From: Neoechinorhynchus agilis
Taxonomy: Eukaryota; Animalia; Acanthocephala
Length of the DNA: 64,000 nt
Assembly (NCBI GenBank): GCA_051530055.1
Contig: CM121341.1
Location: 2,260,638-2,324,637, forward strand
Reading direction: 5' to 3'
A program made the position numbers and the translations under genes. How positions within the stretch are numbered: position 1 is the first letter of the stretch; each line of letters begins with the position of its first letter. Under the pieces are notes generated by a model. The model was not told where the DNA came from. It saw only the letters and a program-made list of their open reading frames with translations, and did no database searches. This document shows, in pieces, positions 1 to 64,000 of the stretch.

Positions 1-590
1 GTACCCACGAAAAACGATTGGGATCACGTTGAGCCAAGCAAGCACCCGATTCTCTTGTAGAGACTGCCGGCAATCGAGATCGGTTCACCAGATCACAAGA
101 ATCTGAAATTAAAGAGTTATGAATTCTCGCTACGAGGGGTGAATCCCAAACTGATTGTTTGCAACCATTGACGGGTACCTGCTTGCTGCCTGAATCTCCA
201 CACCAACGATTAAGCGCCTCCACGAAATCTCCATCCGAAGTCTAATTCTCGCCAAGAACGGATTTAACTACTTTGCGGCTCTGAGAGATATCGGCTGCTT
301 TTCGGATACTCAAACCGCCGGACGACACAGGCAAGGATCCTTGACGCCAGGTATCGTCCGATAGCTGAGTATTTAAATATTCTCGAGCCAGGCTGCAACC
401 GTTTCGTCTAATTGTTCCATCTTATCTTCGTGTCTAAAAAAGTGCTGATCACAGCTTATACACTAATTTTGAAATGACGAGAGTGTTCTTGATCAGGAAC
501 AGAGCCTCGTGTAAGGATAATTCATCAACTCGTTCGCACAGCACCGAAAGTTGGGTTGAAGATTAGCAAATCGATCTAGCTCAAAATGAA
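1..590 (-). mobile_element. Degenerate CRE-clade (RLE-type) non-LTR retrotransposon fragment
   Basis: Minus strand translates, with stops and frameshifts, to LHEALFLIKN...LPVSSGGL...RWC...SVWDSPLVAR...AVSTRESGA. This is colinear with the better-preserved copy at 61555-63110 and closely similar to 22760-22990. Confidence 0.8.
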
Positions 591-1599
591 AGCGAACTCG
601 AGATATTAGTCTGATTCGAATTAGGTGCTTTTTTGAAAGCAATCTAAAAATACGACAAAAATTATAAAATTTATTCAAATGACCTTGATCGATCGAGTAT
701 GATCAAAAGCAATAACTTTTAACTTGCTGTTCGTCGGTCGTTTTTTGAAAGCGCAAATTAGAAAATCATTTTTTCGGCGATGACCAAATGTGAAATATAA
801 GCTTAAAATTCAAATGTAAATGAAGTTAACAAGGCTGAGCCACACATACGCCAAAAACTAAATATTGTTGATTTTGAAATACAAACAAGTTTACAAATAG
901 ATAAAAACTGTTTATCATCAACAAATAACGCTTCCTCTTCTTTGCTTTACACTCACCATTTTCTCGCCTACCGAAGGAAGTTATAATATCGATAATGGGG
1001 AATATTTTTAACAACGTTCGTCCAATGGTTCAATCAACGATTAATAACAAAGGAAAATCGAGAGCTTTCGATAACCTACAGAAAAATGGTTTCTATCTAT
1101 CCCGCATCCCAGTTCACCCAAGACAAATATTAAAATACATTGAAGGGAAAAAGAAAATAAAAGGAGAATGAAAGGATAATTCAGAATAATAATTTACGGA
1201 TAGAAAAAAGCATTAAATAAATATATTTATTGTCTAAAAATTAATCTTCTAAATGAGTGCAACCTCACCCAAATTATGAGAAAGTAGAATACAATATCGA
1301 CAATATATATTTACCTTTTTTCATCTATTGCACAATACGGAGAGAATTTGTTTGAAGAATAAAACTGAATTTTACGATGAGTTTCTTATTTAGATACGAA
1401 CATGCAATTATGCTCGAAGAAACTATCGTATAAAATTTTGTTTATTTGAGTTTCTTTGGCGTTTTAAAAACAGGGATTTTTTGTATTATATACAACAGAT
1501 GAAGCTTAATTTCGATGGCACCTTGACGCTTAAAGATAAAAAATATATATTGTTACCAATTTACTAATTTTAGAATGCCGCTTTAGCCAATTGTATTTC

Positions 1600-2520
1600 G
1601 TTTCATGAAACGCTCCTTGAAAATATGCTCTGAAAGTTCAACCATTAACTTTATATAAAATGGTTTAAAAATCCACATGCTGAGCAGAATCAAATCAAGA
1701 AAAATTTAAAGCGCACTCTCATTATTTAAGTAAATTCTCGCTGCAAAAAATAAAACTGAACAAAATGGATATTGTATTTGCACTCAAACAATTTTAGAAA
1801 CCCATTAGAGTATCTAATTTAGTACTAAAAAGTTTAAATTCCAAAAATCCATACACAAAGGTGACAAAGTAAAATGAGCTTACGATGGAGAGCCTCAAAG
1901 GGTTATTTAAGCATTAAAAATGGTGTAAATTTTAAGAAAACATCCTGAACTGTCACGTCATTAGTAAAAATACACTTTTATTAATTTCTTTAAATGAAAA
2001 CAGACTGATCGCATGCGCAAGATGATTATATTAAAAGCATAAACCAAATGAATCGCTCCGTCAAAAATATGCCCATAAAGTTCTAATTGTTTGAGCGAAA
2101 ACTCAACCATTAACTTTATTTAAAATGGGACTGAAAAGGTTATTTAAGCATTAAAAATGGTGTAAATTTTAAGAAAGCATCCTGAACTGTCACGTCATTA
2201 GTAAAAATACACTTTTATTAATTTCTTTAAATGAAAACAGACTGATCGCATGCGCAAGATGATTATATTAAAAGCATAAACCAAATGAATCGCTCTATCA
2301 AAAATATGCCCATAAAGTTCTAATTGTTTGAGCGAAAACTCAACCATTAACTTTATTTAAAATGGTAAGAAATCCACATACTGTGCATAGCTTACGATCG
2401 ATTTCTTTTTGAATGTCACGTCATTAGCAAAACTACACTTTTAATGATTTCGCTAATTGGAAACAGACCAATCGCATACGCAAGATGATTATTTTAAAAG
2501 CACCAACCAGGTGAAACGCT
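1600..2520. repeat. About 238-bp tandem repeat (2 full copies plus flanking partial copies)
   Basis: ggttatttaagcattaaaaatggtgtaaat recurs near 1900 and 2137; diverged partial units near 1600-1680 and 2410-2520. Confidence 0.8.
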
Positions 2521-2777
2521 CATTATTGTGGAAATTATCCAATAATACAAAAAACATTTTGCGTCCGTTTCCTTATTTCCCACCACAGATACACATCGTG
2601 CGCTGAACAGCGATAGTTTCGAACGCGTTCACATAAAAAATCGTCATAAAATCGGCAATTATGCAGCAGTCCACAAATTAGTTAGAGTAGCTTTGTTTGA
2701 AGTCTGATTGGCTGCAGTGGAAAATCACAATCTGTGCCGCCCCCAGAGCTCAAAACCTTTTGCCTTTAGATTTTATA

Positions 2778-3581
2778 ATGGCGCGTCGTTCTCAGCGATT
2801 ACTTTTAAACGTAAATAAAAGCAATGCCACAATCGACTACACAGAATCTTTGAAATTAACGAAGACGCCACGCAGAAGAGCCAATAGACTTAATGCATGG
2901 GGACAGGGAACATTCGCCGACCTCATTTCCATGGCGATTGAAAGCAGTCCAGAAAAGAGACTAAAATTGAAAAACATTTATGAATGGTTTATCGATAACT
3001 ATTCGTATTTTAGACAAAGACGAGATTTGGAGAATAGTAAGCAATGGAAGGTACTTTTTATTTTTAAAATTTCGAAAAATTAAAATCACATTTAGAATTC
3101 AATTCGACATAACCTTTCTTTACATTCATGTTTTCGAAAAATAAAAGATGGGACAGGTCGAGACAATTCATGGTGGGTGATAAATCCGAACGGAACAGTG
3201 TACAAAGGAAGATATCAACGCGTTTCACAGTTGGAATCAAAAGATGAAGAGAGTTTTCAGGAGATTCCCCCAAAGAGAAGGAAGGAAGATGAGGTGGAGA
3301 GCCATCATTTCGAAGATTGCCGATTTCCGGATTATTATCCAAATTTTAATGAATATATGGGTGAAAATTACTTTCAATATCACGAGGTAGTAAGACGCGA
3401 ATCTTACGAAGAAGACGACCAAACGCAAGTTTTTATTTTAACACCGTGGTCAAATGAGACCGAAATTGTTCCAATCAGTCATGTCCGATTTATAGAATTT
3501 GATGTCCCACTTTCAAAGCCTCAGGCAGTGTCCGCCGAAGAATATAAAGCGTTGTGTGAAAAAGCTTTGAGTAAAAAGTAA
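2778..3581 (+). CDS. FOXO: FoxO-subfamily forkhead transcription factor, 252 aa, exons 2778-3050 and 3096-3581
   Basis: NAWG..FADLISMAIESSPEKRLKLKNIYEWF...QWK, then a 45-bp GT-AG intron, then NSIRHNLSLHSCF...SWWVINP. The NAWG and SWW.(L/I)NP motifs are FoxO-type. Confidence 0.9.
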
Positions 3582-3728
3582 TAAATGATATTTGCGGTAA
3601 TTTTCGCGTAATTTAAAATTCTAGATAGATAGTGTGCAATAATTTTATAAAACAAATATTTGTGTTTAATTAATAACAGCTTCCGTAAAAATTTCATGCG
3701 CCAGTGTAATATTGTCTTCGGGGAAAAG

Positions 3729-3928
3729 ACTGTCCTTTGGTAGTTTTGCTACCCGGACGGATTTAAGTTTTTTCTAATTTATTTCCGATATTTCACGTCG
3801 GATAATTTCGACACGAAAAAATTACAAGCAGTGACAAACCTTGACAATGTCGGAATTGTCCGAAGAGATGTCGGAAATAAATCAGTGAATTTAAATCCGG
3901 CGGGGTCGCAAGACTACTAAAAGAAAGT
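3729..3928. mobile_element. Palindromic MITE-like element
   Basis: Imperfect terminal inverted repeats (actgtcctttggtagttttgctacccggacggatttaa / ttaaatccggcggggtcgcaagactactaaaagaaagt) and an inner inverted repeat; related to 60917-61155. Confidence 0.65.
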
Positions 3929-4579
3929 ATATTTTTTTTGCAATTTACAAACATGGCGAGGTTTCCCAATGTTCACATTATGGATTGTAGATTTCTTGCT
4001 ATAAATTTTTTAATGACCATAAAAACATTACATACTGCCTCCTCAGTCATCTCAAATGCATTGAGTTTGTTTCTATTGCATGGCTGCGACACGCAGGATC
4101 GCCATTCACGAGGTCCGGGACAATAATTCTGCACGTAACCTTGCGATGTGTGGTGTTTTTCGTTGATTTTAACACTTCGCTAAACGGTAGCCTTAATCAA
4201 AATTTTGTTTCCTTCCATAACCTCAACCGCAAGACGACTTCTAATTTTTTGTTCCCTCTCGACAAAATACATTCCATAAAAAATCTATCCTATGCTGCAG
4301 AGCACCTTGGTAATTAGATATAGCCGAGGAGTCTCCGTGATTTGGATCAATGTGTATCTTCTTCTTGAGAGTGTTTTCAAGTGTGATCCCTTTATTGTGA
4401 TACAACCAAACTCCAGTCTTCATAATCGAGAAAAAATAATGAAAATGGTTCCATCGTTGATTGAGTTCTAACGCTTTCGAAGGTAACAGACTTGATAGAC
4501 GAATTTGGGGTTATGGGGTTAATACCTGAATGTTTCGATTCCATAGTTTATTATCCCTCAGTGGATGAGATCCTAAAAG

Positions 4580-7500
4580 CTCTCACGAGAAGACTAATGA
4601 CGCAACCAAATAAACCGATTAAGTTGCGCGGAGTATTCATCCCTTCCAAAATTGTGGACATCGTCGATATTCGGATTAGTAATCCCGAATTTCATAGGAA
4701 CATTGAGCAAAAAAACAAAGAAAAAAATAATGCGAAATGATTAGCAACAATAAATTCGTATACGCCAAAACGCCTAAACAACGACAACTTTAGCGAATAA
4801 AATGTCTCAATCACGTATTCGTCGTGACATTCACGAGAAGACTAATGACGCAACCATTGAAACCGATTAAGTTGCGCGGAGTGTTCATCCCTTCTAAAAT
4901 AGTGGACAAAGTCGATACTCGGATTAGTAATTCCGAATTTCACAGGAACATTGAACAAGAAAGCAAAGAAACAATAATGATTAATGATCGCAACACCAAA
5001 TTCGTATACGTTAAGACGCCTAAACAACGGCAACTTTAGCGAATAAAATGTCTCAATCGCGTATTCGTCGTGACATTCACGAGAAGACTAATGACGCAAC
5101 CATTGAAACCGATTAAGTTGCGCGCAGTATTCATCCCTTCTAAAATAGTGGACATCGTCGATACTCGGATTAGTAATCCCGAATTTCACAGGAACATTGA
5201 ACAAGAAAGCAAAGAAACAATAATGAGAAATAATTGTAAATAGCTAATTCGTATACGCTAAGACGCCTAAACAACGGCAACTTTGGAGAATAAAATGTCT
5301 CAATGTATTCGTCGTGACATTCACGAGAAGACTAATGACGCAACCATTGAAAGCGATTAAGTTGCGCGCAGTATTCATCCCTTCTAAAATAGTGGACATC
5401 GTCGATATTCGGATAAGTAATCCCGAATTTCACAGGAACATTGAACAAGAAAGCAAAGAAACAATAATGAGAAATAATTGTAAATAGCTAATTCGTATAC
5501 GCTAAGACGCCTAAACAACGGCAACTTTGGCGAATAAAATGTCTCAATCGCGTATTCGTCGTGACATTCACGAGAAGACTAATGACGCAACCATTGAAAG
5601 CGATTAAGTTGCGCGCAGTATTCATCCCTTCTAAAATAGTGGACATCGTCGATACTCGGATAAGCCGAATTTCACAGGAACATTGAACAACAAAGCAAAG
5701 AAACAATAATGATTAATGAACGCAAACCGCAAATTCGTATACATTACGACGCTTAAACAACGACAACTTTAGCCAATAAAATGTCTCAATCACGTATTCG
5801 TCGTGCCATTCACGAAAAGACTAATGACGCAACCATTGAAACCGATTAAGTTGCGCGGAGTATTCATCCCTTCTAAAATAGTGGACATCGTCGATATTCG
5901 GATAAGTAATCCCGAATTTCACAGGAACATTGAACAAGAAAGTTAAGAAACAATAATGAGAAATGATCGAAAAGCGCAAATTCGTATACGTCAAGACGCC
6001 TAAACAACGGCAACTTTAGCGATTAAAATGTCTCAATCGCGTATTCGTCGTGACATTCACGAGAAGACGAATGACGCAACCATTGAAACCGATTAAGTTG
6101 CGCGGAGTGTTCATCCCTTCTAAAATAGTGGACATCGTCGATATTCGGATTAGTAATCCCGAATTTCACAGGAACATTGAACAAGAAAGCAAAGAAACAA
6201 TAATGATAAATGATCGCAAACAGCAAATTCGTATACGCCAAGACGCCTAAACAACGACAACTTTAGCGAATAAAATGTCTCAATCGCGTATTCGTCGTGA
6301 CATTCACGAGAAGACTAATGACGCAACCATTGAAACCGATTAAGTTGCGCGCAGTATTCATCCCTTCTAAAATAGTGGACATCGTCGATACTCGGATAAG
6401 TAATCCCGAATTTCACAGGAACATTGAACAAGAAAGCAAAGAAACAATAATGAGAAATAATTGTAAATAGCTAATTCGTATACGCTAAGACGCTTAAACA
6501 ACGGCAACTTTAGCGAATAAAATGTCTCAATCGCGTATTCGTCGTGACATTCACGAGAAGACTAATGACGCAACCATTGAAACCGATTAAGTTGCGCGGA
6601 GTGTTCATCCCTTCTAAAATAGTGGACATCGTCGATATTCGGATTAGTAATCCCGAATTTCACAGGAACATTGAACAAGAAAGCAAAGAAACAATAATGA
6701 GAAATGATCGTAAACAGCAAATTCGTATACGCTAAGACGCCTAAACAACGACAACTTTAGCGAATAAAATGTCTCAATCGCGTATTCGTCGTGACATTCA
6801 CGAGAAGACTAATGACGCAACCATTGAAACCGATTAAGTTGCGCGCAGTATTCATCCCTTCTAAAATAGTGGACATCGTCGATACTCGGATAAGTAATCC
6901 CGAATTTCACAGGAACATTGAACAAGAAAGCAAAGAAACAATAATGAGAAATAATTGTAAATAGCTAATTCGTATACGCTAAGACGCTTAAACAACGGCA
7001 ACTTTAGCGAATAAAATGTCTCAATCACGTATTCGTCGTGACATTCACGAGAAGACTAATGACGCAACCATTGAAACCGATTAAGTTGCGCGCAGTATTC
7101 ATCCCTTCTAAAATAGTGGACATCGTCGATATTCGGATAAGTAATCCCGAATTTCACAGGAACATTGAACAAGAAAGCAAAGAAACAATAATGAGAAATA
7201 TTAAATCGCAAACAGCAAATTCGTATACGCTAAGACGCCTAAACAACGACAACTTTAGCGAATAAAATGTCTCAATCGCGTATTCGTCGTGACATTCACG
7301 AGAAGACTAATGACGCAACCATTGAAACCGATTAAGTTGCGCGCAGTGTTCATCCCTTCTAAAATAGTGGACATCGTCGATATTCGGATTAGTAATCCCG
7401 AATTTCACAGGAACATTGAACAAGAAAGCAAAGAAACAATAATGAGAAATAATTGTAAATAGCTAATTCGTATGCTAAGACGCCTAAACAACGGCAACTT

Positions 7501-7770
7501 TAGCGAATAAAATGTCTCAATCACGTATTCGTCGTGACATTCACGAGAAGACTAATGACGCAACCATTGAAACCGATTAAGTTGCGCGGAGTGTTCATCC
7601 TTCTAAAATAGTGACATCGTCGATACTCGGATAAGTAATTCCGAATTTCACAGGAACATTGAACAAGAAAGCAAAGAAACAATAATGATAAATGATCGCA
7701 AACACCAAATTTGTATACGTTAAGACGCCTAAACAACGACAACTTTAGCCAATAAAATATATAAATCGCG
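4580..7770 (+). repeat. 247-bp satellite array, about 13 units
   Basis: gtgacattcacgagaagactaatgacg recurs at about 247-bp spacing (4824, ~5070, ..., 6050, 6297, 6544, 6791, 7038, ...). Confidence 0.97.
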
Positions 7771-7926
7771 TATTCATCTTCCTTGTGCTTCTGACGACAG
7801 AGGAAAGCTTTCTCTTTCTCCAAGGAAACCTTCACAGAGCGCTTTCACTTCGAAAGGTACTCAGACAATCGTCGAGTTCATGATTTCCAGATCTTCTTTT
7901 GATTCGGCAATTAATTTTTATTTCTA

Positions 7927-10618
7927 ATGAGTTCAACATTGATTTCGAGCCGTAATATTCGTCGGCCGCCTCCGTATTCTCGCTTAAACTACGCGGTTAG
8001 CCGCTTGTTCGATATTGGCTATCGTAAGTGTCCATTAACTTTTATCTGCCGTTTTTCATGGACGAAATTCAAGTGTCGAATGTTATAAAGCTCAATGTAA
8101 CTTCAACATCGAGTAGCGGCGTAAAGTTTGTTACATCCGGGAAACTTTTTATGGATACTCAAAAGGCTATCGGTGGTTTAGAGACGCGATTTGTTACAGC
8201 TGATAAAGGTAATATAAAATCTTAAAATATACATGTAAAATCTTCATCTTTTGTTCACTTCGAAGGCTTTACTTTCTCTGAGAAATGGGACACTGATAAT
8301 GTTTTGTCCTCAGAGCTTATTGTAAACGAAAATATTCTATCTCTCCGTGGCTTATCTTTGAACTTGCAACTCAAGTTGCCACTTTAAGCGAGGTTTTTTC
8401 TTTATATCTGCTTTTTGTTTTCTATTAGAATTTTTAAAAGGATTTTTTTATGATTTTTCGTAGTCGGTGTTTTATGAGTTGTTGTTCTTTGTTTACCGCA
8501 ATTTGTCCTTTAAATGTTTACAAATTGTTGATTGTTAAAAATGTTTTTCTTAATTTTTTTATGCATTTTTTTGCTTAAATGTTGACGGGGCAACACGACA
8601 AGCATCCAGGCTACAATTGAGGACGAGGACGGCTAAGCATTTTTTGCCCGATAAAGTTTTCCTCCAAGATTTTGTATGATTGTTATATCAAAAAATATAT
8701 CTTTCGTTCAAGCTTGATTTCGTGAGGATTTCTTAAATATCATACTTTATTGGAATTTTTAAACGAAACATATTGCTATCGTTTACCTTTTTATCGAAAA
8801 GGCACGAATTTTTTTTATCGAAAAATCATTTTTTCCCATTTATGAAAGTTCCGATGGTAACGGCGAAACGTTCATATCCTTCATTTTCTCGAGGATGCAT
8901 CATTCCTTTATTCCATGACAGATTCTCTAAAATGTCTCGCTGCACGGAAATAAAAATTTTAAATTATTAATATTTTTTGATTATCAGTTAACACTTTAAA
9001 AAATTATAAAAGTTCCGATGGAAACGGCGAAACGTCTTTATCGTTCGTTGCCTGGAGGATGCATAATTCCCTTTCTTAATCGCTGATTCTCTCATAAAAA
9101 ATAGTTGTTTGCATAGGGATGAAAAAAATTAATTATTAATATTTTTTGATTATCAGTTAACACTTTAAAAAATTATAAAAGTTCCGATGGAAACGGCGAA
9201 ACGTCTTTATCGGTCGTTGCCTGGAGGATGCATCATTCCCTTTCTTAATCGCTGATTCTCTCATAAAAAATAGTTGTTTGCATAGGGATGAAAAAAAGTA
9301 TAATTATTAATATTTTTTGATTATCAGTTAACACTTTAAGAAATTATAAAAGTTCCGATAGAAACGGCGAAACGTCTTTATCGGTCGTTGCCTGGAGGAT
9401 GCATAATTCCCTTTCTTAATCGCTGATTCTCTCATAAAAATAGTTGTCTGCATAGAGATGAAAAAATTAATAAATAATATTTTTTGATTATCAGTTAACA
9501 CTTTAAAAAATTATAAAAGTTCCGATGGAAACGGCGAAACGTCTTTATCGGTCGTTGCCTGGAGGATGCATAATTCCCTTTCTTAATCGCTGATTCTCTT
9601 ATAAAAAATAATTAACTGTACGGTTGCCCTTTGTTGTGGCGACGAACCATTTTCCAACTTTGTTTGGGAGAAGTTGCAAAATGTAGACAGACGGATCGAA
9701 TATTTTCCTCTTGACTTCTGTATTGATTTTTTAGTAGTAGTCTTTGTATAAATGATTTCTTAGTTCTTTTTAAAGTTCATTGTGGGTATAGCCAAGATGT
9801 TATCGGAGTCTCTTTGTTATATCTTAAATAGTTATTATTTTCTAAATGATTTTAAACAATTTTGTTTTAATTTGTCGTCCTGTTATCGATAAAACTTTAG
9901 TTTCTCTATTTTCCTATGCCCTTTTATTGATTTATGGTTAATAAAGTTTTTGTATAAATAGTTTCTTTGTACTTTTTAAAATTCATTTTGTATTTTCTCT
10001 ATTTTCTATAATCGTTCACTCGTGGCAATTTGTGTTTTAAAAGCATCATTTTCTCCAGCGACTGGCTCACGAGCTGGATCGATCAGGACGTCTTATATCA
10101 GCGATATAATTAACGCCCAAGCCGGATTCGAATTGAACCAACGACAATGGGAACCTTTGCTTACGTATTCCATAGTGACTAGTAGATTTTCTCGCGGTAG
10201 TTCGAATCTCTGGTTATTTGGTTGCTCGTTTTCATACAATTTAACCAAATCCAATTTTAAAAAAAGCAGTCTCTGCATTGGGTTCGATGCATCGGACTTT
10301 AGCGTGAGAACAAGTCTTGAGAATCAATCCGATGTTTGTGCATCTCTCATTCATTCGGTGAATCCGAGACTTCAAACTGGTGTTCAAATGAAATGGAATC
10401 CGAATTCAGACAAGACAAATCTGTATTTTGCTGCTTGTTATGAAGTGGACCCATCTCTCTCCCTTAAAATCAAAATCGCGAATTTAAGACATATCGGCAT
10501 TTCATGTACCCATGCATTGAGGCCTGGAGTGGCGCTTACAATGTCAACCAATTTGGATAGTTTAAATATCAATCAAGGAGATCATAAACTCGGATTTGGA
10601 ATCGACGTACAATGCTAA
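7927..10618 (+). CDS. VDAC: Divergent voltage-dependent anion channel (porin); exons 7927-8023, 8074-8208, 8266-~8387, ~10044-10618; exon 3/4 junction unresolved
   Basis: PPPYSRL..AVSRLFDIGY, GVKFVTSG, GFTFSEKWDTDN, SFSPATG, LRPGVALTMS..D..NINQGDHKLGFG are colinear with VDAC. Introns of 50 and 57 bp are GT-AG. In-frame TAA at 8385-8387. Confidence 0.85.
8845..9610 (+). repeat. About 169-bp satellite (about 4.5 units) inside the long VDAC intron
   Basis: agttccgat at 8847, 9011, 9180, 9351, 9518. Confidence 0.95.
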
Positions 10619-11179
10619 ATATATTCGTACTATCGACAGCTTTTTTCTAGAATATTGACCGTTTCTTTAAGTTCCTTAATTGAGTTTAGTATCTATGTAA
10701 ATTGCACTATTTATCGAGAATTAGTGATGTATTCTGTTTTTATTTTTAAAGCTACTTTAGTTTTTTGAGAACGTTTTAAAAGATGCATTCGTATGTAAGC
10801 ACTTGATCATTTTTTAATCTTTCATTTCCTGGAATCTAAATTGTAGTTTTCCCCTGCGAAACCAATTGCACTTTATTGCCTTGTTTTTTTTGTTTTTTTT
10901 CAGGCTAATTAACGTTCCTTCTAAATTGTAAAAGTACGGATTATGTCGTTATTTTTTTGATCAAAAACATCAATAGAATATGGATATGTCAAGTGCCGGG
11001 CTATATGATAAGAATTATTCTATTTTAAGTTTTAATGGCAAGCCGATTTGTTTCATGTAATCCTTAAATTTCAGTTTATCCCTTATATCCGGCTTATTTT
11101 TTAAGGCATAAAGCCAAACCAATTACAAATGCACGGTCCAGAGTTTGTAAGAATCCCTCCGGATTCTTAGATACCTCCC

Positions 11180-11290
11180 GAGAAGGCGGGACTCATCAGT
11201 GAGTTTCCTCCCTTCAGCGAGATATTTCGTCCCCTTTGGTTGTGCGTCATTGGCGGTAGAGGATTCGAACCAGTTGACCCTTAACTGAGT
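11180..11290 (-). mobile_element. tRNA-derived SINE fragment
   Basis: Reverse complement agggtcaactggttcgaatcctctaccgccaatgacgcacaaccaaa contains a B box and matches 16660-16710. Confidence 0.6.
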
Positions 11291-11294
11291 GCGA

Positions 11295-11430
11295 AGGTAA
11301 ATAATTACTTTTATCAAAAACGTTTCGAATCTCGACGGGTTCAGCATCAGTCTGTTAATTATTAAAAGACGATAACTTACAAACTGATGATGAGCCTGAC
11401 GAGGTTCGAAACGTTTTTTCATTAAAGTTA
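11295..11430. mobile_element. Palindromic element made of two head-to-head Penelope terminal repeats
   Basis: Minus-strand ctgatgctgaacccgtcgagattcgaaacgttt (11316-11350), a 33-bp spacer, then plus-strand ctgatgatgagcctgacgaggttcgaaacgttt. Confidence 0.75.
11381..11418 (+). ncRNA. Candidate minimal type I hammerhead ribozyme
   Basis: aaa-CTGATGA-t-gagcct(gacg)aggttc-GAAAC-GTT-ttt: core boxes, 6-bp stem II, palindromic ACGT helix III and a short A/U stem I. Confidence 0.6.
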
Positions 11431-11705
11431 TAACTCAATCTTATTAATTATTCATAGCTGAATTTTAGATTTACACGAAACTTGGAATTTCTAAAAGCTT
11501 TTTCAGTGTAAAGCACGAGTTCTTTGTTTATCAGATTCTTTGATCTCGTTGTCAGCGCTGTAATTTTAACGGATTCGCTCTATTTAATTTTAGTAATAAA
11601 TCAAAGGTTCACGCGTAAAGAACTTGTTCAAAAATTAACGACGAAAAAGTTCGTAGCTTAAAAGAAAATTGTGTATATAAATCTGCACTTCCTTTAAATT
11701 TGTGT

Positions 11706-11910
11706 AAGCTCAACATTTGATCAAGTTTAATGTCCTAATCAGTTCTACAGATCGTACAGTGGGCGATGCTCCCCTAATTGTTTTATAAACGGCCTCGTAG
11801 TTATTATTTGTTCGAAAAAGAATATTTAAGCTCAACATTTGATCAAGTTTAATGTCCTAATCAGTATTAAAGACCTTACAATGGACGATGCTCGCCTAAT
11901 TGTTTTATAG
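11706..11910. repeat. 122-bp direct duplication (2 copies)
   Basis: aagctcaacatttgatcaagtttaatgtcctaatcagt at 11706 and 11828. Confidence 0.85.
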
Positions 11911-12008
11911 ATATTTAATCTAACCAAACATCGTAAGTACCCTCAGTAAACACAAAATAAACCGCTGTTCGTTGATTTAAAGCATGAAATAACGCTGCAG
12001 TGCGTCTC

Positions 12009-12911
12009 TCATTCATGCAAGTTTATATGGAGACTTAACTTCCTTCCATAACGTGGGTCTTTAACTACTTGATCGATAAAATCAGTCGTGTTAACTTGTT
12101 TTGTCGTAGTCTCCGTTCTCTCTATGGTAGTCGTTTCTTGTCTACCTACATGAAATCCATCAGATTGTGGACGATTCTGTTGATATCCCTGAAATCCGAA
12201 CTGCTGATTTGCCACGGGCATTTGTTGCCCAAAAGGAGAATATGACTGTTGATTTAAATGAGTATATTGAACCGGTGGGTATCCGACTTTAGGCGAATAT
12301 AGCGGACTCTGTTGCTGTAAACCAAATGGAGTTTGTTGTCCGTACATCTGCTGGCTTTGTAGGAACACTCCTTGTTGTTGGTACGGCGGCATTCCAGTCT
12401 GCTGTTGATATTGGGGATATTGCGTCAAAGGTTGAGAATAACCTCTTGATGCCATTGTCTGTTGAACGAACGATGAAGTATTACTGTTCACATTATAGAT
12501 GGTATTGAACGATTGCAGTATCATGGACATGTCTTGCTCATTCAATTGTTGTGGAACCTGACCATCAAAACGCGCCTGAATATAGAATTGAAGTTTATCA
12601 CGTGGATCCGCTGCTCCATGCACCATTGCATAAGCTATAATAAACTCATTGAACGTAAGGAATCCATTTTTATCAATATCTATCGCCTCAAACATTCTAT
12701 CACTCATGTCGCGTGTAACTGGTCCATGAGGAAACGCATTTGTAGACCGATAGTAATTGTAAAAATCATTTCGCGACATTCGACCGTCTCTCGATGCAGC
12801 ACTCATGAACTCTACACGCATTTGATTGATATTTTCACGCGGGATTTTCCCATACTTAGCAATAGCCTCCACTTCGAGATCGTTTCTTAACACTTTGTAT
12901 GTATTGCCCAT
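12009..12911 (-). CDS. N-myristoylated neuronal-calcium-sensor-like EF-hand protein with Q/P/Y-rich insertion, 300 aa
   Basis: Starts MGNT (myristoylation-type); RMFEAIDIDKNGFLTFNEF is a canonical EF loop; DKLQF and DFIDQVVKDP resemble NCS/recoverin helices. Intronless ORF. Confidence 0.75.
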   Translation of the reverse strand: MGNTYKVLRNDLEVEAIAKYGKIPRENINQMRVEFMSAASRDGRMSRNDFYNYYRSTNAFPHGPVTRDMSDRMFEAIDIDKNGFLTFNEFIIAYAMVHGAADPRDKLQFYIQARFDGQVPQQLNEQDMSMILQSFNTIYNVNSNTSSFVQQTMASRGYSQPLTQYPQYQQQTGMPPYQQQGVFLQSQQMYGQQTPFGLQQQSPLYSPKVGYPPVQYTHLNQQSYSPFGQQMPVANQQFGFQGYQQNRPQSDGFHVGRQETTTIERTETTTKQVNTTDFIDQVVKDPRYGRKLSLHINLHE

Positions 12912-13194
12912 CTTGAGAGTTATAACAACCAAACGAGTACAAATTTAACTCGCTTATATGTACCTCACGAGTTTTGTTATGACTTATACGAATGTTTATG
13001 AACTTGGTTTTTAATGTATCTTAACCAAAACACGTCCAAAAATAGGCCTTTGCGATAGGCAAAAATATGCAGTCTAAGATTTTTAGATGTGTTTTTTTAG
13101 TTTACAACTCGCTCTTATCTAGAGTCCTAAAGAGTTAAATTTAAAGCTACATACTTTTAATTTTTTTTAAATTAAACAAGTTTTTTAAACCATT

Positions 13195-13490
13195 AAATTT
13201 TATTAAAGTACAAAACGTGCAATCACCACCGTCCGCAAAATCTTAGCTTCTCTCCTTCCTCGGCTGTCGCTATCACGCTGGCAGCATTGCCTCGTTGTAC
13301 TGCGAGCGAGATATTTTGTCGAAGGAATACGCCTGCTCTTGAGTCTCCGGTTGCCTCTCTCAATTTCTCCGAGAGATCCTGGAGCAGAGTGCCGAGCTGC
13401 TAAGGGCTCTATACGTCTCTACTCCGAAGGAGACAAAATAATGGGCAATGCTAATTCTCCCTTCCGCTGCACCTCCAGCGATTTCGAGAG
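13195..13490 (-). mobile_element. CRE-clade retrotransposon 3' end
   Basis: Near-identical reverse complement of 28066-28335; encodes the FVPFGVET...RQNISLAVQRGNAASV region. Confidence 0.85.
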
Positions 13491-13564
13491 AGTAGTGAAT
13501 GTTGCTTGAATAAAATAAAACCTTTCAACATGCAAGCCTTCAAAATTTATTTCTCAATGAGGAA

Positions 13565-13830
13565 AATAATAATAACATGTTTTATTTTGATAAAGAAGAG
13601 GAGCCATGTACCTTTGGGTCCTCGAGATCACCTGAATTTGGAGTGGATGTCGGATCCGGAATTGGAGTGAATGACGGATCCGGAATTGGAGTGGATGACG
13701 GATCCAGAATTTCTCGTGGAGGACGGAGTCGGAATTTGGAGTGAATGGCGGAACCGGAGTTTATGACGGATCCGGCAGGAGTGGATGACGAATCAGGTGG
13801 ATAACGGATCCGGAGGATGACGGTCGACGA
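13565..13830 (-). mobile_element. LINE 3' end with 24-bp minisatellite
   Basis: Repeated ggatccggaattggagtg unit; minus strand reads DPSSTPIPDPSFTPIPDPTSTP...EDPKVHG, then the aataaaacatgttattatt tail shared with other LINE ends. Confidence 0.6.
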
Positions 13831-14689
13831 CCAAAGAGGTCGACGCGGCTTAAAAAATTGACCAAAAACTACGGTTCAAAAATACACGATTTCTTAAATC
13901 AAACTTTCGAAAGCCTGAAATCACATATATATAAAAGATTTATTGTAAATAAAAACATCTTAACGTGAATAGAGATTTATCGTTCGAGCTTTCCAACGAA
14001 ATGGCATGTTTCTGATTTTATCGAACATATTCTCTTAATGCATCGTAGTCGAAATTAAATAAAGCAAAACTCCAATTACCGCATAATAAAATATTTAATC
14101 TGGAAATGCTTCAAGTGTTTTAGCAGCAAACCACGAATAATGTGACAAATCCGTCCAATGCACTCATCGTAAATTTGATTAAAATATTTTCTCAAATCGT
14201 ATTTTGATACTAAACTCACAGTTGTTTAATCGGCTTTAAGGATGGCCGTCCTATTATTATCCTCAAGGGAATACTGTCGAGAATTGCACCGTCAATCTTT
14301 GTCTCAACTTTCGTTGTGGCAATGATTAACAAATTAGTGAAAGATTTGAGCATGTAGATTTGTCCAGTAAAAGTATTAATGATCCGCAAGTATTCAATCC
14401 CGGAACTCTTCTTAAAATGATCGCGGTATTCAATTCCAGATTTAAGAATTTGTGAGAAATTGATAGTTCAATAATTTAAAATAACATATTTTTAACCATG
14501 AAGAATTTTTAAGGACCAAAATAAACAATTAAAAATGGATGAATTCTTGAACCAAATCGGTGGGCTGTGTGTCCAAAAGAAAATTATTAGCCGTGAAATA
14601 GGCTACACATAGAAACTTAATAAAAATCACCGGCTACCCAGACAAAATAAGAGATTCTTGTCTTGGATCATTATTTTTGGGGGAAAAGA

Positions 14690-14912
14690 GACTTTCTTTT
14701 GGTAGTTTTTCCACCACGAATTTAAATTCATTAATTTATTTCTGATATTTCACGTCGGATAATTCAGACATCTTTATCAAGGTTTGTTATTGCTTGTAAA
14801 GTTTTTGACGGAGGATCCCACAAGTCGATTTGTTGTTGTATAACGGCGACAAAAATTATGTAAATTTATTAAATCGATATTTCGGCATAATAAATTTACA
14901 TAATTTTTGTCG
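14690..14912. repeat. MITE half-copy (14690-14800) followed by a perfect 24-bp-stem hairpin (14847-14912)
   Basis: 14690-14800 matches the left half of 3729-3928; cgacaaaaattatgtaaatttatt / aataaatttacataatttttgtcg is a perfect inverted repeat. Confidence 0.7.
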
Positions 14913-15639
14913 CAACTACAAAACAATCAAGAGTGGTTTCATTTTTCAATAAATCGATTTATGACACCAACACGTCCATCAGTGAACTTTTAAAGTTCGA
15001 AATAAAAGGATTCGTCGCTTGCTTTGAAAAAACGAGAAGATCGATATAATTGTAGAAAAATTATCACACTTTTGGCTCGATTAAAGAAACAACGTCGATT
15101 GGTGCGTTCAATCGAACAATGTAACCCTAATGGCATCTTTGAGTCAATAATAAAATGTTTTACTTTGTTCAGAAAAATCATAAACACTATCCTAAAATAT
15201 TGGTCAACGCCTTGTAGGTAAAGATAATTCTACATAAAAACATTTATTCGATGAAATAATCGCAGAAAATTTTGATACTTACACGAGATTCGGAATTCAT
15301 TGAAATCCTTGGAATTTCTAAAAAAGGATTGATAAATATTGAACTTCCGAGTTTTCTTAATGCTTCATTAAAGATTCAGAATTCCAAATTACTTCTTCAT
15401 TAAAAACATTTTATTAGCAATATTTTAAGGGAATGAAAATTTCTCATATTTCGAGTTTCTAAAAATTTCGTGTTTTTCTCCGGTTTCAGCGTGCTACAAT
15501 TTTTTTCCTGCGAATACCTAAATTTTGTAAACAATAGTCCTTGTCGTGTAATTTACTTTTTGTAAGAAAAACAGATATTAATTTATTGTTCTCAATCAGA
15601 GCATTTCGATATTGCTCTTATCAGAATCTCCTACGCCAT

Positions 15640-16030
15640 GAACTACGTCCGCTGAGAAGGAGGGGTAAACCGGATAGCAAAATAGGTCGATGTATTTTGG
15701 ACGAACGCTATGCTACCTTCAGGAAGCGAAACGAATCCAAAGAACGGGTTTCCATGGGAATCCTGAGGTCGGACTTTTGCTGAGCCGGCAGGAACTTGCC
15801 TAGCATTGTTAATCCGTTAGTTAACTTCATCTCAGTAGAGTGCATCTATGGGATACCCTGTAAAGACTGACCCCAAGTCTACAATCTACGACGCAGGAAT
15901 GGAGAGCATCGAAACGCTATCAATGTATTGATGCCAAGTGACGGCGTGAGATAGCCGAAGCAATCTTTCGAGACACATTCCAGTTAAATAAAGCGGATTA
16001 TGGGATAAAACTCAATATAACACCAAAATG
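15640..16030 (+). mobile_element. Penelope-like element remnant (GIY-YIG region)
   Basis: tgcatctatgggataccctgtaaagac reads CIYGIPCKD*PQVY, matching the VY.IPC..C...YIG motif of PLE endonucleases. Confidence 0.5.
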
Positions 16031-16617
16031 ACCTACCTTTTACACCTTAAGAAGTCCGACGAGACGGACGAAATATTGAGAATTAATAAATCAATCTCTG
16101 TTCTTCTAATCACCAAAGAACACATATAAAAGCACGAACAACTTTTTTACAATTCATTTTTGGAAGACAAAATGTGGCGAAGAGTAGAACCGGTTTTAGA
16201 GCTCATCGAGTTGCATTCGAACCCACTTTAAACACTATGAAGTAGCCGATCCTTTGTCGCCACGATTTTTTGTACAAAAATTAAAGTACTCTTGAAAATG
16301 TTTGAAAGAGGATGTTCAAAATATTAAAAAGAAACTTGCTTACAACACCGGTAACAAAAAATTTCTCCTTTTCATTTTTGAAAAAAGCAGTAAAAAGTTT
16401 TGGGAATTTACATTTATTTCTTAAAAATTAATTTTTGGGAAATATGTTCGTATATTTATTTTTTAGCGATGGTGTTCGAAGAAATTCTCCAATGAAAATT
16501 CTTCGCGTCACTGTTGAACTTAGGGATTACAAGCAGAAGAAAAATTTTTGCCCACTTGAAGGGATTAATTATTCGTCGCTTGTTCAAAGAAATAATTAAA
16601 TTCCTTGTTCCGCATTT

Positions 16618-16800
16618 GCGCTGAGGTGGTCAAGTGGACCAGTACACCGGATCCCACTTAGGGTCAAAGGGTTCGAATCCGTTACCGCCGATGATGCACA
16701 ACCAAAGGTACGCTTCGGGGTGGTGCGTCCAAGGAAAAATCATCAGCCGTGAAAAAGCGGCCACACATCGGAAAAGCTACCGACCGACCAGACTTCAAAA
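16618..16800 (+). mobile_element. tRNA-derived SINE
   Basis: A box tggtcaagtgg (16627-16637) and B box ggttcgaatcc (16670-16680), no intact acceptor stem; body also found at 11180-11290 and 14560-14660. Confidence 0.65.
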
Positions 16801-16914
16801 ATAAATCATTTTTGATGAAATAGCTAAAAACATGAGCTTGTTATTTATCCGGAAAGGCTCACAAATGAGCACGTACCTATTTTTTACATTTTTGCTTTCG
16901 CTGAAGATGGCAAA

Positions 16915-17165
16915 AAACCAAATTCAAGGACCTCGGTCGAAATCATTATTTCGTTCTCTTTGGTGTCGAGATTCTCTGGTCGGCCTGGTCAATCAAATGT
17001 CCAAGAGACTTGAACGAATCACTCGCGATCCGAGATCAGGAGCATTCCTCCTACAAAACAAAAGCTTGGCTTTGAAACGGAAAGGAACGCTGCGTCCGTA
17101 ATTTGGAGCGTTGCACCAGGATGGCAGCAGAGTGATCCAGACCGGCGGCGCTAACCCATTATAAA
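16915..17165 (+). mobile_element. Old CRE-clade 3' fragment
   Basis: Similar to 23590-23790 (cattatttcgttc...tggtgtcgagattctctg...ccaagagact). Confidence 0.6.
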
Positions 17166-17357
17166 TTCTTTTTGCCGAAAAAATAAAGAATTACCGTTAA
17201 ACTAATAATCGTTCGTTTTATTAAGGAATACTCGTGCCAGCAAAATGTTTTTTCTATTAAAGGAATTAAGTATTTCAAGTTTGAAAACAAACATTTAATC
17301 AGCGATCATAAAAATAATGACCGCTTTATATTTTTTATTGCAAAGAAATTATTCATT

Positions 17358-17623
17358 ATAGTTTCAGTTTCAATTAGCGATGTTTGATTCAGAAATGAAC
17401 ATTTTCAGCCTTTTCGTTGGCCTTCTTCAGTCAATCTACAATTCAAAAGAAGCATTGTCAAATAGTTGACTATAAACTCAGTCTGCGAGTCCCACCGGAT
17501 AAACTATTTGAAAATGCTTCGTTTAAATTGTGGATTAACTGAAGAAGGCCAACGAAAAGGCCGAAAATTTTCAATATAAATCTATTTTCTGAATAAAACA
17601 TCGCTAATTGAAACTGAAATTAT
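17358..17623. mobile_element. Palindromic MITE-like element, about 265 bp
   Basis: Long imperfect inverted arms: gtttcagtttcaattagcgatg...ccttttcgttggccttcttcagt / actgaagaaggccaacgaaaagg...catcgctaattgaaactgaaat. Confidence 0.7.
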
Positions 17624-17832
17624 ATTTTTTATTGGTTAAATTATGTTTTTCGAAACATGGTGTTTTTTTGGGGAAAAACAAGATAAACAATAAATGTTTT
17701 TTGTTTGCCTTCAAAACTCCAAACAATAAGAAAAACATATTTGGACGGAAAATGCTTGTAGTCTGAAACGAGTGTTACTTAAGAATATCTTGCATCCATC
17801 CCAAACTCCTACAGATTTATCGATAGCACCTA

Positions 17833-18721
17833 ATGAATCCTACAACGTTCAAAGCATTGAGTTTCGCAATTGCGATGTTGTTCTTTGTTACTTCAATTTT
17901 AAGCTGGATTTCAACATGCAACCATCATCCGTGGACGCGAGTTCCAAATACGAATTTCGCCATTGGAATCTTCGGCCATTCATACAGAAATAAGACATCG
18001 CTTTTGCCTCCGATTTACTTCCTTCTCATTGAAAGTAAGTTTCCTTCTTGTTTCTTTTATAAAATTCCTTTCGTTAGGAAAACTAATAGGCACGTTGCTG
18101 GTTATGAGCGCCGGATTCGAAATTGCGGCTTTTCTTATGGCCGTATTTCATTTTGTATCCCAAGGACGAGTGCGGATCTTGTGGCTGCAAGTTTCCTCGG
18201 TCCTTGGACAAATCTCTTGTAAGTAAATTTTTAAAATCGGCCTTCCGTTTAATCCGTTTATTTTTCAGTGACCTTCCACGCTTTCGGAATGGGATTCTTC
18301 GTATTTTTTGTGAAAGAAAAATCTCATCAATTCTGCTATACATTTTATTTATCGATTGCATGTGGTTTAATTTCGATTATTTCCGTTATGGCTTCGCAAA
18401 TCGCTACGTTCATCCTGGGAACGAATTTATTTCGATTATTTGGCGACGGATTCATTGCTGGGCGATCAAAGCGTCAGAGAAGGTTAGCCATTTTTTAGCT
18501 GACAATTTTTCGCCAAAAAATTTAGAACATTTAGAACGAATTCTGCTGTCGATCCGTTTTCAAAAAATATCTCAAATATGGAACAAGTCATAGAAGCTTG
18601 CGAGCCATTAATAAAGGATTTTGCCGACGAAAAACCAATTCGGATTTTCCAAAAATGGAACGATTCTGATTCGATCGAAATGGATTCTTTAAATTCTCAA
18701 GAACATATTATTAGAATTTAA
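17833..18721 (+). CDS. Four-TM claudin/PMP22-superfamily-like membrane protein, 250 aa; exons 17833-18034, 18078-18218, 18269-18482, 18526-18721
   Basis: Three GT-AG introns (43, 50, 43 bp) give an open 753-nt CDS with four hydrophobic segments. The first loop has W...GIF, resembling the claudin W-GLW signature. Family call is inference. Confidence 0.7.
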
Positions 18722-18949
18722 TGTGCAAAAAGCACTTCAAATAAAGTATAAAACTTTCCGGTCACTTTTATTTACATTTCAACAAAATATTATTTTTGTC
18801 TTTGTGTTTCGTTGCTTAAATTGAGACTGAACGTTTTCACCCATTTTTAGTGTTCAAAAAGAATAATTCGATCCATAAGATAAAAATTCCCGAATGTCAA
18901 ATTTAAGAAACACGATCAATTCAAGCGATTGAGTTGAAGCAAAAGCCTT

Positions 18950-19190
18950 CATGAGGACGAGGGATCGCAACAACTCGATCGGAATGTTATCTGGACCGGC
19001 GTTCCTACCAGTCTTCATTTTCTTGAGCTGTGCAGCAACCTCATCGTACGACTACGGCCTCGTCATATTGACATTCGAATGTACGTTTTCTAGAGGCAGT
19101 CGTTCATTCTCAGTGTTCAGCAGAGTGTTGAAATATTCCTTCCACTTATCCAAAATGTCCTTCATGAGGAATGCCCACCGTGTCGTATGC
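18950..19190 (-). mobile_element. RTE-clade fragment derived from the 578-bp array
   Basis: Reverse complement of the 30165-31593 unit, includes the array junction ttcctc|atgaag and third-copy variants (gaaaac, ttcgaatg). Confidence 0.85.
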
Positions 19191-19495
19191 CCTTTCAAGG
19201 ATTCTAGTACACGCCGGAAAGTTTAAACATTTTAAAGGCTTGGAGAGAAATCATTTTTTATGCTTCTATGACCTTCTCTTGACTACTATGAACTCTTGCA
19301 TCGTTCATTGTAGATAGCACGTCGCATATTTGACGCTGCACTGATACGATGGGTGGTTTAAAGTCAAAATCTTTTTTTCTGACGGTTTTTTCTTATTTAG
19401 TCAAGATAAAGCAATTATTGAATGCTTGTTTATGGCTTAAAAATTAAAAGAATTTATTAAATGTGATATTTCGGCACAATCTTGTACGCTATATA

Positions 19496-19708
19496 AAAAT
19501 GTCGATATGTGAGGTACCGGGGAATGTGATTAGAATTATTGTTTAGAAGTCTACACTCGCGGTAAATGATCATTTCGATTAAAGACGTCTAGAATCTCGC
19601 CGGGTTCATCATCAGTTCCTGTTACTGATGATGAATCCGACGAGATTGGAAACGTTTTTAATTGAAATAATCATTTACTGCGAGTGTAGACTTCTGAACA
19701 ATAATTTC
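19496..19708. mobile_element. Palindromic Penelope-terminal-repeat dimer
   Basis: Left arm gtcgatatgtgaggtaccgggg...gggttcatcatcagt, short spacer, right arm actgatgatgaatccgacgagattggaaacg...gtagacttctgaacaataatt. Confidence 0.75.
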
Positions 19709-20605
19709 AACATTTAAAGAATTCTTTCGTGTTTTTGCGTCACGAGTAGTTATGCACAAGAACTAGGATGAGAATACAAGCCACTTTCTTTTTCCTACTC
19801 CGATGGAGAAATAGTTTGGGGGGCATTCGAGCTAATTTGGTAAATTTTGATTTTTAAAGACTACCTTTATTATTTAATAAATAGGTTTTTTGCGACGAAA
19901 TTGAAATGATTTTATTTTAAATTGCCGATTTGTTTCGGAAGCTTACAAGATTGTACGCGTTTATCACAATGTTGCTTGTAAGTTTTTAAACTCACATATT
20001 CGAAACTAATCGGCAGTTTAAAATTATTTGAATCTTTCTTCAGGCAGAAAGCAACCAAAATATGAATAGTTCAATCTTCGAGCATTTCACAAATATTCTT
20101 AAAAGGCAATTTTATTTCGTTTTCTCCGTTTTGTTTCACTTTAACGAATCTACGGTACTTCGTTTTCGATCTTCTTCTAAATCGATATGTTTTGCTAGGG
20201 GTAGCAAACAAAGTTTAGACCAAAATGTTGTACAACGAGCAAATGCTTAGGAGAAGCGACGAATTAAACGTTATTTCAAAAGATGTGGGTTTTACTGACA
20301 AAAAAAACGATAATTTTTTAAATTTAATTAGAAAATCAATTTTAAGTACAATAATGGGCAAATAATCTACTTGCAAGTTCGCCTGAATTTTTTAATAAAT
20401 CTTCAACGGAAAATAGTTGGGTTTCTACGATGGAAAAATTAAAGTAACTATTTAATCCGATATTTCGGAGGCACACAATCGTGTAAAACTTACAAGTAAC
20501 CTTCATATAAATGCGTACAATAAATTACCTCAATTTTCCGCAATAAACTTTTTTTATTAAATCCAATACAAAATCGATAATCTCAGTGTTAGTATCGATT
20601 TAAAG

Positions 20606-22332
20606 ATGTCTAATGAGTGCTCATTAGCACAAACGTCAAACGTTTTAAGCTACATTGCTTCACAAAAGATCATCAATAGCTATGATTACGCTCTTGAACA
20701 TTCAATCGATCATCAAAAAGTCATTGGAATCCTAAAAAGCCTATCATGTCGATCGGAAAATGTGAGTAACTAGTTCATAATTAATTTCATTCGAACTTTT
20801 AAGTTTTTAAAAACTGAGCAAAAAACTAAAAAGTTTATTTCACTCACTGAACAAGGATTGTCTTTTCTTGAGAATGGGAGTTATGAGTATCGAATATGGC
20901 AAGCGCTTGATTCAGACACAGGAATAGAATTTCAAAAGTTAAAGGTGTCTTAATATTTGACAGAAACTGAATCTTAAACGAAAGCATATTTTTGAAAGGA
21001 TATCTTTCCCGAAGCAAAATTCGGTGTGGATAAAGCAATGCGTGCTGGTTGGATTAAAAATGAAAAAGGAATAGCCACAAGAGCGAGTGAGCACATTTCG
21101 GATTCCACCACTTCAATGCTTAGCTCGGTTCAATCTAATCCCAGTTCTGTGTCCCAAAAAGAAATAAAGGAATTGATGAAACGAAAACTTGTTTCCGAGA
21201 GGTGAAGTTTTACAGGAAGATGCACAAAAACATTTTATCGTCTATTTAGCACCTTAAAATATTTAATATGCACTCCTGGTGAGGGTTTCACGTTGAACTT
21301 CGAAAAATCGGAGAACGATTTAACTGAAGAACTAATAAGTAGCGGTCGTTGGCGTGATGTTAAGTTTAGAGAGTACAACTTGAAGGCCAAAGGAATTGAA
21401 CCAGTAAAAATCGGCGCTCTTCATCCCCTTCAAAGAATGCGATCTTGTGTCCGAGAAATTTTCCTTGAACTAGGATTCGAGGAAATGCCGACAGATCGTT
21501 ATGTTGAAAGCAGCTTCTGGAACTTCGATGCTCTATTTCAGCCTCAAGAGCATCCTGCAAGGGACCAACAAGACACTTTTTTTGTTTCAGAACCAGCAGA
21601 AAGTGCTCAAGACTGGCCTGATTGGTACCAAAGTAAAGTGGATCGCGTTCATTCTCAAGGAGAATACGGATCGATCGGGTATCAGAGTAAATGGAAGGTT
21701 GAAGAAGCAAGAAGGAACATTCTTCGGACACATACAACTGCTATTTCGGCGAGAATGTTATTTAAGCTCGCAACAGAGGTAATGACCAGACTGCTGAACG
21801 AGTTGTCCATTCGTTTCTAGAAACCATTTAGACCCGCAAAGTACTTTTCCATTGATCGGGTGTTTCGAAACGAAACCCAAGACGCTACCCACCTCGCAGA
21901 ATTCCATCAAGTCGAAGGTCTTATAGCCGATCGTAACCTCACTCTCGGTCACTTGATAGGAACAATAAAACAATTTTACGATCGAATCGGTCTTAAGAAC
22001 TTAAGATTTAAACCGGCCTATAATCCTTACACGGAACCAAGTATGGAAATATTTTGCTATCACGAAGGTATTCTTTTCTGATAATTGCCATTTTAATACT
22101 CTTTAGAGGACTTGGGAAATTAATCGAAGTGGGGAACTCAGGAATGTTCAGACCTGAAATGCTGCTGCCAATGGGTCTTCCCGAAGATGTTCGTGTCATT
22201 GCTTGGGGACTTTCTCTTGAAAGGCCAACGATGATAAAATTGGGAATTTCGAATATTAGAGAGCTAGTAGGACATCGAGTCGATCTCCAAATGTGCAAAA
22301 ATAGTCCCTTTATATTCTTTTCGGCTGAGTAA
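20606..22332 (+). CDS. FARSA: Phenylalanyl-tRNA synthetase alpha subunit, 499 aa; exons 20606-20761, 20804-20944, 20999-21201, 21250-21778, 21821-22067, 22109-22332
   Basis: [91 protein letters not shown]. The spliced CDS totals 1500 nt. Confidence 0.97.
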
Positions 22333-22429
22333 ATTGCTCGAGTGTTCAGATTGGTTTTTAAATATCGAACCACGAGAAAAGTCTAGGCAGTGTTCTTGCA
22401 ATGCAAAAAACAGGACATTTGCAACGTGT

Positions 22430-23790
22430 TAATAAATTGTCCTTACACGAGGCTCGGTTCCTGATCAACAACACCCTCTTCATTCCGAAATCACTGTATA
22501 ATCTGCCAAGAAGAAATCGATGGCACGCTCGGAGGTAATCCCTCTGTAGTACTGCGCGATTTGGAGACACTCGTAAAGGAGACGACGAAAATTGGCATTG
22601 AACTGAATCCTTCAAAATGAGAGACTTTAGTGATGAACATGGGAAAATACCATGAACCACATTCAGAACCTGGCCCAGAGATAGAATAGATTACTTTACA
22701 CCGGTTGATTCTCCTAGGAAGCTGTGTTTTTTAACATGGAAACAGAGATTTAATCTTCAACCGCAACTTTACATGCTATGCAAACGAAATTATCCTTACA
22801 CGAGGCTCTGTTCCTGATCAAGAATACTCTCGTCATTTCAAAATTAGTGTATAAGCCGTGATCAGCACTTTTTTGGACACAAAGATAAGATGAAACAATT
22901 AGACGAAACTTTGGCAGCCTGGCTGGATAATATTTAAATACTCAGCTATCGGACGATACCCGGCGTCAAGGATCCTTCCTTGCCTGTGTCGTCCCACCGA
23001 GTATATATTTTCCTGTCAGCTCATTTGGGATCGTATGGATCAAGCCACAAAATAGTTCAGTCTTTTCTTGGCGGGATTTACACTTTGGTTGACGATTTCA
23101 TGGAGGCTCTTAATCTTTGGTTTGGTAAGGATCGCAGTGTCGCTGAGACTTGGAGTACCGATATGCACTTCCAATCGCTGCGGTTGTTTATCCTCCGTTG
23201 AACCATCGGGACGCCGTTGTAGTGATGACGAATTGACGTCATTGAAACCATATCGATTATATAACGTTATGTGTTTTTATGTGTGTGCGTGCGCGTTATA
23301 TATTAAAAATAAACATATATTCTTGTCAGGAAATCAAAGCATGAGAGCCGTGGTCTCGTTTGTCGGCAATCAGACGGAAGGTACTCACGACACGCCGAAG
23401 TGAGCGAAACTCTTAGTCGTGCCCTGAATACTATGAATACGTCCAATAACCTCGAGCCGGGCAATCTTTGTCGACTCGATGGCCGTGGACCGGACGGTAT
23501 CACACTGCTTCCTTGGCGACCAGTCGCCGCTGTTAATCCTAAATAGCATCAACGGCTGCTGAAGATCGAAAAACGACCGAATACCGCGACCTGGATCAAA
23601 ATCACTATTTCGTTCCCTTTGGCGTCGAGATTCTCTGATCGTCTAGTACGGCTGTGCTGGAATTGGTCAAGAAATTGTCCAAGAGACTCAGACGAATCAC
23701 TGACGAACCAAGGGCCGAAGCATTCATCCGTCCTTTCCATTACACCAGGATGGAAGCTGAGTGATCCAGAGCGGTGGTGAATGCATTATA
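22430..23790 (+). mobile_element. Fragmented old CRE-clade element(s)
   Basis: DGTLGG RT motif near 22520, LHEALFLIKN near 22800, RIAVSLRLG near 23130, HGLVC...RH...LEP...DG..PDGIT.LPW at 23340-23520, HYFVPFGVE near 23600. Confidence 0.8.
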
Positions 23791-23980
23791 AAATCTTTTT
23801 TTTTCGAAGATAGCTACTTATATCATTAAAGTGCACAAGTTGAAAATGCGGTTAACGTGATGCCTCACTGAATAATCTTCGCTAAAATTCTCATCAAATA
23901 GTCAATTGAATAGATGAAGTAGAGCGCTAATGATTTATTGTTCAAAACCAGGAACATGATTTAGAGTCAAAGATCTCAAA

Positions 23981-24580
23981 TTATTTGTTGACCGCACTGA
24001 AGAATTCCTTAGATCCCTGTGGATCAGCTTTCATTGACTTGGCTCCTTTTTTCCAGTTCGCAGGGCAGACTTCTCCATGCTCGTCCGTAAACTTAAACGC
24101 GTCTACAAGTCTCAGAGTTTCATCGACCGATCGACCGACTGGCAGATCATTGATAGTCACTTGTCTAAGGATTCCTTTTGGATCGATAACAAACAGACCT
24201 CGGTAAGCGATTCCAGCGTCTTCCTTTAAGACTCCGAACGCTCTGGATATCTCCATGCTTTTGTCGTCAATCATTGGGATCTTTATATCTCCGAGTCCTC
24301 CTTCTTTTCTAGGTCTTTGTGTCCATGCGAGATGGGTGAACTTGCTGTCGGTTGAACATGCTAGAAGTTCACATTCTCGTTCGTGGAACTCATTGGCTCT
24401 GTCGTTGAAAGCGATGATTTCAGTTGGGCAAACGAAGGTGAAATCGAGAGGGTAAAAGAAGAGAACAACGTATTTGCCTTCATAGTCAGAAAGAGATACT
24501 TTTTTGAATCGACCGTCAACAAGAGCTTCGGCTGTAAAGGAAGGCGCTTTTTGACCAATACGTGCTGTTTCGCAAGACAT
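23981..24580 (-). CDS. PRDX1: Typical 2-Cys peroxiredoxin, 199 aa, intronless
   Basis: [47 protein letters not shown]. The exact paralog assignment is not determinable. Confidence 0.96.
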
Positions 24581-25149
24581 CTTTTAATTGTGGAGAGCTC
24601 AAGAGAAACGAGTTTAACTTCATGAGGCAGTGTGCGCAGTATATTTAAAAAAATTGCGAGAACAAGGTGAGTCATTTTTTGTCTAGAGTTTGCGAGTCTA
24701 TTGTGGACGAGTCGTTTACTAAAAAGTCTCGCTTTTTCGTGAGAACAAAAATTAAGAGTGTAAAGATGTTGTCAATGGTTTGTTTTGACGAGAGGGGGAA
24801 ATATGAGAGGGATGAAATATTGAAATCAATAAAAGAGTCTCAACTTTTATAAACACCAAAGAACACAAGTAATTTCATGTAATATATTTGCTTTGCAAGT
24901 GTTCAAGGGACGAAATATTGTTTTACTTTTATTCATCTCGCCCTTATCAAAGCAAAAAAATTAGGCATAGGTTTAGGCCAGAAAAATATTTGTCCACAAA
25001 AGCTTCAACGAGCGAAAAAACAAGTAATTTCAGTTGTAGAAATTTCAATACTTTAATTTGACGGATTATTCAAAAACAGCGATTACCTAAAACCATTTAA
25101 ACATGATAATCATATCAAGAAGATCCTTTGGGATGGTAAATCTCGGATG

Positions 25150-25600
25150 TTGGTGAGCATAATCCCGGTTAGAGATTCCTTTATTATTTGGAAATATTTC
25201 GAAAGAGGAAATCTCGCCGAGCACAACACTCGTAATCCTAATTCATTTCATCCTCCCTCAACCTCGTACCTCCATATATCAACGCTCCTTTCTCCATGCT
25301 GCCCAATCTTCTCTCGGATATGATAACCTGAAATGAACCTGAGGAAAGACCAACCTTACAAACGCTCCTGCAAGCAATAACCACTAATTCCCTCCAGAAC
25401 TTACCTTCCAACCCAACCAGATATTCTCAATCGAACGGACATCCTCACTCAAACGAACCGTCTCCGACTGGATAGCTCGGCATCCCTCCGAGCAGATATT
25501 ACCTCCCGAACGGACATCCCTCGACTGAATATTCCAATATTAACGGATGAGGATCCAAAGGTACATGGGAAATCCTAACCTATCTTTGTATTTTCAACAA
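25150..25600 (+). mobile_element. Degenerate LINE 3' portion
   Basis: Ends in gatgaggatccaaaggtacatggg (DEDPKVHG) followed by a cgtgttattatt tail, like the other LINE ends. Confidence 0.5.
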
Positions 25601-25629
25601 CCGTGTTATTATTATATTATTACAACATT

Positions 25630-25785
25630 AATTAGAATTATTGTTTAGAAGTCTACGTAAATGATTATTTGGATTAAAGACGTTTCGAACCTCGTCGGGT
25701 TCATCATTCATTTACCGCTGGTGTAGACTTCTAAACAATAATTCTAATCACATTCCCCGGTACCTCACATATCGACATTTTTACA
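25630..25785. mobile_element. Internally deleted Penelope-terminal-repeat palindrome
   Basis: Minus-strand tgatgaacccgacgaggttcgaaacgtc, then directly the right terminus gtagacttctaaacaataattctaatcacattccccggtacctcacatatcgac. Confidence 0.7.
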
Positions 25786-25892
25786 ACATTAATGTTTTCT
25801 ATTGTATTAAAGAGACGCTTTTGCTATTCGAAAATAAAATTGCCGTTCCTATAGTGACTAGTAAAAGAATATTGTAAGATTAAAGTGATAAA

Positions 25893-26198
25893 ATGTCCAT
25901 GGAATTCAAAATATCTAATCGTGAAGAAGAAACCAAAAAAAAGTTGTCGCGCTCAGACAATGAAAAAATCAAATTCATTCCAGTTGATCTCAGTGAATTA
26001 AAAAAGAGACCGCAAGAAGAGTTCTGCGATATATTTTTGTTGGGCGGAACTCATCTTTATGAGAAATTAAAGCAAGCTGGTAAAATCGAAGAAGTAGAAG
26101 ACGTTTTGTCGCCTACAAAGCGCAAAGAAACAATAGTCTATGACATGTCTGAATTTGGAAGCAAACGAAACGACTTTAGAAATCCTAAGTTTCAATAA
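25893..26198 (+). CDS. Hypothetical 101-aa charged protein
   Basis: ATG-started ORF in non-repeat sequence, AATAAA overlapping the stop; no recognised motif. Confidence 0.4.
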   Translation: MSMEFKISNREEETKKKLSRSDNEKIKFIPVDLSELKKRPQEEFCDIFLLGGTHLYEKLKQAGKIEEVEDVLSPTKRKETIVYDMSEFGSKRNDFRNPKFQ

Positions 26199-26708
26199 AA
26201 TCAAAGTGAGAGGGAGTAAATTATTTGGAATGATTGAATTTAGAATCACAAGCTATTAAGGCCACACACCGCAGTGGACTCTGATTGGTTCATCTAGGAA
26301 GCCAATAAGAACACATAATGAAAGAAAAAGCCTACTGTTTTTATGGAAATATTACTAAAATTCCGCCGTTATCTGGGTATTATGCAGAAAAATGCACTAA
26401 GAAAGGGTTTTCCACCATCTACGTAGGAAATATCTTAAGGATATGGCAAATGTGGAAACTACGATTATAAGCAGACTGTCTGGAAAAAAATGCGCATTCA
26501 TTTAACCATCATTAATATCATCAATATAAAATCCTTCCTGATAATCCAATTTTCATGTATTTAAATGGTGCAACAAAATTAATTTTTTAGGTCGGATACT
26601 TCGGCGCACAATGTTGTATCAGTTTACTAAAGGTTTTTAAGTATTCAGAAATAATAAAGTTATGTAGCTTTTTCGCAATGAAAGATGGTTAGCGAAAGCT
26701 ATCTTTAA

Positions 26709-27815
26709 GGCACAAGATTGTTCTTCTGAAATCAATCGGATTCAATAAATTGCTTACAATCTTCCGCCGTCTAAAAAACATGAACAATTCAATGTTCAAA
26801 CAGTAATTTATTGATTCCGATATTTCAGAAACACAATCTCATGATTTTATAAAGGCTGCTTGTAAGTTTTCTAGAGCTTAAATAGTACAAAACTTACAAG
26901 TAACCTTCATTGGCACAAGATTGTTCTTCTGAAATCAATCGGATTCAATAAATTGCTTACAATCTTCCGCCGTCTAAAAACATGAATCAATGTTCAAATC
27001 GTAATTTATTGATTCGATATTTCAGAAACACAATCTCATGTTTTATAAAGGTTGCTTGTAAGTTTTCTAGAGCTTAAATAGTACAAAACTTACAAGTAAC
27101 CTTCAATGGCACAAGATTGTTCTTCTGAAATCAATCGGATTCAATAAATTGCTTACAATCTTCCGCCGTCTAAAAAACATGAACAATTCAATGTTCAAAC
27201 AGTAATTTATTGATTCCGATATTTCAGAAACACAATCTCATGATTTTATAAAGGCTGCTTGTAAGTTTTCTGGAGCTTAAATAGTACAAAACTTACAAGT
27301 AACCTTCAATGGCACAAGATTGTTCTTCTGAAATCAATCGGATTCAATAAATTGCTTACAATCTTCCGCCGTCTAAAAAACATGAACAATTCAATGTTCA
27401 AATCGTAATTTATTGATTCCGATATTTCAGAAACACAATCTCATGATTTTCTAAAGGTTGCTTGTAAGTTTTCTAGAGCTTAAATAGTACAAAACTTACA
27501 AATAACCTTCATTGGCACAAGATTGTTCTTCTGAAATCAATCGGATTCAATAAATTGCTTACAATTTCCGCCATATAAAAAATGGACGATTCAATGCTCA
27601 AAGAGTAATTTATTGATTCCGATATTTTAGAAGCACAATCTCATGATTTTCTAAAGGTTGCTTGTAAGTTTTCTAGAGCTTAAATAGTACAAAACTTACA
27701 AATAACCTTCATTGGCACAAGACTGTTCTTCTGAAATCAATCGGATTCAATAAATTGCTTACAATCTTCCGCCGTCTAAAAAACATGAACAATTCAATGT
27801 TCAAATCGTAATTTA
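26709..27815. repeat. About 203-bp satellite, about 5.5 units, two hairpins per unit
   Basis: ggcacaaga at 26709, 26912, 27108, 27311, 27514, 27714. Confidence 0.95.
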
Positions 27816-27999
27816 TCTGAAATATTTCACTGGTAGAATTAAAAGTCAAATATGCAATGCCCTAAATCACGCCCATTACAATTTCTATCATGAATATCTT
27901 GCGATCCGAGTCTATAATCGCCATATTATTTTTAAATAGGTTTTGATCGAGTTCGTACCGCGTAGTCTAAATTTCCGCCAGTTCGCGTCACGATTCGGA

Positions 28000-28335
28000 A
28001 ACCAACTTAAGCGACCAAATCCCTGGAGGTGCAGCCAGCGCAGCGGAAAGGAGGAATTTACGAAAATATAGAGAATTAGCATTGCCCACGATTTTGTCCC
28101 CTTCGGAGTAGAGACGTATAGAGCCCTTAGCAGCTCGGCACTCTGCTCCAGGATCTCTCGGAGAAATTGAGAGAGGCAACCGGAGACTCAAGAGCAGGCG
28201 TATTCCTTCGACAAAATATCTCGCTCGCAGTACAACGAGGCAATGCTGCTAGCGTGATAGCGACAGCCGAGGAAGGAGAGAAGCTAAGATTTTGCGGACG
28301 GTGGTGATTGCACGTTTTGTACTTTAATAAAATTC
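28000..28335 (+). mobile_element. CRE-clade 3' end
   Basis: Encodes the RKY...HDFVPFGVETY...LRQNISLAVQRGNAASV region; inverted partner of 13195-13460. Confidence 0.85.
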
Positions 28336-28356
28336 AACGGTTTTTTAAAAGTACAA

Positions 28357-29760
28357 GATTCATTGAATACCTAAGGTATAAAGCTTGGTGACTTGTACTT
28401 CTTTTAATAATAACACGTTTATTTGTTATCTTACAAAGCAAAGGACCCGTGAACCTTGGGGTCCTTTGAAAACTCGAATGCGCAGGAGAAATTGTTAGGT
28501 TGGGTCTTTCCTCTAGCTCATGATAATTTAAATTGTTATTTCAAAATAGATCTTGAACGTTGTTTCGTTTTTGTGATAGAATTGTTTTTGGTCCGTTAGT
28601 TGGTTTTAGTTTATTTGATTTTGGTCGATTCTGGCGGTTATGTTAATGAACAGCTGTAGTTGTTGTTTTCCGCTCTTTCCTCCGAATCATTTTGCAATTT
28701 GAGGATTGAGCAGTGGGGAAGAAAGAGTGGAGATTGAGCACTGTGCGAGGAACTGAAGGATTGAAAATGTTGCGGCGACGTGAGTGTTGTAAGTGTGAGT
28801 CAAAGGAGAAATGTGTGGTGGAAATTGAAGAAAAACAAGAGAATGAAGGCGTTTTGAGTGCTTTTGAAAGATTAGAGCGATTTGTTTTTCTATGAGTTCA
28901 GGATGGCAGATTAGAGCGCAGTTCTCTTGTGAAAGGTGATAATTTTTTGCAAATAGATTAGAAGACAAGTTGCAAAGCGTTGAGTATACGTAGGTGAGCT
29001 TTTGCGGGCATGTAAAAGTATTTAAGATATTTGTACGGCATTCCAAGGAATCGGATGCGTTTAAGAAGATGTAGTTTTATTTGAACCTTTATGTAACAAA
29101 ATCGATATGTGTTTGCCCATTTTAGATTTTCCTGAAAATGGATACCAAGGATACGAACAGAGGTGCCATGGTTGGTAGGAAAATTGAGGGTACGATTTCG
29201 AAGCACTTGGTTAAGTTAAGGGTAAGACATTTCGAGGAGTAAAATGCTTGAACCTGAGAAATTTCGTTAGAAGTAATTGAGAGTTGTGCATGCGCAATGA
29301 TTGTAAGATCATCAGCATACAAGAAGTATTTAGAATAAAAAGAGAAGAATGGGGGAGAGAACAGCTCCTTGGAGGGACCTTCTTGTTGATTGCGAAGGTG
29401 TTCGGGGCAACGCCCCCTATTTCGATAAATTGTAATCTGTTGTTTAAGAAGGATTTCAATGATTTGATTAGCCAAGCGGTAGTGAGCGATGGAATCAAAA
29501 GCTGAGAAATAAATGAAGGTGCCCGTCGAGATTATAAAGAATAGAATCGTAAATGCAAAGAAGGGCATCCGTACACGAAACGCCAAGCTGGAAATCGAAA
29601 ATAAAACATATTTTATGGAAATGATAGCAATGGAAAATCGAATATTAAAAGAGAGATTGATGCAAGTTGAAATCGAATTCTTCAGAATGTCGAATTTCGT
29701 AGTTTTTCTTTTCATCTCATAATCCTAAAATCACGACTGAGCTGACCTGGCATAAAGGTT
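28357..29760 (-). mobile_element. 5'-truncated degenerate LINE (CR1/L2/Jockey-group RT)
   Basis: SAFDSIAH, YLYADDLTII, LNLTKCFEI, RILGIHF...LKW across frameshifted ORFs; 3' hairpin at 28440-28467. Confidence 0.8.
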
Positions 29761-29799
29761 AACAGATTTATTGAATAAATAATAATTTATTTTGGTTAA

Positions 29800-30042
29800 T
29801 TAGGAGCGAATGAAAGGCTGAACATTTTCTCCGAAATCACATTCGATCATATAGAAGTCGATCGCCGATGTCGGATCTATCAACCTCTCCGACTGAAGCG
29901 AATCCGTTTTATTGTTATCAGGATGGTATCCTAATTCATTAACTTGGAAGGTTTCTTCATCCGGGAAATATTTCAGCAAAGGAACAAGCGCCAAAGAAAA
30001 CTCTTCTGATGATTTCTTCACCTTAGCGAATGGATTAGCCAC
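29800..30042 (-). CDS. Hypothetical 80-aa ORF
   Basis: ATG-started ORF with protein-like composition in unique sequence; no motif recognised. Confidence 0.3.
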   Translation of the reverse strand: MANPFAKVKKSSEEFSLALVPLLKYFPDEETFQVNELGYHPDNNKTDSLQSERLIDPTSAIDFYMIECDFGENVQPFIRS

Positions 30043-30164
30043 AAGATTCGTTTTTAAAATATTTATATTTAAATAATTGAATTATACTTAGTAGAAATTG
30101 ATCATTTCTTTCCTGCTGCGCTGCAGATACTTTGGCCGTATCTCTGTGAATCTCTCGCGAGACA

Positions 30165-31593
30165 AACGAGGATTCATGCCCCCACAATCGACGCAATATT
30201 CGTGCCAAGGCAGCTGTATGAGAGGTTCAGTGCCCGTTGCACAGTGTGTTAGTCAATTTGGAAGGGCATACGACACGGTCCCTCGAGATTTGGTGTGGGC
30301 ATTCCTCATGAAGGACATTTTGGATAAGTGGAAGGAATATTTCAACACTCTGCTGAACACTGAGAATGAACGACTGCCTCTAGAGGACGTACATTCAAAT
30401 GTCAATATGACGAGGCCGTAGTCGTACGATGAGGTGGCTGCACAGCTCAAGAAAATGAAGACTGGTAGGAACGCCGGTCCAGATAACATTCCGATCGAGT
30501 TGTTGCGATCCCTCGGAGTCCTCGGAATAAAGTTGCTCACGGGGCCCTTTCAGAAGAGAGATTTGGAATAAAAGATCCCATCGGAATGGTAGGGAAGCAT
30601 ATTGATACTGATCTTCAAAGGCAAAGGAGATGTTCTGTAGCGTAGGAGCTACCGGGAATCAAAATCATGTCTCACACAATGAAACTGTGCGAACGAGTGA
30701 TCGATCACAGGATTAGAGAGAATATCAGAATCAGCGAGGACCAACGAGGATTCATGCCCGCACAATCGACGCAATATTCGTGCCAAGGCAGCTGTATGAG
30801 AGGTTCAGTGCCCGTTGCACAGTGTGTTAGTCAATTTGGAAGGGCATACGACACGGTCCCTCGAGATTTGGTGTGGGCATTCCTCATGAAGGACATTTTG
30901 GATAAGTGGAAGGAATATTTCAACACTCTGCTGAACACTGAGAATGAACGACTGCCTCTAGAGGACGTACATTCAAATGTCAATATGACGAGGCCGTAGT
31001 CGTACGATGAGGTGGCTGCACAGCTCAAGAAAATGAAGACTGGTAGGAACGCCGGTCCAGATAACATTCCGATCGAGTTGTTGCGATCCCTCGGAGTCCT
31101 CGGAATAAAGTTGCTCACGGGGCCCTTTCAGAAGAGAGATTTGGAATAAAAGATCCCATCGGAATGGTAGGGAAGCATATTGATACTGATCTTCAAAGGC
31201 AAAGGAGATGTTCTGTAGCGTAGGAGCTACCGGGGAATCAAACTCATGCCTCACACAATGAAACTGTGCGAACGAGTGATCGATCACAGGATTAGAGAGA
31301 ATATCAGAATCAGCGAGGACCAACGAGGATTCATGCCCGCACAATCGACGCAATATTCGTGCCAAGGCAGCTGTATGAGAGGTTCAGTGCCCGTTGCACA
31401 GTGTGTTAGTCAATTTGGAAGGGCATACGACACGGTCCCTCGAGATTTGGTTTGGGCATTCCTCATGAAGGACATTTTGGATAAGTGGAAGGAATATTTC
31501 AACACTCTGCTGAACACTGAGAATGAACGACTGCCTCTAGAAAACGTACATTCGAATGTCAATATGACGAGGCCGTAGTCGTACGATGAGGTG
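30165..31593 (+). repeat. 578-bp tandem array (about 2.5 copies) of an RTE reverse-transcriptase segment
   Basis: ORF repeats at 30253/30831/31410; unit reads DKWKEYF...LKKMK.G...GPDNIP.E...YRGIK.MSHTMKLCERVIDHR...GFMP...AYDTVPR with stops. Confidence 0.93.
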
Positions 31594-31594
31594 G

Positions 31595-31975
31595 TTAATA
31601 ATTCCAATCACGTTCCCCGGTACCGCACATATCGACATTAACTCTCTTCATTCCTAAGTTGCTGTATAAGCTGCTGTTCAAGACCCAGAAGGTGGTAGCG
31701 TCGAATATTGCACAAAACGAGGTGCAAAATGGCCAGTTGTCAATCACGACCAAACAATGATTTAGCAAGTGAACGCAATAACTTTCGACGCTTGATTAAG
31801 GAAGCTTTTTTAATCAAAGAACAGAAATCGGATATAAATGGCCGTCTTCATAGCTAAAAATTAAACAACACAATCAAACAAAAGTTCGTGTGAGAGCTGA
31901 ATTACAATTTAGCCACTTGTATTTTAGGACTGATTATGAGCCCGACGAGGTTCGAAACGTTTTTATTAAAAAATT
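31595..31975 (+). mobile_element. Penelope-like 3' end with terminal repeat
   Basis: NNFRRLIKEAFLIKEQK (as at 38205-38270), followed by ctgattatgagcccgacgaggttcgaaacg; a terminal-repeat tail also precedes it. Confidence 0.75.
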
Positions 31976-32242
31976 GTTTACTGGGTGAAAATTTAAAAAA
32001 TAAGTCGCTTTATCGTTGGACAGTCTTCCGATTTAGGAAGCTCGTCGAAAATATTCAAGGCTTTTGCTTCAACTCAATCGCTTTAAATGATCGTGCTTCT
32101 TAAATTTGACATTTCGGAATTTTTATCTTATGGATCGAATTATACTTTTTGAACACTAAAAATGGGTGTAAACGTTCAGTCTCAATTTGTTAATAAAAGT
32201 GACCGGAAAGTTTTATACTTTATTTGAAGTGCTTTTTGCACA

Positions 32243-33131
32243 TTAAATTCTAGTAATAAGTTCTTGAGAATTTAAAGAATCCATTTCGATCGAATCAGAA
32301 TCGTTCCATTTTTGGAAAATCCGAATTGGTTTTTCATCGGCAAAATCCTTTATTAATGGCTCGAAAGCTTCTATGACTTGTTCCATATTTGAGATATTTT
32401 TTGAAAACGGATCGACAGCAGAATTCGTTCTAAATGTTCTAAATTTTTTGGCGAAAAATTGTCAGCTAAAAAATGGCTAACCTTCTCTGACGCTTTGATC
32501 GCCCAGCAATGAATCCGTCGCCAAATAATCGAAATAAATTCGTTCCCAGGATGAACGTAGCAATTTGCGAAGCCATAACGGAAATAATCGAAATTAAACC
32601 ACATGCAATCGATAAATAAAATGTATAGCAGAATTGATGAGATTTTTCTTTCACAAAAAATACGAAGAATCCCATTCCGAAAGCGTGGCAGGTCACTGAA
32701 AAATAAACGGATTAAACGGAAGGCCGATTTTAAAAATTTACTTACAAGAGATTTGTCCAAGGACCGAGGAAACTTGCAGCCACAAGATCCGCACTCGTCC
32801 TTGGGATACAAAATGAAATACGGCCATAAGAAAAGCCGCAATTTCGAATCCGGCGCTCATAACCAGCAACGTGCCTATTAGTTTTCCTAACGAAAGGAAT
32901 TTTATAAAAGAAACAAGAAGGAAACTTACTTTCAATGAGAAGGAAGTAAATCGGAGGCAAAAGCGATGTCTTATTTCTGTATGAATGGCCGAAGATTCCA
33001 ATGGCGAAATTCGTATTTGGAACTCGCGTCCACGGATGATGGTTGCATATTGAAATCCAGCTTAAAATTGAAGTAACAAAGAACAACATCGCAATTGCGA
33101 AACTCAATGCTTTGAACGTTGTAGGATTCAT
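32243..33131 (-). CDS. Second intact copy of the claudin/PMP22-like gene; exons 33131-32930, 32886-32746, 32695-32482, 32438-32243
   Basis: Same splice sites and stop as 17833-18721, with a few substitutions. Confidence 0.7.
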
Positions 33132-33860
33132 TAGGTGCTATCGATAAATCTGTAGGAGTTTGGGATGGATGCAAGATATTCTTAAGTAACACTCGTTTCA
33201 GACTACAAGCATTTTCCGTCCAAATATGTTTTTCTTATTGTTTGGAGTTTTGAAGGCAAACAAAAAACATTTATTGTTTATTTTTGTTTATAATAAATCT
33301 CATGATGGGTAGAGGTCAACTTTCTCAAAGACCGTTTAAACCGCAAATGTTCATTGCACCAAGAGACTGATCGGAATTTCGCCGCGAGAAGCATCGCAAA
33401 TACCGAAGGATTGGATAAAAGAGATAACCACCTCGAAAATTCCGGTCCTCGGATTTCATAAGCAAAATATCAGATTTTTTCCGTACGTCTTGTTACCAAC
33501 TATCAATTAATTTTGAATCACGGTGAATTTTATCGAATGCACTGAATAATGCTTGATGTTTCAGCTTGGAATCTCCTAAAAAGTATCTTTTATTCTTCTC
33601 TAATTCTCATTGATTCGAAAATTCGACAGATTTATTGAATACCTAAGGTATAAAGTTCGGTGACTTGTACTTCTTTTTATAATAATAACACGTTTATTTG
33701 TGGGAAAGGAAGAAGTAGTTGATCGGAAGAGTGATTTGAGCCCGAGGGTACGATTTCGAAGCACTTGGTTAAGTTAAGGGTAAGACATTTCGAGGAGTAA
33801 AATGCTTGAACCTGAGAAATTTCGTTAGAAGTAATTGAGAGTTGTGCTGAATAAGAAGAG

Positions 33861-34943
33861 TGTTGACATGGTGGATGAACCAAACAGCGGACCAGTTTTT
33901 CAACAAAAACTGTTTTTGTACAACACACACTATTTTATGCCCATTTACGCTAGCCCAATCAATAGCGTACTTACCACATTTCCTCCCCCGCAAATTCCTA
34001 GCCTATTTTGCGGTATTCGTCGTATGGTCGTATAGGAGGCCTCCGGTGACGTTGACTTCTCCTTAAGAAAGGTGTTGCGTGCTCCCGGTCTTCGTTTTTC
34101 TTTAACTTCGGGTTGCACCTCGGCCTGCCCTGATTTCGTGACTTCACCTCCATCTTCCGCATCGAACTCAACCTTCCTTTGAAGTTCTTCCTCTTCAACC
34201 ATTATACTTACTTTATCCTTTTCTTGTTCCCATTCTTCGTAGCCTTCTCTTTGCCTCACGAAATCCCCGTGCGCCCTATTTTGCGTTCCGTTTTTATCCA
34301 CGATTCGATAGGACACCGGTCCTGATCGTTGCTCCACGACTCCCTTTTGCCATTTCCCAGCTCTTCCTTTTTCCACCACACTTCATTGCCTTCCCCAAAC
34401 TCGCAATAACGCCCATCCGGTCTCTGCCTCTGTCTTCGCGCTGTCCTGTCTCGCACTGTTTCCTCTGTATTTGGTCTGATATTGTCGAACACTGTATTCA
34501 TCCTCCTCCCTAACATCATTTCTGCTGGAGCTTTTCCTGTGATTGCATGAGGCGTGTTTCTGTATGTTTGTAGAAATTCCGTAAGTGCCCTTCGAGTATC
34601 CATTCCTTCCCCCTGCCATTCCGCGTCGCTTAAGGGTTCCTATAAATCGTTCTACCAACCCATTCGTTTGTGGGTGGTAAGGACTCGCCTTTATGATCTC
34701 GATCCCATTTTCTTCGCAAAATGCCTTGAACTGTTGTGACATAAATTGAGGCCCGTTATCGCTCACAATTTTCTTTGGAGTCCCGAATCGAGCAAATGTT
34801 TCCCTCTTCCGATCGATCACCATTTCGGATGTTATTTTGCATGTATTGAAGAACCAAACCTCGGGCCACTTACTCCTTGCATCTACGATCGCCAAATACA
34901 TCTTGGAGTTTGTCGGTCCCGCCAAATCGATGTGCACGCGCTG
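33861..34943 (-). mobile_element. Gypsy LTR retrotransposon 3' half: integrase, PPT and 118-bp LTR
   Basis: VHIDLAGP, IVDARSKWPEV, IVSDNGPQF, SPYHPQTNGLVER, YRNTPH, GPVSY; PPT cgggggaggaaa; LTR tgtggtaa...gtcaaca at 33978-33861. Confidence 0.9.
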
Positions 34944-36390
34944 TACGCTATTGATTGTGCTGGCGTAAATGTGCATGTAAAAAAAGTGTGTTGGGCACAC
35001 AGAGTTTTTTGAAATAAAGAAGGATCGCTGTGTGGTTCGTCCACCATGTCAACATCTGGCGACGAGGACAAATGGAAGACATGGATGGAGGGTATCATGG
35101 GACAGCAAAAGGTGTGGATGGAAGAGATGTTCAAAATGGTGTCCAAGACCCAGATCGAACAGAACAATGTGATACGGGGAGCACAGATAACCCCATTCCG
35201 CACTTTCGATTGAGTTGAGAACTGGGCCGAGTACGTAGAACAAGCCGAAGCCCACATGGAAATCAATGGAATCAAAGAAAGCGACGAAGAAAAGCGTAGA
35301 TCCTGTATATTGGCCTGGATGGGTCCAAAGATTTACACAGAGCTAAAGAAGATGGTAGCCGGCCGACCGTTCGACGAAGTCAGCTATGTAGATGTCAAGT
35401 CGCTGATTGACGCTTACGTAGCACAGCCAATGCACCAGATAACGGCGCGCTACCTCTTTAGTACATGCCGTAAAGCAGAAGGACAAACTCACGCCGAGTG
35501 GGCTACAGCACCACGAGGAGCTGCACGAGGATGCGGTTTCTACAACAAGGAAGTTAAGGATGAACGATCAGCGGTCGACGAAAGGATTAAGGATCATATA
35601 ATCGTGGCGACACCCTCGAAAGCTTTAAGAAAAGCTGCGATGCAAGGCAAGGATTCAGCATCATTGGAGGAAGTCTTAAAGATTGCCGAAGCGATCGAGG
35701 TAGCAGAAAAGGCGAGTGAGCTGTTATGTGATTCAAAAAGTAACGAGCGTTCGGATCAAAGAGGAGAGGTCGAGGTTGATCGAATAATAAGAAGTCAAAG
35801 GTTCACAAGGAAATCAGAGGATAAGCGAGTACAAGAACCGAAAGAGAAGTTCGGTAATCGATGTGGAAAGTGCGGATTCGTTCATCGAGATAAAGTTCAA
35901 TGTCCGGCAAGTAGAGGAAAATGTTACAAGTGTAGTATTAGCGGACATTTTGCCCAAATGTGTAGAAAAGCGTGGGTGAGACAAGTAGAAGCGGTAAAAG
36001 GAGTGCAGCCTAGAGAGGATGAGTGGGAACTTAAGAAAGGTTATGGTTGTTATGGGCTAATCTGCACTGCAAATGACGAGGGTAATCGAGCAGAAATAAC
36101 GGCGATGGTCGATGGATGTCAAGTGACAATGAATTTTGATACTGGCGCGGAAGTTAGTATCATCGACGAGGACATGTGGAGTAAGATCGGAAAGCCGAGT
36201 TTGAAAGCGACGAAGCGATTGAAGGCGTTTTGAAGGATCCGAAATCGACTGTCTGGGCAAGTGCAAAGTGAGAATCGAAACAAGAGGGATAAAGAAGAAT
36301 ACAGTGGTGCACGTGGTAAAAGGAACGAAGGGATGTTTATGGGGGATTGGCTGGATAAAGCTGTTTGATATGGAGTTACCCCCTTCAGTG
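34943..36390 (+). mobile_element. Gypsy 5' half: LTR, PBS, gag and protease
   Basis: LTR ends gtcaaca at 35054; PBS tggcgacgagga at 35057-35068 (complementary to a tRNA-Ser-type 3' end); CYKCSISGHFAQMC zinc knuckle; FDTGAEVSII protease motif. Confidence 0.9.
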
Positions 36391-36721
36391 ATCGTCAGGG
36401 AAGCTCCTCGGGGGTTCTTTATTGTTGATTGCTAAGGTATTCGGGGCAACGCTCCCTTTTTCGATAAATTGTAATCTGTTGTTTAAGAAGGATTTCAATG
36501 ATTTGATTAGTAAGGCGGCAATACCAAATTTAGAGCATGTGTCAAGGAGAAGATTCATAGTTGTTTCGGATTTCATTGGTCGAAATCGGTGGACAATTTT
36601 CCATGTATTTCGCATCTAACGAATGCGATTGTAAAAAACAAACCTTGAAGGAAAAACAAGTCGCATTTCTCGACAAAATCTAGGTTATAAACAATCGCGA
36701 ATGTAGGACTCATTTTGGCAA

Positions 36722-37192
36722 ATGACTGACCAATCAAAGGATGTGAAGAATTACGACCAAGAACTTCGGGAGGCTTTCGAGAGACTTGACAATGACAAAA
36801 GTGGATCTATTGAGAAATGTGACCTTGCATTAGGATTGAAGAATTTGGGTTTGAATTTGGACGAAAAGGACTTTGAACAGATTTTCGCTTTCATGGACAA
36901 AAATCTGGATGGAAAACTAGATTTTGAAGAGTTTAAAAAGGTTACTGAAATTGCAGAATTCCAAACCAAGAATTTCGAGCGCAATGCTACGAAGGACCTT
37001 TTTGAACAACTCGACACTGACAAGAGCGGCAAACTTGACTTTTTAGAGGTTCAACGAGGTCTCACTAAAATGGGTTTAAAGATGTCCAATGATGATTTTC
37101 TTCGCCTGTTCGACGTTATGGACGTAGACAAGAGCGGACACATCGATTTTGAGGAGTTCTGCAAAGTCGTTCATATCGCGAAGATTGCGTAA
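36722..37192 (+). CDS. Calmodulin-like four-EF-hand protein, 156 aa, intronless
   Basis: Loops DNDKSGSIEKCD, DKNLDGKLDFEE, DTDKSGKLDFLE, DVDKSGHIDFEE. Confidence 0.9.
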   Translation: MTDQSKDVKNYDQELREAFERLDNDKSGSIEKCDLALGLKNLGLNLDEKDFEQIFAFMDKNLDGKLDFEEFKKVTEIAEFQTKNFERNATKDLFEQLDTDKSGKLDFLEVQRGLTKMGLKMSNDDFLRLFDVMDVDKSGHIDFEEFCKVVHIAKIA

Positions 37193-37349
37193 AATTTTGT
37201 TAGAATTAAGCGTTAGCAATAAACAATAATCGACGAAAGTTGCTTAGTTTTTATCTATCACTGAAGAAAACGCAAAAAATAATCTAAGTGGTTAAATAGT
37301 TATTCTGCACTTACACGCGTTTTTGGTGGATTGTGTTGCTTAATTTTTT

Positions 37350-38390
37350 AGCTATGAAGACAGAGTTTGTAACCTCGTGGCTCACCTATTGTTCAAGTTC
37401 TGGCTAATCTCATCATGGATCGATGATATATTCTTTATTTGACCCGGTGATGAACAGAGTGCTGATCAGTTCCGGGAACATCTCAACCGCGAGCAAATTC
37501 ACTATGAATAGATGCGATAAAAATGGGAGGTTGCCGTTTCTAGATGTGTTGATTCAGAAAAAAATGGAACACGAATTACTACCTTCGTCTACAGAAAGGT
37601 AACTGAAACAAATAATTGTATAATTTGGAACAGTGCCCATAATAAGAGCACAAAAGTTGGTACATTCCGAGGCTTTCTGCATCGTGCCTACAACATCGGC
37701 AGTTAGGAGTGCCTCGGAGATGAGATCCACAATTTTCAGCAAGTTTGCATCCCCCAAAGATGTTCTTACTTCAGCGCGAGAGCAAGTGGACCGAACGACG
37801 AACAATCAGTCAAACGAAACATTCATAGGACCGAATCGAATGGACCTGTGCATTGGAGTCCCGGAGATGGACCCACAAACCAACTCTTGGCGTAACAGAA
37901 TCTCTATGATAATTAAGAACAGCGGTCTGCCGATAAAACACCAATTTTATTTTCAACCTTCAGTGCTGATAGGAAACCTCTTTTCCCGGAAACTCACCAG
38001 AAGGTGGAAAAGAGGGCTGCTGTCTACAAAGTTTCTTATGGCCACTGCACTAGCAATTACATTGGACAAACAAGCAGGAATCTGAAGACGAGAAACATAA
38101 ACGGTCAAAGATTTAGAAGGTGGTATCCTCGAATGTCGCATTGAACGAGGTACAAACTGGCCAGTGGCCAATTATGACCAGACAATGTTTTTAGCAAGTG
38201 ACCATAATAACTTTCGACGCTTAATTGAGGAAGCCTTCTTAATCAAAGAACAAAAACCGGACATGAATGACTAACGAGATTACAAACTCTTTCTTCATAG
38301 CTAAAAAATGGTACAAAACAATCAACCACGAGCGCGTTGTTCATAATCAAACTGATGATGAGCCCGACGAAGTTCGAAGCGTTTTTAGAC
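37350..38390 (+). mobile_element. Degenerate Penelope-like element (RT C-terminus, GIY-YIG, terminal repeat with hammerhead-like motif)
   Basis: LANLIMD..IDDIF, LPFLDVLI, FVYRK, VYKVSYGHCTSNYIGQTSRNLKTR, EAFLIKEQKPDMN; ctgatgatgagcccgacgaagttcgaagcg at ~38352; terminal-repeat tail resumes at 39295-39345. Confidence 0.85.
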
Positions 38391-39240
38391 AGGCGCTAAC
38401 CAAGTTCCCGTGAATGGCCTCAGACAGTCGATCTGGGACGGACCTCTTGTCGCGAGAGCTCACAGCTCTCTTCTTTCAGGTTCTCGCGATGGGGTCGTCC
38501 GAGCTAGACTGTTGGCAGTTTCAACACGAGAATCTGGGGCGTGGTTGGAGGCTGTTCCTCTGGCATCTGTGGGAACTCTTCTTACTGACGAGGTGACGAG
38601 GATCGCAGTATCCTTAAGACTCGGTCTCCCGATATGCACGCCCCATCGCTGTCGATGTGGGTCTTTGGTTGATGCTTTCGGGCGACACGGTCTCGTCTGC
38701 AGAAGGTCAGCAGGAAGGTTCTCACGCCATTCTGAAATCAATAACGCAATTTCTCGGGCGTTGAGAACGGCGAACTTCCCGAACATCCTGGAACCCGCCC
38801 ACCTCTGCAGACTAGACGGCCGTAGGCCCGATGGAATTTCGGTCTTCCCGTGGCGGGAGGGCAAATGCCTTCTCTGGGACGCCACGTGTGTGGATACCCT
38901 CGCAGCCAGCAACATCCCCTACTCCCTCGAAATCGCCGGTGGTGCCGCCAGTGCAGCGGAAGGGAGGAAGGTACGAAAATATATGCAGCTATCGAGGGCT
39001 CACTATTTTGTCCCCTTTGGGGTAGAGACGTATGGAGCGCTCGGCAGCTCGGCACTCTCTCTGCTCAAGGATCTCTCGAAGAAATTGAGAGGCAACCGGA
39101 GACTCAAGAGCAGGCTTATTTCTTCGACAAAATATCTCGCTGGCAGTACAACGGGGCAATGCTGCCAGCGTGATGGCGACGGTCGAGGAAGGACAAAAGC
39201 TGGAATTTGGTGGGAGGTGGTGAATGTAAAGAAAAGTAAC
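38390..39240 (+). mobile_element. 5'-truncated CRE-clade element with CCHC and RLE endonuclease
   Basis: CRCGSLVDAFGRHGLVC...RHSEIN...EP..L...DGRRPDG...PWREGKCLLWDATCVDT...FVPFGVETYG; frameshift near the end. Confidence 0.9.
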
Positions 39241-39887
39241 CAAATGTGGCTTGTTGAACATTTCATCCGAAGAAGAGATTTACTGGGTGAATGCCTAAAC
39301 AATAATTCTAATCATACAATCCGGTATCTAACGTATCGACATTTTAAAATTTGATTGTTATTGCATTCCAATTTGATTCCTTTATATCCGAAGCATCCGA
39401 GTCGACGAACTTTTTTTTTTAATATTCATGACTCATTTAATAAATTCGGATAAACTTTGTTATCGTTTCAGCGTATTCCTTAAACCCTGTTTTAATTGCG
39501 AAATGGAATTTAAATAAGATTATAAAAACTAGATTGAAGTGACAAAGACCTATACAAAAATAACGTGCGAATGGATTTCAAAAATAATTCCGGTTTCTTA
39601 ATTTCAGCAGTGTAGTATGCCCAATCGATATTATTGGGGAATAAATGCATTGTTTGAACATTTAAAGCTACGTGTGAATTCTGTGAAGACGAGCAGCTGT
39701 CAGAATTATTTGTAGCCCAACCGGAGCTTTTCATCGCTAAAAAATCGCTCTTCTTGAAACAAAAAGCGCAACGATCCTGTAAATCGCAAATAAATATCAA
39801 TGAGATTATAGCGAATCGATGTTTTTTTCAATAAAATTCAATACAATTCATTTTGTTTGGGGATCAAGGGATGAAGTGTTGATTGTA

Positions 39888-42491
39888 TTATTCCGGTTTT
39901 TTGGATTCTGCACTTTTATTATCATCTCGTTCTTGCGATTCCCTAGCCAATCGATCACTCGCTTGAATCGTTGCTGTAGATTTACGGTTTTCCAAATCAT
40001 CCGTTTTATTTGATGGCGCTTCGAGGCTAAATGCTGATTGATGATCAATAAAACGTTCAATGTTATCTTCCTCGGCTCGCGTTACTGCTATAAATTGTGA
40101 AACTGGTGCGGTGAAAGATGAACCAGCTGAAGGATTCGTTATCGATCCAGGCGCCGTGGTTTGTTCAAGTTCAAAACATCGTTGGCAGTAATATAAATAG
40201 CCGCGACGATTCCGGAGTGTTTTTGTAATTTTTTTGCATATGCAACAAAATCGACGCTTGTTTAAGTGCTTGAACGTGGAATCGTTAGGATTCCGACGTT
40301 CTTGCTTATCCGACTTGGTTACTGCCTTTTCCTTTACAGCGATTGGCGGATTCACAGTTTCGGATTTGTCAATTTGTCGACCGACGCTGCTTGCCGCACT
40401 TTGATTGGCCTCGTTTTTAAATTTCCTACAAGTCTCGCATTGACACAATCCATCAGAATCATACATCGATGAGCTTTCGGCGATTCCGGGTTCTGGTACA
40501 ATTGATCCACTGTGCACCATTTCGATCAATTGATTTAAACAGGAATCATTTGCTGGATGTGGCGGCTCAACTTGAGATTGTTTCGGGGATGTTTCCGCAA
40601 TTTCGGCAGTATTCAACCATTCCTCGACTGCTTTTGCGGACAAACTGTAGCAAATTTCGCATATTTCAGTCCCAGGATGCAAAGGTGTTCCTTCGGTGAT
40701 ATTCTCAGCGCAAAGATGGCAGCTTAACTCATCATTCGCTTGCTGAGTTTCGGTATTACCGACAAATTCATTTTCCGGATTTCTCGTCGGAGTTTCACGA
40801 GCTGGTTCGTTTTGCAATGTTTGAACATCAGTTGAACGAGCGTTTTCCGGTGGAAGCTTGGATCCAGGAATGATAGTACCAATGCACTTTTGGCAGAATT
40901 TAAATTGTCCATAGCTGTACCATTCGGTGCTCTCTTTCGCTGAACATTTTGAGCAAGACGAATCATTGCACCGGCGATGTGGATCATACGATTCTTGAAG
41001 ATTTTCATTCGAAGGAACGACGGATCCAATGCATTCTTGGCATATACTCAGATGTCCATAAGTGTACCAGCTTGAGCTTTGATTTGTTCCACAGTAATCG
41101 CAACGTCGATTGCTGGTGGAATGATGATGTTGCGAACTCTCTGGTGCAGGATTTTCATTTGAAGTTAATGCTGGAGCATCACTGAACGTAGGATTCGTCG
41201 CTTGTGTTGGTGCTTGAGCAATATTTTGATTTGAAGCATTCGTTTGCGCTGCTCCCAAAGAAGCGCTTGTTTGTTGCCCAACTGCAGCATGAATGTTTGC
41301 CAATTGTGCCATAACTGAGAATGTACACAAATCCATGCATTTTTCGCAAATCCACAATTCCCCGAACTTTTGCCATCTCGAACTTTGGTTTATCTTACAT
41401 ATAACACAGATTCTGTCATCGTGAGAATTCTGTTGCTGTTCGCGATCAGTGGAACTGTTTCGATTGGGTTGAACTGCCGATGAACGTTGATGTTGATTAA
41501 AGTCCTGGGTTTGTCTATCACGAGACCTTATAAAAACCTTCCTGGCCATTTGAGGTGCACAATTCTTGCACAAAAGAAGATTATAGCAGCGATACCAGGA
41601 AGAGCATCTCATTCTATAGCATCTTTGACAGCTAATTCGCTCATTTGTTGACTGTCGAAACTTTGAAGAACTCCGACGAGCCGATATTTTTTGAGTGTTT
41701 GCATTTGGATCGCGATTACCACCATTTTTTTTATTTGAATCTTCGGCTGTTCTGAAAAGGGCATTTGCACATTTGTTACACAAGAATTTTTCTCTTTTGT
41801 AACACCAGGAAACACTATCATTGGTGCCACAAAGAAGACAAGGTTTTCCTGTTTTGCTTTTAAGCAAACGCGAATGAATGTTTTCTAAGCCGTGTTCTAA
41901 ATCTAAAAATTCATTGACAATTTCAACTCCAAGTATCCCGGCGTTATTGCAATTTGTAGCCTCCCGTCGAATCATGTTGTCAAGCTGTTTGGGAAGACAG
42001 CATTGTTCAATGATTCTTGATGGTTGTTCAGTTCTGGGTACATTTCGTCCAATTAATCCTTGAGCGTTTTGCGTCGCCGTAGAAGCTGCTGTTTGATCAT
42101 TGTTTTGAGCAGTGTCTGAAGATCGATTAACAAAATCAAATAACACTGGAAGGGAAGCAGCGATTATTGGAGCGACTGATCTCATGCTGGCCATAAGTTC
42201 GTTCATCAGGTTCACTTGTGGAGCTGGAACAGTCGCAGGAAACTGGTTTGTAATTCTCGGTGAATCATTGCGCAGGCCAAGAAGGTCGGTCAATTCATTT
42301 TGATTTGCTGGTGGATTGAGTCGACTATCACTTGCATCCCTCGCTCCCATTTGTTGCTCCAAGCTGCTTGTGATATGAGTACTCGCCGGTATGTGAATGT
42401 TTGAAGGATCGACTCTGGAGCCTGGATTTTGTAGCAGGTTTTCCACTTGGTCAGGAAGGCATCGAAGAATGTCATATACTGCGGGATCCAT
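39888..42491 (-). CDS. 867-aa intronless protein with seven CX2CX16CX2C GATA-like zinc fingers
   Basis: Uninterrupted 2.6-kb ORF; seven evenly spaced four-Cys motifs, five with Trp at the GATA position, separated by S/T/N/Q-rich linkers. Confidence 0.85.
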   Translation of the reverse strand: MDPAVYDILRCLPDQVENLLQNPGSRVDPSNIHIPASTHITSSLEQQMGARDASDSRLNPPANQNELTDLLGLRNDSPRITNQFPATVPAPQVNLMNELMASMRSVAPIIAASLPVLFDFVNRSSDTAQNNDQTAASTATQNAQGLIGRNVPRTEQPSRIIEQCCLPKQLDNMIRREATNCNNAGILGVEIVNEFLDLEHGLENIHSRLLKSKTGKPCLLCGTNDSVSWCYKREKFLCNKCANALFRTAEDSNKKNGGNRDPNANTQKISARRSSSKFRQSTNERISCQRCYRMRCSSWYRCYNLLLCKNCAPQMARKVFIRSRDRQTQDFNQHQRSSAVQPNRNSSTDREQQQNSHDDRICVICKINQSSRWQKFGELWICEKCMDLCTFSVMAQLANIHAAVGQQTSASLGAAQTNASNQNIAQAPTQATNPTFSDAPALTSNENPAPESSQHHHSTSNRRCDYCGTNQSSSWYTYGHLSICQECIGSVVPSNENLQESYDPHRRCNDSSCSKCSAKESTEWYSYGQFKFCQKCIGTIIPGSKLPPENARSTDVQTLQNEPARETPTRNPENEFVGNTETQQANDELSCHLCAENITEGTPLHPGTEICEICYSLSAKAVEEWLNTAEIAETSPKQSQVEPPHPANDSCLNQLIEMVHSGSIVPEPGIAESSSMYDSDGLCQCETCRKFKNEANQSAASSVGRQIDKSETVNPPIAVKEKAVTKSDKQERRNPNDSTFKHLNKRRFCCICKKITKTLRNRRGYLYYCQRCFELEQTTAPGSITNPSAGSSFTAPVSQFIAVTRAEEDNIERFIDHQSAFSLEAPSNKTDDLENRKSTATIQASDRLARESQERDDNKSAESKKPE

Positions 42492-43352
42492 TGGTGAAAC
42501 TAAATGTTCGGATTAATGAAGAGAATTTAGAAATTTTATAAAAGTATCGCGTTCTATCTTAACTAAGACGAATGATCCGGGATTTTTCAGAGCGCATATA
42601 TATATACCTATGGCTTAGAAACAATGATTTGACGAATGAGCTTGTTTTGTACACATCGCTCATACAGTCCTATGGGAGGTTCTTGGATGTGTTTTCCATA
42701 ATGGTTTCCCCTTTAGTCATGACTTTCTAACCAGCAAATGTTTTGCAAAACAAAAAACTAATAATATTGTAAATTAACGGACGTAAAAGAACATAGAAAG
42801 TTAGAACTTTTGAAGGCCGGTTATGTTCGTTTAAGAACTTAAAATACTACCTTCTTGAACAGCTTGCTTTCCAGCTCACAACGTTCTGAAATACAAAATA
42901 TTATTTGCTTTGGATATTATCCTTGTGAAATACTACTTGATTCTCCAGCCGCACGTTCGATAAAAATATTGTTTGTTTTTTGAACAACATGCAAATATTT
43001 TTCGATTGAAACTGTATTCTATAATACATTTTTTAGCGGAATAATAAATTTCCTTTAAATTTAATACAGGTGTTTGTTTTACATGAGATTAGCTGTAAAG
43101 CGCAAATGCCGATTTAATGCAATGCTTTTCGGGTTTTTTGTACGACAAACTTTTGTGTATTTGTATCAAAATTTGAATATCACGGAACGATTTTTTGAAC
43201 TATTTTTGCGTACCATGTATTATCCTTGATTTAAAAATAAGAGATTGAGGCTCAACGGAAGGAACAATCGTTGCTTGTAACGGTGCTGTGATCTCATTGG
43301 CGGCCGAAAAGTATTTCATGCTTCATGCGCCAATGATATTTCTACTAAATCA

Positions 43353-43830
43353 TCAACTGAGCGTAGTTTCAGTAAACGAAAATATAAATAGTTTATACTG
43401 TTTTGGGGCGATGGGAAACTCAATAAGACCAAATAAATAGCTAATGCGAAGCCGTAATGCTTTCTTACAGGAAGGTAGTTTCAAATAAAATCCGTTCGAG
43501 ACAATTTTCATTTTATTTTTCGTTTCTTGCCTATGTCTCAAGCGAGTTACGATGCACGCCATAAAACTAATGATAATCAAAACAGACAATACAATTGCAC
43601 CAATAATCAATATCCAATTGGTGCTTCTTGGCACCGCTTTTCGGGATGCAATGTTTTTAGACATTATTGAATCATCTGCTAGACGAGTTGAAGCTATCGT
43701 TGATTCTGTAGTCGACGACGTTGATCTTTCAGTTGTTGCAGTCTTAAATGTAATTGGCGCTTTTGTTGCTGTTGTAAACAATTCGACAGCATCTAAACAA
43801 ACAAAAGATTCATTGACTTTCAACGCTTCT
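43353..43830 (-). CDS. C-terminal part of a type I membrane protein (Thr/Ser stalk, TM, basic tail); 5' exons not identified
   Basis: TTATKAPITFKTATTERSTSSTTES, then WILIIGAIVLSVLIIISFMACIV, then RLRHR. Confidence 0.55.
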
Positions 43831-44419
43831 AAGATTATACATCCACTTCAGGTAATAAAAGATATGAATCGTTGTTAATGGAATTTGACGAACAGTCTGG
43901 CCAAAAATTAAAGGCAATTAAAAATTCTTTATGTCAGCGAAGATTAAAAAAGATACGATAAATTAATAAAATAAAAATGCGATGTAAATTAAGCTTTGTT
44001 AAAGCATATTAATTCTCCTTTTTTTCGAAAATCAAAAATGACCAGAAACGGTGGTGAATTCCGCAGTCATTGCTCGTTATTTTGAAAGTGATTAGGGTTT
44101 TCAGTTTTTATGTATTAATGTATGACGCTATATTTTATCGGTTAGATAAAAAATTATTGTAAGAGGAACCAATTCCACGGATGTTTCAATTAAACGCTTA
44201 TTTGTAAGTTGGTTTGAATACAAAAATGTTAAAAAATTTTGAATATTCGCTCGGCCAGTGGCACAAAACAACGTGGACATAAAATCGATATAAGAAATTA
44301 AAGCATTCAAGTTTATTTTAGTAGGTGACGCTGCTCAGTCCCATGAAGATGCATTGGCACGCTTAGTCGACTAATTTGCAGGGAGAAAGTTGATTCCGAA
44401 AGCAATGGAGTTATTTTTC

Positions 44420-44495
44420 AGCGCAGGACCCAAAGGTACATGGGTTCCATTCTTTTGGCTTGAATAAAAACGTGTTATTATTAAAGAGATTGTGC
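44420..44495 (+). mobile_element. LINE 3' end
   Basis: ggacccaaaggtacatgggttcc hairpin followed by aataaaaacgtgttattatt. Confidence 0.6.
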
Positions 44496-44739
44496 CGAAA
44501 TAATCGGATTTTAAAATAAAAATTTAAATCACGAAAAAAGTACACATTTAGAATCAGCAAGTCTTGATGGTTACGATAGACACCTTTAGGGCGTTTTTCT
44601 ATGAAAAAAATTAAAATCTCGACAAAAAGTAAATATTTGGAATCAAACAAAATACATCTCTAGGACATTCTTCTTTGGTGCAAAAATTAAAATATATAAT
44701 TTTAGATATAGAGAATTGCTTCGATTTCTTAAAATCACC

Positions 44740-45210
44740 ATATTCAGTTTCATTGTTGTTTTTGTGACGTTTCTCACCCAAACATTTATTTGATCGAATT
44801 TTCGAGACTCGCCGTTCTAGCAGGGGCCAAATTAAGCAGGATTTTAACAGAAAATAAAAGCATCGAACAATTTCCCATAAAAAATAACACGAGGATTTTA
44901 GGAATAGACTTTTCCTCAACCCGACGACGAACTACAATGAATTCGAATCTGGGTTCACTTTTTATTAAGATAATAAAATTAAATCCTAGAATAAATATAT
45001 TGAAGCAGGTCCCATATCCATTTTTAAATCTATGTTAGGAGGAGCGTTTTGTTTCTTTGGACGACGGAATCAATAAAGAAGGAAGGATCAAGGCAAAATG
45101 GAGTGAGATCGCGATGATCAACAAGCAAGGCAATATAATAAAATACGATTGTTTTTGTGACGTTTCTCACCCAGGCATTTATTTGATCGAATTTTCGAGA
45201 CTCGCCGGTC
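44740..45210 (+). mobile_element. LINE RT fragments with an internal ~55-bp duplication
   Basis: RILGIDFS...INILKQ; ttgtgacgtttctcaccc...gagactcgccg occurs at ~44760 and ~45155. Confidence 0.5.
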
Positions 45211-45662
45211 TCCTCTTCAGGTGTTGTCAACATCTGAAACACAAACAAAAGCTCGCTCATCATCAATTTACGTTTCGATTCAGGACCTCGGGTCCGTCAT
45301 GCCCGTTAGCAGAGGCGCAATTTTCCGTGCTGCTACCCTGGGGGGAACTTAGGTCGTGAGCGGATATCTGTGGTTGATAACTCCAGGGTCACATTCCCTT
45401 TGTTGCCTTCCATACGCTCTTGTCGCTCGGCCTGTTCTATCATCATGGAGGCACTGGAATTTTTAAGGAATTGGTTGGCCGTTTGCCACCCTCTGCTACA
45501 GCGCGACCTCTTCCACCTTCTCAGGGATTAACCCATCCTGGAAATTTTGACGGGATGCAGAATGTATTTCAACCGATGATCCCAAACGAGTACGATCCAC
45601 TCGTACCAAATGACTATGAGCGCATTAACGCTGCTCAAAATGTTTTATCATTTCGTAACAAC

Positions 45663-45950
45663 TTACGAGTACCACAGATTAAATTCAATGCCTTCCTTAC
45701 GATACAAATCCCTTTCGATACGCCCCCCTTTTTTCACTATCTTCACATCTAGGAATGATGTGCAGTTGTCTCTTTCATAGGTAACTGTCCCTTGGACACT
45801 CGAGTCCTGCGGGTTTAGCATCGTTTGTAGGTTCACCGTTGTGATCATGCAGACGTCATCAACATAACTCCACCAGTGTTGGATACCGGATATCAGATTC
45901 TGGCGATCCCATAGAAATTCCTTCGACTTGCTCATAGAATCCATTCTCGA
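45663..45950 (-). mobile_element. Penelope-like RT fragment
   Basis: WWSYVDDVCMI...SFLDVKI...LYRK. Confidence 0.7.
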
Positions 45951-45959
45951 ATGAAAACC

Positions 45960-47290
45960 CAGCCTTACAAGTCCTCAAACAGGCACAAATCAGGTCTCGG
46001 GGCACGGTAAGACACTATGCAACGGACAATGCTTCTCATTAAATTTTTCATAGCACGAAGATAGCGTCAATTGTGCTTCTACCTGGCATAAAGCCGCGCT
46101 GGTCTTCGCTGATTTGGATCTCCTCCCAAATCCTATTGTCAACCATTCGCTCCCCAATTTCATTGTGTGGGACATCACCTTGATGTCCTACACAATTCCC
46201 AAGATGATTTTGGCTTCCCGAAGGATAACTTCAGCCGTCTCATCCCACCAGGTTTCTACTTAGACTACGTCCTCGCTTAGTTTCTGGGGGAGCACAATCA
46301 CAATCTTTTCTTTGAGGGTAGGATCTTTTAGCTTCCACCACTTGATGTTTGCCTTTTACCCTAATCCTGAGGTCGGCCACGAGTAATCTATGTTGCATCG
46401 CACACTCTTGACATTCCAGACTTCGCCCCACTTCGCTATCGGGTACAAAATGAAATTGATTTGATCTTCCACCACTTGAGTATGTGTGTAGGTGCCGTGG
46501 GGCTTTTTTGAAATTAAGTATTCGAAATACGCAACTCCAACGCTGTTGTATAATCCAACAGTCTTACATCCTCGGCGTTCCTTGATCCTACACTGTGTCC
46601 TCCATGAATTCGCTCGTATTCATCTCTCGGTCCAACGGGCCCGTTGAAATCGCCAGTTATCACATATCTTTCCCCTATAGTCCTTGTCAATTCAGATAGA
46701 TCCAGCCAAAATTCATCTTTCTCCTCCTCGCTGCAATCGACCTGCGGGGCGTATGCAGCCACTACTGTCGTGATTTCACCACTCTCGTTTCTCCTCACCA
46801 CCAAAACTCGATCACTTGTTCTTTTCACTTCCATTACATCGTCGACTAGGTCTTTAGCGATTACAATACTGACCCCATTTCTACCACTTGTTCCGCCACT
46901 ATAAATTAGTTTATAACCTTCTCCAACTTCTTTAGCCTTGCGTATTTTCCATCGTAGTTCTTCTATCCCGAGTATCTGAATTTTTCTTCTGCTCATCAAA
47001 TCGACCACTTCTCGACTTCTCCCTGTCATAAAACCAATTCTTATTTTTATGACGACTCGTTTCTTTAGCCAGGCCCGTCGCTTACCCGGTAACCCTAATT
47101 CATTTTTCGCATCCTCCGGGCGCCGAGTCTGCGCGTCGCATAAGGGGTATGCCCTTGTCAGATCGTTCGAAATTAAAGAACTTGACATTGGCATAGATAG
47201 TTTTGGCACAGGGTTTTAAGGCCGGATGCCCTTCCTGACGTCAACCCTCCCCATTTGTCCGGGCTTGGGACCGGCACCGAGTTTCCCCGA
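45960..47290 (-). mobile_element. Degenerate RTE-clade LINE (APE domain plus RT fragment)
   Basis: EELRWK, GYKLIYSG...RNGVSIVI, AYAPQV, GDFNG, MSHTMKL. Confidence 0.88.
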
Positions 47291-47598
47291 TGGCTTGGTT
47301 GCGAATGTGTTATAATCAATAATGTTTTGTTCAAAAAACGCAAAGTGCTCTGAAAAAGCTGAAAAATGTTCCATGAACTAATAAGAAAATAAAAGAATGT
47401 TGAGAGGCCTTACATACATCTCGGCAACCGACACCACGGAAGGTAACAATTCGAGCTTCAGTTTAAAATTGGCTATCAGTTACTTGATGAAAATGAATTA
47501 AAAGCGCTACACAATGCAGGGAATACGAGCGGACATATTCTCAACCCGAGCTGAAAAGGCCAAACAAATAAAAAGAACTGTTACACAAACTTTTTTAG

Positions 47599-47640
47599 AT
47601 GACTGATGAGGCGAGGTTTCCTCTTTCGAAATATTTCAGA
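47599..47640 (+). ncRNA. Second candidate minimal hammerhead ribozyme, different family
   Basis: tga-CTGATGA-ggc gagg(ttt)cctc tttc-GAAA-TATT-tca: 3-bp stem I and palindromic ATAT helix III. Confidence 0.4.
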
Positions 47641-48025
47641 ATAATAAAGGAATCTTTAACCGGGATTACGCTCACCAACTTTAAACGTTGATGCTCATCG
47701 TTTTTTACGGCGAAAATTCCTATACAATGACCATCTACAAAATTAGGACCCATTCGATAAACTTCTTTGAATTTAGAAATAAAACTCTAAGTTACATCAT
47801 CGTAGTCTGGGCAAAAAATGGCACTATTTTGGTGAGGTATTTACCTAAAAAGTTTCGTTTTCTCATAAAAGAGCGAGTACACAACGCGAATAATACAGAG
47901 GAATGTCACACGAACTCGAATATTTAAAAACTTACAAGCAGTAAGTATTGGCGAGCAGCCAAAGCCCAATGACGACCAAAGATGCGATTGCATCTCAGAG
48001 GGCACATTGAAGAAATGAAAGATAA

Positions 48026-48950
48026 TTAAACTCTCGAATCGTTGTGATTGACATAAAATGCGGTGTTCTTCACTGAAATCAAAAATTTGGAAGCTGCGGT
48101 CGCAAAAATTAAAATGCATTTGGCAAGTAATTTGAAAAGGATTTCTCGAAGAAATTGAGAGGCAACCGGAGACTCAAGAGCAGGCGTATTCCTTCGACAA
48201 AATATCTCGCTGGCAGTACAACGAGGCAATGCTGCCAGCGTGATGGCGACGGTCGAGGAAGGACAAAAGCTGGAATTTGCCGGGAGGTGGTGAGTGTGTT
48301 AATTGTCGAGAAATGAAGATTGATTGAATTTCAAAAAAAATTCTTCGATTAAACTCTCGAATCGTTGTGATTGGCATAAAATGCGGTGTTCTTTACTGAA
48401 ATCAAAAAAATTTGGAAGCTGCGGTCGCAAAGATTAAAATGCATTTGGCAAGTAATTTGAAAAGGATTTCTCGAAGAAATTGAGAGAGGCAACCGGAGAC
48501 TCAAGAGCAGGCGTATTCCTTCGACAAAATATCTCGCTGGCAGTACAACGAGGCAATGCTGCCAGCGTGATGGCGACGGTCGAGGAAGGACAGAAGCTGG
48601 AATTGGCCGGGAGGTGGTGAGTGTGTTAATTGTCGAGAAATGAAGATTGATTGAATTTCAAAAAAATTCTTCGATTAAACTCTCGAATCGTTGTGATTGG
48701 CATAAAATGCGGTGTTCTTTACTGAAATCAAAAAAATTTGGAAGCTGCGGTCGCAAAGATTAAAATGCATTTGGCAAGTAATTTGAAAAGGATTTCTCGA
48801 AGAAATTGAGAGAGGCAACCGGAGACTCAAGAGCAGGCGTATTCCTTCGACAAAATATCTCGCTGGCAGTACAACGAGGCAATGCTGCCAGCGTGATGGC
48901 GACGGTCGAGGAAGGAGAGAAGCTAAGATTTGGCGGGAGGTGGTGAGTGT
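48026..48950 (+). repeat. 325-bp tandem array (about 3 copies) of a CRE 3' end plus flank
   Basis: aaggatttctcgaagaaattg at ~48137, ~48462, ~48787; tail matches the reverse complement of 61555-61760. Confidence 0.92.
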
Positions 48951-49874
48951 GTTTCAAACGGATTGTTAACCTTTACTAAAATGTTATTAATGAAATTAAC
49001 GACATTAAAAAAATATACAAAACAATTATGAAAGTTTCATGTTGTGTTGCAGTCTCAGGCTTAGTTTCTTTTTCGAGAAACCACTTTCTTTAAAAACGAT
49101 ACGAATTTGCACCCTCTTTGGAATCGCGCTCGGAAAACTCCCTTTCCCATTTTTTTAAAAGCGCTCACCCATCGGAATTGATGCTTTTCTGCTCGCTTTA
49201 AAGTGTACGCTTCGTGTTTATGTATTAAAAGAAACAAAATTGTGCTTGGTTATTGTTTTTGAAAACGCAGGGATCTAAGTCAATTTCTCTTAAACGTGAA
49301 ATGAACGAAGTCCGGGAAAAAGGCTCGCTTATAAGAACTTAAAACAATGTCACACTTAAAAATATGAAGATGAAACTTCTGGATTCATTTTCAAGTTCGA
49401 TTTGCAAGAAATAAAGGTACTGTGAAATTAAAAAATTGCTTTAAGAGAACAGCCATAAAAATAAACGATCAATGCAACCATCGACGGAAATTGTTCATCA
49501 ACTCTGTATCGAAATTTACCGTTGGCGTGTGCAATTATTAGTCATTTTAGAAGATTTAATTTCGAAAAACACCAAAATTGTAATTGCATTTACGATAGGT
49601 CACTGGTCCGCTAAAGTAATTCCAACCAATAATAATCTGAATTTTCCTCTTATCACTTACAAAAACCTACTAAAAAATTTGTTTAATTTTTTGAATCAAA
49701 TGTGTTTTAAAAATTTCACAGCGGTGTCTATCACAACCAGCAGGATTTGCTAATGCTAAATATGTACTTTTGTCATGATTTTTGAATTTTTTTATTTTTT
49801 TATTAATATTTATAATTTTGATGTTTCAAAAACCTCCTAGAGGTCCACACCCGGTAAATTATTATTTATTATAG

Positions 49875-50030
49875 ATTTTTCGAACATTGTCGGGTTCATC
49901 ATCAGCTTGCTAGTTGTCGTCTTTTAATAACTTACAGCGGTTCGAAACGTTTTTTAATAAAAATTATTTACCGAGTGGAGACCTAAACAATAATTCTTAT
50001 CATATAGCCCGGCACTTGACATATCCATAT
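49875..50030. mobile_element. Penelope-terminal-repeat palindrome copy, partly deleted
   Basis: Same spacer as 11350-11383 (ttattaaaagacga on the minus strand), flanked by gggttcatcatcag and ggttcgaaacgttt, ending in the terminal repeat. Confidence 0.7.
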
Positions 50031-50390
50031 TCTATTGATGTTTTTGATAAAAAAATAACGACATAATCCGTACTTTTACAATTTAGAAGGAACGTTAATT
50101 AGCCTGAAAAAAAAACAAAAAAAACAAGGCAATAAAGTGCAATTGGTTTCGCTGGGGAAAACTACAATTTAGATTCCAGGAAATGAAAGATTAAAAAAAT
50201 GATCAAGTGCTTACATACGAATGCATCTTTTAAAACGTTCTCAAAAAACTAAAGTAGCTTTAAAAATAAAAACAGAATACATCACTAATTCTCGATAAAT
50301 AGTGCATTTTACATAGATACTAAACTCAATTAAGGAACTTAAAGAAACGGTCAATATTCTAGAAAAAAGCTGTCGATAGTACGAATATAT

Positions 50391-53300
50391 TTAGCATTGT
50401 ACGTCGATTCCAAATCCGAGTTTATGATCTCCTTGATTGATATTTAAACTATCCAAATTGGTTGACATTGTAAGCGCCACTCCAGGCCTCAATGCATGGG
50501 TACATGAAATGCCGATATGTCTTAAATTCGCGATTTTGATTTTAAGGGAGAGAGATGGGTCCACTTCATAACAAGCAGCAAAATACAGATTTGTCTTGTC
50601 TGAATTCGGATTCCATTTCATTTGAACACCAGTTTGAAGTCTCGGATTCACCGAATGAATGAGAGATGCACAAACATCGGATTGATTCTCAAGACTTGTT
50701 CTCACGCTAAAGTCCGATGCATCGAACCCAATGCAGAGACTGCTTTTTTTAAAATTGGATTTGGTTAAATTGTATGAAAACGAGCAACCAAATAACCAGA
50801 GATTCGAACTACCGCGAGAAAATCTACTAGTCACTATGGAATACGTAAGCAAAGGTTCCCATTGTCGTTGGTTCAATTCGAATCCGGCTTGGGCGTTAAT
50901 TATATCGCTGATATAAGACGTCCTGATCGATCCAGCTCGTGAGCCAGTCGCTGGAGAAAATGATGCTTTTAAAACACAAATTGCCACGAGTGAACGATTA
51001 TAGAAAATAGAGAAAATACAAAATGAATTTTAAAAAGTACAAAGAAACTATTTATACAAAAACTTTATTAACCATAAATCAATAAAAGGGCATAGGAAAA
51101 TAGAGAAACTAAAGTTTTATCGATAACAGGACGACAAATTAAAACAAAATTGTTTAAAATCATTTAGAAAATAATAACTATTTAAGATATAACAAAGAGA
51201 CTCCGATAACATCTTGGCTATACCCACAATGAACTTTAAAAAGAACTAAGAAATCATTTATACAAAGACTACTACTAAAAAATCAATACAGAAGTCAAGA
51301 GGAAAATATTCGATCCGTCTGTCTACATTTTGCAACTTCTCCCAAACAAAGTTGGAAAATGGTTCGTCGCCACAACAAAGGGCAACCGTACAGTTAATTA
51401 TTTTTTATAAGAGAATCAGCGATTAAGAAAGGGAATTATGCATCCTCCAGGCAACGACCGATAAAGACGTTTCGCCGTTTCCATCGGAACTTTTATAATT
51501 TTTTAAAGTGTTAACTGATAATCAAAAAATATTAATAATTAATTTTTTCATCCCTATGCAAACAACTATTTTTATGAGAGAATCAGCGATTAAGAAAGGG
51601 AATTATGCATCCTCCAGGCAACGACCGATAAAGACGTTTCGCCGTTTCCATCGGAACTTTTATAATTTTTTAAAGTGTTAACTGATAATCAAAAAATATT
51701 AATAATTAATTTTTTCATCCCTATGCAGACAACTATTTTTATGAGAGAATCAGCGATTAAGAAAGGGAATTATGCATCCTCCAGGCAACGACCGATAAAG
51801 ACGTTTCGCCGTTTCCATCGGAACTTTTATAATTTTTTAAAGTGTTAACTGATAATCAAAAAATATTAATAATTAATTTTTTCATCCCTATGCAAACAAC
51901 TATTTTTATGAGAGAATCAGCGATTAAGAAAGGGAATGATGCATCCTCCAGGCAACGAACGATAAAGACGTTTCGCCGTTTCCATCGGAACTTTTATAAT
52001 TTCTTAAAGTGTTAACTGATAATCAAAAAATATTAATAATTAATTTTTTTTCATCCCTATGCAAACAACTATTTTTTATGAGAGAATCAGCGATTAAGAA
52101 AGGGAATGATGCATCCTCCAGGCAACGACCGATAAAGACGTTTCGCCGTTTCCATCGGAACTTTTATAAATTTTTAACGTGTTCATTGATAATAAAAAAA
52201 TATTAATAATTAATTTTTTTCATCCCTATGCAAACAACTATTTTTTATGAGAGAATCAGCGATTAAGAAAGGGAATGATGCATCCTCCAGGCAACGACCG
52301 ATAAAGACGTTTCGCCGTTTCCATCGGAACTTTTATAAATTTTTAACGTGTTCATTGATAATCAAAAAATATTAATAATTAATTTTTTTATCCCTATGCA
52401 AACAACTATTTTTTATGAGAGAATCAGCGATTAAGAAAGGGAATTATGCATCCTCCAGGCAACGAACGATAAAGACGTTTCGCCGTTTCCATCGGAACTT
52501 TTATAATTTTTTAAAGTGTTAACTGATAATCAAAAAATATTAATAATTTAAAATTTTTATTTCCGTGCAGCGAGACATTTTAGAGAATCTGTCATGGAAT
52601 AAAGGAATGATGCATCCTCGAGAAAATGAAGGATATGAACGTTTCGCCGTTACCATCGGAACTTTCATAAATGGGAAAAAATGATTTTTCGATAAAAAAA
52701 ATTCGTGCCTTTTCGATAAAAAGGTAAACGATAGCAATATGTTTCGTTTAAAAATTCCAATAAAGTACAATATTTAAGAAATCCTCACGAAATCAAGCTT
52801 GAACGAAAGATATATTTTTTGATATAACAATCATACAAAATCTTGGAGGAAAACTTTATCGGGCAAAAAATGCTTAGCCGTCCTCGTCCTCAATTGTAGC
52901 CTGGATGCTTGTCGTGTTGCCCCGTCAACATTTAAGCAAAAAAATGCATAAAAAAATTAAGAAAAACATTTTTAACAATCAACAATTTGTAAACATTTAA
53001 AGGACAAATTGCGGTAAACAAAGAACAACAACTCATAAAACACCGACTACGAAAAATCATAAAAAAATCCTTTTAAAAATTCTAATAGAAAACAAAAAGC
53101 AGATATAAAGAAAAAACCTCGCTTAAAGTGGCAACTTGAGTTGCAAGTTCAAAGACAAGCCACGGAGAGATAGAATATTTTCGTTTACAATAAGCTCTGA
53201 GGACAAAACATTATCAGTGTCCCATTTCTCAGAGAAAGTAAAGCCTTCGAAGTGAACAAAAGATGAAGATTTTACATGTATATTTTAAGATTTTATATTA

Positions 53301-53583
53301 CCTTTATCAGCTGTAACAAATCGCGTCTCTAAACCACCGATAGCCTTTTGAGTATCCATAAAAAGTTTCCCGGATGTAACAAACTTTACGCCGCTACTCG
53401 ATGTTGAAGTTACATTGAGCTTTATAACATTCGACACTTGAATTTCGTCCATGAAAAACGGCAGATAAAAGTTAATGGACACTTACGATAGCCAATATCG
53501 AACAAGCGGCTAACCGCGTAGTTTAAGCGAGAATACGGAGGCGGCCGACGAATATTACGGCTCGAAATCAATGTTGAACTCAT
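50391..53583 (-). CDS. VDAC: Second VDAC copy with the same exon structure and the same in-frame TAA (53123-53125)
   Basis: ATG at 53581-53583; last-exon protein identical to 10022-10618. Confidence 0.85.
51410..52670 (-). repeat. About 169-bp satellite, about 7.5 units
   Basis: catcggaact at ~51482, 51649, 51816, 51983, 52153, 52322, 52490, 52654. Confidence 0.95.
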
Positions 53584-53749
53584 TAGAAATAAAAATTAAT
53601 TGCCGAATCAAAAGAAGATCTGGAAATCATGAACTCGACGATTGTCTGAGTACCTTTCGAAGTGAAAGCGCTCTGTGAAGGTTTCCTTGGAGAAAGAGAA
53701 AGCTTTCCTCTGTCGTCAGAAGCACAAGGAAGATGAATACGCGATTTAT

Positions 53750-56700
53750 ATATTTTATTGGCTAAAGTTGTCGTTGTTTAGGCGTCTTAACGTATACAAA
53801 TTTGGTGTTTGCGATCATTAATCATTATTGTTTCTTTGCTTTCTTGTTCAATGTTCCTGTGAAATTCGGAATTACTTATCCGAGTATCGACGATGTCCAC
53901 TATTTTAGAAGGGATGAACACTGCGCGCAACTTAATCGGTTTCAATGGTTGCGTCATTAGTCTTCTCGTGAATGTCACGACGAATACGTGATTGAGACAT
54001 TTTATTCGCCAAAGTTGTCGTTGTTTAGGCGTCTTAACGTATACGAATTTGCGGTTTGGGATCATTTCTCATTATTGTTTCTTTGTTTTCTTGTTCAATG
54101 TTCCTGTGAAATTCGGGATTACTTATCCGAATATCGACGATGTCCACTATTTTAGAAGGGATGAACACTGCGCGCAACTTAATCGGTTTCAATGGTTGCG
54201 TCATTAGTCTTCTCGTGAATGTCACGACGAATACGTGATTGAGACATTTTATTCGCTAAAGTTGCCGTTGTTTAGGCGTCTTAGCGTATACGAATTTATG
54301 TTACAATTATTTCTCATTATTGTTTCTTTGCTTTCTTGTTCAATGTTCCTGTGAAATTCGGAATTACTAATCCGAATATCGACGATGTCCACTATTTTAG
54401 AAGGGATGAACACTCGCGCAACTTAATCGGTTTCAATGGTTGCGTCATTAGTCTTCTCGTGAATGTCACGCGAATACGCGATTGAGACATTTTATTCGCT
54501 AAAGTTGCCGTTGTTTAGGCGTCTTAGCGTATACGAATTTGCTGTTTACGATTATTTCTCATTATTGTTTCTTTGCTTTCTTGTTCAATGTTCCTGTGAA
54601 ATTCGGGATTACTAATCCGAATATCGACGATGTCCACTATTTTAGAAGGGATGAATACTCCGCGCAACTTAATCGGTTTCAATGGTTGCGTCATTAGTCT
54701 TCTCGTGAATGTCACGACGAATACGCGATTGAGACATTTTATTCGCTAAAGTTGCCGTTGTTTAGGCGTCTTAGCGTATACGAATTAGCTATTTACAATT
54801 ATTTCTCATTGTTGTTTCTTTGCTTTCTTGTTCAATGTTCCTGTGAAATTCGGGATTACTTATCCGAGTATCGACGATGTCCACTATTTTTAGAAGGGAT
54901 GAACATTCCGCGCAACCTAATCGGTTTCAATGGTTGCGTCATTCGTCTTCTCTTGAATGTCACGACGAATACGCGATTGAGACATTTTAATCGCTAAAGT
55001 TGCCGTTGTTTAGGCGTCTTGACGTATACGAATTTGCGCTTTTCGATCATTTCTCATTATTGTTTCTTAACTTTCTTGTTCAATGTTCCTGTGAAATTCG
55101 GGATTACTTATCCGAATATCGACGATGTCCACTATTTTAGCAGGGATGAATACTCCGCGCAACTTAATCGGTTTCAATGATTGCGTCATTAGTCTTTTCG
55201 TGAATGGCACGACGAATACGTGATTGAAACATTTTATTGGCTAAAGTTGTCGTTGTTTAAGCGTCGTAATGTATACGAATTTGCGGTTTGCGTTCATTAA
55301 TCATTATTGTTTCTTTGCTTTGTTGTTCAATGTTCCTGTGAAATTCGGCTTATCCGAGTATCGACGATGTCCACTATTTTAGAAGGGATGAATACTGCGC
55401 GCAACTTAATCGCTTTCAATGGTTGCGTCATTAGTCTTCTCGTGAATGTCACGACGAATACGCGATTGAGACATTTTATTCGCCAAAGTTGCCGTTGTTT
55501 AGGCGTCTTAACGTATACGAATTTGGTGTTTGCGATCATTAATCATTATTGTTTCTTTGCTTTCTTGTTCAATGTTCCTGTGAAATTCGGGATTACTTAT
55601 CCGAATATCAACGATGTCCACTATTTTAGAAGGAATGAATACTGCGCGCAACTTAATCGCTTTCAACGGTTGCGTCATTAGTCTTCTCTTGAATGTCACG
55701 ACGAATACACGATTGAGACATTTTATTTGCTAAAGTTGCCGTTGTTTAGGCGTCTTCGCGTATACGAATTAGCTATTTACAATTATTTCTCATTATTGTT
55801 TCTTTGCTTTCTTCTTCAATGTTCCTGTGAAATTCGGGATTACTAATCCGAGTATCGACGATTTCCACTATTTTAGAAGGGATGAATACTGCGCGCAACT
55901 TAATCGCTTTCAATGGTTGCGTCATTAGTCTTCTCGTGAATGTCACGACGAATACGCGATCGAGACATTTTATTCGCCAAAGTTGCCGTTGTTTAGGCGT
56001 CTTAGCGTATACGAATTAGCTATTTACAATTATTTCTCATTATTGTTTCTTTGCTTTCTTGTTCAATGTTCCTGTGAAATTCGGGATTACTAATCCGAAT
56101 ATCGACGATGTCTACAATTTTAGAAGGAATGAATACTGCGCGCAACTTAATCGGTTTCAATGGTTGCGTCATTAGTCTTCTCGTGAATGTCACGACGAAT
56201 ACGCAATTTAGACATTTTAATCGCTAAAGTTGTCGTTGTTTAGGCGCTTTAACGTATGCGAATTTGCGGTTTTCGATCATTTCTCATTATTGTTTCTTTA
56301 CTTTCTTGTTCAATGTTCCTGTGAAATTCGGAATTACTTATCCGAGTATCGACGATGTCCATTATTTTAGAAGGGATGAATACTGCGCGCAACTTAATCG
56401 GTTTCAATGGTTGCGTCATTAGTCTTCTCGTGAATGTCACGACGAATACGCGATTGAGACATTTTATTCGCCAAAGTTGCCGTTGTTTAGGCGTCTTAGC
56501 GTATACGAATTAGCTATTTACAATTATTTCTCATTGTTGTTTCTTTGCTTCCTTGTTCAATGTTCCTGTGAAATTCGGGATTATTTATCCTAATATCGAC
56601 GATGTCCACAATTTTAGAATGGATGAAAACTCCGCGCAACTTAATCGGTTTCAATGGTTGGGTCATTAGTCTTCTCGTGAATGTCACGACGAATACGCGA

Positions 56701-56770
56701 TTGAGTCATTTTATTCGCTAAAGTTGCCGTTGTTTGGGCGTCTTAACGTATATTAATTTGCGCTTTTCGG
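53750..56770 (-). repeat. 247-bp satellite array, about 12 units
   Basis: Reverse complement of the 4580-7770 unit at about 247-bp spacing. Confidence 0.97.
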
Positions 56771-57504
56771 TCATTTGGCAACTAATCAACTGGAACTCCC
56801 TCGATTTGCAATAAACATTCTTAGAAATTAGAAAATATCGATGAAGGTTTCGATCAACGGAACTCTGTCGAGTTCATCGTTAGCCGTCTCAGTTCACAGG
56901 ATTCGTACCGATATTCAGATCCAATTGCAAACCATAAATCCATGCGGTCCATGGCAAAGATTTAATTTGAGACAATGGTAAGAATTGACTGTTTCAGCGG
57001 TCGCCGGAGTCTTAATTTGTTAATTCAAGATCACATTTTTGGACTTTCAGCGATGATCTTTTAGTCTACTAATGTTCAGGATTCGTAACCGACTTGTCCT
57101 GCAGCTGCAACGGCGAATTGCTTCGAAATCCCAACCGAAATTTCTCGGCTTAGCAGCCTCAAACTTTAGCGTTTCTCACTGTTGAGAAGCGGTGTTTAAT
57201 TTCTTATTTTTATCTTTTAATGTGCTATTTACCTTGGAATATTGAGCAGTCCAAATAAAGATGTTTGTTTATTTTATACTTCAAAAAACTCCGATATAAA
57301 CTTAAGATCGGGATTATCGACTAGCCACACATAAAAGAGATCCAATTTTATGTTTCCAAAAGATTCTTAACGTGATTAATAACTCGGAAGGGCGTGATAT
57401 TTTGTGGTGGTCGTATAATCATTATTGTGTTTTTGCATTTATGCACTAACTTCTTTTGGTTTTGAGATTCGTTTTGAACAGTTCAAAAAGCTCTGCTATT
57501 TCAG

Positions 57505-58311
57505 ATGCCTAATTTTGTTGGTAAACAACGTCGAAGGCGCTCAAAATCTTGGCTTCCCATGTATATAAGAAGTCAAGTGCGCCGGCTTATTAATCGGCAG
57601 AAGAGCCTGTTGGCTGCTAGGAGTAAAATGATTCCATTTGGATTTGAGTATTCGGGTCTTACGTTCGGCTTACGATTGGTAAGTTTTAATTTACTTGTTT
57701 ACAATAGGGATCGATTTGGTCTTGAATCGGAGACCATTGTTATGCAAAGCGTTGCGCCACGTTTATCGAGGATAAATAGGATTCTTCGAGACGAATTAAT
57801 ATTTCCGAGACCTACAAGGACCCCATTTATGCGGACATCCCAATGTCTTGAGAGAATTCTAATTCCTGAGGCGGTCATAGAAAAGTCATGTTCAATAAAG
57901 CGGAATTTAGAAGATTCACAAGTTGAAGGAAATTTGCAGGAGACGAAAGCTGAATCAAAGGTGTTTTTTTCCCGAAAACGGAGAAAAATCAACACGAACG
58001 CTACGAACAACAGTGTTATTTTCAATACAATGTCATCCGATTTTAATATCGCTTACCTTGAACAACTTGGTAAAGTGGGTAATGCGCCGCCAATCAAATG
58101 GGCTGTATACCATCAAGAACAACAAGAAGCCGTGACTTCTGATTTCAGCCAATTCGCGGTTCCTACAAAACTGGAAGTTGTTGCCAATTTTGCGTCGAAT
58201 TCACAGGCTTACAAATTTAAGCAAATGCTTAGAAGTACGGGAATCGATGAGTGTGCAAGGCTCAGTAGATGGAGACGTAGAGACGACGATGCATATAAAG
58301 CAAATCAGTGA
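57505..58311 (+). CDS. Hypothetical 268-aa basic protein
   Basis: 807-nt ATG-started ORF in unique AT-rich DNA; basic clusters QRRRRSK and RKRRK; no family recognised. Confidence 0.6.
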   Translation: MPNFVGKQRRRRSKSWLPMYIRSQVRRLINRQKSLLAARSKMIPFGFEYSGLTFGLRLVSFNLLVYNRDRFGLESETIVMQSVAPRLSRINRILRDELIFPRPTRTPFMRTSQCLERILIPEAVIEKSCSIKRNLEDSQVEGNLQETKAESKVFFSRKRRKINTNATNNSVIFNTMSSDFNIAYLEQLGKVGNAPPIKWAVYHQEQQEAVTSDFSQFAVPTKLEVVANFASNSQAYKFKQMLRSTGIDECARLSRWRRRDDDAYKANQ

Positions 58312-59377
58312 TTTGCGGGCATTAAAACGGTGTTTTTGAATGGTAGTAAAAAGTTTAACAAGACAGGAATTTATGAGAAAATGAAGCCTGAGATTGGTTT
58401 GTATGGTATTTGGTTTGTAGAGTTTTTACTCATTCCGTCTGAGGTTTTGTCTAAAAACCATACAATGAGTTTTTTCTTTTGAGTATTTTTGCTTGCATAA
58501 AACTTAATAGCGGAAAATAAATTTTAATCAATACCGAAATGGCCGCTACAAATCTCGCTGCTTAATTCTTTTTCGATTTTTTCGTTTAAAAACAACAATT
58601 TATTAATATTCAACAAAATGAGTTTTTTGCAAAACAAACCCAATGATTTCCATCTTCCTTTAATTCCAGAAAGAATGATTTTTGTGTAATTTTTCTCGTA
58701 ATTTTCTAAGGGAGTCTTAATCGTAGAAGTTAGCCGATTCGTGACAGAACGGTAATAAAATGCGGTTTTAAAATTCATCGATTTGTCTAAAGCTATTAAA
58801 TGTCTAATCATTGAAATTATATTTGTATTGCTTTATTTATAAACGTTTTTTAAAATTCAAATAATATTCATAAGAAGTATCCAAGAATTAGTAAAGATTT
58901 CGTGTCGTCAAATAATAGAATTTCTTTGTGTTTTTGTAAAGGTTTTGGTATTAAATTTCTTATAAAGTTACTGCGCTTATATTTTATTTGTTTTTAGCAG
59001 TACATTTAAAAAGCAATTCATTAATTATATGATTCCCGAGTCGCTTTTAAGTCGAAGATTCTATTTACAAGTCGATTTTCGGCGAAAGTTATTCCACTTT
59101 GACGATTGTCGCTTCATTAGTTTCCGTTGAATCGAAAAAGATGCGAGGTGATCATTAATTTGAGCTGATTTATGAATGCTTTTTAAGGGGATTTTAATTT
59201 CGACCTCTCAATAATGTTTCCCTCGCAACGCCATTTTTGTTTCAATTTTAGATTGAGCTTTAAAATCATCCAACATTGCATTAACGAACGAGTTTTCTTC
59301 ATGTCAACAAATTAGACTTTGAATTTGTTTAAACCGATTGGTGACTATGGCAATAATTGAAAATACATTATTTGACA

Positions 59378-60055
59378 ATGTTCGAGTTTGAAATGACTCA
59401 TTTTTATCGACTTTCAAAGGAAGAAATTTTAAAGGAAATGAGAAGAGGAAAACGTGGACATGTCAAGGATCTCATTCGACTTGGAAAAGAAATGCTACAG
59501 CCTTCTGTGTTTAAAGATTACTTAAAAATATTTTCAAAGCTTGATCCAGCAAACAGTGAAAAAATAACAGCAAAGTCATTTTACCAAGCATTGAGAAAAC
59601 AAGGCTCCAGGGTGTCAGAAGAAGATGTAGCGGATAATTTCAAAGCAATCAGTTGTAATGGCGAGCCTGCTATTGATTTTGAGGAATTCATTGCTTTACA
59701 AGTTGACTACGAGAGGGTCTACGGCGAGGATCGTAAATTAAGGGAAGGTTTCTCAGTATTGGACTATAATGGTGATGGATTTATCGAGTTAGATGATCTC
59801 AAAAATTGGATGTTTGAGAACCTTCAGTCTAGCCAATTAGATGACGAGGATCTTAGAGCTATGATAAGAGTGGCTACTTCAAATCGTGGCAACAAAGTCT
59901 CATTCCGAGAGTTTGAGGCCATGATGAAAAGTCATCCTTCGAGGTTGGACAATATAAAGCAACATACAATACGAGAACGAGAACCATCGCATATTGCTAT
60001 TGATTCGGATATTATTGGTAGAAGAACTACACGCATGACAAAAAATAAAATCTAG
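59378..60055 (+). CDS. Divergent calmodulin-like protein with N- and C-terminal extensions
   Basis: FSKLD..., IDFEEFIAL, LREGFSVLDYNGDGFIELDDL, KVSFREFEAMM; only EF3 looks near-canonical. First ATG at 59378. Confidence 0.8.
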   Translation: MFEFEMTHFYRLSKEEILKEMRRGKRGHVKDLIRLGKEMLQPSVFKDYLKIFSKLDPANSEKITAKSFYQALRKQGSRVSEEDVADNFKAISCNGEPAIDFEEFIALQVDYERVYGEDRKLREGFSVLDYNGDGFIELDDLKNWMFENLQSSQLDDEDLRAMIRVATSNRGNKVSFREFEAMMKSHPSRLDNIKQHTIREREPSHIAIDSDIIGRRTTRMTKNKI

Positions 60056-60559
60056 AGATAAATCAACCTGACAGTGATCGTTATAGTCGAATTCATATTT
60101 TAACTGATTGAATCACTCATTATCAATTCAAATCAAAAAAAATAAGCACCAAAGGTCAAGCCGACAAAAGGTAATTGGGGTGAAAACGTTGATTTGTTCC
60201 CTTCCATATCGTATTGGTCATTTCAATGTCGACATTCTTTAGTAAATCGATATCCCTCACAGAGAACTTCGGTTTTATCGAACCCAATTAAGTGTGGGTT
60301 CGGTTTACATGGATAATAAAGTTGTATTCACCGAGACGGATTTCTTTGGATAGCGCATTTACCTACGAATGCCATCTCACTGTCGTTGCAGCATACAACA
60401 TCCAAAATAGTTTTAGCTGTGGTTTGGGTTTAAAGATGCCCGTGATAATCAGGGTTCTCTGGTAGATGGATTCAACTCCGTTTATCGTGTATTTCTAAAG
60501 TCTTATGATCTCGTCGATGCGCCGTGTCGATGTTTTAAGACTTACATTAGCCGATTTCT

Positions 60560-60900
60560 ACATGTCTAACGGGGGAGATAAAATCGTGGCGATACATCGA
60601 CGACGTTTTCTGCATGTTCAAACTTAATCCTAGACTCCTTCCACTCACGCATCTATTCAACAAAAAAGATAAGACAATTCAATGGTCCATCTTTTACGAA
60701 GACAAAATTAAGACGATAAGTTTCCTCGACGTTTGTGTAATGAGAACAAGTCGTCAAGTAAGCACTTATACCGAAAACCTGAAATCTGTTGGAAAAGCGC
60801 ATCGTTTAAAATCAACTCGCCTCAAGCCTTTAAAACAAACACTGCCTTTATTTTGGAGAGCTATCAAAGTCTGAAATATTGATCATGAGAGAAACCTTGA
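60560..60900 (+). mobile_element. Penelope-like RT remnant
   Basis: WRYIDDVFCM...SFLDVCV...TY. Confidence 0.65.
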
Positions 60901-60916
60901 GATCGATAATACTGCA

Positions 60917-61155
60917 ATACTTTCTTTTTCTTAGTTATACACACCCGGAAGTAAATTCCTTGATTCATTTCCCCGATATTTCGTCGGATAATTCCGACAT
61001 TATCAAGACGTATCATTGTTTGTAAGTTTATATGTGCGTTCGTCTGTTACAAGCAATGACAAACCTTGATAATGTCGGAATTATCCGACGAAATATCGGG
61101 GAAATAAATCTAGGAATTTACATCCGGGTGTGTATAACTAAGAAAAAGAAAGTAT
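60917..61155. mobile_element. Near-perfect palindromic MITE, 239 bp
   Basis: atactttctttttcttagttatacacacccgg / ccgggtgtgtataactaagaaaaagaaagtat plus inner arms ccgatatttcgtcggataattccgaca; possible TA target duplication. Confidence 0.8.
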
Positions 61156-61554
61156 ATTTCCCCCGACGATAATAATCCAAGATATCTGTAATATGTTGAA
61201 AAGGAGGGACTACTGGATTCAGTCTTATAAGAAAGAGCGGTTACCCGATAAACAAATCCGCGTTTTTTATCGATGGATTTCACATGATATTTAATGATCA
61301 AGTAAAAGCGATAGAGCGTATGAAGAATTTCGCGTTGTATGGATTTAATCCCGACGAAACCCAACCTTCTCCTTAAAAAAAGAAAGCTTCACTAATTTTC
61401 GTTAGTGAGCATCTGATTCTCAAAGGTTTTCAGACTTCGCCTTAATGCTCATTAATGAAAGATTGACGGATTTAAGGGTTGCATCTTTATACGTTCCTGG
61501 AATTCACGGGTGTTGTCAGTCGTTGGATATAAATATCTTTTTGTTTTTTCCATA

Positions 61555-63110
61555 AACGATAAATGTATTCAATCAATCTTCATCTCTCGACAATTAACAC
61601 ACTCACCACCTCCCGCCGAATTCCAGCTTTTGTCCTTACTCGACCGTCGCCATCACGCTGGCAGCATTGCCCGTTGTACTGCTAGCGAGATATTTTGTCG
61701 AAGGAATACGCCTGCTCTTGAGTCTCCGGTTGCCTCTCTCAATTTCTTCGAGAGATCCTGGAGCAGAGAGAGTGCCGAGCTGCCGAGCTGCCGAGCGCTC
61801 CATACGTCTCTACCCCAAAGGGGACAAAGTAGTGAGCCCTCTATAAGTGAAGATATTTCCGTATTTTCCTCCCTTCCGCTGCACTGGCGGCACCACCGGC
61901 GATTTCGAGGGAGTAGGGGATGTTGCTGGCTGCGAGGGTATCCACACACGTGGCGTCCCAGAGAAGGCATTTGCCCTCCCGCCACGGGAAGACCGAAATT
62001 CCATCGGGCCTACGGCCGTCTAGTCGACAAAGGTGGGCGGGTTCCAGGATGTTCGGGAAGTTCGCCGTTCTCAACGCCCCAGAAATTGCGTTATTGATAT
62101 CAGAATGGCGTGAGAACCTTCCTCCTGGCCTTCTGCAGACGAGACCGTGTCGCCCGAAAGCATCAACCAAAGACCCACATCGACAGCGATGGGGCGTGCA
62201 TATCGGGAGACCAAGTCTTAAGGATACTGCGATCCTCGTTACCTCGTCAGTAAGAAGAGTTCCCACTGATGCCAGAGGAACAGCCTCCAATCACGCCCCA
62301 GATTCTCGTGTTGAAACTGCCACCAGTCTACCTCGGACGACCCCATCGCGAGAACCTGAAAGTAGAGAGCTGTGAGCTCTCGCGACAAGAGGTCCGTCCC
62401 AGATCGACTGTCTGAGGCCATTCACGGGAACATGGTTAGCGCCTGTCTCCTGGCACCATTCCTCAACCGCCACCACGAAATCCCGGTCAAGACAGAACTT
62501 TTCCTTCAAAATGTTCTTCGAGACTGGTGGGCTCCCCTCAAACGATCCAAGAAAGGCCGGCAAAGCAAGGTCGACTAGTGCCCGAATTCCCAATCCCCCA
62601 GATGACACAGGCAAAGAAGCTTGTCGCCACGCCTCATCTTAGAGCTGGACATTTAAAATACGCTCGAAGCATGCCCTCACCTTATTGTCCAGCTTTGCCA
62701 ATCCTTTTTTGTGTTTGAAAAATGTTGCTGTGCGAACCTTGTACAATAATTTGGGGATGAAGAGCGCGTTCTTTATGAGAAACAAGGCTTCATGAGCCGA
62801 GAGAGCGCACACCCTATCGCCCAGCAGCGAAAGTTTCGGTATGATATGGCCGATCTCATCTTCCACATTTGAATCGAAGACGCAACTGCCCAGGAGGCTG
62901 AGTTGTTCCCGATTCACGAGTTTCAGGCCTGTAGCTACGGCCTCGAACCCAGCCATTGGTTCTTTGACTTTGGCGGCGCCTCCAATATTCAGTACAACCC
63001 GAACACTCAAGTTCCTTAAAGATCCTATTTTGCACTTCACGCGCTACAACTCGCCTCCACACCCACGCACATACACTCACTATGATTAGGAACACGCTCT
63101 CCTCTCGCAA
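61555..63110 (-). mobile_element. Longest CRE-clade copy (RT end, CCHC, RLE, 3' UTR), with stops
   Basis: ORFs 62639-63040, 62291-62614 and 61841-62290 give LGS..., AHEALFLIKN, LPVSSGGLGIR, CRCG...HGLVC, RPDG...WDATCVDT. Confidence 0.92.
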
Positions 63111-63178
63111 ACTGAGCTTTTGTATAGATTATTATAAGTGATTGCTGTCAACAGTAGTAGCAATGGTTATGGTGCCGA

Positions 63179-64000
63179 TTATTGTTGTTGTTGCTTCTGA
63201 GTCTGATTGGTAGTTGCGGATGGCATTCCTGCCGTTGCGGCTGTACTTGTTCCAGTGGTTTGCCCAGAACTAGTACTAATGTTCCCGGGCATTCTAGATG
63301 CACTTCTATTCAGATTCAGAAAAATACTTTCGATTTCGGGCAGCCACCGAATAAAATTGTTTTGCCAAAGTTGATAGTTCGAGTTTCGAATAAGTTCAAT
63401 AAATGTGAGCATAAGACCCCAAGGATGAGGTCGACTCACTAGCAACCGTTCAGTCAGCACGCGAGTAACGATTTCCGATAACAGTGGCTGTTGACTTGTT
63501 TGACCGTGTTGATAGATATGAAGCATTAATGAACTGAAAAATTGAGTCGGTCCGTTCGGATACCTGAGTTGGTTAGCAATCACCGTTAAAAGAATATAAG
63601 TGCCTTCGTCATCTAATGTCTCACTGAGTCGGACTAGAAGTCCAGCTTGAGGCGATTGACTCGCTGTTTCTGGTGTTATTGTCTTCGATGTCTCGATGTC
63701 TTTTAAAAAAGTGACACCGGCGTGCTGGACCATAGCCGATAATAGTCGAAGATTATACGGTTGTTCTGAACATCTTTCTTGATCGTTCGGGTCAGGGTGG
63801 AAGCGTAGATTTTGTTTTATTCGACCGAGAATTTCATTTCGTTGATCTGGACGTGAAAAGAAAGTTTCAATGTCGCATTTGAGTGACTCGGGCTGTATGT
63901 CATGCATGTAAGCAAACGACGACGGTTCAAATGGTTGTACGATTAAATCCAGTTTTATGGGATCCGCACAAGGGTCTGGTGGTGGCATTTGTCGGAAATA
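63179..64000 (-). CDS. CNOT1: CCR4-NOT scaffold subunit 1, C-terminal Not1 domain; gene continues past the window edge
   Basis: IANQLRYPN..T.FFS, TRVLTERLLVSRPHPWGLMLTFIELIRN..Y.LW...F....PEIE; frame open to 64000. Confidence 0.95.
   Translation of the reverse strand, partial: YFRQMPPPDPCADPIKLDLIVQPFEPSSFAYMHDIQPESLKCDIETFFSRPDQRNEILGRIKQNLRFHPDPNDQERCSEQPYNLRLLSAMVQHAGVTFLKDIETSKTITPETASQSPQAGLLVRLSETLDDEGTYILLTVIANQLRYPNGPTQFFSSLMLHIYQHGQTSQQPLLSEIVTRVLTERLLVSRPHPWGLMLTFIELIRNSNYQLWQNNFIRWLPEIESIFLNLNRSASRMPGNISTSSGQTTGTSTAATAGMPSATTNQTQKQQQQ

Follow-up and report, generated by a model that had tools for sequence, protein, structure and literature searches.

A putative recent inverted duplication of the VDAC locus, with ends at a satellite array and a hairpin element, in the acanthocephalan Neoechinorhynchus agilis

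Results

The VDAC locus occupies two inverted arms around a 39-kb spacer

On chromosome CM121341.1 of the thorny-headed worm Neoechinorhynchus agilis, two nearly identical inverted copies of a VDAC/Porin_3 (eukaryotic, mitochondrial porin) gene enclose a block of ordinary genes. With about even confidence, we favor a genuine inverted segmental duplication of recent evolutionary origin that would have arisen through repair or replication copying initiated by satellite homology and ending on one side at a hairpin. The duplicated stretch would comprise about 5.5 kb, i.e., the inner part of a satellite array, the entire VDAC gene including the satellite in its intron, and 400 bp of the 3′ flank. 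The window analyzed is the whole 64,000-nucleotide stretch that starts (position 1) at base 2,260,638 of the chromosome, and positions below refer to it. The assembly is a hybrid ONT/Illumina draft with Hi-C scaffolding; about 50 worms were pooled for it, and MaSuRCA/Flye, purge_dups, instaGRAAL and TGS-GapCloser were used.

The repeat search and gapped self-BLAST placed the left arm at 4583–11019 (plus strand) and the right arm, its reverse complement, at 49989–56776 (minus strand), thus confirming the arms of the original prediction (4580–11019 and 49989–56770). As had also been claimed, each arm carries the whole VDAC locus and two satellites: a 247-bp array upstream of the gene, the complete gene with a 167-bp array in its intron, and then, as delimited on the left, 400 bp of 3′ flank. 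The two VDAC copies are oriented head-to-head with the 39 kb of ordinary genes between them, so that the spacer is six times as long as an arm. The inner ends of the arms are sharp (11019/11020 on the left, 49989/49988 on the right). All four arm flanks are unique and mutually unrelated, and no inverted homology was found between the two inner flanks except for dispersed repeats.

The unique sequence compared between the arms (7776–8837 plus 9614–11019, 2,468 bp) contains five substitutions (8354, 8741, 8742, 10702 and 10855) and three one-base indels (10809, 10892 and 10959), which corresponds to an identity of 99.8% by substitutions and 99.7% by all differences. Five of the eight differences fall in the last 320 bp, at the inner edge (P = 0.0015), and none in the preceding 1,087 bp. 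Such a cluster at a non-homologous junction is compatible with error-prone repair synthesis or with conversion that is poor at the edges.

Both arms encode the same VDAC protein

The left gene (7927–10618, plus strand) is annotated as ACOME3_000432 with 268 aa, and the right one (50391–53583, minus strand) solely as a 117-aa fragment, ACOME3_000440 (53123–53583). This difference between the annotated models was counted against the reading as a real duplication. The exons 7927–8023, 8074–8208, 8266–8346 and 10044–10618 of the left copy give a 295-aa model, and exon 3 is missing from the annotated 268-aa version. The 295-aa model matches positions 2–271 of the 271 positions of Pfam Porin_3 with 168.9 bits, whereas the 268-aa model scores 140.5 bits, with the match split in two stretches. 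The coding sequence is identical between the arms, and under every gene model both copies encode the same protein. The A/G difference at 8354, predicted to be synonymous, indeed changes TTA to TTG in a Leu codon of the VDAC exon reading frame; it is coding in the right 117-aa model, but intronic in the left 268-aa and 295-aa models. The annotated proteome contains exactly two VDAC models.

Near-identity ends inside satellite arrays that continue outward

The left 247-bp array (4583–7775, plus strand) consists of 13 monomers (L1–L13, 13.0 copies), with L7–L12 forming an ABABAB dimer expansion, and the right array (about 53732–56776, minus strand) runs from R12 to R0 (12.3 copies). The satellite in intron 3, with a unit of 167–169 bp, has about 4.6 units on the left (8838–9613, plus strand) and about 7.6 on the right (51396–52672, minus strand), the latter being 502 bp, or three units, longer. 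The copy numbers are thus unequal for both satellites, in agreement with the prediction.

The monomer matrix and register alignment delimited a near-identical core at 5502–11019 on the left (plus strand), with its partner at 55511–49989 on the right, where identity is 98.8–99.6% for orthologous monomer pairs and 99.7–99.8% for unique sequence. The orthologous pairs are collinear (R6 with L5, R7 with L6, R9 with L9/L11, R10 with L12 and R12 with L13), while monomers within an array diverge by 5–12%, thus indicating that the array was copied when already diversified. The near-identity breaks off in the middle of a monomer (5502 on the left, 55511 on the right), and the satellite runs on past both points. 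In the outer 0.9–1.3 kb of each arm, L1–L4 and R0–R5 lack positional counterparts in the opposite arm, and their similarity of 86–97% is at the level of the satellite family only. The outermost monomers, L1 and R0, are the most divergent of their arrays, which is as expected if they represent old array edges. A simple duplication followed by quick turnover of the outer monomers could mimic this signature of resident arrays.

The same data bear on a rather unlikely alternative, in which the palindrome is much older than its 0.2% divergence and owes its near-identity to recurrent arm-to-arm conversion, with the middle homogenized and the edges escaping to reveal the true age. Identity does peak in the arm interior and drop at both edges: the inner edge shows the five differences against none in the preceding stretch, and toward the outside, monomer identity declines stepwise (99.6%, then about 97%, 92% and 86–89%) in the registers tried. 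In addition, at least four monomer-level indels separate the arrays while the unique sequence remained at 99.8%. The outer monomers, however, are not reciprocal best matches and hence appear non-orthologous rather than old orthologues. Nor do the indels demand great age, since satellite arrays rearrange far faster than point mutations build up. Conversion would also leave the hairpin-adjacent ends and the second duplication (see below) unexplained. The original prediction of an ampliconic palindrome kept similar by conversion is accordingly possible but unproven: the differences piled up at the edges, divergent outer monomers included, are the sole hint in its favor, and against it stand a copy number of only two and a spacer six times the arm length. 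In a single genome, a young duplication and an old one maintained by conversion look alike.

The ends of the arms also allow us to evaluate a quite improbable scenario, in which a 45-kb inversion with staggered breaks would have given rise to the arms as a side effect, as in the model of Ranz et al. (2007). One break would have had a stagger of about 6 kb that spanned VDAC and some of the satellite, and the other would have been clean, at the terminus of a MITE-like element (MITE-a, see below) beside the forkhead flank. After fill-in and end-joining, each end of the inverted segment would carry a copy of the staggered stretch, the two copies being inverted relative to each other. The hallmark of this model, one copy precisely at each end of a single segment, is present, a break at a MITE terminus is plausible, and a single event would yield the whole palindrome; moreover, multi-kb inverted duplications flank the inversions in herring (PMC11499932). 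Nevertheless, the left array should then be a straight copy of the right one as far as the break, but L1–L4 have no 99% counterparts in the right array, and the satellite extends past the limit of near-identity on both sides. In Drosophila, such duplications do not exceed about 1.9 kb (median 321 bp), and the second, direct duplication sharing the satellite would be unaccounted for.

Hairpin elements adjoin the right-hand ends of two duplications

A hairpin MITE-like element, MITE-a (49841–49984), lies 4 nt from the inner end of the right arm; copies of its family are present at 11296–11431, 19534–19706, 25631–25748, 31928–31987 and 38348–38386. The outer flank of the right arm (56755–60911, plus strand), containing a 268-aa ORF (57505–58311) and an EF-hand gene (59378–60055), has a direct repeat of its own about 55 kb downstream (at about 9223–13406 of sequence L002); the unique sequence is 99.5% identical between the two, and the satellite that precedes it about 93%. 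This second duplication likewise begins inside the satellite, and 5 nt past its end lies MITE-b (60917–61155), the strongest hairpin of the window, with 109-nt arms and −161.7 kcal/mol (RNA parameters). The right-hand copies of both duplications thus terminate 4–5 nt from hairpin elements. With about nine such elements per 64 kb, a post-hoc calculation for two junctions puts the chance of this coincidence, which was spotted afterwards, at about 4e-5. Three duplications of comparable age, with substitutions of 0.20%, 0.44% and 0.82%, occur inside about 120 kb.

The duplication that we favor could have proceeded as follows, its mechanism being inferred from this arrangement. Two 247-bp satellite arrays would have pre-existed in opposite orientation about 50 kb apart, and a broken or stalled DNA end within one of them would have paired with the other. 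Copying outward across VDAC, from left to right or from right to left, may then have occurred by break-induced or synthesis-dependent repair with template switching, until it was terminated by a non-homologous join, which on the right-hand copy lies 4 nt from the hairpin-forming MITE. The direct duplication, which includes the 268-aa and EF-hand genes and ends 5 nt from the second hairpin, would stem from a like event at the opposite side of the right-hand array. Contigs also tend to break at satellites and hairpins, and hence the breakpoint pattern is not peculiar to a biological mechanism.

The assembly argues against misjoined haplotypes

The original prediction named misjoined haplotypes as the main alternative, and the concern is legitimate because pooled worms and instaGRAAL scaffolding were used. 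One arm, or the 10.9-kb right-hand block 49989–60911, would in this case be an uncollapsed haplotype or structural variant from the worm pool, stitched near the true locus, and the two arms would never occur on the same chromosome. We regard this as unlikely, and less likely than a real duplication. It is favored by the roughly 50 pooled individuals and the assembly pipeline, by an arm divergence (0.2–0.4%) within the allelic range, by arm ends at a satellite and hairpins, which are typical contig break places, and by the unusual density of three near-identical duplications per 120 kb in a 46-Mb genome with 1.8–2.7% of BUSCOs duplicated. In addition, Hi-C would be expected to place a chimeric haplotig between the two loci that it resembles, and this is the position of the right-hand block.

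However, the homology spans one gene rather than a contig-scale collinear block, the flanks are unique single-copy genes, each found once, and the right-hand block is not collinear with either look-alike locus. The 3–14% divergence of the outer monomers is well beyond allelic, and for both “filled” alleles to be majority paths, some haplotypes would have to carry both. The joins themselves also fit a misjoin poorly. Contig-to-contig junctions are recorded as 10 N, of which about 40 are left genome-wide (0.9 N per 100 kb in the final assembly); neither N nor soft-masking was found across the window, and L001–L004 are likewise free of N, as are all six junctions within the about 87 kb examined. 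Reads should not close a false adjacency, and the ONT data (4.17 Gb for a 46.2-Mb genome, about 90×, read length of at least 5 kb) bring the 6.5-kb arms within spanning reach.

The spacer contains ordinary genes and a smaller inverted pair

The spacer (11020–49988, 39 kb) holds about seven single-copy genes, fragments of LTR retroelements and LINEs, and three tandem arrays. Its genes include an EF-hand gene (12009–12932, minus strand), a 247-aa gene (17833–18721, plus), PheRS alpha (from 20606, plus), peroxiredoxin (23981–24580, minus), a calmodulin-like gene (36722–37192, plus) and a 935-aa gene (39888–43664, minus). The integrase, gag/protease and RT matches in the spacer are short fragments, and no intact transposase was found there. 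A giant 52-kb transposon with the arms as terminal inverted repeats, suggested by geometry alone (inverted arms around a block with retroelement debris), is effectively refuted: no target-site duplication was found on comparing 4582/4583 with 56776/56777, and the arm tips are the least similar portion. Such an element would also have to carry a housekeeping gene in its arms and ordinary single-copy genes inside.

A second inverted pair does exist within the spacer, as predicted, with 99.1% identity across 1.1 kb. Its left copy (17676–19178, plus strand) holds the annotated 247-aa gene; the right copy (30295–33289, minus strand) is enlarged by a 578-bp tandem repeat (30157–31594) and a MITE insertion and has no annotated gene. 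The axis of this pair lies at about 25.5 kb and that of the large pair at about 30.5 kb, so the two are not concentric, and the predicted nesting holds for position but not for symmetry.

Discussion

The recent inverted duplication proposed in the original prediction agrees with all the sequence evidence, and several known systems help to place it. Replication-based complex rearrangements of the FoSTeS/MMBIR and DUP-TRP/INV-DUP types are known from human genomic disorders. The N. agilis locus resembles them in that inverted and direct duplications of comparable age cluster in cis, one junction falls within repeat homology that already existed whereas the other is non-homologous, and breakpoints adjoin sequences forming secondary structure, with additional mutations near a junction. 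It differs in that the structures are germline-fixed (or at least assembled) and belong to an invertebrate.

Human inverted low-copy repeats can flank and flip a unique segment. In the Atlantic herring, inversion breakpoints bear inverted duplications of 3–60 kb (PMC11499932). In both cases, as in N. agilis, kb-scale inverted copies with 95–99% identity and one or no gene bound a gene-bearing segment and are substrates for inversion by non-allelic homologous recombination. The N. agilis arms, however, are shorter, enclose just 39 kb and end at a satellite and a hairpin. The staggered-break duplications of Drosophila (Ranz et al. 2007, PMC1885836) are mostly decayed, with 88% identity, in contrast to about 5.5–6.5 kb at 99.8% here, and, contrary to that model, homology in N. 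agilis fades within a satellite continuing on both sides.

In the Y palindromes, which harbor testis gene families, arms of 9 kb to 1.45 Mb enclose comparatively short spacers, and conversion was proven through cross-species comparison. Like palindromes P1–P8 of the human and ape Y (Rozen et al. 2003, as cited in PMC7953838), the N. agilis arms are inverted, gene-bearing and of very high identity, and arm-to-arm conversion is mechanically possible; unlike them, they carry one housekeeping gene and enclose a spacer six times their length. A cautionary case comes from the same clade, Syndermata: the 2013 draft assembly of a related rotifer, Adineta vaga, contained gene-bearing palindromes that were multi-gene collinear blocks produced by scaffolding phased haplotypes, and these artefacts were gone in the chromosome-level assembly (PMC8494291). 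Although the A. vaga AV20 reassembly shares instaGRAAL and purge_dups with that of N. agilis, the repeat described here comprises one gene, is gapless and has unique flanks.

The main interest of the VDAC duplication lies in its breakpoints. If it is real, the worm genome contains two identical VDAC genes, and the arms would serve as substrates for arm-to-arm gene conversion. Recombination between them, a mechanically plausible route to the spacer flip envisaged in the original prediction, could then invert the 39-kb spacer with no gene broken.

Inverted Arms with the VDAC Gene

The inverted-repeat search and gapped self-BLAST clearly showed that the sequence 4583-11019 is the reverse complement of 56776-49989, thus confirming the predicted inverted arms. 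With lengths of 6.4-6.8 kb, the arms are short relative to the spacer of 39 kb. Each arm carries the VDAC locus and two satellites, as had also been predicted, and is made up as follows, in four parts: the 247-bp satellite with 13.0 (left) or 12.3 (right) copies, 151 bp of unique sequence, the VDAC gene with a 167-169-bp satellite in its long intron, and a 3' flank of 400 bp. The intronic array is longer on the right by three units (502 bp), so that the satellite copy numbers indeed differ between the arms. The unique parts (2,468 bp) were expected to differ by SNPs only; we found five substitutions there, but also three one-base indels. The identity of the arms is 99.7-99.8% in unique sequence, 98.8-99.6% for orthologous monomers of the 247-bp satellite and 86-97% for its outer monomers. 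The inner end of the homology is exact to the base. The window contains neither masked bases nor N, and a search for non-coding RNA and tRNA genes at the breakpoints found none.

An inverted segmental duplication was defined as a pair of inverted copies on the same chromosome, each within unique sequence, with a minimum length of 1 kb and a minimum identity of 90%; all of these properties were found for the arm pair by self-comparison of the assembled sequence. Judged from its sequence and if real, the palindrome is thus an inverted segmental duplication with one gene, a known kind of structure with informative breakpoints.

The differences between the arms are not evenly spread: five of the eight lie in the last 320 bp beside the non-homologous inner junction (P = 0.0015). 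This edge-heavy distribution agrees with long-term arm-to-arm gene conversion, for which the palindromes of Y chromosomes (PMC7953838) provide an analogue. Such conversion is compatible with the data, and one genome cannot separate it from a young duplication. In palindromes of the sex-chromosome type, an arm identity of 99.9% or more is expected, the value here being 99.7-99.8% in unique sequence. The proposed ampliconic palindrome kept similar by conversion fits with the distribution of differences but not with one gene per arm, its two-copy state and arms short relative to the spacer. Neither a karyotype nor sex chromosomes are described in the N. agilis genome paper. On the whole, the interpretation in the original prediction is partly supported.

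Structure of the VDAC Gene

VDAC serves the outer membrane of mitochondria as its main gate. Its left copy (7927-10618) is annotated as ACOME3_000432 (268 aa), a model without the conserved exon 8266-8346, while the right copy (50391-53583) is annotated only as a fragment, ACOME3_000440 (117 aa). Translation of the region revealed the unannotated exon, GFTFSEKWDTDNVLSSELIVNENILSL, and a brute-force splice search yielded a four-exon model of 295 aa (7927-8023, 8074-8208, 8266-8346 and 10044-10618). This model covers Pfam Porin_3 in full (positions 2-271/271, 168.9 bits) vs. two pieces and 140.5 bits for the annotated 268-aa protein. A longer exon 3 retaining 'GLSLNLQ' was rejected: there is no in-frame canonical donor for it, the only in-frame options being 8346 (GT) and 8349 (GC). 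The coding sequences of the left and right VDAC are identical.

The 117-aa model of the right copy reads through exon 8266-8346 to a stop at 8385-8387 (left-arm coordinates). In this read-through frame of the right arm's annotated model, the SNP at 8354, predicted to be synonymous, is indeed so (TTA/TTG), but in the other models it is intronic.

A word-indexed search of a 5.8-billion-protein collection returned only two VDAC models of N. agilis; VDACs of relatives are too divergent for this kind of search (1 match returned). Having only two models, VDAC appears to exist in two copies rather than as an amplicon family.

Monomers of the 247-bp Satellite

Both arrays of the 247-bp satellite were cut into monomers, numbered L1-L13 on the left and R0-R12 on the right with L1 and R0 outermost, and all pairs were compared. 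Within one array, the monomers differ by 5-12%, whereas five collinear pairs between the arms (L5=R6, L6=R7, L9=R9, L12=R10, L13=R12) are 98.8-99.6% identical, thus indicating that the array was copied as a block when already diversified. The later divergence of the arrays consists of gains and losses of monomers (for example, left ABABAB vs. right B'ABA').

Outwards, the near-identity ends mid-monomer, at 5502 on the left and 55511 on the right. The satellite goes on beyond these points on both sides, with 4-6 non-orthologous monomers (L1-L4 and R0-R5) which are not reciprocal best matches, their identity being 86-97%; in each array, divergence is greatest for the terminal monomer (L1 or R0). 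The simplest reading of these relationships would be that both sites already had a resident satellite array when the event took place, with the outer junction forming within satellite homology.

The most economical single-event alternative is a staggered-break inversion, a model in which the inverted segment comes to be flanked by inverted duplications (PMC1885836). It leads one to expect inverted copies at both ends of one segment, as found here, and the inner end of the arm fits a straight copy joined to unrelated sequence. However, the model does not predict that the satellite persists on both sides of the points where near-identity stops, and the documented duplications are far shorter (PMC1885836).

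Spacer and Inner Inverted Pair

Six single-copy genes were placed in the spacer, encoding an EF-hand protein, a 247-aa protein, PheRS alpha, peroxiredoxin, a calmodulin-like protein and a 935-aa protein; judged by the locus tags, about seven genes lie between the VDAC copies. The spacer also contains LTR retroelement and LINE fragments and three tandem arrays. A larger and older palindrome with a decayed middle was rejected because, apart from short dispersed repeats, the inner flanks have no homology in mirror order, and the kinship among three EF-hand genes close to the arms is only generic (best E ~1e-4). A giant transposon with terminal inverted repeats was rejected as well: a target-site duplication is absent, divergence is greatest at the tips, and only retroelement fragments, with no intact transposase, are found inside.

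The second inverted pair predicted inside the first is real (17676-19178 vs. 33289-30295, nine substitutions over 1.1 kb), but it is not concentric with the large one. Its axis is off by ~5 kb, so that we rejected it as a concentric second palindrome and regard it as a separate duplication. Its right copy has grown through a 578-bp tandem repeat as well as a MITE.

The large gene at 39888-43664 (- strand), annotated as 935 aa, has a longest ORF of 867 aa and no Pfam domain. The gene for the 247-aa protein is annotated in its left copy (17833-18721), and a second copy at 32243-33131 (- strand), 99.1% identical, is without annotation; the copies differ by one amino-acid change in a 156-aa ORF with no Pfam match. 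A third inverted pair, 38387-39227 / 61599-62448, is 95% identical over 0.85 kb and has ORFs without a Pfam match. Its 160-230-bp end is a dispersed repeat with more copies at 13187-13459, 28017-28343 and 19408-19623 of L002, a stretch examined downstream of the window, and is also embedded in a 326-bp tandem array (48025-48953); it is probably a transposon family. Four more tandem arrays, at 1897-2365, 26709-27816, 30157-31594 and 48025-48953, have periods of 237, 203 (or 399), 578 and 326 bp with 2-5.5 copies each, and the compact genome of N. agilis has unusually many such short arrays of long-period satellites. The retroelement debris comprises a reverse-transcriptase fragment (29122-29715), an integrase (- strand) adjoining a gag zinc-knuckle/aspartyl protease (+ strand) at 33945-36233, and a LINE-type endonuclease fragment (46514-47209), all of it short and broken with no intact element.

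Second Duplication and Hairpins at the Breakpoints

By protein look-up, an ORF of 268 aa immediately beyond the right arm was found to occur at two sites on the chromosome. Together with an EF-hand gene (225 aa), this ORF lies in the segment 56755-60911, which is repeated in direct orientation ~55 kb downstream with 99.5% identity. Including satellite, the duplication covers 55916-60911 of the window and 8383-13406 of L002 (CM121341.1 ~2,371,862-2,376,885). The downstream copy is preceded by a third array of the 247-bp satellite (3.5 monomers, T1-T4), which resembles the right array at only ~93%; the identity becomes perfect from 56755 on, within the last partial monomer. Since the direct copy also starts in satellite, the right array is flanked on each side by a young duplication that starts there. 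Within ~120 kb, three duplications are clustered, differing by 0.20% (left and right arms, inverted), 0.44% (right and downstream copies, direct) and 0.82% (inner pair, inverted).

Two simpler origins of the right-hand block were rejected. As a source of straight copies, it would leave R0-R5, L1-L4 and T1-T4 unexplained without resident arrays; as a pure chimera of its two look-alikes, it would need resident arrays for the same monomers. The outer end of the left array (4583) and the inner end of the downstream array (8383 of L002) share the same 24-nt monomer stretch, GTTGCGTCATT.GTCTTCTCGTGA, which looks like the splitting of a single array with an overlap of 24 nt; with a chance of ~0.1-0.2, the coincidence may mean nothing.

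The right-hand copy of the VDAC duplication ends 4 nt from a MITE-like hairpin of ~145 bp (49841-49984), a member of a family (~150 bp) with five other copies in the window (11296-11431, 19534-19706, 25631-25748, 31928-31987, 38348-38386) and one in L002 (1144-1359). In the same manner, the copy of the direct duplication next to the right arm ends at 60911, and 5 nt further on lies the window's strongest hairpin (60917-61155), which is near-perfect over 239 bp, with 109-nt arms, a 21-nt loop and -161.7 kcal/mol (RNA parameters). The other ends of both duplications, opposite the hairpins, are inside the 247-bp satellite. With about nine hairpin elements in 64 kb, as counted by a k-mer scan, two such end coincidences would arise by chance with a probability of ~4e-5, the pattern having been noticed post hoc. 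A simple later insertion of the MITE at the inner junction was rejected, given that homology fails to resume past it; the left-side copy is 277 bp away and only 83% alike.

MITE-like copies abut or lie near repeat boundaries, namely the inner end of the right arm and the start of the 38387-39227 repeat, and one is an insertion inside the right copy of the inner inverted pair. Weak relatives of the hairpin 60917-61155 are found at 3710-3935 and 14661-14806.

Assembly Quality

The window is 2,260,638-2,324,637 of chromosome CM121341.1 (19.4 Mb) in the N. agilis assembly GCA_051530055.1, the single NCBI assembly matched by exact look-ups of the protein products. This assembly goes back to ~50 pooled worms and combines Illumina data with ONT reads of 5 kb or more (4.17 Gb), processed with MaSuRCA/Flye, purge_dups, instaGRAAL (10-N junctions), manual curation and TGS-GapCloser. 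Given the 46.2-Mb genome, this corresponds to ~90x ONT coverage; the contig N50 was 482 kb, with 0.9 N per 100 kb (~40 gaps) left in the final assembly.

The alternative of misjoined haplotypes, raised in the original prediction, deserves weight. An assembly artefact of the A. vaga AV13 type would be favoured by the pooled sample, by an arm divergence that is allele-like in level, by breakpoints at features where contigs often stop, and by the grouping of three young duplications in one place. On the other hand, the homology spans one gene and stops sharply in unique sequence, with no collinear multi-gene block reaching contig ends; the flanks consist of single-copy genes that all differ; neither of the two look-alike loci is collinear with the 10.9-kb block on the right; and the outer monomers diverge far beyond the allelic level. 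The window and the neighbouring stretches L001-L004 contain no N, and so none at any of six junctions, although gaps closed by TGS-GapCloser are not recognisable from sequence. This gapless sequence lends indirect support to both arms lying on one physical molecule. Weighing both sides, we consider such an artefact improbable. By reasoning only, we also rejected an inversion polymorphism of the pool threaded into one path, which could not produce the junction 49988/49989.

Discussion

The anatomy of the locus, the positions of its junctions and the relationships of the monomers are observed, and they form the basis of the mechanism we propose. A broken or stalled end inside one satellite array would take the oppositely oriented array ~50 kb away as a template; copying would run outwards through VDAC and be resolved by a non-homologous join. 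The hairpin may have been an obstacle that halted copying in the donor or a fragile site in the recipient, and the donor arm could be either the left or the right one. As expected of template-switch or break-induced-replication events (FoSTeS/MMBIR-like), the breakpoints lie beside hairpins (4 nt from 49989 and 5 nt from 60911) or in satellite, and duplications of similar age are clustered in cis in mixed orientations.

In its full form, the proposal is that in this compact genome ectopic copying is launched from dispersed arrays of the 247-bp satellite and stopped at hairpin MITEs; that the right array exchanged gene segments on both sides with two other arrays 39 and 55 kb away, giving rise to the VDAC palindrome and the direct two-gene duplication; that the arms are now homogenised by conversion; and that the orientation of the spacer is polymorphic among worms. 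That all of this holds jointly is a tentative suggestion, and rather an unlikely one. As to the last part, inversions in herring are flanked by inverted duplications of 3-60 kb, and such arms can flip the intervening segment (PMC11499932); by analogy, the 39-kb spacer would be a candidate for a small inversion polymorphism.

If the duplication is real, the worm has two identical copies of apparently its only VDAC. In the annotation, one of them is an exon-deficient protein of 268 aa and the other a 117-aa fragment; with both copies annotated faulty, the counts of this gene and the estimates of its expression are in error or divided between the two. If the locus is an artefact, it is a warning for draft genomes from pooled individuals; in the same clade, assembly palindromes have previously misled conclusions on asexual evolution. 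If real, it is a clean natural example of satellites and hairpin elements marking the breakpoints of duplications, and, if the proposal in its full form is true, genes would be duplicated here by a recurrent route that is defined by sequence and not by a one-off accident.

Follow-up and report, generated by a model that had tools for sequence, protein, structure and literature searches.

A lineage-restricted Neoechinorhynchus agilis gene family predicted to encode strings of treble-clef, GATA/MTA-like fingers

The longest open reading frame of the window (the 64,000-nucleotide stretch of Neoechinorhynchus agilis DNA analysed here), first by a wide margin, is a genuine protein-coding gene of this species, ACOME3_000439. 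It belongs to a real, selected and lineage-restricted family whose products carry fingers that are predicted, on the basis of a structural model, to adopt a GATA/MTA-like treble-clef fold. Our best explanation as a whole, to which we assign a probability of about one half, is that this genuine lineage-restricted family encodes strings of treble-clef Cys4 modules that would act as nuclear binders of nucleic acid or chromatin. N. agilis is a thorny-headed worm (acanthocephalan) that parasitizes fish.

The gene and its finger array

Window positions 29888–53664 correspond with 100% identity to locus L005 on N. agilis chromosome CM121341.1. Within this locus, 39888–42491 on the minus strand (stop codon included) translates into an open frame of 867 amino acids, in which no signal peptide was found. 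The start methionine and a motif preceding finger 1, NAG[IV][LI]G[VL]E[IM]VN, are common to ACOME3_000439 and to a second group of paralogues, subfamily B. Proteins of the family are carried by the protein collections solely as NCBI gene models; no transcript-derived copy was seen there, and the N. agilis transcriptome paper with its supplement gives no gene identifiers mapping to ACOME3_000439. The gene is laid out as follows.

39888..42491, minus strand: main exon of ACOME3_000439, a single-exon frame held exactly by gene model P0014
41937..42491, minus strand: N-terminal region, aa 1–185, without fingers; the predicted helices are of low confidence
43470..43664, minus strand: doubtful 5' exon annotated in P0014, some 65 codons long and predicted to encode a transmembrane helix

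If the annotated 935-aa model were right, the helix encoded at 43470–43664 would anchor the protein in a membrane and leave the fingers in the cytosol. In P0014, a canonical GT-AG intron links the exon, with the reading frame preserved, to a position shortly before the ATG at 42491; the encoded peptide is a hydrophobic helix of 23 residues with basic residues after it. We nevertheless regard this arrangement as quite improbable. The model of a 97%-identical copy starts at MDPAV and does not use the exon, which differs there at 5 of 65 amino acids. Conservation at other paralogue loci is poor, the exon being split at L002 and L003 into separate matches of 49–72% identity. Subfamily-B genes lack it in their upstream sequence, where a stop lies some 30 codons before the conserved methionine.

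Seven CX2CX16CX2C motifs, exactly the seven sequences listed in an earlier note on this DNA, start at aa 218, 288, 362, 464, 513, 591 and 749. Shuffling of the protein (n = 20,000) gave a mean count of 0.004 and a maximum of 1. The sole further motif of this kind in a six-frame scan of the window lies at 35862 on the plus strand, within a retroelement gag frame that also carries a CCHC knuckle. In fingers 1–5 the eighth residue past the second Cys (+8) is Trp, as had likewise been noted; finger 6 has Thr and finger 7 has Arg there. A degenerate eighth finger, GIAESSSMYDSDGLCQCETC, had been overlooked.

41769..41840, minus strand: finger 1, CLLCGTNDSVSWCYKREKFLCNKC, aa 218–241; corresponds to finger 1 of subfamily B and is deleted in paralogue P0002
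41559..41630, minus strand: finger 2, CQRCYRMRCSSWYRCYNLLLCKNC, aa 288–311, followed by the basic tail APQMARKVFIRSRDR; net charge +8
41337..41408, minus strand: finger 3, CVICKINQSSRWQKFGELWICEKC, aa 362–385, followed by a hydrophobic helix
41031..41102, minus strand: finger 4, CDYCGTNQSSSWYTYGHLSICQEC, aa 464–487; the most MTA1-like finger and the one modelled with AlphaFold2, deleted in P0002
40884..40955, minus strand: finger 5, CSKCSAKESTEWYSYGQFKFCQKC, aa 513–536; has the tail C-x-x-C-I-G-x-[IV]-[IV]-P in common with finger 4
40650..40721, minus strand: finger 6, CHLCAENITEGTPLHPGTEICEIC, aa 591–614; atypical, without Trp and acidic (net −7)
40428..40487, minus strand: degenerate eighth finger, aa 669–688; VPEP replaces the first CX2C
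40176..40247, minus strand: finger 7, CCICKKITKTLRNRRGYLYYCQRC, aa 749–772; net +8, without Trp, matches subfamily-B finger 5

Neighbouring fingers are separated by 25–134 residues, and the linkers are rich in Ser, Asn and Gln and modelled with low confidence. Fingers 2 and 7, with a charge of +8 each, are kept between the subfamilies, finger 2 being the best conserved of all (50% identity outside the cysteines); fingers 3–6 are neutral or acidic. Finger 6 is missing from P0002 and from subfamily B and shows no hairpin in the full-length model. In subfamily B an intact finger, number 4, aligns with the degenerate one, whose sequence does not vary across the subfamily-A copies. Fingers 3, 4 and 5 are most closely related to one another, and the number of fingers per paralogue is 7, 5 or 4, which bears out the previous proposal of finger amplification.

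Predicted fold and relation to known zinc fingers

Finger 4 was modelled by AlphaFold2 with an alignment of 24 paralogous fingers. The resulting model (mean pLDDT 75.6, core 85–89) comprises a zinc knuckle, a β-hairpin (strands 22–25 and 28–31) and a helix (32–38). The full-length model, with a pLDDT of 32, was too poor for a fold search; at low confidence, it has the same succession of two strands and a helix in fingers 1–5 and 7. The best PDB neighbours of finger 4 found by Foldseek were the ClpX zinc-binding domain (ZBD), LIM, uS14, AreA, GATA3, GATA1 and AtGATA18. All are treble-clef structures, with query-normalised TM-scores mostly between 0.41 and 0.58. None of the PDB matches reached an E-value of 0.001, and the ranking did not separate GATA fingers from those of ClpX, LIM or uS14. 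As neither structure nor sequence gave a significant match, the fold assignment rests on the AlphaFold model derived from paralogous fingers. Foldseek against viral structures also returned no significant match, leaving a viral origin without support.

Homologues outside N. agilis were found neither by word-indexed searches of billions of proteins with the protein and a two-subfamily profile nor by an exhaustive search with HMMER across 1.84 billion representatives; the proteins retrieved were from N. agilis only. Pfam recognised no domain in the whole protein, BAH, ELM2 and SANT included. The protein thus belongs to no recognised family, as had been supposed, and since no catalogued family was matched, the novelty lies in the family and its many-finger layout, the fold being familiar. 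Searches of PDB sequences with phmmer and with profiles yielded weak matches driven by the cysteine framework. Among these sub-threshold matches were the RNA-binding finger of uS14, the ClpX ZBD and RING halves; PDB GATA chains matched the finger profiles with E-values of 0.28–9.5.

What the ACOME3_000439 fingers have in common with classical GATA fingers (PF00320; GATA1–6, AreA and plant GATAs) is, as modelled, the treble-clef class and, in sequence, four cysteines, a hydrophobic residue ahead of the third Cys and, in fingers 1–5, a Trp at +8 that aligns with the GATA Trp. In addition, the end of finger 1, LCNKC, resembles LCNAC of GATA, GATA structures rank high in the fold search, among its best hits, and the hhalign score against classical GATA fingers (16.1; probability 13%) was reached or exceeded in two of 150 Cys-fixed shuffles. 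Even so, a true GATA-family transcription factor with seven GATA fingers on WGATAR sites is highly improbable. With E-values of up to 10 allowed, PF00320 matched neither the whole protein nor any of seven segments of 50 aa, one per finger, so that the finger-by-finger HMMER check proposed earlier gave a negative answer. The spacing is X16 instead of X17–20, and the hhalign alignment requires a one-residue gap past the Trp strand. TPLWRR, CNACGLY and the basic C-terminal tail are missing from the finger alignments, C-N-x-C being confined to finger 1 and a basic tail to finger 2, and most fingers lack the basic residues with which classical GATA fingers contact DNA. Moreover, ClpX-ZBD, LIM and uS14 fingers fit the model equally well. 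Known GATA factors have one or two fingers, compared with seven here. As judged from sequence, the protein is not a demonstrable member of the GATA family; of the label "GATA-like" in the earlier note, the fold class (knuckle, hairpin, helix) is supported by the model and family membership is not supported.

A closer likeness, albeit a weak one, is to the finger of MTA1/2/3 (NuRD co-repressor; MTA1 392–436, PDB 7ao8_D) and RERE/EGL-27, which is also of the Cys4 type and has the motif Q-S-x-x-W-Y-x-[WY]-G past its first CX2C. The finger motif of these co-repressors reads C-x2-C-x-T-x-Q-S-x-x-W-Y-x-W-G, with X17; the corresponding stretch in fingers 4 and 5 is [QE]-S-[ST]-x-W-Y-[TS]-Y-G. The likeness of CGTNQSSSWYTYG to the MTA1 finger, as was suggested before, is real but weak: hhalign of the fingers against MTA1 392–436 gave a score of 20.0 (P = 1.6e-4; probability 50%) that none of 150 Cys-fixed shuffles reached, and finger 4 is 40% identical to the MTA1 finger over 25 columns. 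Both lack the GATA DNA-contact motifs. By contrast, MTA proteins have a single X17 finger within a BAH-ELM2-SANT architecture, whereas ACOME3_000439 has seven X16 fingers and no other recognisable domain. Beyond the cysteines, the similarity seen in the profile comparison is weak but stronger to MTA1 than to classical GATA fingers, and it is too weak an alignment to indicate common descent with the MTA finger.

ClpX ZBD, LIM half-domains, uS14/eS29 and ArfGAP fingers scored equal to or slightly above GATA in the structural and profile comparisons, none of them significantly; ClpX and uS14 fingers occur singly in unrelated proteins. ArfGAP fingers also have X16 spacing, and RING, LIM and B-box domains combine eight metal ligands within one domain. 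These readings were rejected because the domain content does not fit. ArfGAP (PF01412) requires a 117-residue domain with a catalytic Arg, and its profile matched only finger 4 (E = 0.05; 14 bits, with the cut-off at 28.7), over profile positions 10–41. LIM requires two zinc sites per domain. RING-, B-box-, LIM-, FYVE- and PHD-type Pfam matches stayed below threshold (E 0.01–0.04), and all five were dismissed given that the units here have four cysteines and lie 25–134 residues apart.

A duplicated unit under uneven constraint

At least 15 annotated paralogue models (P0001–P0015) form two subfamilies and lie in two clusters on two chromosomes. The copy in the window is part of a larger repeated segment.

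39278..44252, no strand assigned: duplicated unit of about 5 kb, comprising the gene and its flanks, about 1.8 kb on the upstream and about 0.6 kb on the downstream side

The ACOME3_000604 locus (L001) matches this unit with 96.9% identity, and partial and inverted copies of it occur in L002 and L003. Truncated or stop-bearing copies are represented by L002a, P0003, P0005, P0013 and P0015. Three single-exon frames of 636–867 codons stay open, namely two seven-finger copies, which differ by 3% in sequence, and one subfamily-B gene that is 28% identical to them. The X16 spacing is found in 33 of 33 distinct fingers across both subfamilies. The family is young and clustered, with copies gained and lost, and was seen only in N. 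agilis; comparison of the paralogous sequences indicates that internal gain and loss changed the number of fingers.

Between the window copy and P0002, dN/dS was 0.28 in the fingers and 0.94 in the linkers (Fisher test, P = 0.016), with values of 0.76 for the N-terminal and 0.49 for the C-terminal region. Whole-gene dN/dS was 0.4–0.6. These substitution rates point to purifying selection on the fingers and neutral evolution of the linkers. Considering the high overall dN/dS and the several broken copies, the family could be loosely constrained.

A selfish or decaying sequence with little or no host function, amplified by segmental or inverted duplications or as a mobile element, would account for the many copies, several of them truncated or interrupted, for the head-to-head partial copies in L002 and L003, for the intronless frame and for a linker dN/dS near 1; retroelement debris, satellites and inverted duplications also crowd the surroundings. 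We consider it unlikely all the same, because the fingers are under purifying selection, X16 is kept throughout both subfamilies and long frames remain open in genes as divergent as the subfamily-B member. Besides, no terminal repeats bounding the 5-kb unit were found, and its copies share no linked gene for a transposase, a reverse transcriptase or an integrase. On these last two grounds a transposable-element origin was rejected as the main reading.

Possible function and counterparts in other lineages

Under the explanation that we prefer, a lineage-restricted family of nuclear Cys4-string proteins, ACOME3_000439 probably consists of independent modules that each bind one zinc. In every module, as modelled, the first CX2C would form a knuckle, the hairpin would bear the conserved Trp/Tyr and the helix would begin at the second CX2C, an architecture equivalent to the treble clef of GATA and MTA fingers. 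The protein may then be nuclear and bind nucleic acid or chromatin in a multivalent fashion. The basic fingers 2 and 7, kept between the subfamilies, are candidates for nucleic-acid contact, the neutral or acidic, MTA-like fingers 3–6 might contact proteins or histones, and gain and loss of fingers among paralogues may have retuned the binding targets.

It is possible, though on the unlikely side, that the fingers bind protein or RNA rather than DNA and that the protein is a scaffold in chromatin, in an RNP or in a ubiquitin pathway. GATA-like fingers of MTA, ATRX, FAM60A and p66 are a precedent for such a role, and we know of no sequence-specific DNA binding shown for the MTA1 finger, to which the sequence likeness is closest. 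The charge of fingers 3–6 and the sub-threshold matches to uS14, the ClpX ZBD and RING halves are also consistent with it. However, the protein contains no partner domain, its two most conserved fingers are strongly basic, which would suit nucleic-acid binding, and the wide spacing of the fingers is at odds with RING, LIM or B-box domains and their eight ligands.

With regard to evolution, the family recalls the KRAB-C2H2 proteins of vertebrates and the ZAD-C2H2 proteins of insects, which are likewise clustered, lineage-restricted and variable in finger number and combine constrained fingers with free linkers. They differ in that their finger is a C2H2 unit with a seven-residue TGEKP linker, as opposed to a Cys4 treble clef with linkers of 25–134 residues, and the N. 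agilis family is much smaller and has no effector domain. Any analogy of function is putative. That the family is the acanthocephalan counterpart of the KRAB- and ZAD-zinc-finger families, born in this lineage and diversifying fast, with GATA/MTA-like Cys4 arrays as sequence-specific nucleic-acid binders, is a long shot; the family might then keep track of the transposable elements and satellites that are abundant in the N. agilis genome. Were this true, a poly-finger array built from treble clefs of the GATA type would be known for the first time.

To our knowledge, proteins with GATA-like treble-clef fingers have one or two of them, and there are almost no functional studies of acanthocephalan genes. 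Zinc-finger expansions go unmentioned in a rotiferan genome paper, and literature searches for poly-GATA-finger proteins were uninformative. While the practical value is modest at present and the fold itself familiar, seven such fingers on flexible linkers, gained and lost among paralogues, would mean that this fold, too, can serve combinatorially, like C2H2. A loss of many conserved gene regulators has been reported for Acanthocephala (PMC12256650). In this phylum, the ACOME3_000439 family is a clear case of lineage-restricted, constrained zinc fingers.

The finger gene and its annotated 5' exon

The open reading frame at 39888-42491 (-) comprises 867 codons in a single unbroken frame and is by a wide margin the longest in the 64-kb window. 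Its product contains 42 cysteines, 28 of which lie in seven CX2CX16CX2C units with first residues 218, 288, 362, 464, 513, 591 and 749. Translation returned the same seven finger sequences as the earlier note, as well as the tryptophan that it had placed eight residues after the second cysteine in units 1-5; this position is occupied by threonine in unit 6 and arginine in unit 7. The seven-finger feature is real and non-random, with 20,000 shuffles of the protein yielding a mean of 0.004 motifs and a maximum of one. The sole other CX2CX16CX2C in a six-frame scan of the window, at 35862, belongs to a retroelement gag ORF with a CCHC knuckle. The protein (cysteine about 5%, pI 6.7) has no signal peptide, and its Ser-, Asn- and Gln-rich linkers were of low confidence in the AlphaFold2 model.

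In a protein search, the product showed 97% identity with a hypothetical protein from Neoechinorhynchus agilis, an eoacanthocephalan parasitic in the fish gut. Gene model ACOME3_000439 (P0014, 935 aa), whose locus CM121341.1:2,290,525-2,314,301 corresponds to window 29888-53664 at 100% identity, includes the finger ORF exactly and places one exon before it:

43470-43664 (-), annotated 5' exon of ACOME3_000439; a GT-AG intron connects it in frame with the finger ORF

This exon encodes a transmembrane-like helix and sits in a 156-codon ORF (43353-43823) in which a Ser/Thr-rich stretch precedes the helix. A membrane-anchored form of the finger protein is nevertheless doubtful: the annotated GT-AG junction speaks for it, but the exon is poorly conserved across other paralogue loci and has no counterpart in subfamily B, a second paralogue group whose start methionine is conserved.

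Fold and affinities of the fingers

The earlier note labelled the fingers "GATA-like", which is right as regards the predicted fold class and a faint MTA-like signature but not as regards family membership. Pfam detected no domain in the entire protein, GATA, BAH, ELM2 and SANT all being absent, the last three as already noted from the sequence. The GATA profile search proposed as a check likewise gave no match with single fingers at E values up to 10, where only double zinc ribbon, B-box, RING, FYVE and ArfGap appeared below threshold. GATA family membership fails on profile match, spacing and DNA-contact motifs; the tryptophan agrees with it, and the modelled fold does not set GATA apart from ClpX, LIM or uS14 fingers. 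A classical GATA factor is an unlikely rival reading. The MTA/RERE architecture is absent, and ArfGAP, RING, LIM and B-box readings fail on domain content. Finger profiles compared with all PDB sequences gave weak matches driven by the cysteine framework, the best being the uS14 finger (E 0.004), with IAP RING halves, DksA, ClpX and GATA-2/3/4 at only E 0.008-9.5.

Structure prediction, also among the checks proposed, agreed with the fold class. The full-length AlphaFold2 model was poor (pLDDT 32), yet at fingers 1-5 and 7 it shows a pair of strands and then a helix. Finger 4, modelled from an alignment of 24 family fingers, reached pLDDT 75.6 (core 85-89) and has two strands (22-25 and 28-31) and one helix (32-38), which starts at the third cysteine; its predicted topology is that of a treble clef, not of a zinc ribbon. 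Foldseek found no significant match to this model in the PDB. Its top neighbours, none of them significant, were nearly all treble-clef domains (ClpX zinc-binding domain, LIM halves, uS14, AreA, GATA3, GATA1, GATA4 and AtGATA18; query-normalised TM-scores mostly 0.41-0.58), and a viral structure library added nothing.

Similarity beyond the cysteines was assessed with hhalign against 150 column shuffles in which the cysteines were held fixed. For classical GATA fingers the score was 16.1 (P 0.002, probability 13%), the alignment having a gap of one residue behind the Trp strand, and 2 of the 150 shuffles scored as high. The MTA1 finger, whose query is identical, letter for letter, to residues 392-436 of PDB 7ao8_D, scored 20.0 (P 1.6e-4), a value reached by none of the shuffles; its identity to finger 4 is 40% across 25 columns. 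The MTA-like impression is therefore real, though weak, and common descent with the MTA finger does not follow from it. The most fitting description of these proteins is a new family with Cys4 fingers of a GATA/MTA-like treble-clef type; what is new is the family and its architecture, the kind of zinc finger being already known.

Paralogues, selection and proposed function

No homologue outside N. agilis was found in word-indexed searches of 5.8 billion proteins, with a single query or a two-subfamily profile, or when 1.84 billion cluster representatives were searched exhaustively with HMMER. The window protein is an unrecognised multi-finger protein, as previously suggested, and in these collections it is species-restricted. 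The following paralogues and finger remnant are discussed here:

CM121341.1, subfamily A (window-type genes, fingers A1-A7), eight models: ACOME3_000207, 000218, 000219, 000225, 000226, 000439, 000604 and P0004 (fragment)
CM121342.1, subfamily B (fingers B1-B5), ACOME3_006228 to 006262 and 006487, 28% identical to the window protein
40428-40487 (-), residues 669-688, degenerate eighth finger GIAESSSMYDSDGLCQCETC recognised in the A/B alignment, first CX2C lost

The X16 spacing is kept in 33/33 distinct fingers of both subfamilies, and finger number varies from seven (window copy and 000604) to five (subfamily B) and four (000207, a single-exon gene from which in-frame deletions removed fingers 1, 4 and 6). 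The alignment pairs A1/B1, A2/B2 and A7/B5; the degenerate finger corresponds to intact B4 and is invariant among subfamily-A copies. Fingers A3, A4 and A5 are mutual closest relatives (32% identity outside the cysteines), and A4 and A5 have the common tail C-x-x-C-I-G-x-[IV]-[IV]-P, which fits an internal duplication. The finger amplification postulated earlier is supported in that finger number changed by internal gain, and also by loss.

Three single-exon frames are open: 867 codons in two copies 3% apart and 636 codons in a 28%-identical copy. Whole-gene Nei-Gojobori dN/dS is 0.4-0.6 and uneven along the gene. Between the window copy and 000207 it amounts to 0.28 in the fingers, 0.94 in the linkers, 0.76 in the N-terminal 185 residues and 0.49 in the C-terminal non-finger part. 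The lower value in fingers than in linkers (Fisher P = 0.016) indicates that selection acts on the fingers. This contrast and the open frames speak against the less likely rival view of a barely functional amplicon, which is favoured by several family copies that are shortened or contain stops. A unit of some 5 kb (window 39278-44252) contains the gene. It shares 96.9% identity with the 000604 locus and recurs as partial copies, some head-to-head, near 000207 and 000218; no terminal repeats were found at its borders. At loci L002 and L003, copies of the unit are inverted:

L002 3706-6762 and 8065-12061, head-to-head pair, one member with a truncation or stop (in 3706-4659 an in-frame stop follows finger 1)
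L003 2401-6391 and 7926-12340, head-to-head pair, one member with a truncation or stop

Two basic fingers, 2 and 7 (net charge +8 each), are those with the strongest conservation or a clear partner across subfamilies; fingers 3-6 range from neutral to acidic. As the most likely reading, we propose a nuclear, multivalent zinc-finger protein that would bind nucleic acid through its basic fingers and proteins or chromatin through the MTA-like ones, finger gain and loss retuning the paralogues. A less likely rival is a pure protein/RNA scaffold; the neutral to acidic fingers 3-6 speak for it, the basic fingers 2 and 7 against it.

Genomic surroundings

The neighbourhood is ordinary eukaryotic DNA (32-48% G+C) with EF-hand genes, a CNOT1 exon, remnants of LTR and non-LTR retroelements, satellites and large inverted duplications:

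12009-12932 (-), EF-hand protein ORF
59357-60055 (+), EF-hand protein ORF
63179-63988 (-), host exon, CNOT1 C-terminal Not1 domain (E 5e-51)
34383-35000 (-), retroelement remnant, integrase core
35256-36233 (+), retroelement remnant, gag with CCHC knuckle and aspartyl protease
46514-47209 (-), retroelement remnant, LINE-type endonuclease
26703-27820, 30157-31594 and 48025-48953, tandem repeat blocks (periods about 200, 577 and 323 nt; 94-99% identity)

The finger gene lies between the arms of an inverted duplication (4583-11019 and 49989-56776; 95-97% identity, about 39 kb apart), which carry satellite arrays with periods of about 247 bp (4583-7775; 53732-56776) and 167 bp (8838-9613; 51396-52672). 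A 1.1-kb inverted repeat pair (17676-18776 / 32188-33289, 99% identity) has a different centre. Directly 3' of the finger gene, a retroelement fragment at 38387-39277 (ORF 38410-39354, no Pfam match) is an insertion relative to the ACOME3_000604 copy; it has a 95% copy at 61599-62448 and more diverged ones at the ACOME3_000604 locus (L001). The element of about 1 kb at 37315-38337, with 64-nt inverted repeats at its ends (83% complementary), looks like a MITE because it recurs in L001, L002 and L003.
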